Under the pieces are notes generated by a model that did not search any database, was not told the origin of the DNA, and saw only the letters and a program-made list of their open reading frames with translations. A stretch of 64,000 nt of DNA. Origin: Malacoraja senta. Its lineage: Eukaryota. Positions 1-64,000 of this stretch are shown piece by piece. The position numbers and the translations under genes are program-made. Each line of letters starts with the position of its first letter. Position 1 is the first letter of the stretch. The DNA lies in assembly GCA_038087875.1 (NCBI GenBank), contig CM075990.1:7566001-7630000 (forward strand). The letters run 5' to 3'.

Positions 1-200
1 GGTTTACAAAAAAAAGACACAAAGTGCTGGAGTAACTCAAGCAGCATCACATGAGAACATGGATAGGGGCACTTTGGATTGGGACACTTCCTGACCAGAA
101 CTGGCCTCCTCCTGCACCTATTGTCTATTGTCTATTGTCCATTGTCCATGTTCTCCAGAGATGCTTCCTGACCCGCTGAGTTACTCCAGTACTCTGTATC
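1..200. mobile_element. Degenerate inverted pair of Penelope-derived units with a nested CR1 tail
   Basis: gacacaaagtgctggagtaactca faces gctgagttactccagtactctgt; (CTATTGT)n tail lies between. Confidence 0.6.
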
Positions 201-419
201 TTTTATTTGTATCCTTGGATGTTATTCCATTGACCGGTCAGAAATTCTGTAATAGGGTTACTGTGTGAAGGACACCATGTGAAATATACCAAATATCCAA
301 TCCCTCATGTGTCCAATGCCCCAGAATGGCTGATTTCACGACACTCATTTCCTCGTCTGTACTAGTTCCCTGTATCCCTTTAATTCAGGAGGCATGTGGA
401 GTAATTGGAGAGCATGCAG

Positions 420-830
420 AAACTATTTGCCTGGATGCTGCCTGAATTAGAGGATATTCACTATGAGAGTTTGAACGAACTTGGATTGGTTTCTTTGGAG
501 ATGGAAGGTCCATGTCCATTGCAATGTCCCATTGTGCAGTTGAAGATGATGCCAAGTTAAACTAGTCCTGTATACCTGCACATAATCCATCATAAGCTCA
601 AACACCATGCTCATATCTACCTCCACCACCTCCCCTGGCAGCATTCCAGACTTTGTGTATAAACAGTAGCCCACACATCTCCTTGAACCATTCTCCCTCT
701 GATCTTAAAACTCTGCCCTCCGGTCTTTGATATTTCCACACTGGGAAAAAGGTTCTGACTGTCTACACTATCTATGCCTCTCATAATTTTATAAACTAAT
801 ATCAGGTCTCCCCTCAATCTCCAATGCTGA
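420..830 (-). mobile_element. CR1-type LINE 3' fragments
   Basis: RGDLILVYKIMRGID. Confidence 0.75.
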
Positions 831-1037
831 AAGAAAGTACATTTTTAAGCTAGTCCTTTATCAAAAAATAAGTCCTACATTACTGGGCCAATGAAACACA
901 TGTTTTGTTGAAGACAGAGACAAAGTGCTGGAGTATCTTGGTGTACACCCATGTTTTGTCTTCCCATTTGCCACCGTCTCATGTGTAATACCTCAGGGTG
1001 GAAGAATGCAAACTTACAATCAAATTGTTCACATCAA

Positions 1038-1292
1038 GGGCAGCACGGTGGCACAGCGGTAGAGCTGCTACCTTACAGCACCAGAAACCCGGGTTCAATC
1101 CTGACTATGGGTGCCTTCTGTGTAGAGTTTGCACGTTCTCCCTGTGACCGTGTGTTATCTCTGGGTGCTCCGGTTTCCTCCCGCATCCACAGACGTCCAG
1201 GTTTGTGGGTTAATTAGCGTCTGTAAATTGTCCCTAGTGTGGAGGATAGTGCGAGAGTATGGGGATCGCTGGTTGGCACGGACTCGGTGGGC
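1038..1292 (+). mobile_element. HE1-type tRNA-derived V-SINE
   Basis: A box tggcacagcggtag, B box ggttcaatcc, V domain gagtttgcacgttctccc. Confidence 0.9.
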
Positions 1293-1649
1293 TATGTTAA
1301 CTCACTTAACGTGTATATGTGTGTATATACACGTTATATTTATCTAACTTAACTCACTTAACGTAAATATATATATATGTTAAATCTATATATATATACA
1401 TTGTGAATTAACAGATAAATAAATATATATATATATGTGTACGTATATATGATGTATATGTATGTATATGTGAGTATGCATGTATTTTCGCTCAACTTTT
1501 TTCCCTTGTTTGTTAAATTGGTTACAGTGTACTATGTTTACATTTTCTGTTGTGCTGCTGCAAGTAAGAATTTGTATATATATTTATCTAACTTAACTCA
1601 CATATATATATCAAATGATAGGTGATGTTTTGGGTTGGAACCCTTCTAC

Positions 1650-2210
1650 GTGTGGCTGTGTGTGTGTGTGCGTGCTCACGTCTATGGGAGTGTGTGTGCA
1701 CGCTCGCGACTGTGGGTGTGTGTGTGTGTTTGTAAATGTGCATGTGTGCAAGTGTGTGTGTGTGTGTTTGTGTATATGTGCGTATGTGTGCATGCGTGTA
1801 TGCTTGCGTCTGGATGTGTGTGCGCGTGTGTTTTTGTGTGTGTGCGCCCTCGCGTCTGTGGGTGTGTGCTTGTGTGCGTGTGTGTGCCCATGTGTGAGTG
1901 CACTCGTGTCTGCGGATGTGTGTGTCTATGCTCGCGTGTGTGCATGTGTGTGTGCGATCGTTCGTTTGCTCGTGTGTCAGACAGCACAGAGCTCGCTGTT
2001 GGCTTCTGTCGCCGTCCAACATGTTGACAGAATTGGTCGCCCGACGCGTCACAGAGTGAAACGGTGTCGTCGTTTCCGGGGATCGCCACGAGGAGGCTTA
2101 TGTCATGATCATGTCATGTGTGTGCGTGTTTGTGTATATATGTGTGTGTGTGTGTGCACATAAGTGTATATGTGTGCATGTGTGTATGTGTGGATGCGTG
2201 CGTGTGCATT
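1650..2210. repeat. Complex (TG)n/(TGCG)n microsatellite tract
   Basis: Direct inspection. Confidence 0.9.
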
Positions 2211-2679
2211 TGAAACCTTTACCATCACTGAGAAGAGTAACTAACCTCTGTATCTCTGCTGTGACTTTATGAATAATTGATCCACTGATCTGCTATCACT
2301 TTGATGCTTCATCGTGTCCTTTTAAGAGCTGCTTGCTCCCTCAGAGACAAGTCAAGATCCAAGGTTGTTTATTTATCCAACGCACCCACATATGAACCGG
2401 AATTATGACATTCTTACTTACTTGCTCCTGCTTTCCAGACAATTTAATGCCAAAGCAACAAATATGACTATATAATCAATCATCAGATAGACTCATTCAC
2501 GATTGCTAGGCTGTGTGTGCTGTGGGCCAAACCTCTTGGGTCGAGTGTTTCTGGGCTCTTTTTGCAAAGTTGGTCTGCAAAGTTCAGAGCATCAAATCTT
2601 GTACTTTATGTCGAGGGGGATGAGGCTGAAAAAGTTGGAGAAATGTGGGTTTGGTGACTGACCTCCCCACTGTTGTAGG

Positions 2680-3025
2680 GATCATTTGGAGCAGGTGCCG
2701 TCTCAAAGAGGCAGCCAGCATCATCCAGGACCCCCACCACCCTGGCCACGCTCTCATTTCACTCCTGCCATCGGGAAGAAGGGATAGGAGTTGACAAACA
2801 CCAACGTCCAGGTCCAAGAACTGCTTCTAACAACCATTAGGCTCTTGAATACTATGCACTCCTGCTCCATCTAAACTGTGAACTACAAACTGCATGGATT
2901 GCTCGGGGACTTTGGGCTTTGGTTTGTTTTTGCCCTATTGAGTTTTTATATTTATGAAATTCATTTTTTGTTTGATTTTGTGTTATCTATTGAGAATTGT
3001 ATTATCTCTTGACCTGACCTATTGT
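2680..3025 (+). mobile_element. Rex1/Babar-like LINE 3' fragment
   Basis: IIQDPHHPGHALISLLPSGRR. Confidence 0.7.
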
Positions 3026-3027
3026 GT

Positions 3028-3580
3028 TCAAAGGTTCAAAGGTGAGTTTATGGTCACGTGTACCAATTAAGCTACAGTGATATTCGATTTACCATACAGC
3101 CATACTAAAAAAGCAACACGACACACCACTACATAAAAGTTAACATAAACATCCACCACAACGGATTCCCCACATTCCTCACTGTGATGGAAGGCAATAA
3201 AGTCTAATTTTCTTCGCTCTTTATTCTCTCGTGGTCGGGGCAGTTGAACCATCCGCAGTCGGGGCGATCGAAGCCCCCGCGTCGGGGCGATCGAAGCTCC
3301 TGCGGCTTGAGCTCCCAAAGCCGGTCTCCAGCAGAGACGCCAACTCCACGATGTTAGGCACAGTGCGGACGGAGATACCATATGGAAATAAATCACATCT
3401 CCGTCGAGGTAAGAGATTTTTTTTAAAGTGTCCCCTAACACCCCATCTCCCCCCCCCCCAACCCCCACATAAAACAAGCGAAAGAACTCTAAAACATACA
3501 TTTAACACGTACTAAAAACAACAAAAAAGGACAAGGACGAGACAGACTGCTGGCGAGGCAGCCATTTCTGGCACCACCCG
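3028..3580 (-). mobile_element. Non-autonomous retroelement with (TTTGAAC)n tail; shorter relative at about 34165-34375
   Basis: Shared block aacatccaccaca...cactgtgatggaaggcaataaagt...gtggtcggggc; CpG-rich centre. Confidence 0.6.
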
Positions 3581-4762
3581 GTGACTGCAACTAAGAATTT
3601 CATTGCTCTGGTTTGGGATACAGTATCCGCCAATAAAACACTGTTGAATTGACTCTTGACAGGGACAATGGCAGCTGGCATATTGGTACTGAGGGTCTCA
3701 CTGGCCAGGGTCTCAGCATGCTGGATCTGAGGACCAGGGATCACTATCTAAGAACTTGTGGATCACATGGTCCAACGTCACAATAACAAGGTCACAGGTT
3801 GGGGACCAGGTCAGCTCTTGTGATTCTTGTAGCTTGAGTAAATGAGAATGGGAATGAGAAAGATGGGGGGTGGGGGGGGGGGGGGCAGATAGAAAAAGAA
3901 TGGGAAGATAAATAGACAGAAATAGAGAGAAGAAGGAGAGAGGATAAGAAAGATGATAAGACAGAGGTAGAAAGAAGAGACAGAGCAGAGAGAAGGGCAA
4001 AGGGAAACAGCTGGAATGAGGCAGATGTAGGGGCAGGCACAGAGTTAGGCCATTCTGCCCACTCAGTTTGTGCTGGCTCTCTGGAAGAAAGATGCACTCT
4101 CTCGATCCAAGCTCCAATTGAAATCTTTTTCCACTTCAGTTGGAAACTTCAGGGGGTTTCTGCCACAGTTCCAATTGCCACATCTTCAAACACAACTGCC
4201 TATGTCGTGTTTCATTCATTCAGTCAGCAACCCCCTGCCTCACTCCAGAAGTCAGCAAGTGAGGAAAAGGAGACAGAGGGGAAGAGGAACAAGATTGAGC
4301 AAAAGGAGGAAGGAGATAAAATTGGACAGAAAGGGAAGTGATGAGAGGTGAAATGAGAAAATAATGAATTGAGGGGGGGTGGGGTGGGGGGGGGGGGGGG
4401 GGAGAGTGTGAGGGAAAAGCACCGTATATTCATGTAATTTACGACCTTGATGTGACTTTGGAGTGTCTGGTCGTGTTTGCCTGCTGCTAATATTATATTC
4501 AATAACCTTACTGTACTTAAAAACTTGTGTTGTGCCTTCACAATTCTTTAATAGTTAATGGAGATAGAACAGCATCTGAAATAGCTACATTGTTTGGTCG
4601 TCCTGCTTCCGAACAAAGTCTTGTCTAGACATTCTCATAAGAACACAAGAAGCAGATGTGAGTCGGACCGAGTCAGGGTTTTCTTGTACCCGTTCCACCA
4701 TTCAATAAGAATAAATCCAATCCTGAGCTCTGTCGGTTTTCCTGCCCAAATCCTTTCAGAAT

Positions 4763-5020
4763 TAAAGGACGTTCTTTTCAGAAGGAGATGAGGAGAAATT
4801 TCTTTAGTCAGAGGGTGGTGAATCTGTGGAATTCTTTGCCACAGAAGGCTGTGGAGGCCAAGTCAATGGATATTTTTTAAGGCAGAGATAGATAGATCCT
4901 TGATTAGTAGGGGTGTCAGAGGTTGTGAGGAGAAGGCAGGAGAATGGGGTGAGGAGGGATTGAATGGCGGAGTAGACTTGATGGGCCGAATGGCCTAATT
5001 CTACTTTCACATGAACTTAT
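4763..5020 (+). mobile_element. CR1-type LINE 3' end
   Basis: gagatgaggagaaatttctttagtcagagggtggtgaatctgtggaattc...gggccgaatggcctaattct. Confidence 0.85.
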
Positions 5021-5410
5021 ATCCTTGTGACTTGGTCTACTCCAATTCTGTGGGTTCCGAGGTGGCTGACAAGGCCATTGTAGGAAGTGCAGCCCCTTCT
5101 ACACATGGGGCAGCAGGTAGTTTCCAGGGCAGATGCATGACTAGCTTGTGAGATGTGTGCTGCATTTGCTGCTTCAGCAGGGCTTCATTGTGCTCCTGAT
5201 GCATGGCCTTGACGTTCTCAGTAGCATCCCAAATGCGCTTTCACTTTGAACAGACACGGGCTAGGGATTCTGATGTCCATGAGAATTGGCATTTCTTCAA
5301 GGAAGCGTTGAGCACATCTTTCAACCTATTTTTCTCTCTCGCTTTGTAATCCCTTTCCATGACAGAACTCGGACTGGAATTATGTTCTGAGAGTCTGACA
5401 TCAGCCAGCC
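5020..5410 (-). mobile_element. RTE-clade LINE 3' fragment
   Basis: KRLKDVLNASLKKC; CPMCRRGCTSYNGLVSHLGTH. Confidence 0.65.
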
Positions 5411-5412
5411 TG

Positions 5413-5635
5413 GTTTAGTTTAGTTTGGAGGCACAGCGTGGGAACAGGCCCTTCAGCCCATCGAGTCCGTGCCAACCAGTGATTACCCATACACCAATTT
5501 ACAGAAGGCAATTAACCAACAAGTCTGCACGCCTTGGGATTGTGGGAGGAAACTGGAGCACCCGGACAAATCCCACATGGTCACACGGAGAACGTGCAAA
5601 CTCCATACAGACAGCACCCAAGGTCAGGATTCCAT
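5413..5635 (-). mobile_element. HE1-type SINE, partial
   Basis: V domain and (CTAAA)n tail. Confidence 0.8.
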
Positions 5636-6454
5636 GAGCTGATGGAAACAAGAAATGGGGGGTTGGGGCCACAACAGGGTGCTGAATAAATAACATGCTA
5701 CTTCACCTGAAGTTTCGTCCTGTTGCATCGGTCTTGAGACTTACCGGATTGAAAACCATGCATTTTCCATGTTTAGAAGGATATGGGGCAAACATAGGCA
5801 GATGAGAATAATGTAGATGGGGTATCTTGGTTGGCATGGTCATGTTGGGCCGAAGGGCCTGTTTCCATGCTGTACAGCTCTATGACTTAAACTGCATTCT
5901 ATCATTTCTGGCTGTAAAATGGCTCCACTTTACAATGTAGACTTGGACATTGCAGGCTGTTGAACGTTGCAAGCGTTAGCAAATGTGGTTGGATAACATT
6001 AATCATGTCTGTCGATTGTGAGTGCAAAGCAAGATTTCTTTAGTAGGAGATAAGGAATCTCTAATGCGCCACTGTTTAATTGTGCTCAATTATCTGTCAC
6101 TGTATATCTTCTGATGGATGGCACTGCAACCTGCGTCGAACATTAAGTGAACAAGGAACTGCAGGGTACTGAATAACGGGGACACAAAGTGCTGGAGTAA
6201 CTCAGCGGGTCGGGCAGCATCGTCCATGTTTCAGGTAACTCCTGAAGGAGGAGAAACCATGGACAAAGAGTTGGCAAGTTTAGTTTTAGGTTTAGTTTTT
6301 TTTAGTGATACAGCACTGAAACACTGAGTCCACATCGACACTTTAACCTAGGGACATTTTTTTTAAACATTTACACCAAGCCAATTAACTGCCAATTAAC
6401 CTACAAACCTGTACTGAAGATCTCGGAGAAAACCCACGAAGGCACGTACAAACA

Positions 6455-7235
6455 AGGGGGCAGATTATTATCTCAATGGGGTTAGGTTAGGTAAGTGGGA
6501 GGTACAGCGAGACCTGGGTGTCCTTGTACACTGGTCACTGAAAGTTGGCGTGCAGGTACAGCAGGCAGTGAAGAAAGCTAATGGAATGTTGGCCTTCAAA
6601 ACAAGAGGATTTCAGTATAGGAGCAGAGAGGTTCTTCTGCAGTTGTATAGGGCTCTGGTAAGACCACATCTGGAGTATTGCGTACAGTTTTGGTCTCCTA
6701 ATTTGAGGAAGGACATCCTTGTGATTGAGGCAGTGCAGCGTAGGTTCACAAGATTGATCCCTGGGATGGCGGGACTGTCATATGAGGAAAGATTGAAAAG
6801 ACTAAGCTTGTATTCACTGGTGTTTAGAAGGATGAGGGGGAATCTTATAGAAACATATAAAATTATAAAAGGACTGGACAAGCTAGATGCAGGAACATTT
6901 TTCTCAATGTCGGATGAGTCCTGAACCAGGGGCCACAGCCTTAGAATAAAGGGGAGGCCATTTAAGACTGAGGTGAGAAAAAACCTTTTCACCCAGAGAG
7001 TTGTGAATTTGTGGAATTCTCTGCCACCGAGGGCAGTGGAGGCCAAGTCACTGGATGGATTTAAGAGAGAGTTAGAAAGAGCTCTAAAGGGGCTAGTGGA
7101 ATCAAGGGATATGGGGAGAAGGCAGGCACGGGTTATTGATTGGGGACGATCAGCCATGATCACAATGAATGGTGGTGCTGGCTCGAAGGGGCAAATGGCT
7201 TCCTCCTGCGCCTATTTTTTATGTTTCTATTTTTC
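6455..7235 (+). mobile_element. CR1/HER1-type LINE 3' fragment
   Basis: LYRALVRPHLEYCVQFWSP and FTQRVVNLWNSLP; premature stop at 6922; (TTTCTATG)-type tail. Confidence 0.9.
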
Positions 7236-7344
7236 TAAACTCCGTACAGACAGCACCCAAAGTCGGGATCGAACCCGGTTCTCCGGTGCTTGCAGCAACT
7301 CTACCGCTGCGCCACCCTGCCGCCCTGGCAAGTGATAGCTGGGA

Positions 7345-7720
7345 GTAGACACAAGCTTGCTGGAGTAACTCAGTGGGTCAGGCAGCATCTCTGGAGGAAA
7401 GGAACAGGAGACGCTTCAGATTCTCATAGGTGGGTACAGAGTTTGGCAGATGCGTGGACAAATGCCGGAGATAGAAAGGGGAAAAAATGGTGTCAAAAGG
7501 ACCCTGTTGGGTGGACAACATTTGCTGCTGTTGACTTTTTGTGGCATTTTGAAGGCAGAAGAGTGAAACTAACAGGAACATTTCGTAGACTGACGAAAGG
7601 TCTCGACCTGAAACGTCACCCATTCCTTCTCTCCAGAGACGCTGCCTGTCCCGCTGAGTTACTCCAGCTTTTTGTGTCTATCTTCGATTTAAACCAGCAT
7701 CTGCAGTTCCTTCCTAAGCA
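7345..7720. mobile_element. Penelope-derived units (minus at about 7345-7420, plus at about 7590-7720)
   Basis: Shared block ccttctctccagagacgctgcctgtcccgctgagttactccagc...ccagcatctgcagttcc. Confidence 0.75.
7590..7617 (+). ncRNA. Minimal hammerhead ribozyme core (N7=C, A-U pair opening stem II)
   Basis: CTGACGA-A-AGGT(CTCG)ACCT-GAAACGTC. Confidence 0.6.
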
Positions 7721-8667
7721 ATTTCAAAGTATTGTAACGTGAAAGATATTTAAGAATCCGCGAACCCCACACATTAACACTATCTCCCACAAATATTATT
7801 GAAACTCTCTTCAACATGTACCAGTTTGGATCAGTTTACTGCACAGTCTGAGATGCTGGTGGACCTGATCAATCCACTGTCTGAAATGGTTGCTGGGGTA
7901 ATGACCAAGATTCCCAGGATTTTGTGGCGTGCATGTGATGTCAAACAGGTATCCGAGACGGATTTCTCTCCTTAAAGCATTGCATCAACGTGACATTCAG
8001 TGCCAGCTATGAGCTCCTCGACCTCAAGCAGGGGACCATAGCCTTTCAACTGAGCCGCTGCTAATCCCTGATTTCGTGGCACTGTGTGCAGAAGCCGCTC
8101 GGGGCAACCGAACAGTTTGTCACTCACGTTGGTTAAAAGCTTCATGAAGTATTGAGAAGCATGAAAGAGGCATCATTCAAAAACCCGCTTGCACACAAGC
8201 CTCTTAAATATATTTCCCTAAAACTAAAACAGAATCTGCTCAGACTTTTAAATAATTGATATTAGATGGATCATAATGGGAAGCCTTCCTTTTAATCATG
8301 CCAAACATGCCTCTTCAGCTTCACGTTTATTTTTAATCATCATTTTTTACCGAGGTACTGTGAAAACTTTGTTTTTGCGCACTGTCCAATTATATCCGAT
8401 AGTACTGCACATAAATACAACTGAGTCAAACACATACAATAGGTAGAGCAAAGAGGAAGATACCGACGCAGAATATATAGCTCGGCATGATGCCTGGAAT
8501 TGCTCCAAGCTTTGAGATTTTATTCAGTCAAGTTGCCTTGCATTTGATCCGAATCACCTCACACGTTAGACCTCAGCTCACATAGCAGTGATGCACTCAT
8601 TTTTCCTCACCCTTTCCTCTCTTTATTAGCCCTGTTTTTTATTCTTGCATCGCCTTTAAGTAATTCA

Positions 8668-8916
8668 GGGTGGCACGCTGCGCCAGAGACCCGGGTTCGA
8701 TCCCGACTACGGGTGCTTGTCTGCAGGGAGTTGACCCAAGTGGGGTTTTCTCCGAGGTCATCGTTTTTTTTCCTCCCGCACTCCACAGACGTACAGGTTC
8801 GTGGGTTAATTGGCTCGGTGTGAATGTAAAATTGTCCCTAGTGTGTGTGGAGTAGTGTGAATGTGCGGGCTCGGTGGGCGAAGGGGCTGTTTCTGCGCTG
8901 CATCTCTAAACTAAAC
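8668..8916 (+). mobile_element. HE1-type SINE
   Basis: B box ggttcgatccc; tail gcatctctaaactaaac. Confidence 0.85.
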
Positions 8917-11024
8917 AAATGAATGACCACACAGACAGGTACCACCCAGGTACTAGTCAGTGCCCCTGCTATGCCTCAACTACATTGTGGTTCTGTCTGC
9001 CTCGTTGGCCAGAGGCTCTCTCTCCCCTGGGTGATGCCTCTGAGGTGTGACGGTCAGTGTCTGGATTTCAGCAGCGCACAGCAAGCAGTCTACTCACTGG
9101 AGATGCTGCTGTTTGCATAATGCGAGGGAGGAGAGGAATAATTATGCAGCAGGTGTCTCTGTCATCTCATTGTGAGGTTGGAGCAGACTCTCGTCCACCG
9201 AGATTACGATTTTTCATGAATTTCAGCAGCCTCTGAGTATGTCATTCCCTTCTTTATGTCCCTGTATTTTCCAATGTCGTGGTGCGCGGCCCCACAGCCG
9301 TACAGATAGCACCGTGCAACATTCCCTCATAGATGCTCAACAGAGAAACAGGTGGCGCAGCGGTAGAGTTGCTGCCTACAGCGCTTGCAGTGCCAGTGAC
9401 CCGGGTTCGATGCCGACTACGGGTGCTGTTCGTACGTTCTCCCCGTGGTTTTTCTCCGAGAGTCTTCTTCGGTCCCACACTCCAAAGACGTACATAGGGT
9501 CACTGTTCCCACGCTGTACCTTCTAAAGAGAGGTTTCAGACTGAACAATTGTCATTGTGTTTGCTTCATGACCTTGCACACAAACCTCCTCACAAACCTC
9601 ATTAATGTCCATGATCCAGAGGATTGGAAGCAAAGTGACAAATGGTGAAGTAACCAGAGGGCAACTAGTTACACATCTATCATGTGGAATGCCAAGTTCT
9701 GCAGTCAGTGGGTCAAGCAGCATCTCTGGAGGGAATGGAGGGGCGATGATTTGGGTCAGAACCCTACTGAAACTGCCACTCCATTCCCTCCATGACCCAC
9801 TGAGTCCCTCCAGTACTTTGATTTTCACTCAAGATTCCAGCATCTGCAGATCCTTGTCATTACACATCTATTAAACCGGTTATATTGCCTTAGAGGCAAC
9901 ACAGTAAGGAAACATGGCCTTCAGTACCACAGGTTCTCATCAATGACAAAGTAACCTACCATGGGATGTGGGAGGAAACCGGAGCACTCGGCAGAAACCC
10001 ACGAGGTCAGAAGGATTTTTCTGCAAACTCCACATGACTTTCAGCAAACTCCAACATGCAAACTCCACACAGACAGCACCTGAGGTTAGGATGGCTGGTC
10101 CTGTGAGACAGCAGCTCTACTGGCTGTGCCACTCTAACAATTATAGAAATAAAGATGGTCACAACCCGACGAAGAACTCAGAAATAAAGAAAGAAGAGAA
10201 AGAAAATGATTGTGAAGATAGACACAAAATGGTGGAGTAACTCAGCCGGACAGGCAGCATCTCTGGAGAGAAGGAATGGGTGACGTTTTGGGTTGAGACT
10301 CTTCTTCAGACCCTACTTCAAGGAAATAACTGTGCTTCAGTCAGTGGTGGGTGTGATATGGAATAATGCCATAAAGGCCACTACCTTGTTTCCAGAACTA
10401 AAATCTGCTGTTATTCCAAAGTAAGAAATGTTCATTGTGGAGTGTGTCATTGTGAATAACAATGGCCTCAGCAGTTGCCTGACATTGGCTTTGGCCCGAA
10501 AATTGAGCCGTTTACCTACAATAATAGTGACAGAGAAACACTAACTCAGCCACGTAAGGAGATGTTATGGCAGATAACCAAAAAGCCAGATTGCAAAAAG
10601 GCGGATTGCACGAAGCAGAGACTTGAGGAGCAGCATTGGAAAATATCAAAAAATTAGCGCTTTGGAATCTAAAGATCCTCAATGATGGGGAGACTCAATT
10701 CAGTTGTGGGCAAGGCCAGATTTTGAGAAGGGCACATACCTCAGAGGGTTACAGAAAGGGCAGTGGACCAACAACGAAATATCCTTTACCAAATTTACTC
10801 AACACTTAACTGGGATCAGTGGCTGGTCGAACTATACTCTACGGTGTATGTCATATGGTGCACAGCTTGCTTAAAGGGTCTATACATATGACATGTACTT
10901 TGCTGCGTTCATTTCTATGAATTCTTTGGGAGGTTAGAGCTGATATTAGCTCACCACTCAGTATCTGTTTTATGCATCAAAGCAAGTTTAATTTCAAGGC
11001 AATAATGCCACAGAGTTGGTGCTC

Positions 11025-11275
11025 AAAGTTCACAGGTTATAGGAGTAGAATTGGGCCATTCGGCCCATCGAGTCTACTCCGCCATTCAACCATGGCTGAT
11101 CTCCGCCTCCTAATCCCATTTTCTTGCCTTTACCCCCATACCCCTTTACACCCGTTAGAATCAAGAATTTGTCTATCTCTGCCTTAACAATATCCACTGA
11201 CTTGGCCTCCACAGCCCTCTGTGGCAATGAGTTCCACAGATTAACTACCCTCTGACTAAAGAAGTTCCTCCTCCC
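11025..11275 (-). mobile_element. CR1-type LINE 3' end
   Basis: RNFFSQRVVNLWNSLPQ. Confidence 0.85.
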
Positions 11276-12159
11276 GGTGCTGGTGCCTTCAGTTCCCGGG
11301 GGATATGGAGAAGAATGAATCTTAAACCCCGGGATGGAGGGAGATGGCTGTGGAAGAGACACCCATCTCCTGAGATGCAGGCCAGGTGTGTCGTGTTGAG
11401 CAGGTCAGGCATCTCAATGGGTTCAAAAAACATTGGGTTTCTTGCACCTGAATTTTAAATGTCCAATATTAAAGTGCATTGTCAACAGAAAATCTTGAAC
11501 ACTAGCTAATGCTGTCAATGCAATCGAATAAAACCCACCAGGAACCAAGCTTCACATTCTGTAACACTCCCACAGAGTGAACAATGAAGACAGGAACAGG
11601 CCAACCCAAAGGAGTATGAAGAACCACAGTCAGGCCAGGGATATTTCCAATTGCAAAGCATCAGGAATATTGAATACAGGGTCAATATAACTGGAGTTCA
11701 TTAGATAGAGGTCGACTTAGATTGAAAGGGCTAACCAATGCCTGACCAACGCTTTGATGCTCTTGTCTTAATGGCTGCAGTTGTGCACCTTTTAATTCAT
11801 TAATATGATGAGGGCGTTCACTGCCCGATCCCCACAACCCCACCTAAAGATGGCAGTGAACCGTTTCATTAAACAGTTGATGAGCTCCGATTCGATTGAA
11901 GTTCAGTTCAATTGAGGGTCCCACTTTCAGAAACGCACTGTACGTCAGTGAACTGAGAGTTCTCTCATCAAACTGACTGATCAGTTTAATGAAAAAACTC
12001 CCACTGCACTGGTGCATGGCCAGTTCCTGACTATAGGCCCCTCAATGATGAAGCGGTTGTTCTATAATTCCAAGTCAGGATGGTGTGTAACATGGAAGCA
12101 AATCGGCAATTAGTGGTGTTCCTCTGCGCCTGCCACTCTTGTCTTTGGTGGGAGAGTTA

Positions 12160-12460
12160 GGGCGGCACGGTGGCGCAGCAGTAGAGTCGCTGCCTTGCTG
12201 CGCCAGAGACCCCGGTTCGATCCTGACTATGGGTGCTGTTTGTACGGAGTTTGTACATTCTCCCCGTGACCACATGGGTTTTCTCCGGGATCTTCAGTTT
12301 CCTCCCACATTCCAAGGACAGACAGGTTTGTCGGTTAATTGGCTTGGTATAAGTGTAAATTGTCTGTAGTGTGTGTAAGATTGTGTTAATGTGCGGGGAT
12401 CGCTGGTCGGTGCGGAATAGGTGGGCCGAAGGGCCTGTTTCCGTGCTGTATCTCTAAGCT
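12160..12460 (+). mobile_element. HE1-type SINE, full length
   Basis: A/B boxes, V domain, LINE-derived tail. Confidence 0.9.
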
Positions 12461-12867
12461 GAAAGAAAAGATCATGTACTGCAGAGTAGCTGTTGGAGTA
12501 GCCTTGATAAGTAACTGCAGTGCATTTTGTGGACAGTAAACTCTGCAGCCATGGTGTAATGGCAGTGAAGGGCATGAATGTTTAGGGTGGTGAATGCGGA
12601 GCCATTTCTGGATGCCACTGAATTTATTAAGATGTTACAGATGTTGTCATGCACGCAGGTGGAAAGTATTCCATAATACTCCCAAATTGTTCCTTGTCTG
12701 GAAGCAAAGATATTGGGGGTTGGGCTACTCAGCATCTGAAGTGACCATGCAGCCACTGAAGTGACCATGTAGTTACGTTTTTGATCAGCGGTGAACTCTG
12801 GCATATGGATGTGTCTAGAGCACTAAAAACAGGACCCTGAGAAAATTCACTGGGTCGACGCATTTTT

Positions 12868-13194
12868 TTAGTTTTCATTTTTAGAGATACAATGCAGAAA
12901 CAGGCCCTTTGGCCCACCGAGTCCACACCGAGTCCAGCGATCATCGCATATTAACACTATGTACACAAACTAGGGACATTTTCTTTTTTCATTTCTTTCA
13001 AGCCAATTAACCTACTAATCTGTACGTCTTTGGAATGTGGGAGGAAACCTGAAATCACAGAGGAAATCCAAGCAGGTCACGGGGTGAATGTACAAACTCC
13101 GTACAGACAAGCACCCGGGATCAGGATTGAACCCGGGACCCAGGGCTCTCGCGCTGTGAGGCAGCAACTCTACCGCTGCGCTACTGTGCTGCCA
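12868..13194 (-). mobile_element. HE1-type SINE
   Basis: Same head, V domain and tail on the minus strand. Confidence 0.9.
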
Positions 13195-13487
13195 GCGTGC
13201 AGGCAAAAAGTGCCATTTTGGGTCGAGAACAGAATCCGGCTGCTTGGCCTGCTGAGTTCTTCCATCATCCTGCTTTTTGTTTGTTATGGGTGGTGAGAGA
13301 TTGGTAGTAGCATTGTCTCTGAATGACAACGGTAGATGGTTAGGTTCATTGTTGTCTGTCATCACCTGACCCTTGTGTGGCAAGAATTCTCATTGCCATT
13401 TATCGAGCCACGTCGGAAAGTTGGCCAGCTTTTTTTTTTTGCTGCATGCAGACGTAACTCAGTCATGGTATGAGGAGGTGTGAATGG

Positions 13488-13737
13488 TCCGGGGTTACGT
13501 CCGTGCCCGGGTGGTACTAGAGAGGGACCAATGCGCTGTCCACGGGCGCCCTGGGGGATTTCCGGGACCGCTGGGGGGGTGCAATGCATCCTTGACAAGG
13601 ATTGTAATATAGTTGTTTAATAGTATATTTGGTATTGATTAATATTTGTTTGACGTATTATGGTGGTGGGTTTTGCTTCAATTTATTTTGTACTGTACAT
13701 ATTGTAAATAATTGAATAAATGATTTTTGGTTAAAAA
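13488..13737 (+). mobile_element. Tx1-type LINE 3' fragment with 12-bp TSD
   Basis: AGGTGTGAATGG at 13476-13487 and 13738-13749. ORF2 tail RGYVRARVVLER; AATAAA and A-tail. Confidence 0.75.
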
Positions 13738-14930
13738 AGGTGTGAATGGAAGCACACGCGATTATGTTCCAATATGGCGTCCAACACAGGTGACTATTTG
13801 TAAGCTAGCCACAGAAGCAGATCCACAAACGCATATTACAATGGCTCCACATTCTTAAATCTGTATTCCCACAGCACCATTTCCTACTTTAACTATGATC
13901 CCTTATCATGTAAATGTACACTGCAAATTGATTGATTGCAATCATGTATTGTCTTTCTGCTGACGGGTTAGCACGCAACACACAGCTTTTCACTGTACCT
14001 CAGTGCACGTGACAATAAGCTGAACAGAACTGATCATTAAGTTGGCTGTTGTGGAGAGTGGGGTTGAAAGGTGAAGCGAGGAAGGTACTGAAGCAAAGCC
14101 AGAGCTGCGGAGTAGAGTCAGGGAATCACAGTGCGCAGGGTGTCAGGATAAGCTCAGTGCTGGCCATCTCTCATTACATATCGAGCCTCCTGTCTCCTTG
14201 CGTTCACAGCTACAGGGATAACTGATGACCGGCCACAACGTACCTGAAACAGGGACTCTTTCATGCTTCTGCGGCAGTGAAAGAGCTATTTATACCTGGT
14301 ATAAATGTCAAAACAGTTTGTTAATTAGTGGAGGATGCTACAACGATGAAGAAAATGGCTACTGACGGCAGCCACAATCTCCATTTCTCGCCGAGTCCCA
14401 ACGCCTACTCCCATGCAGTCCGACCCCACGTCTTCCTGTCAGGAATCGTTAAATCCAGGAGGCAATTCATGACTGCTGAGAGAGGTCTGAGATAATAATT
14501 TCATAGAGGTTTTACACAGAGTGGCATGGTACACCAGAACTCAGATCAACGCAATACGGACATGTTACATTCAAGTGTTTTGATAAATCTACAAGATAAA
14601 AACTTTGGTATCAGTAGTGGTGACTGTGAAGCCATCTGTTGGTTCTATAAAGCCACTTGGTGCTCCATTGAATCCCAGCTTTTACCAGCTCAGATCTTTA
14701 TGTAACTCCAGACCCTAACAATTGGCTCACATGTTTGCATGCTGGAAGGGACTGCTGAGTTGAAAGAAAATTGGGCAATTAGTTCGAACGTGGAGTCTCC
14801 CATTGTTTAGTTTAGTTTAGATGGGTAGATCCTGCTGCTAATATCACTGCTGACGTTGTTGCATTCTCTAACTTGTTGGCTCTGGAGTACGATAAACCAG
14901 TATTGCGGAGGACTGCAGTAATGGTTCAGC

Positions 14931-15252
14931 GTTTAGTTTAGTTTTGAGATACAGCACGGAACCATGCGCTTTGGCCCATTGAGTCTGCACCGACCAGCGA
15001 TCCCCGAACATTAGCACCATCCTACACACAATAGTGAGTCGTTTACACTTATACACCAAGCCAATCAACCTCCAGACCCGTATGTCTTTGGAGTGTGGGA
15101 GGAAACCGAAGATCTCGGAGAAAACCCACGCAGGTCAAGGCAAGAACGTACAAACTCCCGAAAGACAGCACCCGTAGTCAGGATCGAACCCGGGTCTCCG
15201 GCGCTACAAGCGCTGTAAGGCAGCAACTCTACCGCTGCACCACCGTGCCGCC
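14931..15252 (-). mobile_element. HE1-type SINE, full length
   Basis: A/B boxes, V domain, tail. Confidence 0.9.
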
Positions 15253-15479
15253 ATGAATGCCATTGAATGAATGAATTTACCACAGACGGCTGTGGAGGCC
15301 ACGACAATGGATATTTTAAAGTCGGAGCTCTACCTTGTCTAATTGTTCAGCACCAGTTTTGTAGCCCTGCAGGTGACAGATCCTCAAGTGCACCGTCTAG
15401 TGTTGTTCAGGTGCGATGAAAGTTTCTGCCTCGACCACCCCTTCAGGCAATGAGTCACAGACACTCACCACCCAGGTGT

Positions 15480-15930
15480 TTGTGTTCTACAGAAACAAAG
15501 AACATGTCTTATAGAGGTGTATATCTTTGATCCAACACACTAACACCCCCCCTCCCCACCCGCCACCCCGTTCCCTGTTTTCCCTCTGTCTCTTTCCTGT
15601 TTCTCCCACACTCATTTTGCCTACTATCCCATCCACTTATTTTTCTCCGTTGACCCAACCCCCCTCATCCCCTTTCACCATCATTCCTCCATCTGCCTCC
15701 ACATTTCACTCCTCCTCTCTCCTTATCTCACATCCTTGCGGATCTTTTTCATCTCTAGCCTTTGTCCACCCACCTGCCAATCAAAACCCGCTTCAGCTGT
15801 ATCCACCCATCACTCGCCCACCCCACCTCCTTTCCAGCTTTTTCACCCCTACAATAATCAGCCGGAAGAAGGGTCCCAACCCAAAACATCTATCTATGAT
15901 CCCCACCAGACAGGCTGTCTGACGTGCTGA
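15480..15930 (+). mobile_element. Degenerate Penelope 3' region
   Basis: Pyrimidine-rich tract ending in the decayed core ccggaagaagggtcccaacccaaaacatc. Confidence 0.55.
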
Positions 15931-16247
15931 GTTTAGTTTAGTTGAGAGATACAGCGCGGAAACAGACCCTTTGGCCCAACGAGTCCGTACAAACCAGCCA
16001 TCCCCGCACGTCAACACAATCCTACACACACTAGGGACAATTTACATTCATACCAAGCCAAAGAACCTACAAACCCCTACGTCTTTGGAGTGCGGGACGA
16101 AACCGAAGATCTCGGAAAAAATCTTGTGGTCACGCAGGTCAAGGCAAGAATGTACAAACTCCGTACAGACAGCATCGTAGTCGGGATCGAACCCAGGTTT
16201 CCAGCGCTGTACGGCAGCAAATCCAGCGCTGCACCACCGTGCCACCC
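15930..16247 (-). mobile_element. HE1-type SINE, full length
   Basis: A/B boxes, V domain, tail. Confidence 0.9.
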
Positions 16248-17644
16248 TAGTTGCTCCAGCACTTTGTGTTTTACTTAAGATTCCAGCATCTGCAGTTCCA
16301 TGTGTCCGCCATTAATACCCTCCCACATTTTGTGATTTTCTGTGCCTTATTCGACCAAATGCACACTGCAGGTTTCTTGGAAGTGAATTCCATTTGTCAA
16401 ATCTCTACGTTATTGATCAGCTATCTCCATCCTCCTGCAGGTTACAGCCTTCCACTCACTACCTCGTGGCCAATTTCTGTATTATCTGCAAGCTCCATTA
16501 TTGTGGTACAGATGGCAAGAGGCCAACTAGCCTTGTGGAATCCCTCTTTATCCTAACACTCACAAAAACAGCTATTAACTTTGATCCTTTCCGTTTTGCC
16601 ACTGAGTTAATAATGAATCCATTTGGCATTTTGGTTTTGGGCTTAATGGGTTTGAATTATTTTGTGTAGCCTGATCTGTGTGACAAATGGTCCAGGTGGA
16701 CTACATCAAACAATCACCATAAAATTCATTTGTTAGTCTCTCGGATAAATATAATGGTGAACATAAGGACAAAGGAACCAAAGAGTTTCTAAAATCCATC
16801 CAGGATAATTTTTTAGGACAGTACGTTTCTGGATCACCACGGCAGGAGGTATTGTTGGGAACATAAGGGACTCCAGATGTTGGATTCTGGCGCAACGAAA
16901 CAAACCACTGGAGGAACTCAGTAGTCAAGCAACATCTGTAGAGGCAAAGGGATAGTCAATGTTTTGGGTCGAGACCCTGCATCAGGCATTGCTGGATCTT
17001 GTTCCGAGGAATGAGGGGAGGTGGGTCCACCAAGGATCAGTGGGAGAATATTTGGGATATGATGATCATAGCATCATAGCTATCGGGAAATGGGAGAGTC
17101 TAGGACCAGAGGCCACTGCCTCAGGATAAAAAGGACATACCTTTAGAAAGGAGATAAGAAGGAATTTCTTCAGTCTGGGGGTGAAGAATCTGTGGAATTC
17201 ATTGCTACAGATGGCTGTGGAGGCCAACTCAATAGATATTTATAAGGCGGAGTTTGACAGATTCTCGATTAGTAAGGGTTATGGGGCAAAGGCAAGAGAA
17301 TGGGGTTCAGAGGAAATGATAGATCGGCCATGATTGAATGGCAGAGTAGACTTGATGGGCCGAATGGCCTAATTTTGCTCCTAGAACTTATGAACATGAA
17401 GAAATGAGCCAATTCTTGGCAAAAAGTAATTAATTGGAGGAAAGCCAACTTCAATGAGTTGAGAGTGGATCTGGTCCATGTGAAATTAGAATCGAAAGTG
17501 TAACAGAACAAAGGGCTACCTTTATTGTTCAGGGACAGTTGAGGCACATTCTTATTATGGCCAAAGAAAGAACAAACACTGGAAGGTAAAAGAGATAGAG
17601 AGAAAAATAAAGCCATTCTAGGCCACACACAACAATTGAGATAT

Positions 17645-17855
17645 AGGGAACTGCATATAATGGATTCGAGCAAAACACAAAATGCTTGAGGAACTCAGCA
17701 GGTCAGGCAGCGTCTATGGAGGGAAAAGAGATGACAATTCAGGTCAGGACCCTTCTTCAGACTGACAAAAGGTCCCAACCCGAAACATCGCCTGTCAATT
17801 ATGTCCACAGATGTTGCCTGACCCGTGGAATTTCTTCAGCACTTTAGATTTTGCC
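17645..17855. mobile_element. Back-to-back degenerate Penelope-derived units
   Basis: ggacccttcttcag-a-ctgacaaaaggtcccaacccgaaacatc. Confidence 0.7.
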
Positions 17856-17924
17856 ATTCATGACAATGTCCTGTTGTAAATGGCAGCAAGAACCATGGTG
17901 ATTACATAAGTGTGAAAATTAGAG

Positions 17925-18212
17925 ATGCTGCCTTATAGCACCAGAGACCCAGGTTCAATCCTGACTACTGGTGCTGTCTGTACGGAGTTTGTACATTCTC
18001 CCTGTGACCTGCATGGGTCATCTTTGGGAGCTCCGGCTTCCTCCCACACTCCAAAGATGTACAGGTTTGTAGGTTAATTATCTTGGTAAGAATAGTAAAT
18101 TGTCCCTGGTGTGTGTAGGATTGTGGTAGTGGGGGGGATCGCTGGTCGGTGTGGACTCGGTGGGCCAAAGGGCCAGTTTCCTCGTTGTATCTCTAAACTA
18201 AGCTAAACTAAA
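17925..18212 (+). mobile_element. HE1-type SINE
   Basis: B box, V domain, tail. Confidence 0.9.
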
Positions 18213-19524
18213 GAGAATACATGAGAAAAGTTTAGCCAGCTACATATATATGGGAGTCCACAACCATTTGATAGGCATTTGAATAATAAAAGGTATTGGA
18301 CCGGGAGTGGGGACCAGAGGGGGGGGAAGTGGGAGCTTACACATGGATGCTGTTACTGTAAAGTGTAAATTGAGTTATCAGGGACGTGAGTGCTTCTAGA
18401 GTCAGTGAAGATGGAGATGAATAAGATACCAGATGCATTAAAAACGGACATAATTAGAAGGCTACAAGGCAGTCTGTTTAATGAGTGTTGTGGAACCTTT
18501 TACAGACATTGATCTGTGACAGAATTAATAGTCATCTGGAAACGGACAGCTTAATGAAAGCAAGCCAGCACGGATTTGTCAAGGGGAACTCATGTTTAAT
18601 CAATTGGGTGGAATCTTTTGATGATGTTGCCGATAGAGTTGATGTGGTGTACATGAACTATCAGAAGGTGTTTGATAAGCCAAGGTGCCTTGTTATTCTT
18701 ATCAGTAAAGTTGAAGCTTGTGGCACAAAATGGACATTGACAGCGTGCGGATGGAGTTGGTGAATAGTTGCTCTTTGATGTGAGGACGATATGCAATCTT
18801 TCTCAGGGGTTGTTTTTAAGGACATTGTATTTTTTAATCTATGTTACTGACCTGGACTTGTGAGTGCAACCCACGATTTCTAAATTACCCTGATGGTACA
18901 AACATTTTCAGTTTCAGTTTAGTTTATTGTCACGTGTACTGAGGTACAGTGAAAAGCTTTTGTTGCGTGCTATCCAGTCAGCGGAAAGACAATACATGAT
19001 CACAGTCGAGCCATTTACAGTGTCCGGTTACATGATGAGGGAATAACGTTCAGTGCAAGGCAAAGTCCAATCAAGGATAGTCCGAGGGTCACCAGTGAGG
19101 TAGACAGAAGTTCAAACTTGGCAGTATTGCAACTGTGAAGAGGATTGAGGCTGGTGGAATGGGCAGTGACAAGGCAAGTGAAGTCTAATGCAGAGAAAGG
19201 TGAACCAATGCATTTGGTTTGAAGGATGAGGAGAGGCGATGTGGATAGAGATTAGGCTCTAGAAGAGGTGCAATATCAAAGAGACCTGGGTGTGTGTGTA
19301 GACAACAATGAATGTTGCAGGGCAGGCAGGGAAAGAGGGTGATAAGCTATACCTCATACCAGGCTTTATCAAAGGAGGTGCAGTGCATAAAAGCGGGAAG
19401 ATCATGCTGAAGCTTCATAAAATATGGCCTAGTCTCAATTGATGGTGTTCAATTTTGGTTGCCACTTTGTAGGGAGGATGCGATGGCAACAAGGACGAGC
19501 CAGAAAAGATCTACAAGAGTTATT

Positions 19525-19711
19525 GTTTAAGAAGGAACTGCAGATGCTGGAAAATCGAAGGTAGACAAAAATGCTGGAGAAACTCCGCGGGTGAGGCAGC
19601 ATCTATGGAGCGAAGGATCTAGGCGACGTTTCTGGTCGAGACCCTTCTTCAGACTCCAGTCTTCACTCCATAGATGCTGCCTCACCTGCTGAGTTTCTCC
19701 AGCATTTTTGG
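19525..19711. mobile_element. Palindromic Penelope-derived mini-element (minus-strand hammerhead core at 19625-19652)
   Basis: Inverted arms; imperfect duplication ctacaagag/atatt on both sides. Confidence 0.75.
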
Positions 19712-20061
19712 CTACAAGAATATTTGCTCAGATAAGGACTACATCTGTATCCGCAAGGATAGACTGGAGAGGCTGGGGCCGAATTCTTTCAAGGAAAAGG
19801 CTGAGAGGAGATTTAATGGAAGAATCCAAAACATTGAAGGATGTGGAAAGAATGAATAGTAAAGGGCCATTCCCTGGAGAGAGGTAAAGACCGGAGGTCA
19901 CAGGAATAAAAGAAAGATGTATTAGGATTGACATGAAGAAAAATGTTTTGGCAAAGCAGGTCAGATGTGTGCGGCAGGTTCCATTTTAGCTTTCAAGAGG
20001 GACTTGGATCAATATATGGTGAGCAAGGCCATAAGGAACAGGAGGGTAGCAGAGGTCGTTG

Positions 20062-20370
20062 TTTTGGTTTTAGAGATACAGCATGAAAACAGGCCCTTCG
20101 GCTCACCCAGTCCGCACCGATCGGCGATCCCCGCACATTACCACAACCCCACACATACTAGGGACAGTATTATATCTATACCAAGCTAATTAACCTATAG
20201 CTTGTACGTCTTTGGAGTGTGGGAGGAAACTGAAGATCTCAGAGAAAACCCACGCAGGTCACGGGGGGGATGTACAAACTCCGTACAGACAAGCACCTGT
20301 AGTCGGGATCGAACCCGGGTCTCTGACACTGTGAGGCAGCAGTTCCACTACTGCACCACTGTGCCGCCCA
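20062..20370 (-). mobile_element. HE1-type SINE
   Basis: A/B boxes, V domain, tail. Confidence 0.9.
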
Positions 20371-21387
20371 TGTTGTGATTAGAGAATTGCTCCAGTAGAG
20401 ACTTAATGAAGGCACAATGGGCTAAATCGCCTCTTCTAAGCTGCATCTATCATTCTACCTCAGCCAGCCAGCCCCTTCTGTTAACAGATCCATGTTGGCT
20501 GCACTGCTTAACCTGTACCGATCTAAATACACGTTTACACGATCTCTCAGAGTTGATTCTAATAATGTGCCACACTGAAATTAACCTCACTGGCTTGGAA
20601 GTAAAAATTAAGAAAGATAAACGAAGCAGAAAATCAGATATGAAAACAAAAAATGTTGGCAACACTTAGCAGGTCAGGCAACTTCTGCAGAACAAGAAAC
20701 AATTAATATTTCAGGTGGAAGACTCTTCGTTCGAAGCAGATTGGAAACATTGTTTGATCATTCATCTCTCAACAGATGCTGCCGACCCGGTTGCATATTT
20801 CCAACACTGTCTGTTTTTATTTCTGGTTTGTATTTGTTGGGATTATTTCTTCTTCCTCTTTAAATAGCAGAATGTGAGCAGTCATAAGGTCATAAGTCAG
20901 AGGAGCACAAGTAGGCCATTCGGCCCATCGAGTCTACTCCACGGATTTACTGGCACCAATGAAAACAAACGGCCTCCATAATTTCCGTCCTTGTGTCTTT
21001 TAAGTCAGGGATATGTTTTCAAACATTCTCAACTCTTGAACAGTTCTTCTTCTACTGTTTACCCCATCCTATATCTCACCTGTGAGCCTAACCACATCAT
21101 TGGTATCACTCCCCTTCATTGTTGACGGCCACATATATTCATTCCCACAGCTTCCATCTCCTCATTAAGACAACGTTTTGGTCATTAAAAGGCCACAACC
21201 AATTAGTTAATCTCTTGTCCATGATTTTTATGAAACATTTGTTTTTTAATTTTACGTTGATTATTTTTTTGATTATACTGTTTGATGTCCTTTCTGTACT
21301 TTTCCAGTTGTCCTTCAACTTCATCCCTCCACCTCTGTACTTTCCTAAACTTTCTGTTGTATTAACTTTCTGTTTTGGTGCTTTTAT

Positions 21388-21707
21388 CTTAGTTTAGTTT
21401 AGTTAAGTTTAGAGATACAGCGCGGAAACAGGCCCTTCGGCCCACCGACTACGCACCGACCAGCGATCTCTGTGCACTAACACTATCTTATGGACACGAG
21501 GGACAATTTACAATTACACCAAGACAATTAACCTACGAACACACACGCCTTTGGAGTGTGGGAGGAAACCGAAAATCTCAGAGAAAACCCGCGCAGGTTA
21601 TGGGAAGAACGTACACACTCTGTACAGACAGCACCCGTGGTTGGGATCGAACCTGGTTCTCTGGCGCTGTTAGGCAGTAGCTCTACTGCTGCGCCACCAT
21701 GCCACCC
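21388..21707 (-). mobile_element. HE1-type SINE
   Basis: A/B boxes, V domain, tail. Confidence 0.9.
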
Positions 21708-22097
21708 ACGCACTCTATGCAACTTGACACCCGGGGGGCTATCAATTTGGCAATCCCAAATGTTGATTTTGTAGGAACATGTTTATACTGAACCCCTCGA
21801 TTCTCATTCTGAAAAGCCTCCCATCGGTCTGAGACTGATGTATTTTCATTTAGCTAATTCAACTCACTTTTGTTAAATCTCACCCCAGTCTAGTAAAATT
21901 GGCCTGACCCCAAGACTATTCAATCTTCATCTTCTAACATAACTATGTAAAATCTAATTAAGTTATCATCAGGCTCATAATGCACTTCCATCTGCCTAGC
22001 TTCAGTCCATAAAACCAAATCGAAAATGTCACCTCCACTTCCCACCCCCCTCCCCCCTCCCTGCTGACTTTTGTTGGGCTTGCTATAAACTGGCTAA

Positions 22098-22632
22098 ACA
22101 TTGGGGGAGTCCAGAACTAGTGGTCACAGTTTAAGAATAAGGGATAGGCTATTTAAGACTGAGGAAAAACATTTTCACCCAGAGAGTTGTGAATCTGCCA
22201 CAGAGGGCAGTGGAGGCCGATTCACTGAATGCTTTCAAGAGAGAGTTATATTTTAACTCTTAGGGCCTAAGGAATCAAGGGATATGGGGAGAAAGCATGA
22301 ACGGGGTACTGATTTTAGATGTTAAAGAAGGAACTGCAGATGCTGGAAAATCGAAGGTACACAAAAATGCTGGAGAAACTCAGCGGGTGCAGCAGCATCT
22401 ATGGAGCGAAGGAAATAGGCAATGTTTCGGATCTGAAGAAGGGATTTCGGCTCGAAACATTGCCTATTTTCTTCGTTCCATAGATGCTGCTGCACCCGCT
22501 GAGTTTCTCCAGCATTTTTGTGTACCTACTGATTTTAGATGATCAGCCATGATCATATTGAATGGCAGTGCTGGCTTGAAGGGCTGAATGGCCTACTCCT
22601 GCACCTATTTTTCCATGTTTCTATGTTTCTAA
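22098..22632 (+). mobile_element. CR1-type 3' end interrupted by a Penelope mini-element
   Basis: Same family as 6455-7235. Confidence 0.85.
22322..22526. mobile_element. Palindromic Penelope-derived mini-element with 15-bp TSD, inside a CR1 tail
   Basis: TACTGATTTTAGATG at 22307-22321 and 22527-22541; about 80-bp inverted arms around a hammerhead core. Confidence 0.85.
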
Positions 22633-22960
22633 AAGAGTTCTCCATGAGGCAAGTTAGGAATTCTACACGCTGTATAAGTAACTCTGACTATATCTGACTA
22701 TATCTCAGTCCATGCTAAGGTAACTGAAATTCTCCTCTATTCCTTACTCATTGACTCAACAACAGACCGACAACTTTGCTCTCCCATCTCCTTCAGAGTG
22801 TTTGGTGATCCACTACAGACTCCCTACTATTGCTTTCCATTTATTCATTCATTAGACTAACATATAGCATTATTCGATGATTCTTCTGATGCATCACCCT
22901 TCTCCTGGTGCGATTGCTTCTTTAACCATCTTTGACTCTAACTTGGTGAGGCACACACTG

Positions 22961-23297
22961 AGGCTGCCTCACAGCACCAGAGACCCGGGTTGGATCCTGA
23001 CTACGGGCATTGTCTGTACGGTGTTTGTACCTTCTCCCCGTGACCACGTGGGTTTTCCCCGGGAGCTCTGGTTTCCTCCCACACTCCAAAGACGCGCAAG
23101 CTTGTCGGTTAATCGGCTTCCGTAAAATTGTACAATTCTCCCTAATGTGTAGGCTAGTACCAGTGTGATCGCTGGTCAGTGTGGACTCGGTGGGTCAAAG
23201 GGCCTGTTGCCATAGATGCTGCTGCACCCGCTGAGTTTCTCCAGCATTTTTGGGCCAAAGGGCCTGTTTCCGCGCTGTATGTCTAACGTCTAAAGTC
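22961..23297 (+). mobile_element. HE1-type SINE with an embedded Penelope fragment (about 23211-23250)
   Basis: gggYcaaagggcctgtt is duplicated around catagatgctgctgcacccgctgagtttctccagcattttt. Confidence 0.8.
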
Positions 23298-23719
23298 CTA
23301 CCATCCTTTTTGAATCACCCGCTTTATCTCATCTGAAAACCCTGCAAACAGGAGCAATGCCCACAGCCCATCCTTGTTTAAATATGAGCTACAATAAATG
23401 TCCATGTACCTATCAGTGCCCGGAACTCATCTGCCCTACTTACAAACTCTGTGCATTTTAATTTATACCATTAAGCAAGTCCAGGTTACATTCTGTCTCT
23501 GTTCCTTCCTCTGTTTGATCTATCTTTATAAATTCCCTCATTTATTTTCTGCCTTCCATTTTCCGTTCTGCTTTTCTCCATTTTGAATCTCAGCTTCCCT
23601 TCCCCCTGCCAATATAATTGAAACTGTGCGCAGCATCGGCAGAAATCTGCCCACAAAGACGTTCAGGTGCAGCCCATCTGGTCATGACAGGCAAACCTTA
23701 TCCACCTAGAGTCTAGGCG

Positions 23720-24425
23720 TGGAGGGACATGGGAGTGCTGGTGCAGGATTCCCAAAAGATTAATTTGCAGATTGGCAGTAGAGGTACATGCAATGTTAGC
23801 GTTCATTTCGACAGGACCAGAATATTAAAGCAAGGATGTAATGCTGAGGCTTTATAAGGCACTGGCCAGGCCGCATTTGGAATATTGTGGGCAGTTTTGG
23901 GCCCCATATCTGAGGAAGGATGTGCTGATGTTGGAAAAGATTCAGAGGAGGTTCGCGAGGAAGGTCCTGGAGATGATTGGGTAACCGTAGGAGGAGCGTT
24001 TGAAGGCTCTGGGCCTTTACTCGATGGAGTTTAGAAAGATGGGGAGGATCTCATTGAAACCTGCCAAATATCGAAGGGCCTAGATAGAGTGGATGAGGAG
24101 AAGGTATATCCAGTAGTGGAGGAGTCTAGGATGAGAGGGCTCAGTCTCAGAATCAAAGGACATACAGTAGCTTTGGAATGGAGATGAGAAGGAATTTCTT
24201 TAATCAGAGGGTGGTGATTCTGTGGAATTCATTGCCACAGACAGGCAGGGAATCCAAGTCAATGGGTAATTTTAAAACGGGGTTTGTCAGGTTCTTGATT
24301 AGTAAGGGCATCAAAGTTTATGGGGAGAAGGCAGGAAAATGGGGTTTAAGAGGGAAAAATAGATCAGATAAGATTGACTGGCAGAACAGACTTAATGGGC
24401 CGAATGGCCTAATTTTGCTGTCATG
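23720..24425 (+). mobile_element. CR1-type LINE 3' fragment
   Basis: RPHLEYCGQFWAP; MRRNFFNQRVVILWNSLP. Confidence 0.85.
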
Positions 24426-24508
24426 GTCCAATCGGGCCCGATAACTCAGCAACTTAAACCCTTCCTCCTGCCTTGTTTCTCTAGCCATGCACCCATCTGC
24501 TCTAAGCT

Positions 24509-24536
24509 CTGAAGAAGGGTCTCGACCCGAAACGTC
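24509..24536 (+). ncRNA. Minimal type I hammerhead ribozyme core (Penelope-associated)
   Basis: CTGAAGA-A-GGGT(CTCG)ACCC-GAAA-CGTC. Stem I is not convincing. Confidence 0.7.
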
Positions 24537-25471
24537 ACCCATTCCTTCTCTCCAGAGATGCTGCCTGTCCCGCTGAGTTACTCCAGCATTTTGTGTCTAC
24601 CTTCGATTTAAACCAGCATCTGCAGTTCCTTCCTACACGTTTTGTCTGCTCAACGCTCCTATTTCTGTGCTCAGTGGTGCGTGCCCACCAAGATTAATTC
24701 CTGGATGACTATCTGGAGATTACTACCTTTGGGCTTCTGCTTCATATTCTCCGCGCAAAATCCTTAACATCTGCCTTCAGCGGCTCATCCCGTTATCCAC
24801 TGATGTCACTGGTAACAACAGCTTTCTGCCATTCTCCTTCCACCTTCAAAATGTGCTGCAGCTTCTCAGTTATGTCCATGACTCTGGCACCAAGGAGGTA
24901 ACACACTATCCTTGAATCACTGCTGTGACCACAGAAGCATCTGTCTTCTCTCCCACCCATTGAACTGTCATAATATCGCTGTCCACACCTTTCTCCTCCC
25001 TCCCACACAGCAGTAACTGGCAGGAAGACGCAGAGTGCTGGAGTAACTCAGCGAGCCAGGCAGCATCTCTGGAGGACATGTGTAGATACTGTTTCAGATC
25101 GAAACGCTTCTTCAGACCGAACGTCGTCTATCCACTTCTATGGTTATCCATGCCCATCAGATTAAAGAATGGTCTTGACCCAAACCATCGACCATCCATG
25201 TCCTCCAGAGATGCTGCCTGACCCGTGGAGTTAACCCAGAACTTAGTGCTTCACTCAAGATTCCACCTAGAACCTTCTCCCACTGGAATTCTGAAATGAA
25301 AACAGAAAATGCTGGGAACACTCAACATGTCAGGCAGCATCTGTGGAGAGAGAAACAACATTTTCTCTCCCCTTTTACATATTGATGAGGAGGCAAGATT
25401 CTCTCAGGCGGGCTCCACTTTCTTTGCCCAGTCGCTCGCGCCCGCACTTTCTTGAGCCAGAAGTGACCACC

Positions 25472-26432
25472 TTTAGACTTTAGAGATACAGCACGGAAAC
25501 AGGCCACTTCGGCCCGCCGTGTCCGCGCCAACCAGCAATCATCCCTCCCGTACACTAACACTATTGGGATGGCACGGTGGCACATCGGTAGAGTTGCTGC
25601 CTTACAGTGCCAGGTTGAATCCTGACCATGGGTGCTGCCTGTATGCACTTTGTGCGTTCTCCTTGTGACCGCGTGGGTTTTCTCCAGGTGCTCTGGTTTC
25701 CTCCCACACTCCAAAGACATACAGGATTGTAGGTTAATTGGCTTTGGTGAAATTGTCCTTACGGGGTAGCATAATGTTAGTGTATGGTGTGATCACCGGT
25801 CGGCGCAGATTCGGTGGGCCGAAGGGCCTGTTTCCGTGCTGTATCTCTAAAGTCTAAAGGCTTTCCTACACACTAGGGACAATTTTACAATTTTACCAAT
25901 GCCAATTAAGCTACAAGTGTGGGAGTGTGGGAAGAAACCAGAGCACCTGGAGAAAACCCACACAGTCACAGGCAGAACGTTCAAACTCCGTACAAATAAC
26001 ACCCGCAGTCAGGATCGAACCTGGGTCTCTGTCACACTGTACCGCCTGAAACATCCCACCCATGGAGATCTCAGCCGGATAGGGAGGACTACAATGACAG
26101 CAACAGCTCCTCACATTTGGCCATCGTGATTTAGTTTTAGTTTTAGAGATACAGCGTGGAAACATGGCCCTTCGGCCCACCGAGTCCGCACCGACCAGCG
26201 ATCCCCGTACACCAACACTCTCTTACACGCACTAGGGACAATTTACATTTATACCAAGCTAATTATCCTACAAACCTGCACGTCTTTGGAGTGTGGGAGG
26301 AAACCGGAGATCTCTGCGAAAACCCACGCAGGTCATGGGGAGAACGTACAAACTCCGCATAGCACCCGTAGTCAGGATTGAACCCAGGTCTCTGGCGCTG
26401 TAAGGCAGCAATTCTACCGCTGGACCACTGTA
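25472..26432. mobile_element. Cluster of HE1-type SINEs (minus 25472-25563 and 25864-26046, plus 25566-25858, minus 26130-26432)
   Basis: A plus copy is nested inside a minus copy, followed by another minus copy. Confidence 0.85.
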
Positions 26433-26434
26433 CT

Positions 26435-26482
26435 GCTGACGAAACCTCTTGCTGACGAAACCTCTTGCTGACGAAACCTCTT
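26435..26482. repeat. 16-bp perfect tandem repeat x3 (GCTGACGAAACCTCTT)
   Basis: Direct inspection. Confidence 0.95.
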
Positions 26483-27378
26483 GTACCTGATGGGAAATAG
26501 TCTGGAGTTCCCACATTCCACAAAGCAGGAATGCCCTGCCATACTAATGAATATTAGCTTGGCACACGAAACAGATATATACAGAATAAAAATATCCTTC
26601 ATCCATCACCTAATCCCCTCTGTCCCCTCAGTTTAGAAGTGCTCCATGATCACTATGCTATTTAATTCTATGCTATCCATCATTCTGAAGAAGGGTCCTG
26701 ACCCAAAACAGCGTTTGGCCATTTCCCTCCACAGATGCTGCCTGACCCGCTGAGTTCCTCCGGTGCTTTATCGAGTGACATCCAATCCCCTTTAGGATTT
26801 ATTTTCTGGAGCCTTTCATTTTTTTACTCATCCGCAGAATGGAAAAATTCCCTCGGAGACCTGTTCTGTCAACAGCCCCCAGAGTTTTTAATTTTTATTA
26901 GGTCACCCCACAGCCTTCACGATGCAAAAGCAAGCCAGTTTGCTCAATCCTTCCTGCTTAGTGTAACCTCTGGGCATCATCCTTGCAAATTGTTTCACTT
27001 AAAATACATTTGTCGTATGAAATTCTCCCCAACTCAAAATAAATCAAAATAAATATCATTCATAGGTTGGAACATAGAACAGTGCAGCACTGGAACAGGC
27101 TCTTTGTCCCACAAGGTCTGTGCCAACATGTTGCCAAGACTGACCTTTATCTGCTTACACATGATCCATATCCCACCATTCCCTGTACATTCATGTGCTT
27201 ATCCAAAAGTCTCTTAAACACCACGATCGTATCTGCCTCCATCACCACCCCTGGCAGCACTCATCACCCCCCTGTGTAAAAGACTTGCCACGCACCTCTC
27301 CTTAGAACAGAGAATATTAGAAACACTGAGCAGATCAGGTAGTATCTGTGGAGGGAGAAACAGTTAAGCTTTCAAGTC

Positions 27379-27470
27379 TGAAGAAGGGTTTCGACCCGTA
27401 ACGTTGCCTATTTCCTTCGCTCCATAGATGCTGCCTGACCCGCGGAGTTTCTCCAGCATTTTTGTCTACC
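27379..27470 (+). mobile_element. Penelope-derived mini-element with 14-bp TSD
   Basis: TAAGCTTTCAAGTC at 27365-27378 and 27471-27484. The insert starts at the CTGAAGA core. Confidence 0.85.
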
Positions 27471-27539
27471 TAAGCTTTCAAGTCCTTGCCCTTTCATTAT
27501 TTCCAATTGTGTTATTTAATCCAATGATTCAATTCAATG

Positions 27540-27985
27540 ATAGAAACATAGACACACAGAAAATAGAAGCAGGAGTAGGCCATTCGTCACTTTGAGCCAG
27601 CACCGCCATTCAATATGATCATGGCTGATCTTCTAAAATCAGTACCCCGTTCCTGCTTTCGCCCCATATCCCTTATTCTGTTAGCCCTAAGAGCTATATC
27701 TAACTCTCTCTTGAATACATCCAATGAATTGGCCTCCACTGCCTTCTGTGGCAAAGAATCCCACAGATTCACAACTCTCTGGGTGAAAAAGCTTTTCCTC
27801 ATCTCAGTCCTAAATGGCCTACCCCTTATTCTTAAACTGTTTTGGCAACCACTGGTTCTAGACTCCCCCAACATGGGGAACATTTTTCCTGCATCTATCC
27901 CTTAAGAATTTTATATGTTTCCATAAGATCCCCTCTCATCCTAAATTATAGTGAATAAAAGCCTTGTCGATCCATTCTTTCATTG
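27540..27985 (-). mobile_element. CR1-type LINE 3' end
   Basis: FFTQRVVNLWDSLPQKAVEA. Confidence 0.85.
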
Positions 27986-28097
27986 TCACATGTCACGTGA
28001 TGCTTTATTGTCGATGTACCTAGGTATATTGACATCCTTCTGAGACGGCTAGAAGTTCAACGAGAGGTCATTAATCTTCAGCCTTAATCATGCCCTT

Positions 28098-28407
28098 TTT
28101 TAGTTTAGTTTAGTTTAGTTTAGAGATACAACGCGGAAAGGGCCCTTTGACCAACCGAGTCCACACCAACCAGCGATCCCCGCACACTAACACCATCCTA
28201 CACACAATAGGGACAATTTACATTTACACCAAGCCAATTAACCTACAAACCCATATGTCTTTGGAGTGTGGGAGGAAACCGAAGATCTTGGAGAAAACCC
28301 ACGCAGGTCATGGGGAGACCCTACAGAGAGCACCCGTAGTCAGGATCGAACCTGGGTCTAAGGCGCTGTAAGGCAGTAGCTCTACTGCTGTGCCACCGTG
28401 CCGCCCT
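28098..28407 (-). mobile_element. HE1-type SINE
   Basis: (TTTAG)n tail, V domain, tRNA head. Confidence 0.9.
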
Positions 28408-29049
28408 TGTCTTGATGGCTGCAGTCTCCAGCATTTTGCTATTTTATTTCAGATTTGCAGTGTTTTACCACCATACCAATTCCGGGATCTCTTTTTTAAT
28501 TGCATTATTAATGTACTATCAAGAATATATCATGTTTGGCAAATTCGATGGAGTTCTATGAGGCGAAAGAGAGAGTGCCAGGGAGACCAGCGCGGTTGTG
28601 TATGAGAATTTCTAAATATATTCTGAGGATGTACACATGAGACTTTAGCAGAATTCAACCACACTGGATTAGAGACGTAGAGACACCAGCAAAGATATAC
28701 TGTAACATTAGCAAAGGAACAGAGAGATCAGGCGAGTCGTAGGTGGTTACCTCTCAAACTGCAGGAAGCATGCAATCATTGGTATTAGGACCTTATATTT
28801 TGACACACATTAATAAGCAGGGTTTGGCCTTATAAGAAGTAATTTCAAAGGTTGAACATGACATGACATTTTTGAAATGCATTGAATATTGGGCATATTT
28901 GCAGCATAATTCAGGAATGCAGAAGACATACTGATGAAACAGAAAGACTGGTGATATGGCAGATGGAATTTAACGTGCAGTGATATACATTCAGTATGAA
29001 GAACAAAGGGACTCGATTTAAACTCAATGGTGGAGTTCGGTTCAGATAT

Positions 29050-29340
29050 AAGAGAGATAAGGTGAGGAGGGGGGAAATATTTAATAGGAACCTGAGGGGT
29101 GATTTTTTTTCATAGAAAGGGTGGTGGGTGTATGGGACAAGCTGCCAGAGGAGGTAGTTGAGGCAGGAGCTATTGCAATGTTTAAGAAACATTTAGACTG
29201 GTACATGGATAGGACAGATTTAGAAGGATATGGGCCAAATACAGGCAGGTGGGACTAGTATAGATGAGACATGTTGGCCAGTGTGGGCAAGTTGGGCCGA
29301 AGGGCCTGTTCCTACGCTGTAGGACTCTATGACTATGAGA
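29050..29340 (+). mobile_element. HER1-type LINE 3' end sharing its tail with the SINEs
   Basis: gttgggccgaagggcctgttcctacgctgtaggactctatgactatga. Confidence 0.8.
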
Positions 29341-30189
29341 TCAGGGGTGCATGAACATAAACCTGCTTGGTTTCGTCAGGATATATTGTGAGGTGTTTAA
29401 AAAAAAAAAAGCATATGGCTTCTCTGCCCTTTTTAAACTGTGTTTCTTCATGGAGTCCAGATTTCACTGAAAGGTCAGCATTTGCTGTCCATTCACATTT
29501 GCCATGGTGGTGGGGATTCAGATAAGAGGCAACCACATTGATGGGTCTTGCGCCACGTGCAGGTAGGGATGGCAGATTTCCTTTCCAGGAGGACGATAGT
29601 GAAGCAGATGGATTTTTAACAGCGATCTGGTAGTTTTAAGTTTCTAGCTACCAAAACAAGCGTTCAGTGATTTCAAATTAATGTAATTACACGGTGTAAT
29701 TAAAACTCACATCTCTGGATCACTGGTCCGCAACTGGCTGCCAGTCCTTTAAGATATGCACTGCTCCGAAAGTAAAATATTGGAAATCTGAAATAGAAAT
29801 AGAAAATGCTCAGGAGGTCAGGCAGCATCTATGGAGAAGAGAAGCGGTCTTCACATTCCGGGCCTGCCATTGGAATCTGACCACCATTTCAGGATGTCTT
29901 AGCATAAGCAGTTACGATAAAGTATTATCAAGTGTCATGCAGGTCTTAGCTGGGGTACTGTGTCTAATTCTCAGATCAATGCTTGAATTAGACTTCATAG
30001 GCAGAGGATGGTGCACAGGAGATTCATCTGGAGAAACACATGTACAGATATTGGAGGAGCTGTGAGCAGAGGTGGTTAAGAGGAGATTAAATAGAGTTGT
30101 TCAAAATCATGAAGGATTTTGAGAGAGAGAGAATAAGGGCGAACCATTCCCAGTGGCAAGAGGATTGGGAAGAGACGTATATTGACATG

Positions 30190-31320
30190 TTGGGAATCTG
30201 AGGAAGGACATTATTGCCATAGAGGGAGTGCAGAGAAGGTTCACCAGACTGATTCCTGGGATGTCAGGACTTTCATATGAAGAAAGACTGGATAGACTCG
30301 GCTTGTACTCGCTAGAATTTAGGAGATTGAGGGGGGATCTTATAGAAACTTACAAAATTCTCAAGGGGTTGGACAGGTTAGATGCAGGAAGATTGTTCCC
30401 GATGTTGGGGAAGTCCAGGACAAGGGGTCACAGCTTAAGGATAGAGGGGAAATCCTTTAGGACCGAGATGAGAAAAACATTTTTCACACAGAGAGTGGTG
30501 AATCTCTGGAACTCTGCCACAGAAGGTTGTTGAGGCCAGTTCATTGGCTATATTTAAGAGGGAGTTAGATGTGGCCCTTGTGGCTAAAGGGATCAGGGGG
30601 TATGGAGAGAAGGCAGGTACGGGATACTGAGTTGGATGATCAGCCATGATCATATTGAATGGTGGTGCAGGCTTGAAGGGCCGAATGGCCTACTCCTGCA
30701 CCTATTTTCTATGTTTCTATGACAGAGGGACCAGAGGGAAAACAAGGAAACAAGAACACAAGAAAATAGGAGCAGGAATAGGCCACCTGACCACTCAAGT
30801 CTACCTTGCTGTTCAATCTGATTGCGACTGATCTACTCATCCCCTCATCTCCTCTTCTGTTCCAGTTCCCCATAGTCTTAGGGTTAACATATGATGAGTG
30901 TTTGACAGCACTGGGCCTGTACTCACAGGAGTTAAGAAGGATGAGGGGGAACCTCATTGAAACTTCCCGAATAGTGAAAGGCCTGGATAGAGTGAATGTG
31001 GAGATGATGTTTCCATTAGTGGGAGCATCTAGGACCAGAGGCCGTAGCCTCAGAATAAAAGGACGCACCTTTAAAAAGGAGATGAGGAGGAATTTCTTCA
31101 GTCAGTGGGCGGTGAATCTGTGGAATTCATCTGTGGAGACCAAGTCAATAGATATTTTTAAGGCAGAGTTTGACAGATTATTGATTGGTACGGTGTCAGA
31201 GGTTATGGGAAGAAGGCAGGAGAAAAGGGTTGAGAGGAAAAGATAGATCAACCAGGATTGAATGGCAGAGTGGATACGATGGGCCGAATGGCCTAATTCT
31301 GCTCGTATAACTTGTGAATC
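30190..31320 (+). mobile_element. Two tandem CR1 3' fragments (about 30190-30722 and 30875-31320)
   Basis: QRRFTRLIPGMSGLSYEERL; LTYDECLTALGLYS. Confidence 0.85.
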
Positions 31321-32341
31321 AAGCACAATGGATCAAATCACTTCCCTTTGTGCTGTATGATTCTATGCTCGGAAAGGGTTGCTGGATGATACATTGTTAT
31401 TTTCTAACTGGGACAATCAATCTACCGGAGCAAAGAGCAAAGTCAAGTTTCCTTTGTGTATTTGTGCCTGTCTTTTCTGCCCCTTCATTCTCTGACTATT
31501 CGCTCTCAATCCGTACTTTGTCCCACATAAGTGCCAATCTCTGCAACCTTTCCCATCAACGTTAATAATATCTCAGCCTGCCTTTCCATTACCTGCAAGA
31601 GGTGTCTTCTGTCATTGCCAGCCCCAGCCTGGCTTCCTTTCATTCTAATATCAATTTGGATTTCAATTCAGAGATGTGTCATAGTTTTTAGTTTCTGCGT
31701 AAGGGAACGGATTTTGTTAAAACAGGATTTTACACTGGTGCGCATTGTGAAAGAAACAAATAAACAATGAGGATATTAACAATAAATCAAAGGGAAGAAA
31801 CTGCTAGACTTATTGTTACAAAAAGCCAATAAAGAAAAATATCTGGCTGAAGAAAAACTAATTTCCAGGAACTGACGTAAAAACAGAAATTATGAAATGT
31901 TGTTGAAACTGCTTCTGATTTTGTTTCACATTTCCAGCATCTGTGGAATTTTGGTTTTTATTTCCGTGAGCTGGTGCTTGGCTTCCCAGATTAGCACAAC
32001 AAATAGACTTTGGATATGGATTTCCAGAACTGCCCCAAATTAGGTAGTGACCTCTCCGATTGAAAACTTGCCAACATCACCCCATTATTCCGAGGTGGGA
32101 GAGTGGCTGTAAATCAAAAAATGATATGCCGAGTCATCTGTCACTAGACGTTGGACCCGTTACGAGGAAAGAATATTTATCATTTGGATAAATGTAAACT
32201 GAACATGGAGATAGAGACAGAATGATAGAGAGAGAAAGAGCCAGCAGAGATTTCGAATGGCTAAATTATCATCCAATTATGATATTGTTGAATTCTAGCT
32301 GAATTCTTCGATGAGGAAGTCAATAAATTAGTGGTCGAGAG

Positions 32342-32446
32342 GATATTTGTAGATGTTATTCCAGAGATATTTGTAGTTGATATTCCAGAAATATTTGTAG
32401 TTGATATTCCAGAGATATTTGTAGTTGATATTCCAGAGATATTTGT
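32342..32446. repeat. 24-bp tandem repeat, about 4.4 copies (GATATTTGTAGTTGATATTCCAGA)
   Basis: Direct inspection. Confidence 0.95.
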
Positions 32447-32481
32447 CAAGGTTAAATGCAGTAACCATGAGGAAGTGTGCT

Positions 32482-32788
32482 GCGGTGGCACTGCTGGTAA
32501 AGCTGCTGCCTCACGGCGTCAGAGACCTGGGTCTGATACAGACCTTGGCTGCTGTCTGTGTGGAGTTTGCACGTTCGTCATGTGACCATGTGGGCTTCCT
32601 CCAGGTGCTCTGGTTTCCCCCCTCAGAACCCCAAACTGTGCAGGTTTTTAGGTTAATTGGCCTCTGTAAATGAGTAGGGTGTGGATGGTCAAGTATGATA
32701 ACATAGAACGAGTGTGAATGGGTGATCGGCGTGGACTTGGTGGGCCAACGGGCATATTTTCATGCTGTTATCTCTAAACTAAACTAAA
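32482..32788 (+). mobile_element. HE1-type SINE, older
   Basis: Degenerate head, V domain, tail. Confidence 0.8.
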
Positions 32789-33706
32789 CAGAATGTCTCT
32801 TGATTAGAACGGGTGTCAAGGGTTAAGGCAGGAAAATGGGATTCGGTGGCAGAGATCAGCCATGACTGAATGGCGGAGTAGACTCGGTGGGCCAAATGGC
32901 CTAATTCTACTCCTATAACTTGTGAACTTGTCTCCTGGTGGCCATTTTGCTTATCTTCCTCTTGTTCTCCAGTCTCCTCCATTCCTTGGGCTCCAGAGCT
33001 CCTTGCCGTTCTTCCTCTGATGTTATCGAGGAGCTGAACTATACCTGAGCTCATCTGCTGCTGTGGTTGAAGTGTGGCACGGGGTGTGAGGACCCAGGGG
33101 AATAGAGTCCGGGTGGCCTGGAATCCATCTATCTGGGCAGTGTGGGTTAAACTACAACTAGTGGGAACGGGTGATCGATGGTCAGTGTGGACGTGTTGGG
33201 CTGAAGGGCTTGTTTCCATGTTGTATTTTCCTATTGATCAAAAAATATGTCGACATGTGTCACCTTTTAGTGTTGGTTGGGGGACCAGCAGCTGAGAGTA
33301 AGGATAATAGGCACACACTTAAACTGAATCATAGCTTCCCTGAAGCTGGCCACTCAGCTTTTCACCATGAAATTACTTATCTGGATATAGGGACAGAGAG
33401 TCAAAGTTGCAAGTATTCTGGTGATATAAAGTTAGATGACATGATGGGAGCAGAACATGCAAAGAGATTAATAGGATTGTGCAAAAGATGCCTTTGAGGA
33501 TATTTCAGAATGATATAGGATTGAGAGGGTTAAATCACAAGGAATAACTGCCTAGAATTGAATTCTGTTCTCTCAGGCTCAGAAGGTTCAGAAGTGATTC
33601 AGCTGAGTTCAATGTTTGACTTGTTAAAAAGAGAGGCAACTCCTCTAGTCAGGAACCTCAGAGGAAAGGGCATATACATTTTCACATGCTTTTACATCTG
33701 TCATTG

Positions 33707-33840
<134 letters not shown>

Positions 33841-33894
33841 ATGTCCAAGTCATTATATATATATATATATATCTATATATATACTGTATATATC

Positions 33895-34670
33895 AATGAC
33901 TTGGATTAAACGTCAACGGGTTGGTCCGCGCATTTGCAGCTGATGCCAAGATTGCTGGGGTCGTGGGCTGTGAGGAAGACTGTCAAAGTATACAGTGGAA
34001 TATAGATCAGCTACACAAATAGGTGGTAAGTGGCAGATAGGGTACAATGCGAGCAAGTGTGAGGAGGTTGAATGCAAGGAGAAAATGTACAATTAATGGC
34101 AAGATCCTTAACAGCATTGATGTGCGGAGGGATTTGGGGGTTCAAGTCCATAACTCCCTGAAAATCAAAGTCAAAAGTCAAAGTCAAAGTCAATTCTATT
34201 CGTCACATGCACCCTAAGGTGCAGTGAAATGGATTTGCCAGCAGCGATACACTTACAAAGAACACACAGTACACAATAACATTGAACACAAACATCCACC
34301 ACAGCATTCTTCACTGTGGGGGAAGGCAACAAAGTTCAGCCAGTCCTCCTCCTTGTTCACCCGTGGTCGGGGCCATAAATGGCAACACAATTAGAGTGGT
34401 AAAGAAGGCATATGGTATGCTTGCTTTTGTTGGTCGGGGCATTGAGTATAAGAGTGAAGAATCATGACGCAGCTTTGTAGGAGTTTGGTTAGGCCTCATT
34501 TGGAGTATTGTGTACAGTTCTTGTTGCCCACATTACAGGAAAGATGTAGAGCTGGAGAGAGATTGCAAAGGTGGCTTACCACAATGATGCCTGGATTACG
34601 GGGGATTAGCTGCCAGGAAGGTTGGACTGACTTGGATTGTTTTCTCTGCAGGAGATTGAGGAGAATCCTG
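33895..34670 (+). mobile_element. CR1 RT/3' fragment interrupted at about 34165-34375
   Basis: FAADAK (YADD equivalent); VKKAYGMLAFVGRGIEYKS; LVRPHLEYCVQF. Confidence 0.8.
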
Positions 34671-35283
34671 ACAGATACGTATTAGCATATAGACAGCATA
34701 TAGACAGCAACCATAGTCAGGATCGAACTTGGGTCTCTGGCGCTGTCAGGCAGCAAGTCACTGCACCACTAATGCTGCCCTGTACTTTGCTAATCCTGAC
34801 ACAAAGTGCTGGAAGAACTCAGCAGGTCAGACAATATCTCTGGTTTTGGTTCAGGACCCTTCTTCAGAAACATCACCTATCAATGTTCTCCAGAGATGCT
34901 GCCTGACCTGCTAAGGTATTCCAGCACTTTTTTTGCATAACAGCATCTGCAGTTCTTACTTTCTATACAAAGCTAATCCTGTTTTATTCTCCCCATATTG
35001 TCATAAATTCCCTCCCCCCCTCAGATTTAACCACTTACCTATGCACTGAAGACAATGTAGAGGGGCCAATGAATCATGTACCTTCATCATGTATCTGTGC
35101 AAAGTGGACGGTTCGATCGTAATCATGGATTGTCTGCGCTGCCAGGTTGGCACGCAACAAAAGCTTTTCAATGTACCTTGGTACACCTGACAATAAACTA
35201 AACTAAACTAAACTGTAAACTAACCACTGGAGAAAACCCACACGACTGGTCCCATGCAAACTCCACACAGAAAGTTGCAGGGG

Positions 35284-35600
35284 TTCAACCAGTCACGGCA
35301 CCAGGCGGAAGAGGGCTCTGCCCGAGCCTGCTGCCTGCCCCTTTTCCGGGGTTACGTTCGCGCCCAGGTGGTTTTAGAAAGGGTCTACGCGCTGACCAAG
35401 GGCGCCCTGGGGGATTTCCAAGACTGCGGGGGGTGAAATACATCCTTAATAAGGATGGTGATATAGTTGTATAATCGTTTATTTAGTATCGAAGAATATT
35501 TGTTTGACTTGTATTATAGTGGTGGGGGGTTTTTTGGATTTATTTTGTACTGTACAATATTATTGGAAAGTATTGAATAAATGATTTTTGGTTAACATAA
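35284..35600 (+). mobile_element. Tx1-type LINE 3' fragment nested in a SINE
   Basis: Homologous to 13488-13737; CLPLFRGYVRAQVVLER; degenerate TSD agaaagYtRcagKgg. Confidence 0.7.
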
Positions 35601-35978
35601 AGAAAGCTACAGTGGTGAGGATCGAACCTGGGTCGCCGCAGCTGTGAGGTAGCAGCTCCACCGACGATCCTGAAGGACTGCCGAAGAAAAACAAATACTT
35701 AACTGAGCTTCCTCCTGCCAAACCCCCGAGGCTGGTGAATACTGGATAAAGGAGGGGGCGTTACCTCCCGACTGGAGAATGATACGTTTGTTTAGAACAC
35801 ACATATTTAGGCTTTACCAAACCCAAAGTGAATGAATATTAAACATGATCAGACTAAATGTAAGGTCAGCTTCTTGGGGCGCCCTGGCTTGTATCCTGAG
35901 ATCAGGAATCCTTTTGGGCCTCAAAATTAAATGACTGGAAACCATCACTATTATTTTGCAACGTGAAACTTAACCAAC

Positions 35979-36045
35979 CTGCTTTGTAGCAGAAGGCAAC
36001 GCACTTTTCAGTAAACTTTCCCTCAGTTCTTCTCCAAGTTCCTTT
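35979..36045 (-). CDS. Candidate coding exon (KELGEELRESLLKSALPSATKQ)
   Basis: 67 nt, tttgcag| acceptor and CAG|GTTGGT donor. Phase 2 in, matching the upstream candidate exon. Confidence 0.4.
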
Positions 36046-37270
36046 CTGCAAATTTTGCAAGGGGTCTTAACGGTGATGGTGAATAAAATTATTTTTTGCT
36101 TATTATTTTTTAATTTACAAAATAAAAGGGTAAATGGAGGGGACAGGTTTAGAGGGATATGGGCCAAATGCAGGCAGGTGGGACTAGTGTTGCTGGGGCG
36201 TGTTGGCCGGTGTGGGCAAGTTGGGCCGAAGGACCTGATTTCATGCTGTACTACTCTGTATGACTCTAAAAGGTGCTGCTTAATCCGTTTTCCTTTAAAA
36301 TCAATCAGAAAGTGTAGTAAGCAGCTGACAATAAGGTGGAGGGTATTCCTTAGTAATATCTCCATGAGTGTTTTTTCCTGAATCCTTGGCACAAGATTGG
36401 GAGGAGATGGCAATTGGACGCCGAGGCTCACAATCCCGCCCGCAATCTCTCTGCATTTCTACTGTCAGATCTTTTGTGCTACAGAGGCAGCTCCCACTCC
36501 AGCCCTGACACAGCATCGTCACACAAGGCAGCGTGCAAATAGAATCGAAATCCCAAGATCTCTGCGGCTTCCTCTGCTGCAGTAAGACAAAAATATACTG
36601 CACTGGAGTGGAAGTGATAGGCTGCTTGTGTGAATTACTCAAGCGCTATGCATCCCTGTAAATAATATGTAAGCAGGCAACGTGCTGCAGGCAGCTTGGT
36701 ATATTATGTGGCTACTCAATGTAGGCCCTAAATTATGATACCTCCTGGGCTAAAGCTTTACTGCACAAAGCTCATGGCCAGCACCTCGATTATTAAAGCT
36801 TTATGTGTGTGTGTGAGTGAGTGAGTGAGAGGGAGAGATGGCTGATGGGTGTGAGAGAGTTTATTCAGTGAGATACAGACACCCGATGTGTACAGGATCA
36901 GTGATCACACTGACACTGAGTGGGAGATGACAACGTCATCCTTCCCCTTCCCCCTTGCTGCAATTTGATCTCGGCATCTCTCTTCTTTCCCCCTCCACTG
37001 CAATGTGACTCTTCACGCTCCCTCAATCCTTGTGCAAGGTAAAAATGGTTTATGTTCATTGTTATCATGTGTACCAAGGTGCAGTGAAAAGCTTTGCGCT
37101 GTATCTCCAAACTAAACCTGGCAAGGGTTAAGTCATAATAGCCATCTGATTAGCTGCAGGTGTAATGTATACTTGTTTTCTGGTTTCTATACTATGTTTG
37201 CATCTTCCCATAAACGACACAAGGGAACTGAACGTTCAGGTTACGTCTTCTACCCTTCAACTATACACAC

Positions 37271-37475
37271 CTGGGCTCGTCGAGAAATCCGGGCTCCGCC
37301 TTAGCGTTTGCTGGTCCCTTGGTGTTTGCCGAGTGCCCGCTCTGACTGGGCGTGGGACACGGGTAAACGTGGGATAAGGTCGGATCTCGATCTCCCGCCC
37401 ACTGCTCTCTGAGCTCCACATCGTTCCACATGTTTGAAATAGATCGATAAGACATGGGGTCTTTATAGCTGTTAC
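37271..37475 (-). CDS. Candidate coding exon (GNSYKDPMSYRSISNMWNDVELREQW...AKAEPGFLDEPR)
   Basis: 205 nt, open frame, ttcag| acceptor and AG|GTGTGT donor. 15 CpGs in a CpG-poor background. Phase 1 in, phase 2 out. Confidence 0.55.
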
Positions 37476-37975
37476 CTGAATCAGCCCACAGTAATGGGCA
37501 AAAACACCTTGTTCATAAGCTCATAAGTGATAGGAGCAGAATTAGGCCATTCGGCCCATCAAGTCTACTCCGCCGTTCAATCATGCCTGATCTAACCCTC
37601 TCCCATAAGCCCGTTCTCCTGCCTTCTACCTATAACCCCTGACACCCGTACTAATCAACCTTGAGATATTATGAAGAAAAGTGTGTAAAAGGCACTTGGT
37701 TATTCACAAAAGCAAATTCTTGCTCTAAATGGTGACCCTGTAAAGACAAGTGACACAATCTCTGGTGGGAATGAGTTGAGATGCTGTTATGTTGATCAGT
37801 TTTAATTTAGAAGTGGTGTAAAATTTGTTGCAGGCAAGTGTCAAATTGAAATGTACGGCATATCCATTGCTGCTTTGCAAATGGTTTCACATTTGTCCTC
37901 CGCTCCCGCTGGTGTGAAAAACAGAGGTCGTTGTGATGCAGTGCAATGCGATTAAAGAGACTCGTCGAGTGCCAT

Positions 37976-38260
37976 GGGTGGCACAGTGGCACAGCTGGTA
38001 GAGTGGCACAGCTGGTAGAGTGGCACAGCTGGTAGAGTGGCACAGCTGGTAGTGGCACAGCTGGTAGTGGCACAGCTGGTAGTGTGGTGCAGCTGGTAGA
38101 GCCATTGACTCACAGCGTCAGAAACCCAGGTTCAATCCTGACCATGGGTGTTGTCTGCGTGGAGTTTGCATGGTCTCCCCTTGCGCATTGCATCCCACAT
38201 CCCAAAGGCATGCGGGTTGGTGGGTTAATTGGCCACTGTAAACGGCCTGTGAATATAGGT
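37976..38260 (+). mobile_element. SINE with tandemly amplified A-box head
   Basis: Seven copies of gtggcacagctggta(ga) precede the B box. Confidence 0.85.
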
Positions 38261-38840
38261 GAGTAGTAGATTATGGTGGAAGCCGTTGAGACTGTGGGGA
38301 GAAGATAAAAAGGGGGTTAATATAGCCTGGTTGACCTCCGTGGGAAGACCACATGTTTCTAAGCTGTATTTCTTCACGACTCTGGTTCACCTCATCAAAG
38401 GACCATCTGTAGATCCCAATCCATTAGAGTCCAGGAGCTCCAGATCCCCACTTGCTTACCTACGTTTACAAAGGTGAAGACCCGCCCCAGTTCACTGAGG
38501 ACATGCGCACCACTGATGGAAGTACCATGGACAAAGCTTTTCACTGTACCTCAGCACACGTGACAATAAACTAAACTAAAACTAAAATTGGGCACTGACT
38601 CCAGAGGAATATATCAAACGTAAAATCATTGGGTGTGACCCAGATGAGTATGCAGACTGTTGTCCCTCAATAGGTCTTATTCTGAGATAGTGTCATTCAT
38701 CCTTTCAAATTTTGGTGGACCACCATGGGTTCGCAGAGAGTCATCCTCTGAACTTTAGCGAGAGATGTAGAAATACAAAATAGAATGGATGGATCGATGA
38801 GACCATCCTACAACCACCACTGCCCGAGGAATGTCTGAAC

Positions 38841-40160
38841 TTCAACCAGGCATGACTTGGTTTGAGTTACTTTGACAAGGAGTGTCACAGATGTTTGTCC
38901 AGATGTGAAACTAGAGCATGAAGAGGTTTGGCCACAGCTGGTGACGAGGTCAGTCATTGGCACTTGAAGCAGGCCATTTATCCAGATGTGTCATAGTAAC
39001 TGGACCAGATTTACAACAAAATTGGTCAAATGCCAATCCAGGTGTTCGACCATATTTGTCCTAGGTATTAGGTCAGGTTTAATTTTTAGGTTAGAAATAC
39101 AGCGTGAAAACAGGCCCTTTGGCCCACCAAGTCCATGCCGCCCTGCAGCACTATCCTACACAAATTAGGGACAATTTACAATTCTTACTGAAGCCAATTA
39201 ATCTACAAACCTGCACATCTTAGGAAACCGGAGCACCTGGGGAAAACACACGTAGTCATGGGGAGAAGATACAAACTCAGTACAGACAGCACCCGTAGTC
39301 TGGACTGAACCTGGGTCTCTGGCGCTGTAAGGCAGCAACTGTACCACTGCACCACCATGCCACCGTGGTACCAGGTGTTGAGAAAAGATGTCCCAGGTGT
39401 TTGAGGTCTTGTATGTATCTTATTGGGCACAGCTGCTTTACCAAGTATGCCGTTTGTGCCTGTCCCACCAAGGGACAGATATGGAGGAGGGCCATCATGA
39501 ACCGTGGTCAGATGTGATGCAGATGATTGATCAGTTGTGTCGTGGACAAGTTATTGCGACACATCTGGGCAAATGGCCTGCTTCACATTTGGTTAAATAT
39601 CTGTTAACACTCCTGTGGGCATAAAATCAACCAAGTGTACACCTGTACCATGTTCTGTGGCTCGACATTCTGTGGCGTGTCTGGTCGAGCCCCACTGTCA
39701 CATCTAGCTGGACATGTGGCGCACCAGGCCAAACAATCGCAACACATCTGACCATAAATTCCTGCAGCATCTGGGTCACACTGCCTCTGTTGACCCCCCT
39801 AACACACCAGAGCCACATCCGGTCACACCGTGTCACACCTGCTCATGTGCCAATGACAGACCTGGTCACCAGCTGTGGCCACACCTCTTCATGCTCGACT
39901 TCCACATCTGGACAAGCATCTGCGACACTCCTTGTCAAAGTAACCCAGGTCTCGACCTGAGGCATCACCCCTTCCTTCTCTCCAGAGACGCTGCCTGTCC
40001 CGCTGAGTTACTCCAGCATTTTGTGCCTATCTTCGCGGTAAACCAGCATCTGCAGTTCCTTCCTACACGGTAAACCAAGTCATGCCTGGTTGAATATCCT
40101 CATCATACCTTGTCAGGCAGCCATTCAACACCTGGCCAAACAGCTGCTCCACATCTGGTG
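38841..40160. mobile_element. Old foldback/MITE-like element rich in CANNTG, carrying a nested SINE and a Penelope unit
   Basis: 38841-38973 is the reverse complement of 39838-39945 plus 40072-40094. Confidence 0.7.
39080..39365 (-). mobile_element. HE1-type SINE nested in the foldback element
   Basis: Head, V domain and tail on the minus strand. Confidence 0.85.
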
Positions 40161-40909
40161 CGATGAACACTCTTTAGTGAAGCTGCGATTCTGTGTCCTT
40201 GTCTCTTGCTGCATTTCCGCTGCACCGCTGTAATTTATAATTCATGAACACTAAATTTAGTACCTGATTTTAGTTTGGGTTCTGAGAATTGATTTCCTGA
40301 GTGACATTGTGGTTGATCAAACAACCGAATTGGAGACTTTCTTTAATTAATAGACTTGTTTCTTATTTAATGTGTGGTCATAGGATTTTCAATATGGTTA
40401 AAGAGTTAATGTCAGGTGCATTGACTTGCTGAAAATGGCCGCTACGTGCAAGGGATATATCCTCTCTGAAGGAAGGTCACTGCATTGCACTGAAACTGGG
40501 ACATCGCCTGTGTTTTAAAATGAGGATTTTGCTGTTTGAAGGGTTCCATCTTTTAAGCTAATCGGAGGCTTTGAGTTAGTGGTCACTTGCGTGACGTTGC
40601 ATCTCTCTTGTCAGCACATTTGCTGTAGCATTAGCATACCCATGCCTCAGATAGTCATGGTGTGTCGCTATGAACACACACTGTTCATCTATCAACAGCA
40701 GCTTCCCATCCAGCACATTCACTCACTCACACTTTTGTGTTGTCCTGTGCATATAAGCATGCAGCTACGTGCATAGGAAGGAACTGCAGATGCTGGTTTA
40801 CACCGAAGATAGACACCAAACGATAGAGCAACTCAATGGGTCAGGCAACATCTCTGGAGAAAAGGAATAGGTGATGTTTCAGGTCGGAACCCTTCTTCAG
40901 ACTGGAACT

Positions 40910-41204
40910 ACATGTATGTGTACAGACACGGACTCACGTACTCATATTTGCCCACATGCATGAACTTACACATACATTTGTACATACATAGACCCACACA
41001 TCATGTGTTGGCATACACAAATGCACATGAGCGTACATATATGCAATCCATACAAGCATACATGTACACAAGTGTACACATGCATTTGAACATGCAATTG
41101 CACAAGTATGTGAGAAATACAATTGCACACTCACATGCGTGCAAATTCACCCATGTACATACACGTGCATGCAAAGACCATCATACACACACAGACAGAC
41201 ACAA

Positions 41205-41237
<33 letters not shown>

Positions 41238-41415
41238 GACACATATACACACATATACAGATCAGTCTGAAGAAGGGTCTCGACCCGAAACGTCACCCAT
41301 TCCTTCTCTCCAGAGATGCTGCCTGTCCTGCTGAGTTACACATACACAAACACACACATAGACACACAGACACAGACAGACACGCATATACAAACTCTCA
41401 CACACACACACGCAC
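40910..41415. repeat. Complex (CA)n/(CATA)n tract containing a Penelope unit
   Basis: Direct inspection. Confidence 0.9.
41267..41294 (+). ncRNA. Minimal hammerhead ribozyme core
   Basis: CTGAAGAAGGGTCTCGACCCGAAACGTC. Confidence 0.7.
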
Positions 41416-43119
41416 CCTGCAATTGCTTACTACTATATTTCACAGGATACTGACTAATAACAGATTCACCCAACTGATATCGGAAACCATAAGATGGACG
41501 CCAAGCCTGACCTAGACCTGGCCTCTTTCACAACCCAGGATCATGGGTTTCCACCTGAAACGTCACCTATTCCTTGTCTCCAGAGATGCTGTCTGACCCG
41601 CTGAGTTGCTCCAGCTTTTTGTGTCTATCCAGGATCGTAGAGGTTGTGCACTGCTGTCTCGACTGAGGAGAGCTCGCTTCAAGCTTTGTTCCGAGCCCTC
41701 CTGCCCCTTGGATGAGGAGCTACAAACGCAGTGGCCACTGCGAAACTGCATTGAGTTGCAGCCAAGAACCAGCTGGGTCAGAGTCGTGGGGCTGAGTGAG
41801 TGAAAGGCTTTCACTTTCTGCCTGCCTTGCCTGTGATGAAATGAATGTTAATGAATCTCGCAGAGATCAAAGGCTGGAGTGTAAATATTTATCGAGTAAC
41901 ATGGAATAAGCAGGATTTTAAAAAACAAGGTTTCCGGACACTGTAGGGAGCATCAAACTGGAACACTTCCCCCGGGTCACAGCCTATCAAACATCTCGTC
42001 AGATCATCCAGAGCCACATCATAGATCTGCAATTGCCATCGCGGTGAGAGTCCACTTCACAGAAAGAGCATGTGCATCCCAGAGGAGCCTCAACATCTAC
42101 GATATGCTTCATTGGAGAACAGCAGAAAGGAAGGTCCATCTAACAATAACGCCAAGCAACAGATCAACAGATAAACCACTGACTACAAGAAGCCACCAGA
42201 CCTCCTCAGGCCAGGCTTTAGCAAAGTGGTTCACCAACGACCTACAGCAGAGGAAGTCCACCGTCTTGTCCACCATGGGTCTAGCCAGTTGCACGCTCAT
42301 CTACCTCGAGTCCACCCTTGCCATGTTGGGCAGACCTACATCAAGAATAACCAGTGGCCACAGAAATGGGCTGGGCCCAATCCATTGTCATCCAGGAACC
42401 AGGCAGGCCTTAGTCTGGTTGCCAAAGCCCAGTCTGGCCTGGAGAAAGTACACACCATCTTCTAATATCCCCATTGAACTAGGGATGCGATAGAGAGCTC
42501 TCAGAGTAAGGCCATTCCAGAGAAGACCTTATCTCAGCTTCCAGAATCTGGTTTCACCAGAGACCTTAACTCACTTCCCTGAACAAGGGATACCTCGATC
42601 AGCTCCTTCATTGGGCAGTGATTGGAACTCCTGCTGTTAAGATACACTGATATGTCATGAGGTGTTGGTTTAGTGGAGGTCTGTAAGTATACTGGTAATC
42701 TAGAGCCTGGATATCATCTAGAGACATGAGTTTATGTAAGATGCCACAGAGGGCTGTGGAGGCCAAGTCAGTGGATATTTTTAAGGCAGAGATAGATGTT
42801 CTTGATTAGAACGGGTGTCAAGGGTTATGGGGAGATGGCAGGAAAATGGGATCAGCAGGCAGAGATCAGCCAAGATTGAATGGCGGAGTAGACTCGATGG
42901 GCCGAATGGCCTAATTCTACTCCTATAACTTGTGAACTTGTGAAGATGAGAAATCTGAATTCAGTTAATCAAACAAATCTTCAATAAATGTTGGTATCAG
43001 GAATGGGAACCTTGAAACCACTGGATCATATAAAATAATCTGTGGAGGAGCCCGGCTTTCCTTATCCAGTTTTGTCCATGTGGCATCTCACACTCTGAAA
43101 TGGTGCTTCCAGCTACTCA

Positions 43120-43870
43120 ACTGAAGATTCAACGTAAGGTGATGGTTTTAGGTTCCAGTTCAAAGAGTGAGCAGAACATTCTGCTTGGAGATCGGTGCAG
43201 TGCTGGAAGGGGAATGGTGAAGGGGCTCTGCAATGTCTGGGGTCTTGCACGTGGAATATTGAAACCAAGTTAGTAATGGACCCACAATGTGCTCAAGTGT
43301 TCAGTGGTGATGTCCTTAAGGGCCTGTCCCACTTTCCCAAGTTAATCACGAATTCTCCCGAGTTTTCCCCTTGATTCAAACTCGCAGAATGTTCGTAGCG
43401 AGCCGTAGATATATCGTAGCGGCTCGTTATGCCAGCCGTAGGTACTCGGGGCATCAGGTAAGTCGGGACGTTTTTTCCAGCCTGATGAAAAATGTCCACG
43501 AGTAAAATAATAGCCCCGAGTACCTACGGTTGGCATAATGAACCGCTACGATATATCCACGGACTCCTACGGCTTCCTATGGACCCATTACGAACATTCT
43601 GCGAGTTTGAATCAAGGGGAAAACTTGGGAGAATTTGTGAATAACTCGGGAAAGTGGGACAGGCCCTTTAGATTCCCCACCAACCCTACGCCCAAGATCA
43701 CTATCAGCGGAGATCTGGTCAATCCCCTTTGGTGGCTTGCTGTCACCAGATTGGCTTTTATATATATCCTACCTTACGGAAGCAACCAACCTTCAAAAAT
43801 CCCGTCATTGGCTGTGAACTGCTTTAGCATGTCCTGAGATTGTGGAAAATGCCAGAGAAAGGCAAACATT
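43120..43870 (+). mobile_element. Ancient DeuSINE-like (SacSINE1/AmnSINE-type) element split by a MITE
   Basis: gatctggtca...gcttgctgt...ttggct...cttcaaaa...tcattggctgtgaactgcttt...gtcctgag resembles the Deu domain and tail. Confidence 0.5.
43319..43667. mobile_element. PIF/Harbinger-type MITE, family A
   Basis: TIR AGGGCCTGTCCCACTTTCCC; TTA on both flanks; almost wholly palindromic. Confidence 0.85.
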
Positions 43871-44039
43871 TCTCTCTTCCTTGAAATATCCTTCCCTGCT
43901 TCGGAGGCCCATGTGAAGAGTTCTACCGTATGGTGTAGAGAGCGGGGCGGCAGGTTGGTCAAGACTTCAAATGGCTGAGCCCAAGGCAAATCCCCAAAGT
44001 TTGCTGGTTTGTGCCTCTATTGAGGAGATGCATTGAACT

Positions 44040-45480
44040 TTATGCCAGATATAATCTCATTAAATCAGGGGCAATATTCCTGAAACTGATTTTGACTGGA
44101 GACTCTGACGTTCTGGGCAGATGGAGTTGGCCAGAGTTGACTGTGCTAGCGCGCTGAATACGCTGGTGAATTTCAGCATTGATGGCTGCCTTTGCAGAGA
44201 TGTGGCTCCCAAGATATGGAAGGGGCTCATTGTTCTGCGGTGTCTCATTGTGGCCCTTTACTGTCAGGGAGCAGTGTTCTGCAGCGAGGACAAGCTGGCA
44301 ATGGCCTTTGTTTTGCAGATTTGTGTTATCTCGCATGCTTCAGTGAATAAATCATCAGTGCCTTGCAGCATATCTGCACTCTGCAGCTCAGTGACTAAAG
44401 TTGGGCGATCGTTGCTCTGCAGTTTGAGCTCTTTCCCGTTCGCTCTGAAGGTTAGCTCCAGTCTTATTTTTTTTTTGGAGATAAAGTGAAGTCGGGCGGA
44501 TTGAGAGAAGATAGACACAAAATGCTGGAGTAACTCAGCGGGACAGACAGTATCTCTGGATAGAAGGAATGGGTGACATTTCAGGTCGAGACCCTTCTTC
44601 AGATTGAGAGAAATGTTGAGACAATGCCACTGCCTTGCTGACCACCATTTTGTACTGAGATTGACCCAGTTTTTCACCCATGGATTAAGATCGCAGTTGG
44701 TACGTCATCATAGAGTTACAGAGCTCAGAGCCATAGCGCTGTACAAACCCAGAAACAGGATCTTTGGCCCACCTTGATCACACTGGGCTAGTCCAATTTG
44801 CCTGCATTTGGCCGAGAGCCTTCTAATCCCATCCCACCAGTCTAAAGCATGAAGAGCCTCCTGCTGTTGACAAGTTTTGGTGAAGACAGCTATGACGGTG
44901 GCATCTATGATACGTTCATGTTCATAGGTTCTAGGAGCAGCATTAGGCCCTTCGGGCCATCAAGTCTACTCCACCATTCAATCATAGCTGATCTGTCTTT
45001 CCCTCTCAACCCCATTCTCCTACCTTCTCCCCATAACCCCTGACATAACCCCTACTAATCAATAATCTATCAATCTGCGCCTTAAAAATACCCAATGACT
45101 TGGCCTCCACAACCATCTGACCCCTTTTCCCAGTGTGTCCCATTTTCAGAGATGAGGATGAGTTTAACTGACATTTCTCTCCATTGAGGTTTAGAACTTC
45201 AGCTGGGAGATCATCTGTTCACCAAGCCTAGTTGTTTCTCAGTTGACATGTGGCCTTCAGACTCCCCATGGTAGTAGTGGTGGGAGCAACAGTTCACAGT
45301 GAGATAGAGTCAAGGGTGATGGACTTCAAGGACAGAGCCGTGGTTAAGGAGTTATTCCAATGTTCCTTCCGGCATGTCCTGACTGCCTCTCTCTACTTAA
45401 TAAGCACATCTCCCTTCCTGGTTATCAAACGAATGGACCTGGGATGTGTGATCCATAAATGGCCTTGACAACAGTGAGAA
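44040..45480 (-). mobile_element. Degraded RTE-clade ORF with nested insertions
   Basis: VKAIYG; TELQSAD (LQYADD equivalent); PYLGSHISAKAAINAEIHQRIQRAS. Confidence 0.65.
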
Positions 45481-45544
45481 ATTAACCTGTTATTGATATC
45501 AGCAAACCACTAAGTGCTACATTAGCTCAACAGGTCAGGCAGCA

Positions 45545-46045
45545 TAGAGCATAGAGCAGTACAGCACAAGGACAGGCCCTTCGGCCCACAATTTCTGTGC
45601 CGAACATGGTTCCAAGACCATCTCTGATCTATCTGCCATATTCCTCCATTCCTTGGCTATTCATACATCTATCCAAAAGCCACAGCTGCCACTGTCACAT
45701 CTGCCTCAACCACCAACCCTGGCAGTGCGTGTCAGGCACTCACTGCCATCGGTGTAAAAAACTTGTCCACACACATCTCCCATCAATTTTGCCTCTCTCA
45801 CCTAAAAAGCTGTGCCCTCTAGTATTTTTGTTTCCATCCTGGGAAAAAGGTCTACCCAATCTATCCCACATAACGTTAGAAACTTCCATCAGGTCTCCCC
45901 GCAATCTCAATATTCCAGAGAATACAATCCAAGTCTATCCACCTCTCCCTGTCGCTACTATCCCCTAATTCAGACACCATTCTGGTAAACCTGCTCTGCA
46001 CCCTTTCCAAAGCCTCCATATCCTTCCTGTAATGCGGCGACCAGA
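45545..46045 (-). mobile_element. CR1-type LINE 3' fragment
   Basis: (CATAGAG)n tail and ggcccttcggccca terminus. Confidence 0.7.
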
Positions 46046-46046
46046 A

Positions 46047-46365
46047 GGGGCGGCACAGTGGCGCAGCGGTAGAGTTGCTGCCTTACAGCGCTTGCAGCAC
46101 CGGAGACACAGGTTTGATCTCGACTACAGGTGCTGTCTTTACCGAGTTTTACCTTCTCCCCGTGACCGCGTTGGTTTTCTCTGAGATCTTCTGTTTCCTC
46201 CAACACTCCAAAGACGTACAAGTGTGCAGGTTAATTAGCTTGGTGTATGTGTAATTTGTCCCCAGTATGTGTAGGATAGTGTTAATGTGCGGGGATCGCT
46301 GGTCGGCGCGGACTCGGTGGGCCAAAGGGCCTGTTTCTGCGCTGTATCTCTAAACTAAACTAAAC
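46047..46365 (+). mobile_element. HE1-type SINE, full length
   Basis: A/B boxes, V domain, tail. Confidence 0.9.
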
Positions 46366-47074
46366 GTACAGAATACTTCAAATGTTCCCCAACCTTTGTC
46401 CTATAAAGCTGCATCACGACATCTGGACTGTTATATTGCCCTGACATAAGAAGGCAAGCATGCCATATGCCTCCTTTACGAGTCAATTGTGGAGGGAATG
46501 GACAGATGACATTTTGGGTCGGGACCCTTCATCAGATTGTTATCAGCAAGTCGGCGGAGCTTGTGGGTTTTGTCCACTCCTGAGTTCCAAGTTCCTAAGT
46601 TTAGTTGATTGTCACGTACTGAGGTGCAGAGGAAAGCTTGTTTGGTTGCATGCTGACCAGTCAGTGGAACGACAACATATGATTGTCTTTCCGCTCACCA
46701 TCCTTTCTCCAGATCAGGGCGACCCTGTTGGCCTTCAACCCCCAAGTACCTGCATTGCTGTGCCTGTTGACAGGAAACACTGTGCCTCTCTCCACAGTCG
46801 CTGCCTAACCTGCTGAATATTTCCAGCATGTTCTGCTTTTGTACCAGGTTTTGCAGCATCTTGTCATTTTGTGCTTGCCCATGCATAGTCCCTCCCCATC
46901 TCTGGGAGGTTCCTTCACACTGTATTTCTTCTGCATGTCTTGCCTGCAGATATTTATAGGCAGATTTCTTCCGTCCGTGTTCGGATTTGTCTTTTCCCAG
47001 ATATCTCCATTCCCCTACACCTATGCTGTCTTGCTGTGCATGAGTGTTAAAACACTTCAAGCGCCGACACTCAC

Positions 47075-47120
47075 CCACACACACATCGAGCATAACATCA
47101 ACGTATCTGCCGGATGTTAG
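47075..47120 (-). CDS. Candidate exon of an unidentified host gene (LTSGRYVDVMLDVCV; possible ATG at 47093)
   Basis: Acceptor aattctctctgcag and consensus donor G|GTGAGT. Unique sequence; ends in phase 1. Confidence 0.45.
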
Positions 47121-48023
47121 CTGCAGAGAGAATTCTGCTACCTCAGCACTTCCCGGGCTCCCAGATCCCAGCCAAGATCCGTCAGCAGATCAGGCACCGG
47201 CGTAAGGAATCACAACAAAGGCAACAGCGGGAAGGGAAGAGGCAGCACCATAATCAAGGCAGCAGATTCTGTCACCTGCTGGGGAACTGATCATGCAGCC
47301 CCTTCTGCCATTCAGCCCATCACATCATGATATAGCTTCGTATCACAGTGCCATGTTTTACAACTTTAATTAGGCCACCTTTGGAGTATTGCATGCAGTT
47401 TTGGTCACCCCATTATACGAAGGATGTGCAGGCTATGGATAGGGTGCAGGGGAGGTTTACCAGAATGATGAATGGATTGGAAAGTATATACTACAGGGAG
47501 AGGTTGGACAGACTTGGATTGTCTTCTCTCCGCTCTTTCACTTCTTCTCTCCCATCCCTTAACCAAATCCTTTTCCATCTCCTCTCCCCCCGCCCCCCCC
47601 CTCCCAACCCTCATCCACATGGTTAACAGAGAGAGAGAAGATTTCAGACCAAGCACTGTTTGATTTCAAGTGAGTTGTGAGAATAACTCACTGCCTTCCC
47701 CTGGTTGCCAAGAGGTCTACCCAGGGACATTTGGTGCTTTACGGCTCATTAGTGCGTTCAGATGTTGTATGGGTAGCACGGAACACTGCTGGGCTGATCC
47801 TTTGCAGCCATCAGGTTGTGCATTCACTGATGTGTGCCTTTGACTGGTAGACGAACAGCTCACTGACCATGGGCCGGGCCGGCCTGCTCCTCTCACCTGC
47901 TTCATTTACCCTCAGAGCCCAGAGCCCAGAGCCCAGCCTTGGCGTAGCCGGCTCAGTGACTGTGCCTTGCTGCTGGGCAATGTTGAATGCCATCAGACAG
48001 TCGATGGCGTGAATCCCTCACTG

Positions 48024-48494
48024 CAAGTTCACAAGTTCACAAATTATAGCAGTAGAATTAGGCCATTCGGCCCAGTGTCCACTCCGCCATTCAATCATGG
48101 CTGATCTCTGCCTCCTAATCCCATTTTCCTAACTTCTCCCCATAACCCTTGGCACCCGTTCTAATCAAGAATTTGTCCATCTCTGCCTTCTGGTGCTGGA
48201 CTCTCCCATCCTCTCCACATCCACCCTATCTATGCCTTTCATTATTCTGTAAGTTTCAATGAGGTCCCCCCTCAACCTTCTAAACGCCAGCGAGTGGAGG
48301 CCCAGTAGAGGCCCAGTGCTCATCATATGCTAACCCCCTCACTTTCTAGATTAGGACGGGTGTCAGAGGTTATGGAGAGAAGGCAGGAGAATGGGGTGAG
48401 GAGGGAGAGATAGATCAGCCGTGATGATATGGCGGAGTAGACTTGATGGGCCGAATGGCCTAGTTCTGCTCCAATCACTGACGACCTTATGAAC
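48024..48494. mobile_element. Inverted pair of CR1 3' ends
   Basis: Minus copy at about 48024-48345, plus copy at about 48346-48494. Confidence 0.8.
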
Positions 48495-48781
48495 ACCCGC
48501 GGGTAGTCATAGCCGGGCCAGGCAGCGATTGATCCACAGCCTGCGGGAGTGAGCTCGGAGCTGCAGCGATTGTAATTCCAGCCCAGTCGCTGGGTAGCCG
48601 GTTACAGCTCCTTGTTGCACCAATCACAATTGATGATTCAGTCCAGCTTCAGTCCAGATAAAAACCTTCCTCAGCCTTGTTTAAAAAAAGTGAAGGGAGA
48701 AAATTGCGCAGGATATGTCTGTCATATTATGATTCCCGTTGGCTACAGGCCTGCTGGCTGAAGGCTGCTATTGTTTTTAAA

Positions 48782-49083
48782 CTTTAGAGCTGCAGCATGG
48801 AAACAGGCCCTTCAGCCCATGGTTCACACTAGTTCTATGTTATCCCACTTTTGCATCCACCCCCCCACACAATAGGGGCAATGCATGGAGGCCCATTAAG
48901 CCGCAAACTCGCACGTCTTTGGGATGTGGGAGGAAACTGCAGCACCCAGAGGAAAACCCACGCACGCGGTCACAGGGAAGAACGTACAAATTCCATACAG
49001 GCAGCACCCGAGTTCAGGATCGAACCCGAGTCTCTGGCGCTGTGTAGGCAGCGACTCCACCAGATGCGCCACCGTGACGCCCT
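48782..49083 (-). mobile_element. HE1-type SINE variant
   Basis: Head, V domain and tail on the minus strand. Confidence 0.8.
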
Positions 49084-49324
49084 AAAGTGGTACCGTTGTT
49101 TAAAAAGGCGGAAGGGACAGAGCAATGAACTGCAAGCCTCTCAAACTAACGTCATAGCAGGGCAAACTGCTAGACTACGTCCCGAGGGATGGCATAAGTC
49201 AGCATTGATGGAGGCACACATTAATCACAGATAGTCAGTGTGAAATTGTTAAGGGAAGTTGTGTCTGGATGTTGATGAATTTAAAAAAAAAAGATAACAA
49301 GGAAGGTTATAGTGAAAATGATGT

Positions 49325-49565
49325 TCTCACCCAGAGAGTTGTGAATCTGTGGAATTCTCTGCCACAGAATGCAGTGGAGGCCAATTCACTGGATGTATTC
49401 AAGAGAGAGTTAGATATAGCTCTTAGGGCTAACAGAATCAAGGGATATGGGGAGAAAGCAGGAACGGGGCACTGATTCTGGATGATCAGCCATGATCATA
49501 TTGAATGGTGGTGCTGGCTCGAAGGGTCAAATGACTTACTTCTGCACCTATTTTCAATGTTTCTA
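49325..49565 (+). mobile_element. CR1-type 3' end
   Basis: TQRVVNLWNSLPQNAVEA. Confidence 0.85.
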
Positions 49566-49601
49566 ATCACAAACATGGAAACAGGCTCTCAGTCTCTTCA
49601 G

Positions 49602-49712
49602 AAGGGTTTCAGAAGAGTCTGAAGAAGGGTTTCGGCCCGAAACGTTACCTATTTCCTTCGCTCCATAGATGCTGCTGCACCCGCTGAGTTTCTCCAGCAT
49701 TTTTGTGTACCT
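49602..49712 (+). mobile_element. Penelope-derived mini-element with 15-bp TSD
   Basis: TCTCAGTCTCTTCAG at 49587-49601 and 49713-49727. Confidence 0.85.
49619..49646 (+). ncRNA. Minimal hammerhead ribozyme core (UUCG-capped stem II)
   Basis: CTGAAGA-A-GGGT(TTCG)GCCC-GAAACGTT. Confidence 0.6.
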
Positions 49713-49759
49713 TCTCAGTCTCTTCAGCTCGTTGAGTCCATGATGATCATCAAACACTC

Positions 49760-50368
49760 ACAGTGGTGCAGTGGTAGAGCTGCAGCCTTACGGCACGAGA
49801 GACCTGGGTTCGATCCTGACTACAGGTGCTCCCCGTGACCTGCGTGGGTTTTCTCCAGGATCTCCGATTTCCTCCCACATTCCAAAGACATACAGGTTTG
49901 CAGGTTAATCGACTTGGTAAAATTGTAAATTGTCCCTGCGCAGGATGCGTTAGTGTGCGATGATCGCTGGTCGGCGTGGACTAAAGGGCCTGTCCCACTT
50001 TCCCGAGTTATTCACGAATTCTCCCGAGTTTTCCCCTTGATTCAAACTCACAGAATGTTCGTAACGAGTCCGTAGGAGGCCTTAGGAGTCCGTAGATATA
50101 TCGTAGCAGCTCGTTATGCCAGTACTCGGGGCATCAGGTAAGTTGCAATTTTTCTCCTCTCTACTATTTTTTCCCTCGTGGACACTTTTTATCAGGCTGG
50201 AAAAAACGTCCCAACTTACCTGATGCCCCGGACTCGTTACGAACATTCTGCGAGTCTGAATCAAGGGGAAAACTCGGGAGAATTCGTGAATAACTCGGGA
50301 AAGTGGGACAGGCCCAAAAGTGGGCCGAAGTGCTTGTTTCCGCACTGTATCTTTAAACTAAACTAAAC
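49760..50368 (+). mobile_element. HE1-type SINE interrupted by a MITE
   Basis: Head at 49760; the tail resumes at about 50320. Confidence 0.85.
49985..50316. mobile_element. PIF/Harbinger-type MITE, family A, nested in a SINE
   Basis: Same TIR. It splits the SINE motif ggac-tNN-gtgggccgaag, consistent with a 3-bp TSD. Confidence 0.85.
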
Positions 50369-51069
50369 TCATCTAATCATCTGTATTAATCTCAGTTTAA
50401 TCTCCCCACATTCCCATCGTCTTCCCCCCAAGATTCTATTAATCGCTTGCACAGAAGGGGAAATTTGTAGTGGATAATGAAGCCGACCAACCCGCACGCA
50501 TCTTTGAGATGTGAGAGGAAACCGGAGCACCCAGAGGAAACACATGCGATCACAGGGAGAACGTGCAGACTCCACACGGGCAGCACCAGAGATCAGGATC
50601 GGACCTGGATTGCGCGAGGCGGCAGCTGTACTAGCAGCATTGCTGTACCACTACTATTTAAGACGGTACCTAAAGGGTTGATGAAGGGTAGGCAAGGATT
50701 TTAGCAAAGTGTTTGAGAAAATCTCACATGCAAATTGATCAGGAAAGTCAAGCCCTTGAGATGTGAAGGAAAGTGAACTTGAAATGAGTCAAAGAGAAAT
50801 AGCTCAGTAATTGGGGGACTGAATTTAATGGAATTCCACAGGGCTGAACTACCCTTACTATAATGATTTGAACCTGGAGGGTCTGTGATTAAGCGGTCTG
50901 GCAATGGTACCAAAACTGGGTTTAATTTTAAAAGTAACATGTTTCTAGGCTGCAGGAAGATATATTGGATGCACTGAAGGGGCAAATGTAATGTAATCCA
51001 AATAAATGTGTGGCCATGGAATTGGTAGAAGCATCAGTGCTGGAATAACTCAGCAGGTCAGATAGCTTA

Positions 51070-51330
51070 CGTTCACAAGTTATAGAAGTAGAATTAGACC
51101 ATTCGGCCCAATGAGTCCACTCCGCCATTCAATCATGGCTGATCTCTGCCTCCTGATCCCATTTTCCTGCCTTCTCCCTATAACCCTTGACACACATTCT
51201 AATCAAGAATTTGTCTATCTTTGCCTGAAAAATATCCACTGACTTGGCCTCCACAGCCCTCTGTGGCGATGAGCCACAGATTAACTACCCTCTGACTAAA
51301 GAAGTTCCTCCTCACCTCTTTTCTAAAAGA
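51070..51330 (-). mobile_element. CR1-type 3' end
   Basis: RRNFFSQRVVNLW. Confidence 0.8.
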
Positions 51331-52164
51331 GGAAGATACCATCTCTGGAGAACATGGATTTGGATCAGGACCCTTCTTCAGACTGATGGTAGGGTGGAAG
51401 AAAGGTCCAGGCCCAAAAGGACAGCTATCCACATCCTCCAGAGACGCTGCCTGATCCGTTGAGTTACTCGAGCACTTTGTATCATCTTTGTAAACCAGCA
51501 ACTGCTGTTCCTTGTTTCTGAGAAGCAAAGAAGGATGCTCCTAAACTGTGCAGAGAATATAAAAGTAGAGAGCTCTTGCTTAAACCATATCGAGCATTAG
51601 TTGGACCAAAACGAAAGTATAATGCACAGTTCTGCTCACCACACCACACAGGTACCTCATGACAGCTATAGAGATGGTGCAGAAGATACTTACAAGGGTA
51701 TTGCCTGGGATGGAGAATTATCGTTATGGGGAGAGATTGACTCAGCTGGGATTGTAGTTTGACTGAGCGAATTATTAAATATTTAAATCAAATTATATGT
51801 GGTCTTGACAGGATAAATATGAAAGAACTGAGAGCAGAAAGATTGATAACATCAGCATAAATGTAAAATTGTTAATATTGGCGAGGATTTGTGTAAAAGC
51901 TGCGTCCCCTCTGCTCCAGAACAAAGCACACCGCTTCCACAGGACTCCAGCTACAATGTGCAGATCCCAATAAAGGTCCACGGCAGGACCCTGGAACACA
52001 TACATCGCTTCCCACATCTCAGGAACCAGCGATGATGAAATTCATCACCTTTAATGCACCAGCACAGCCTTTAGGTCTCGACCTGAAACGTCACCCATTC
52101 CTTCTCTCCAGAGATGCTGCCTGTCCAGCTGAGTTACTCCAGCTATTTGTTCTATCTTTCGTTT

Positions 52165-52895
52165 AGTTTAGTTAGGTTTAGTGTAGTTTATTGTCACGTG
52201 TACTGAGGTACATTGTAAAGCTTTTTTGTCACGTGCTATCATGCCAACAGAAAGTCTATACGTGATTATAATCAAGCTTCCACTGTGTACAGATACAGGA
52301 TGAAGGGAATAATGTTTATTGCAAGACAAAGTCCAGTAGAGACCAATTAAAGGTAGTCCGCGGGTCTCCAATGAGGTAGATGGTAGGTCAGGACCACTCT
52401 AGTTGGTGATAGGATGATTCAATTGCCTAATGAAAGCCCTGTCCCACGGTACGAGTTCATTCCAAGAGCTCTCCCGAGTTTAAAAAAAATCAAACTCGTG
52501 GTAAGCACGGAGAATGAACGTAGCGGGTACGCCAGAGTTCCGGGACGTCTCTTCGCTGCTCGTAACGCTAACGGCAGGTACTCGGGAAGACTCGCTAATG
52601 GCAGGTAAGCACGAGAAGACACGTGAAGATTTTTCAACATGTTGAAAAATGTCCACGAGATCCCCGAGTACCGACGAGTGGCCATTACCGTAAATCTCCG
52701 AGTTCGAATCAGGGCAAACTCGGGAGAGCTCTTGGAATGAACTCGTACCGTGGGACAGGGCTTTTACAGCTGGGAAGAAACTGTCCCTGAAACTGGAGGT
52801 GTGAGTTTTCACTCTTCTGTACCTCTTGCCTGATGGGAGAGGGGAGAGGAGTCCAGGTTAGACTAGTCCTTGATCATGCTGGTGGCCTTGCCGCA
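52165..52895 (-). mobile_element. Rex1/Babar-like 3' end interrupted by a MITE
   Basis: KTHTSSFRDSFFPAV; (CTAAA)n tail. Confidence 0.7.
52434..52763. mobile_element. PIF/Harbinger-type MITE, family B, nested in a Rex1-like tail
   Basis: TIR AAGCCCTGTCCCACGGTACGAGTTCATTCCAAGAGCTCTCCCGAGTTT and its reverse complement. Confidence 0.8.
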
Positions 52896-53282
52896 TATGA
52901 GAATGTTTCCAGGACCTGAAGGTCTGAGATACAAGGAGAGGTGCACAAGGACTTTATTCCTTGGAGCGCACGAGGCTGAGGGGAGATGTTGTAGAGGTGA
53001 ATAAGATTAAGAGAGGAATAGACATGATAGGTGCACAGAGTCTTTTTCCCAGAGAAGGGGAAACAAGCACTAGAGGGTGTAGATTTAAGGAGATAGGGGG
53101 GGGATTATTAGGAACTTGAGGATCAACCTTGTCATACAGAGGGTTTATTGAAAACCAGAGGAGGTAGTTGAGGCAGGTACTGTAACAACATTGAAAAGTC
53201 ACTTGGACAGATACATCATCTGGAGTGATACAGGCCAATTGCAGGCGGGTGGGACTAGTGTAGACAGGGGCATCTTCATCTT

Positions 53283-55673
53283 TTTTTTTTTTAAATAATT
53301 TTTTTAATAGAAGTACGGTAGATTACAGTAATGTACAACACGTATATATTAATACATTTTTTGTACCGCTTCACTTTTTTAAACTTTAAGAAAGAAAAAG
53401 AAAGAAGTAAGAAAAGTGAAGAAAGTGCGCAAAGGTTGTGAAGTGCAAAAGAGTGTTGGGAAAAGAAAGCCCCTTAGAAAAGAAGTTAGAGAAGGAAGTA
53501 AAGTTAGAAAATATACCCTAGAAAAGAAAGAGAAAGAAAGAAGGAACAATCGCTCTATTATAACTCTTATAACATACTTCATAGAGAAGGAACTACCAAC
53601 CAAGTCTGTTTTTGTTTTACCTCCCATTACCAGGTCCAGATACCTTTTATTTATTTATTTGTTTTTCTAAATTACTATTGCACCTCATGCTTGTAATAGG
53701 TCCAAAAACGTAGACCACGTCTTTTGAAATTGGTCTACTTTGCCTACTAGGAGGAATCTCATCTCTTCCAGATGTAATGTTTCCAACATATTTGATGTCC
53801 ACATTTTTATTGTTGGTGTGGGCGCATTTTTCCAGAATTTAAGTATAAGCTTTTTTCCCATTATTAGCCCATAATTGAGTAAATTCTTCTGATACACGTT
53901 TAATTCAGGAATACCTTCCGATATTCCAAAAATAATCCATTCTGGTTTTGGTACCAGTTTTATTTTGATTAATTTTGAAAAAATATCAAATATTTCAAAC
54001 CAGAATTTTTGGATTTTTGTACAAAAAACAAAAGAATGTGCTATGGTAGCTTCTTGACATATACATTTATCACAGATTGGTGAGACGTTAGGAAAGATTT
54101 TATTTAGTTTGGTTTTTGAATAATATAATCTATGTAATGTTTTAAATTGGATAAGCGTATGTCGTACGTTGATCGAGCATTTATGCACCTGTAATAAATG
54201 ATTATCCCAACTCTCTTTTGAAATTTTTATACCTAGATCTTGTTCCCAATCTCTTCTAATTCCATCTGTTGTGGGTATTTCTATGTTTAAGATGATATTA
54301 TATAAGTATGATATTAAATTAACTGATTCCGCCTTTGTCTTCATTGCTTCATCTAGTAAGTCGGAAGGCATATTATAATAATCTTTTGTGTGTGTTTTCA
54401 AATAGTCACAGATTTGTAGATATTTAAAATATTGATTATTTTTCAAATTATATTTCAGTTGTAGTTGTTGGAATGATAGTAATTTTTCTAATTCATACAG
54501 ATCTTCGAGCGTTTTGATTCCCATTCTTTCCCATTGTATAAATGCTTTATCTATGATTGAAGGTTTAAACGATGGGTTATTGACTATTGGTATTAAGAGA
54601 GATAGGTTTCTTAATTTTAGATTCTGTTTTATTTGCTTCCATGTTCTAATAGTGCTATATATAATTGGATTTTTATTATAATTTTTATTATTCAAATTTA
54701 TTGGAGAGAGAATAATCGCTCCTATATTATTCGGGGAGCAATCCCCTTTTTCCATTATAATCCAGTCCACCTGCTGGGCAGAATTGTCCAGCAGGTGAAT
54801 CATATTTTTAATATTTACTGCCCAGTTATAATACATAAAGTTAGGGAGCGCTAGACCCCCCAACTCTTTTCGTTTGTTAAGGTGTGTTCTTTGTATTCTG
54901 TGGGATTTGTAATCCCATATAAAATTTGTAATGTCTGAGTCCAGTTTTTTGAAAAACTTTTTTGGGAGATATATAGGTATTGATTGAAATAGGTAAAGGA
55001 TTTGTGGTAAGAAAATCATTTTTATAGCATTTATCCTACCTATTAAGGACATCGGAAGTGTTTTCCAAAATTTAATCAAATTATTTAATTTCTTAAGTAG
55101 GGGATTATAATTAGCTTTAAACATATCATGGTAATTTCTAGTGATCTCAATTCCTAAATATTTGAATTTTTCCATAGCTATTTTAAAAGGGAATTTCCTG
55201 AGATGTGTTGAGTCTTTTGGTTTAATCGACATAATTTCACTTTTGTTCCAATTTATTCTATATCCTGAAAAGGATCCAAAGTCCTCAATTAAGTTTAATA
55301 TATTTGGTATACTAATTTGTGGTTTTGTGATGTACAGTAGTACATCATCAGCATATAGGGATAGTTTGTTGTTTGAATATTTTGTGTTATAACCGTGAAT
55401 ATTCGAGTGTGTTCTTATTTTTTCAGCAAGGGGTTCAATTACCAAAGCAAATAACAGCGGTGATAGTGAACATCCTTGTCTGTTGCCCCTAGATAATTCG
55501 AATTTTGAAGATAATATATTATTAGTTAGTATTCTAGCTGTAGGTTTGTTATATAGTAGTTTTATCCATGCAATAAAGTTTTCTCCCAATTGGAATTTTT
55601 GCAATACTTTGATCATATAGTCCCATTCTACTTGATCAAACGCTTTTTCTGCGTCCAGTGAGATGATAGCTAA
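53283..55673 (-). mobile_element. Young 5'-truncated L1 insertion with polyA tail and 14-bp TSD, nested in a CR1 3' end
   Basis: PolyT at 53281-53292. GGCATCTTCATCTT occurs at 53269-53282 and 55674-55687. The CR1 tail resumes at about 55688-55740. Confidence 0.95.
53685..55673 (-). CDS. L1-clade LINE ORF2, 5'-truncated but uninterrupted (RT domain, thumb, C-terminal CCHC knuckle)
   Basis: 643-aa ORF. The frame stays open upstream to the element edge (LAIISLDAEKAFDQVEWDY). Motifs RQGCSLSPLLF, LYADD, KYLG, GGL and CDKC-x8-HSFVFC are present. Confidence 0.95.
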   Translation of the reverse strand, partial: LAIISLDAEKAFDQVEWDYMIKVLQKFQLGENFIAWIKLLYNKPTARILTNNILSSKFELSRGNRQGCSLSPLLFALVIEPLAEKIRTHSNIHGYNTKYSNNKLSLYADDVLLYITKPQISIPNILNLIEDFGSFSGYRINWNKSEIMSIKPKDSTHLRKFPFKIAMEKFKYLGIEITRNYHDMFKANYNPLLKKLNNLIKFWKTLPMSLIGRINAIKMIFLPQILYLFQSIPIYLPKKFFKKLDSDITNFIWDYKSHRIQRTHLNKRKELGGLALPNFMYYNWAVNIKNMIHLLDNSAQQVDWIIMEKGDCSPNNIGAIILSPINLNNKNYNKNPIIYSTIRTWKQIKQNLKLRNLSLLIPIVNNPSFKPSIIDKAFIQWERMGIKTLEDLYELEKLLSFQQLQLKYNLKNNQYFKYLQICDYLKTHTKDYYNMPSDLLDEAMKTKAESVNLISYLYNIILNIEIPTTDGIRRDWEQDLGIKISKESWDNHLLQVHKCSINVRHTLIQFKTLHRLYYSKTKLNKIFPNVSPICDKCICQEATIAHSFVFCTKIQKFWFEIFDIFSKLIKIKLVPKPEWIIFGISEGIPELNVYQKNLLNYGLIMGKKLILKFWKNAPTPTIKMWTSNMLETLHLEEMRFLLVGKVDQFQKTWSTFLDLLQA

Positions 55674-56214
55674 GGCATCTTCATCTTAATCAAGTTGGGC
55701 TGAAGAGGCTGATTCTATGCTGTATCACTGTATGATTCTAAGATCAAAACCTGAAACCTGTTACACAATTCATGATCGACTAAAAGAATATAAAAACGGG
55801 TCCTCAGATTTCAATCACGCGCTAAGGTTAAACTTCAAATAATTACATAATGCGCTAAGAGTCAAGAGCAAAAATGTTTATTTTACCATGCAGTCACTGG
55901 GGACTTTGAGCTGAATTGGACCTAACCTTGTCGGTGATACTTCACACACACAGGGAGCAGTGCGAGAGGCAACAGGATTGAAAGGTGATTTGGAAACTCT
56001 CCAGAGGAGCTGAACTGCTGGGCTTCTGGTTGTCGTCAGATTATTGACAGTCTCACATTTCTCTTTGGACATTGGTGGCCTCAGTACTTTGACAGGCCTC
56101 AGTCCGGTCGCTGTGTGCAATCAATAGAGCTTTGTTCTGGAGTAGAGGTGACTTCGGTCGAACAATTCCTTAACGCTATTCTACATCTGACTAGTATTGT
56201 TCCTGTCCTGCGAA

Positions 56215-56640
56215 TGTTTGATGAGACAATGCAGAGCAAGCTTTACTTAGTATTTGACCCTCATTGTACTGCACTGTGGAGTGTGTTAGATTGTGCCTTG
56301 CACAGGGAACATCACTCTATTTACTGTAAATCGTACTTCTGCTGGCTTGGTAATGTTTGAATGGAGAGTGCTATAATCTGTCTTGCATCCTATATCTGAC
56401 CTGGCTCTATTTGATGTGTGTGATATGTGAGTGCTTCACTCTGTATCTAACTCGTGCCATCCTGCCGTGGCCATTTCATGTGGGCTATATTATGTCGTTA
56501 ACCTGTAGTATGTCTGCCTTCTGGCAGTTTGATCAGACAGTGTGAAGGAGGCTGCCGTTCTTTATCTAAATTATACTGTATGTGCTCAGGATATGTTAGA
56601 GGGGGAAGTGTCGAGGGATTTGTACTGTCTAACATATTTT
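56215..56640. repeat. Highly degenerate 60-70-bp satellite-like array
   Basis: Recurrent gtttgatNNgacagtg...cttYactctgtatctaac...ctgtacctg-like blocks. Confidence 0.5.
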
Positions 56641-56819
56641 GTGTCGGAAGGAACTGGTTTAAACCGAAGATGGACACAAAAAGCTGGAGTAACTCAGCGA
56701 GACAGGCAGCATCTCTGGAGAGAAGGAATGGGTGACATTTCGGGTTGAGACCCTTCTTCAGACCCATTTTGTTCCAGCGTTTGGAGTCCTGCATCCCATG
56801 AACATCCATCCTTTATTTA

Positions 56820-56955
56820 ATGTACCACTAACTATCCTCAGCCATGTCATGCCCCGTCTATGGGGCTGTGGAGCCCACATCAGTCTCATTAGCCACCTGA
56901 GCACCCACATAACTGGAGTGGACACAAGGCATCCTTGATCCTGAGGGACTGACTG
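56820..56955 (+). mobile_element. RTE-clade 3' end
   Basis: CGAHISLISHLSTH. Confidence 0.6.
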
Positions 56956-57020
56956 CCTTGGATAAAGACTTAATCCAATTCATGTTGGGAAGGCACAGTT
57001 TGGGTAGAGCAACCAATCTT

Positions 57021-57310
57021 TGGGCAGCATGGTGGTGCGGCTGGTAGAACTGTGGCCTCACAGCGCCAGAGCCCCAGGTCGGATCCTGACCTCGGGTGCT
57101 GTCTATGTTGAGTTTGCAGGTTCGTCCTGTTTCCGCCCGCATCCTAAAGACGTGCGGGTTTGTCGGTTCATCGGCAGCTGTGAATTGCCCTCGTGTGTAG
57201 GGAGAGTGGCTGCAAAAGTTGGGATAACACAGATCTAGTGTGAATGGGTGATCGATGGGCGGCCTGGACTCAGCGGGACAATGAGCCGTTTTCAGTGATG
57301 TGTCTTTCAA
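57021..57310 (+). mobile_element. HE1-type SINE variant
   Basis: A/B boxes and partial V domain. Confidence 0.8.
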
Positions 57311-58217
57311 CCGATCAATCAAGTGTTTAACTCGATGAAAGAACTGACGATTAAAAGAACAAGACCAGTCTCTGGCAAAAGGGAGGGGAAAGCTTATGTC
57401 TCCTCGAACAAAGCTACCGTTTACAAAATGTCCTGTGGAGATAGATGAGGCACATTGTACTGGTCCGCACACTGACATGGTCCCAGCAAACCAGATGTAG
57501 CTTCTGTGGATTACACCCACTGCTGATTAATGCATGTGGGTTAGGCCTGAATCCTGGAACGGGATTTCCACGACACAGAGGCCATCGACTGGACAGACCG
57601 AAAGACTGAGCTGGAACTTGTGGTCCCGATTTCATTTGGTGTCAACCAAGTAACAGCTAAACTGTTAATGGCTATCTATTGAGTAGCAGTCAAATCAGCA
57701 AGGCCTGTTGTCAAGAGGAGGAGTTGTCTTTAAAGTCATAGAATCATACGATATGGAAACAAGCCCTTTGGCCCAACTTGCCCCCACCGACCAACATATT
57801 CCACCTACACTAGTCCCACCAGACTGTGTTTTGCCAATATCCCTCTAAACCTGCCCTTCCCATTCAACGTAAAGTTTTTTAGATAAGATTGTAAGAATGA
57901 ATTGTCCGCCTATGGCAATAAATTTGCAATGAGGTGGAGCTGTGAAAGCAATTTTGATATGTTGAGAATGTGAATAATTTGTTTCTGTTGCGTGGATAAG
58001 GACTGTGATTTGTTTCCCAATGGCAGTTAACCTTCATAGTCCAACAAATTGCAAACTGGGGCCCAAATTGAAGGGTCAGGGCTAATTCTGGTCTCGGGCC
58101 TCTGTCAAATACAGACTAAGGGGAGGCATGTAGTGTGGAGAAACATTAGCCTATCAATGTCTTAAGACAATGGGAGAAGTTAGTGCAGCACACTGTCTAT
58201 CAGTGTACAATGAGGTG

Positions 58218-58652
58218 CACTGACCCTCATGGGATACAGTCTCACACACACTGACCCTCACTGCGGTACAGTTGCACACACTGACACTCACGGTGATACA
58301 GTCTCACACACACTGACCCTCACTGGGGTACAGTTGCACACACTGACCCTCATGGTGATACAGTCACACACACTGGCCTTCACTGGGGTAGAGTGTCACA
58401 CACACACTGACCCTCACTGGGGTAGAGTGTCACACACACACTGGCCCTCACTGGGGTACAGTGTCACACACACACTGACCCTCACTGGGGTAGAGTGTCA
58501 CACACACACTGACCCTCACTGGGGTACAGTGTCACACACACACTGACCCTCACTGGGGTAGAGTGTCACACACACACTGGCCCTCACTGGGGTACAGTGT
58601 CACACACACACTGACCCTCACGGTGACACAGTCTCACACACACACTGACTTT
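58218..58652. repeat. 30-34-bp minisatellite, about 13 units (CACACACACTGACCCTCACTGGGGTACAGTGTCA)
   Basis: Period of 34 bp over 58373-58645. Confidence 0.95.
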
Positions 58653-58699
58653 CACAGTGGAATGGGTCTTACACACTCTCATTGCGGACTTGTAAATAG

Positions 58700-58890
58700 A
58701 ATTAAACATCATGCTATCATCAGCGAACATCGCCCCTTCATACCTTATGATGGAAGGAACGCCATCGATGAGGCATCTGAAGATGTTTGTCTACGATGCC
58801 TTCCTGAGGAACTCCTGCAATGATGTGCTGGCGCTGGGATAATTTGCCTGCAGTGAGCACACCACCTTCCTCTGTCTGTGTACTATCCAG
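58700..58890 (-). mobile_element. CR1/L2-type RT fragment
   Basis: AGVPQE...MFADD on the minus strand. Confidence 0.6.
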
Positions 58891-59565
58891 TCCATTCATA
58901 CCGTACATTAGTACAGTCTAGCCCTGCACACGTACACCAGGGAGTGCAAAGAGTAAAATAACCCTCGTGCAGTATATACTGTAGCATTACAATATTACAG
59001 CTACAGTGAAAGTGCAGTATTCTATTAAAAGTGCAAGGGCTGCAATGAGGTAGATTGGAAGATTGGGGAATAGATTATGAGAGAGGTCCACTCAGTCGTC
59101 TGATAACAGCAGGAGAGAAGCTGTTTCTGAAGCTGGTGTGTGCTTTTAAACCTTTGTATCTTCTGCCCAGTGGGATGTAAACGGCACTGGATTATGATGG
59201 CAGCGTGAAGTGTAGATGGGATACATGGTGGGGAAGTGGGTTTGTGTGATGGACTGGGCTCAGTTGTAGTTGTAGTTGTGCATTTGCGTCTCACTAAGCT
59301 CGTCATTCTCACCTCGCCATTTTCAGTTATGCTTGGTGCTACTGCGCTACAGTGCACTCCTCTTGAACCGGAGTTCATCCTCTGCTTTGATACTTATGGC
59401 AGAGAGAGGGACTCGCTGGGCCATGAGCTACTCCTCATGGATCCATCTCAGTGTTGGCCTGCCCACCTGTTCTGGGGCAATCCCATGCAGTATGTTCACC
59501 GTGCCACACAATAACATGGAGGGCGTCCTCGATCTCCACAGGACCTCTGCAATGCTCACATTAGC

Positions 59566-59869
59566 TTTAGTTTAGTTTAGTTTCGAGATACGGCACGGAA
59601 ACAGGCCCTTCGGCCCACCGAGTCCGCGCTGACCAGCGATCCCCGCACATTAACACCACCCTACACACACTAGGAACAATTAACTCTGTTTACCAATGCC
59701 AATTGACCTGCAAACCTGCACGTCTCTGGTGTGTGTGAGGAAGCCAGAGAACCCACGCGTTCACTGGGAGAACGTACAAACTCCGTACAGACTGCACCCA
59801 CATTCGGGGTCGACCCAGGTCTCTGGCGCTGTGAGGCAGCAACTCTACCGCTGCGCCACCGTGCCGCCC
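59566..59869 (-). mobile_element. HE1-type SINE, full length
   Basis: A/B boxes, V domain, tail. Confidence 0.9.
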
Positions 59870-60376
59870 TACTTCTACCAATACCGCCGTCAACAGACAC
59901 AGACATTACATTTTTCTGTCGATAAGTAGATTTACCCCTCACCTAGGTTTACTCATCAATGTGGCAGCAATGCCATCGTGTCGTGTGAGTCCGTGCCAAT
60001 CATCGAGCACCTACGCCAGTCCTGTTATATCCTCTCCACATCCCTGTCAACCTGCCTCACATTCTAACAGGTTCACCAGGGGCAGTTTACGATGGCCAGT
60101 TGACCGACCACACATCTGAGGGATGTGGAAGGAAACTGGAACAACTCCAGGAATGGAAGTCTCTCAGCCACTGAATGCAGAGCGTGCTATCACAGGCTAT
60201 CCCACTGACCTACCACATGCTCATTGACCTGCTGAGACCACGCTAACCCAAGAAACACAGCTTGGGAACTCAAATTCAAATCTCCAACACGGCCTGCCTT
60301 GAGCGATTGCAATTTTCGCTGCACCAGGCCAACTAAGAGATGGGTGGAGAACTCAAAAAGGGCACCTTCTCCTCAC

Positions 60377-60615
60377 CACTGCGTAGAGAGCTCTGGAGTA
60401 GAGAGTGGAGAACACATCAGGCATCCTGTGTGGGTATGTCTGCCTTGTTCAGACATTTGTGAGTAGTGCAGGCAATTTTGTGGATTATGGATCAGTCTAT
60501 CTAAGGCGTGAGCATCTCCTTTGATCAACTCTCCAGTTTCTTCTGCTTCTGAACATGATTCCACACACATCACCACACGTGTCTCTACGTACACAGTCCT
60601 CACTGCTCTCCCCTC
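60377..60615 (-). CDS. Possible isolated exon (EGRAVRTVYVETRVVMCVESCS...)
   Basis: Polypyrimidine acceptor ctctctttcttttcgaag and donor TG|GTGAGG. 79 open codons in unique sequence; no recognisable domain. Confidence 0.25.
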
Positions 60616-60745
60616 CTTCGAAAAGAAAGAGAGCGTCACATATTCACATTCATTAATTCACCCTTCCCCAAAGATTCTATCTGGGATCTTCTCACAGGAA
60701 AGGTGGCCATTGTCATTGCGTCCATTTGGTTTGAGAAAGAATGAG

Positions 60746-61068
60746 TAGGAAGGAACTGCAGATGCTGGTTTACACCAAAGGTAGACACACAATGCTGGAT
60801 TCGTACCCACTCGTTATCACCTCTTCCACCGCCAACAATGGACCATTGTGGGCTCCACTTTTCCTTGATCATCCTTGCTGGCCTTGATTTGTTCTTTTCA
60901 TATCTTTCATTCTTTTGCTCTTTGTACCCCCTCATACCTCCAGTTTCCCTCTCCCCTGATTCTCAGTCTGAGGAAGGGTCTCGACCCGAAACGTCGCCTA
61001 TTCCTTTTCTCCAGAGATGCTGCCTGGCCCGCTGAGTTACTCCAACTTTTTGTGCCTATCTTTGGTTT
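60746..61068. mobile_element. Longer Penelope 3' fragment (pyrimidine-rich tail plus hammerhead unit) with an inverted partial copy
   Basis: Inverted gtaggaaggaactgcagatgctgg, then a pyrimidine-rich tract leading into the core at 60968. Confidence 0.7.
60968..60995 (+). ncRNA. Minimal hammerhead ribozyme core (N7=G)
   Basis: CTGAGGAAGGGTCTCGACCCGAAACGTC. Confidence 0.7.
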
Positions 61069-61443
61069 GAGAAAGTTGTGGCTTCGTGATCCACTTCTGT
61101 GGTATATTATTTCTTCCAGTCTCTTTTGTAATCACCTGAGACACAAAACAGGAAGTTCTCTTGTATATCTTTGACAGAACGTGTCATAAACATGATTTTA
61201 TCTACCAATATCTCTCTCTGTCTCTCTGTACTGCACACTTCTGCTAATACGCCAACAACTTACAAATGTCACCTTTGCTATTCGCTGTTGACACCAAACT
61301 GTGTCGTGTTGTTTGAACTGTTCCTCAACGTAACTTGAATCATAATTTCATTTTTCCCCCCAGAAAAGCAGCTCGTCTACTCATTACCGACTCAGCAGAA
61401 ATATAGCTTGTTGTGGAACGTGGTGTCATCTTCAGTTTAGTGT

Positions 61444-61652
61444 GGGGAGATAAAAATGCTGGAGAAACTCAGCGGGTGAGGCAGCATCCATTGAGCGAAG
61501 GAATAGGTGACGTTTCTTCAGACTGAAGAAGGGTCTCGACCCGAAACTTCACCTATTTCCTTCGCTCCATGGATGCTGCTGCACCCGCTGAGTTTCCCCA
61601 GCATTTTTATCTACCTTTGATTTTTCCAGCATCTGCAGTTCCTTCTTAAACA
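61444..61652. mobile_element. Palindromic Penelope-derived mini-element with 13-bp TSD
   Basis: TTCAGTTTAGTGT at 61431-61443 and 61653-61665; inverted arms. Confidence 0.85.
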
Positions 61653-61665
61653 TTCAGTTTAGTGT

Positions 61666-62260
61666 AGTTTAGTTTATTATTGTCACGTGCATCGAGGTAC
61701 GGTGAAAAGCTTCCTTGTTGCATGCTATCCAGTCAGTGAAAATACTATACATGATTACAAACTAGCCGTCCACAGTGTACAGTTACAGGATAAAGGAAAT
61801 AACATTTAGTGCAAGATAAAGTCCAGTAAATTCCAATTGAAGATAGACCGAGGGTCTCCAGTGTAGATGGTCTGTCATGATTCAGTTGCCCGATAACAGC
61901 TGGGAAGAAATCTGAATGCCCCTGAATCTGGAGGTGTGCGTTTTCACACTCCTGTACCTCTTGCCTGACGGGAGAGGGGAGAAGAGGGAGTGAGTGGGGT
62001 GAGTGGCGGGTTATGTTGTTGGTCGTATGGTTCAGTTGCTTGATAACAGCTGGCAAGAAACTGTCCCTGAATCTGGAGGTGGGCGTTTTCACACTTCTAT
62101 ATATCTTGCCGGGGTGCGACCTGATTATGCTGGTGGCCTTGCCGAGGAAGCGTGAGTTGTAAATAGAGTCAAAGGAATGGAGGCTGGTTTGTGTGATGGT
62201 CTGGGCTGCGTCCACAATTCTTTGCAATTTCTTGCGGCCTTGGATGGAGCTGTTCCCACC
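61666..62260 (-). mobile_element. Rex1/Babar-like 3' fragments (internally duplicated)
   Basis: RKKLQRIVDAAQTIT...TSRFRDSFLPAVIKQLN. Confidence 0.75.
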
Positions 62261-62842
62261 ATTATAGACAATAGACAATAGACAATAGGTGCAGGAGTAG
62301 GCCATTCGGCCCTTCTCCCGCCAGGGATTATTTATTGTAGAATTTAAGCCATCGGCCATCATGTTTTTGAGATGTAGGAAGAAACCAGAGAGCCAGGTGG
62401 AGGGAGAGTGGTGGGACCCATGTAGTTATAGAGAGAACCTGCAAACTCCACACTGAAAGCACCAACGATTAAGATTGAATCCAGGTCAGTGAAGCTGTGG
62501 GGCAACAGCACTACCTGCTGCATCACTATGGCACCTGCTGTTGAGGTTTTTCTCTGTATGAATATGTACTGAGCTATCGAATCAGCACTGATCCTAGTAT
62601 TCAGATATTCCCTCTGCTATAGTTGTGTCTGTTAGTTCATCATCTTGATGACTTAATTTTATCTTGTCATTTGTAGCTTAAAATAAACCTTCTGTAATCT
62701 TTTCACCCTGCAAGGTAATTTTGTGTAGGAGTAAAGACCTTATTAGTGTTAATCATTAAATACTTCTGATAGTGTTCATCCACGTTCAGTTGACAACATG
62801 CATGTCAAAGATCGGTGAAAACTTTGACTCCTGCCCATCAGT

Positions 62843-62870
62843 CTGAAGAAGGGTCCCGACCCGAAACGTC
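62843..62870 (+). ncRNA. Minimal hammerhead ribozyme core
   Basis: CTGAAGAAGGGTCCCGACCCGAAACGTC. Confidence 0.7.
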
Positions 62871-63327
62871 ACCCATTCCTTCTCTCCAGAGATGCTGCCT
62901 GTCCCGCTGAGTTACTCCAGCATTTTGTGTCCGTCGTCGGTTTAAACCAGCACCTGCAGTTCCTTCCTGCACATTCTCTGTGTAAACGCTGTGAATTTTA
63001 TTGTCGAGGTTTGATGTTCAGGAATGTTTAATTGTCATATGCACCAACAGCGGAACAATGAAATTCTTAATTGCAGCACTACGCAAGCTTGTGAGTGCAA
63101 TGCACACAGATAATATAAAATAAGTACAAATTCAATCCATTATAAACCACTAAACAAGTGCAAAAGAGAAACCTAAAGTCCTTAATGCAACCAAAGAAAG
63201 TCCGTAGATGTTCATGTTCGAGGTCTGTGTTGTGTAGTGTTCATGAGCCTGATGGTTGTTGGGAAGAAAGCTGTTCTTTAACATGTTGGTCACAATTTTC
63301 AGAATTGGAAATGGTCGAGAATGTTTA

Positions 63328-63666
63328 AGGACCTGTCCCACTTTCCCGAGTTATTCACAAATTCTCCCGAGTGTTCAAACTCGCAGACAGTTCGTAACGA
63401 GTCCGTAGGAGTCCGTGGATATATCGTAGCGGCTCGTTATGCCAGCCGTAGGTACTCGGGGCATCAGGTAAGTCGGGACGTTTTTTCGGCCGGGTGAAAA
63501 ATGTCCATGAGTAAAACAATAGCCCCAAGTACCTACGGCTGGCATAACGAGCCGCTATGATATATCCATGGCCTCCTATGGCCTCCTACATACTCGTTAC
63601 GAACATTCTGCGAGTTTGAAAACTCGGGAGAATTTGTGAATAACTCAGGAAAGTGGGACAGGCCCT
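63328..63666. mobile_element. PIF/Harbinger-type MITE, family A
   Basis: Same TIR; TTA/TAA flanks. Confidence 0.85.
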
Positions 63667-64000
63667 TAAACTTTCTCGAACATTTCCAAGTTGTATGTCG
63701 AAGCAAACTTGCTGAACATTTTTCCCCAGCCAGACTTCAATTTTCTGAGCCATTCTTTGTCCATCAACTGTGACCAAATAATATAATCACCCATAACCAT
63801 CAGTAATTCTATCCACTGATAATTGTGGTGCATTAAAAATTCCACTTAGCCTAAAGCGTTCATTAATTCACTTGAATATGTTTTCAAACTCACTGCACTG
63901 TACTTGGCTGAAACATTAAAAAATGCATCATTTGGCCACAGCTTAACAAATCCTTGATGGTCATTATCAGGTCAAAGCCTTGATCATTTGCACATGCTTT

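Follow-up and report, generated by a model that had tools for sequence, protein, structure and literature searches.

Background

The occurrence of minimal hammerhead ribozymes in the pLTRs of Penelope-like elements (PLEs) of metazoans is already documented in the 2014 survey by Cervera and de la Pena (PMC4209133). The motifs in the portions of that survey considered here combine CUGANGA, one extra base, a G10.1-C11.1 pair, GAAA and a UH triplet with a CG palindrome at 15.2-16.2 and no loop 3; they are mainly solo motifs genome-wide, with opposite-strand pairs 100-700 bp apart, and the Acropora Neptune row has a 4-bp stem II with a tetraloop. Helix I is mostly 3-5 bp in the published rows and 2-6 bp overall, with 2-bp precedents in Drosophila, Culex and Oikopleura (Fig. 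S3), and in the same portions minimal PLE hammerheads show no activity as monomers and little as dimers.

Insertions of EN+ PLEs (Penelope/Poseidon, Neptune) show 5' truncation, an inverted copy joined to the 5' end through a palindromic junction, an optional tail of 30-40 bp at one end, and a short target-site duplication (Craig et al. 2021, PMC8557442; Arkhipova et al. 2013, PMC3846280). In Poseidon of Anolis carolinensis, where both protein and ribozyme have been assayed, the ribozyme is protein-assisted, two 3' end points delimit a tail, and the template for insertion is uncut RNA (Frangieh et al. 2024, PMC11167929). Animal non-LTR retrozymes, reported in one chondrichthyan, are non-coding, hammerhead-bearing, likely PLE-derived and present in very high copy number (PMC7229834; bioRxiv 10.64898/2026.07.22.740005).

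The repeat described here comes from a 64-kb window of Malacoraja senta DNA, by which we mean the whole stretch analysed. It shares each of the listed features of the minimal PLE motif, including the stem II and tetraloop of the Acropora row, but its helix I is only 0-2 bp (7 bp in one copy). Its insertions resemble those of EN+ PLEs except that all in the window are without RT/GIY-YIG coding sequence, and in contrast to Poseidon it is known from sequence alone. Whereas retrozymes are arranged in tandem, usually carry canonical type I hammerheads and give circular RNAs, the copies here are dispersed or head-to-head and have minimal cores. No cartilaginous fish was found among the rows of Fig. 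S3 and Table S1 of the 2014 survey considered here, and the density here extrapolates far above the ~4,000 (coelacanth) and 9,000 (Xenopus) motifs given there.

A dispersed repeat with a minimal hammerhead core

A degenerate 28-letter core pattern (at most 3 mismatches) has 19 matches in the window, one per 3.4 kb, against none in 100 dinucleotide shuffles, which bears out the original prediction of a dispersed motif at about one per 3 kb. As the copies descend from few masters, these are not 19 independent observations. Copies at 22433 (one inserted base), 39947 and 52073 (both 5'-truncated and without CUGANGA) were recovered by blastn. Under a strict descriptor eight cores are intact, with CUGANGA, GAAA and UH around stem II, at 7590, 24509, 41267, 49619, 60968 and 62843 on the plus strand and 44602 and 56761 on the minus strand; chance expectation in Markov-simulated sequence is ~0.3 per 64 kb, with a maximum of 2 in 180 simulations.

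62838..62978, + strand: near-complete unit; intact minimal core whose C3 is at 62843, with cleavage predicted after 62870; stem I of 2 bp, downstream block, tail of ~35 nt
24509..24642, + strand: unit with intact core and tail; 1-bp stem I; numbering reference
60725..61075, both strands: insertion of composite structure; the tail arm 60734-60799 (-) is inverted, ~165 nt of pLTR-like sequence lie upstream, and the core at 60968 (+) is intact and lacks a tail; target-site duplication of 15 bp (60725-39 / 61061-75)
56645..56768, - strand: unit with 7-bp stem I from flank; catalytic core intact, palindrome reduced to wobble pairs
49587..49727, + strand: unit inside a perfect 15-bp target-site duplication; core at 49619 intact, with UUCG loop and GUU triplet
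41261..41339, + strand: 3'-shortened unit, intact core at 41267, inserted into a CA microsatellite; head-to-head with 40767-40904 (-) at a distance of 357 nt
44497..44612, - strand: unit with 13-bp target-site duplication; catalytic core at 44602 intact, palindrome of wobble type
7345..7722, both strands: head-to-head pair; arm 7345-7419 (-) with core deleted and tail absent, arm 7585-7722 (+) with core intact at 7590, 0-bp stem I and tail

The intact core is thus kept in 8 of the 22 copies originally listed; the other 14 are mutated or truncated, and they include several that had not been listed as decayed: the stem III palindrome is broken at 61523 and 40873, G12>A is present in the copies listed at 10282 and 46508, and the G10.1-C11.1 pair is broken in that listed at 19625. 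Core position 7 does vary as predicted (A 21, C 2, U 2, G 1 among 26 copies), both U copies also carrying G12>A. The extra base between A9 and 10.1 is A in all 26 aligned copies; the 10.1-11.1 pair, over 25 rows, is GC in 16, GU in 4, AU in one and unpaired in 4; and the 15.2-16.2 palindrome of the eight intact cores is CG in six and a UG wobble in two. The predicted minimal type I architecture of PLE kind agrees with the published consensus (PMC4209133, text and Fig. S3). The Rfam check proposed with the original prediction, a covariance-model search of the window and two single copies, matched no hammerhead family at E up to 10.

The motif is the 5' part of a dispersed repeat of ~95-135 nt, laid out as CUGANGA, extra A, 4-bp stem II and GAAA-CG-UH. 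The listed copies, about 20, are present at the positions originally given, but the family is larger: blastn gave 52 merged segments, of which 49, covering 6.4% of the window, were analysed after removal of two target-site hits of 15 nt and a weak hit of 31 nt. Repeat depth in genome-wide contigs backs the very high copy number that had been proposed, and intact cores extrapolate to ~10^5 per Gb. The family appears to be very abundant, and its apparent copy number is its sole notable aspect. Further copies and pairs are the following.

61431..61667, both strands: head-to-head fold-back pair, 61452-61516 (-) / 61520-61655 (+); 15-bp target-site duplication; (+) arm with core at 61523, broken palindrome and tail; folds as one long hairpin
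22307..22543, both strands: head-to-head pair with a 17-bp target-site duplication, forming a long hairpin; the (-) arm 22319-22433 carries the tail and the (+) arm 22432-22535 a decayed core at 22433
19511..19721, both strands: head-to-head pair; the (-) arm 19522-19656 has its core at 19652 and a tail, the (+) arm 19661-19715 is short
17647..17845, both strands: older head-to-head fold-back pair; both cores decayed, 17760 (-) and 17762 (+)
27365..27484, + strand: unit with A13>U at 27378; perfect 14-bp target-site duplication
10208..10314, - strand: unit whose core (C3 at 10309) carries G12>A; stem I of 4 bp, likely arisen via a short local duplication
15747..15933, + strand: decayed unit; its upstream pLTR-like sequence is of a second type and has 35 nt in common with the stretch upstream of 7419 (-)
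25014..25248, both strands: decayed head-to-head pair
34789..34981, both strands: decayed head-to-head pair; 10-bp target-site duplication, tail on + arm
51340..51513, both strands: decayed head-to-head pair; tail on + arm
39947..40069, + strand: 5'-truncated unit without CUGANGA, tail present
52073..52164, + strand: 5'-truncated unit without CUGANGA
16865..16985, - strand: decayed unit with A9>C and G12>A, tail present
26677..26761, + strand: decayed unit with G12>A and U16.1>G
46490..46539, - strand: short decayed unit with U at position 7 and G12>A

Insertion marks and a probable Penelope-type origin

Eleven head-to-head pairs lie within 170 nt in the window. The tail of ~35 nt is on exactly one arm in nine of them and on both arms in none (p=0.025), a one-sidedness described for PLE insertions (PMC8557442, PMC3846280). 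Target-site duplications of 10-17 bp are frequent around the units; those of at least 11 bp flank 7 of 25 insertions, one of the seven being a microsatellite artefact, against 0 of 289 mismatched flank pairs.

In a metagenome collection the same core pattern is matched twice, each time beside a PLE-type RT gene. One (L002) adjoins a 902-aa ORF with RT and a weak GIY-YIG match, relatives of which are found in Chiloscyllium, Stegostoma and Mobula; the other (L001) adjoins a broken PLE-type RT ORF on the opposite strand. These two instances have only the ~30-nt core in common with the window repeat. The window itself yielded no PLE coding remnant (tblastn best E 1.5, profile search best E 0.42), so the repeat is not physically tied here to a PLE gene, and as there is no RT plus GIY-YIG ORF the copies are filed as non-coding ends rather than autonomous elements. 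The PLE derivation originally proposed thus gains from the insertion marks and the neighbouring genes elsewhere, but not from any gene in the window; the copies likely represent ends of Penelope-type elements that were left stranded.

The unit starts within a few bases of the hammerhead core and has two alternative 3' end points ~35 nt apart. Among 42 scoring segments the 3' ends are bimodal, with 17 at +121..136, 21 at +83..106, 4 earlier and none at +107..120. None of the 42 starts at the predicted cleavage site (+26..33) and none ends there, the earliest end being at +46; this is in line with uncut RNA as the template for insertion, as in the anole PLE (PMC11167929). At the 5' side, 18 of 23 cores share at most 6 nt of upstream sequence with other copies (two of these 18 have long upstream element sequence of other types).

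Decay, folding and catalytic competence

At catalytic G12 and in the stem III palindrome, decay proceeds at CpG rates, and G12 is unprotected. G12>A is present in 9 of 28 copies and 16.2 G>A in 10 of 28, and in three runs of genome-wide contigs G12>A takes 12.2%, 10.7% and 8.7% of depth, compared with 6.9-11.8% at a non-core CpG. Stem II is paired in 94% of alignment cells, so that its predicted pairing stands, but there is only one double change and hence no covariation; in the covariation check proposed for the whole structure, 72 of 500 shuffles score at least as high. Given CpG-rate decay and shuffle-level covariation, the original reading of hammerhead constraint in the variation among the copies is not supported. 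Non-CpG core positions are less variable than the downstream block (11/253 versus 77/753, p=0.003), as expected if source lineages kept the core, though this contrast is biased because the copies share descent and were chosen by their core.

Stem I measures 0, 1, 1, 2, 2, 2, 2 and 7 bp in the eight intact cores. The predicted limit of 2 bp accordingly holds for seven of them and is exceeded at 56761 (7 bp) and, outside the intact set, at 10309 (4 bp), which carries G12>A. Copy 56761 is the only one predicted to fold stems I and II, both with probability near 1; in six of the other seven intact copies the predicted probability of stem II is at most 0.02 (0.5 at 7590), and that of stem I is ~0. 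In the case of the 62843 core, the best dimer fold (-23.7 kcal/mol) is more stable than a double-hammerhead fold (-6.1 kcal/mol). Between neighbouring intact cores on one strand the distance is 1.9-17 kb, and head-to-head arms are predicted to bury the core inside long hairpins. Since a 2-bp stem I is low even for PLE hammerheads, the source ribozyme may itself be degenerate. The doubt about catalytic competence voiced at the outset is strengthened by G12 decay, shuffle-level covariation and, except at 56761, unfavourable predicted folds; judged from sequence and folding models, the dispersed copies are likely mostly relics, nearly all of them catalytically inert.

Competing explanations

We consider it probable that the copies are short pLTR ends of an EN+ PLE family spread by reverse transcription, with the minimal hammerhead as a passenger that is nearly always inert. 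By analogy with the PLE literature, the PLE protein would nick the target and prime reverse transcription at either of two internal sites, which would give copies with or without the tail; the template would be RNA uncut by the ribozyme, and synthesis would halt or fold back near the 5' edge of the hammerhead, leaving solo units and hairpin pairs. The core would be conserved in source elements, and inserted copies would then decay neutrally. For the source element we consider a dimer- or protein-assisted ribozyme likely; its core would cut after GUC/GUU only as a dimer sharing the ACGU helix and/or with the PLE protein.

The clustering of 5' ends could instead mean that the unit is a SINE-like or retrozyme-like non-autonomous element, copied whole by the PLE enzyme from its own short transcript, so that the 5' end is that of the RNA and not a truncation. 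Transcription would start at TCAGT just 5' of the core, which we take to be initiator-like, and rare head-to-tail dimers would be active, self-cleaving sources. An initiator-like TCACT is reported in rotifer pLTRs, depth in run X1 climbs across 60945-60989 from 0.55 million to 9 and then 24 million, and other parts of the genome do contain tail-to-core head-to-tail joints (11, 10 and 14 contigs in run X1, single contigs in X18 and X20). The 5' ends nevertheless scatter over about 10 nt rather than marking a single site, and the depth step is exaggerated, since upstream sequence of other types drops below 80% likeness. The joints are a tiny fraction of depth at several positions (60963, 60964, 60966, 61007), and the window has no tandem array; retrozymes, moreover, have canonical hammerheads and derive from cleaved RNA, while no copy here starts at the cleavage site. 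We regard this explanation as rather unlikely. Quite unlikely is its boldest form, a ~135-nt non-autonomous PLE partner inserted as whole copies of a short hammerhead-initiated transcript, with 10^5-10^6 copies the densest vertebrate hammerhead family yet, in which long stems I rebuilt by a flank or a fold-back arm, such as that at 56761, would give thousands of competent dimer- or protein-switched cleavage sites in host transcripts.

Eight intact cores in 64 kb, the fold predicted for 56761, the 2-bp helix I precedents in the 2014 rows, and the presence of the repeat in contigs of two runs presumed to be RNA (which is not proof of transcription) might suggest that a sizeable share of the copies are working ribozymes that cut host transcripts as trans dimers or via flank-extended stem I. 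The folding predictions for the other copies and for the 62843 dimer, the wide spacing and burial of cores, and the unprotected G12 all weigh against this, as do published minimal PLE hammerheads, which in the sources as consulted are inactive as monomers, weak as dimers or PLE-protein-dependent (PMC4209133, PMC11167929), and we hold it very unlikely. At the other extreme, the repeat could be the end of another retroelement, such as a LINE/SINE tail, its hammerhead-like letters a coincidence in one much-copied master; few masters do stand behind all copies, and the failed Rfam match, absent covariation and lack of a PLE gene in the window would fit. Yet 11 of 11 conserved core bases are present together with PLE-specific extras, and ~0.3 strict motifs per 64 kb by chance means ~1 in 1000 for a given 135-nt unit. 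Head-to-head arms and a tail optional on one arm are PLE marks, poly(A) or simple-repeat tails of LINE/SINE type are absent, and PLE-type genes adjoin both outside matches, which makes coincidence extremely improbable.

Conclusions

The known association of minimal hammerheads with PLE terminal repeats is extended here to a very abundant family, in a lineage absent from the rows of the 2014 survey considered (PMC4209133). About 6% of the window is now assigned as probably PLE-derived, which would explain its many long hairpins. Only cleavage in cells by copies whose stem I has been rebuilt would give the finding greater importance. The numerous copies are a natural record of the ends of PLE insertions, one that is in line with insertion from uncut RNA and shows the one-sided tail.

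The hammerhead motif and its repeat unit

The original prediction placed about 20 minimal hammerhead cores in units derived from Penelope-like elements (PLEs), and the motif was confirmed at the positions it named by a core pattern, a strict descriptor and blastn on the window. A degenerate 28-letter core pattern gave 19 matches at no more than three mismatches, on both strands, and none in 100 shuffles, while the strict descriptor (all core bases, a stem II of at least 3 bp, a palindromic stem III and UH) retains eight copies where simulated sequence yields an expectation of ~0.3. On alignment of the copies, none of the cores at 39938, 52064, 25160 and 51393 (copies are named by core start) is intact. 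Searches by blastn with five seed copies reveal that the motif is the 5' portion of a longer repeat, and produced 52 merged segments in the window. We analysed 49, leaving out two 15-nt target-site matches and one weak 31-nt match; together the 49 make up 6.4% of the window (4,115 bases). Since the copies stem from few masters, their number is evidence of a repeat family and not of independent ribozymes.

Intact copies run in the order CUGANGA, an extra A, stem II of 4 bp capped by a tetraloop, GAA, ACGU, and then C or U. The minimal hammerhead of PLEs, as described in PMC4209133, shares an extra base after A9, a G10.1-C11.1 pair and a palindromic 15.2-16.2, and its motifs too are mostly solo, with some in opposite-strand pairs. 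By sequence, the window motif is the minimal hammerhead described for PLE terminal repeats (pLTRs). An Rfam covariance search with the window and two single copies returned no hammerhead family, only sub-threshold matches to miRNA hairpins. Helix I is weak in the eight intact cores (0, 1, 1, 2, 2, 2 and 2 bp, and 7 bp once, at 56761), and two-bp helices are known in the PLE rows of Drosophila, Culex and Oikopleura (PMC4209133). Position 1.1 is A in 18/28 and G in 9/28 aligned copies, either of which pairs with U2.1, and is A at 76% in contigs of sequencing run X1.

Insertion marks

Segments were aligned to the 24509 copy as reference, and 42 of the 49 scored at least 50. The 3' ends of these 42 lie at +83 to +106 (21 segments) or +121 to +136 (17), with none between and four earlier. 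There are 11 head-to-head pairs with arms at most 170 nt apart, and the longer 3' end is found on exactly one arm in nine pairs, while no pair has it on both arms (p=0.025). Target-site duplications of at least 11 bp flank 7/25 tested insertions as against 0/289 mismatched flank pairs, one of the seven being a microsatellite artefact, and three further insertions have 10-bp duplications. Fold-back junctions at 7590, 17762 and 61523 centre on a small palindrome made up of the four bases before the core and its first four. Inverted 5' copies, palindromic junctions and 8-10-bp duplications have all been described for PLE insertions, as has a 30-40-bp tail, often at one end only (PMC8557442, PMC3846280); in an anole PLE, the tail derives from two internal reverse-transcription start sites (PMC11167929). 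The window repeat behaves as one would predict of a PLE end.

Surrounding repeats and the link to PLE genes

The window is a repeat-rich eukaryotic stretch, with the following further features:

53685-55685, minus strand: non-LTR reverse transcriptase, uninterrupted 666-aa ORF (RVT_1, E 2e-28) within AT-rich sequence
15930-16253, 21396-21713, 26131-26444, 28106-28412, 12159-12468 and others, both strands: abundant SINE-like family of ~300 nt (repeat families D6-D9, D13-D18)
6418-7335, 30186-31246, 48050-48495, among many: decayed LINE 3' ends (translated frames)
58233-58704: minisatellite, ~14 units of 30-34 nt with CA runs

The reverse transcriptase is the sole long ORF of the window. Its protein is 88% identical to an assembled protein; among named relatives, a little-skate gene model has the highest identity (66%, covering half of the query), and teleost proteins reach ~52% over the whole query. 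We take the ORF to resemble a young L1/Tx1-type copy. The SINE-like family, in which ARAGORN called no tRNA gene, presumably resembles the elasmobranch HE1 SINE, the decayed LINE ends are presumably of the CR1/L2 kind, and we assume that the SINE and LINE fragments resemble those of sharks and rays. On these grounds the host is likely a cartilaginous fish close to skates. Directly after a SINE end, at 26435-26482, three tandem 16-nt units, with CTGACGAAAC in each, match a loose hammerhead pattern and have no stem II.

No PLE gene or coding remnant was detected in the window by a motif scan, by tblastn (queries of 1 and of 147 proteins), or by a 55-sequence profile. The core pattern has two matches across the metagenome collection (loci L001 and L002), each adjoining a PLE-type gene, and none in viral contigs or in prokaryote genome contigs. 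L002 is an apparently intact PLE:

Metagenome contig of L002: minimal hammerhead at 10-37, 902-aa RT/GIY-YIG-type ORF at 194-2902

This ORF, which follows the core, matches reverse transcriptase (RT) at E 5e-6 and, weakly, GIY-YIG at its C-terminus (E 0.015; a homologue at 52% identity passes the cut-off). Stem I of L002 is likewise only 1 bp. In L001 the core points away from a broken ORF, which matches the L002 ORF at E 7e-27. Both loci have only the core in common with the window. Annotated proteins of the same group as the L002 ORF come from Chiloscyllium, Stegostoma and Mobula; loci of a ray PLE protein were sought in viral contigs and none was confirmed. A putative PLE origin of the window repeat is well supported.

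Stem I at 56761

56762-56768, minus strand: 7-bp stem I, the sole such copy (candidate origins: a chance flank, a short fold-back or another source RNA)

The proposal that 56761 and 10309 were copied from a spliced RNA, in which a first exon completes stem I, is not supported. The upstream flanks of both match no other repeat copy beside a core, loose contig ends ahead of the core differ among themselves (agreement 0.33-0.36), and there is no GT..AG skip among the 15 joints listed from contigs on 60690-61130 (there are 688 more). The 7-nt match flanking the 56761 copy on both sides is at chance level, 7-8-nt matches being found in 128/289 controls. In Drosophila virilis, a PLE intron ends at helix I. 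Splice-acceptor-like pyrimidine tracts ending in CAG are located at 60940-60966, just before a core, and at 60997-61011, ~15 nt past the cleavage site, and other copies carry the same tracts around the core.

Variation among copies

Across 30 aligned copies, each masked to its aligned span, the dispersed copies show no sign of ribozyme constraint. G12 is changed to A in 9/28 and 16.2 to A in 10/28; mutated CpGs amount to 17/28 and 14/28 at two core CpGs, 9/28 in the loop and 6/27 downstream. In contigs of three runs, the G12>A share of depth is 12.2%, 10.7% and 8.7%, and two changes at a control CpG reach 11.3/8.8%, 11.8/6.9% and 7.6/7.2% in the same runs (among the differences listed; there are 47 more). 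Variation at position 7 and in stem II had been read as obeying hammerhead rules, which is not supported as a sign of constraint on the copies: in an alignment of 25 cores (L001, L002 and 23 of the window's own), covariation is no higher than in shuffles despite 86% pairing. At non-CpG positions of the core, departures from the majority base are fewer than in the downstream block (4.3% vs 10.2%, p=0.003), a contrast that fits core conservation in source lineages but is biased by choice of copies.

Genome-scale abundance

Nine organisms share some of the sequence words of 59900-63400. Contigs of four runs were placed on 60690-61130 at 80% likeness (X1 198,615; X18 16,788; X20 15,834; X24 28). 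X1 matches best and may be the source of the window itself; X18 and X20 are putative RNA runs. Depth in X1 is 24-37 at the unique flanks versus 24-56 million across the unit; as this is no copy number, we take from it no more than an indication of a very large family. The 60968 core is preceded by sequence that is also repetitive, at lower depth. Joints linking the tail end to a point shortly ahead of the core were seen in 11, 10 and 14 contigs, and head-to-tail neighbouring units occur elsewhere in the genome, where they are rare and heterogeneous. Eight intact cores per 64 kb extrapolate to ~125,000 per Gb, from one window that may not be typical. Published counts, from descriptors that require a longer helix I, are ~4,000 minimal motifs in coelacanth and ~9,000 in Xenopus (PMC4209133), and 126,247 canonical hammerhead motifs in axolotl (PMC7229834).

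Origin of the dispersed copies

Minimal hammerheads in PLE terminal repeats are a kind known since 2014. The papers listed in literature searches include no prior description of the window family, which is weak evidence. A 2026 preprint on retrozymes covers one chondrichthyan (bioRxiv 10.64898/2026.07.22.740005), and a term search of the main text of a preprint about genome size in sharks and rays gave no mention of Penelope or ribozymes.

Coincidental likeness to a hammerhead is very improbable. Widespread active ribozymes are improbable, if less so. Predicted stem II probability is at most 0.02 in six of the eight intact copies, 0.5 at 7590 and ~1 only at 56761. Minimal PLE hammerheads are reported as inactive alone and weak as dimers (PMC4209133), and in Xenopus eight of nine predicted dimers gave no cleavage (bioRxiv 10.64898/2026.07.22.740005). 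The proposal that the core and the downstream pyrimidines evolved to pair as an 'off' hairpin was rejected, shuffled downstream sequence lowering stem II equally in 7-33% of shuffles; these shuffles attribute the rival pairing to base composition.

None of the 42 segments starts at the cleavage site, and the templates were therefore uncut RNA, as reported for an anole PLE element (PMC11167929). A non-autonomous PLE partner with a short transcript is an unlikely source, yet a better candidate than either active ribozymes or coincidence. We consider it probable that the copies are stranded pLTR ends, inserted from uncut RNA and carrying a minimal hammerhead, that are decaying neutrally. They would come from one PLE family by target-primed reverse transcription of an uncut RNA template; in the source element the minimal hammerhead would need to dimerise or to have the PLE protein's help in order to work, and neutral decay would follow insertion.

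Head-to-head pairs are predicted to fold as long hairpins with the core buried inside. Those at 22378-22505, 61452-61655 and 17647-17845 are hairpins of 80-110 bp, and one head-to-head hairpin matches a plant miRNA model at 41 bits, where the cut-off is 73. If transcribed, such loci could yield much double-stranded RNA.
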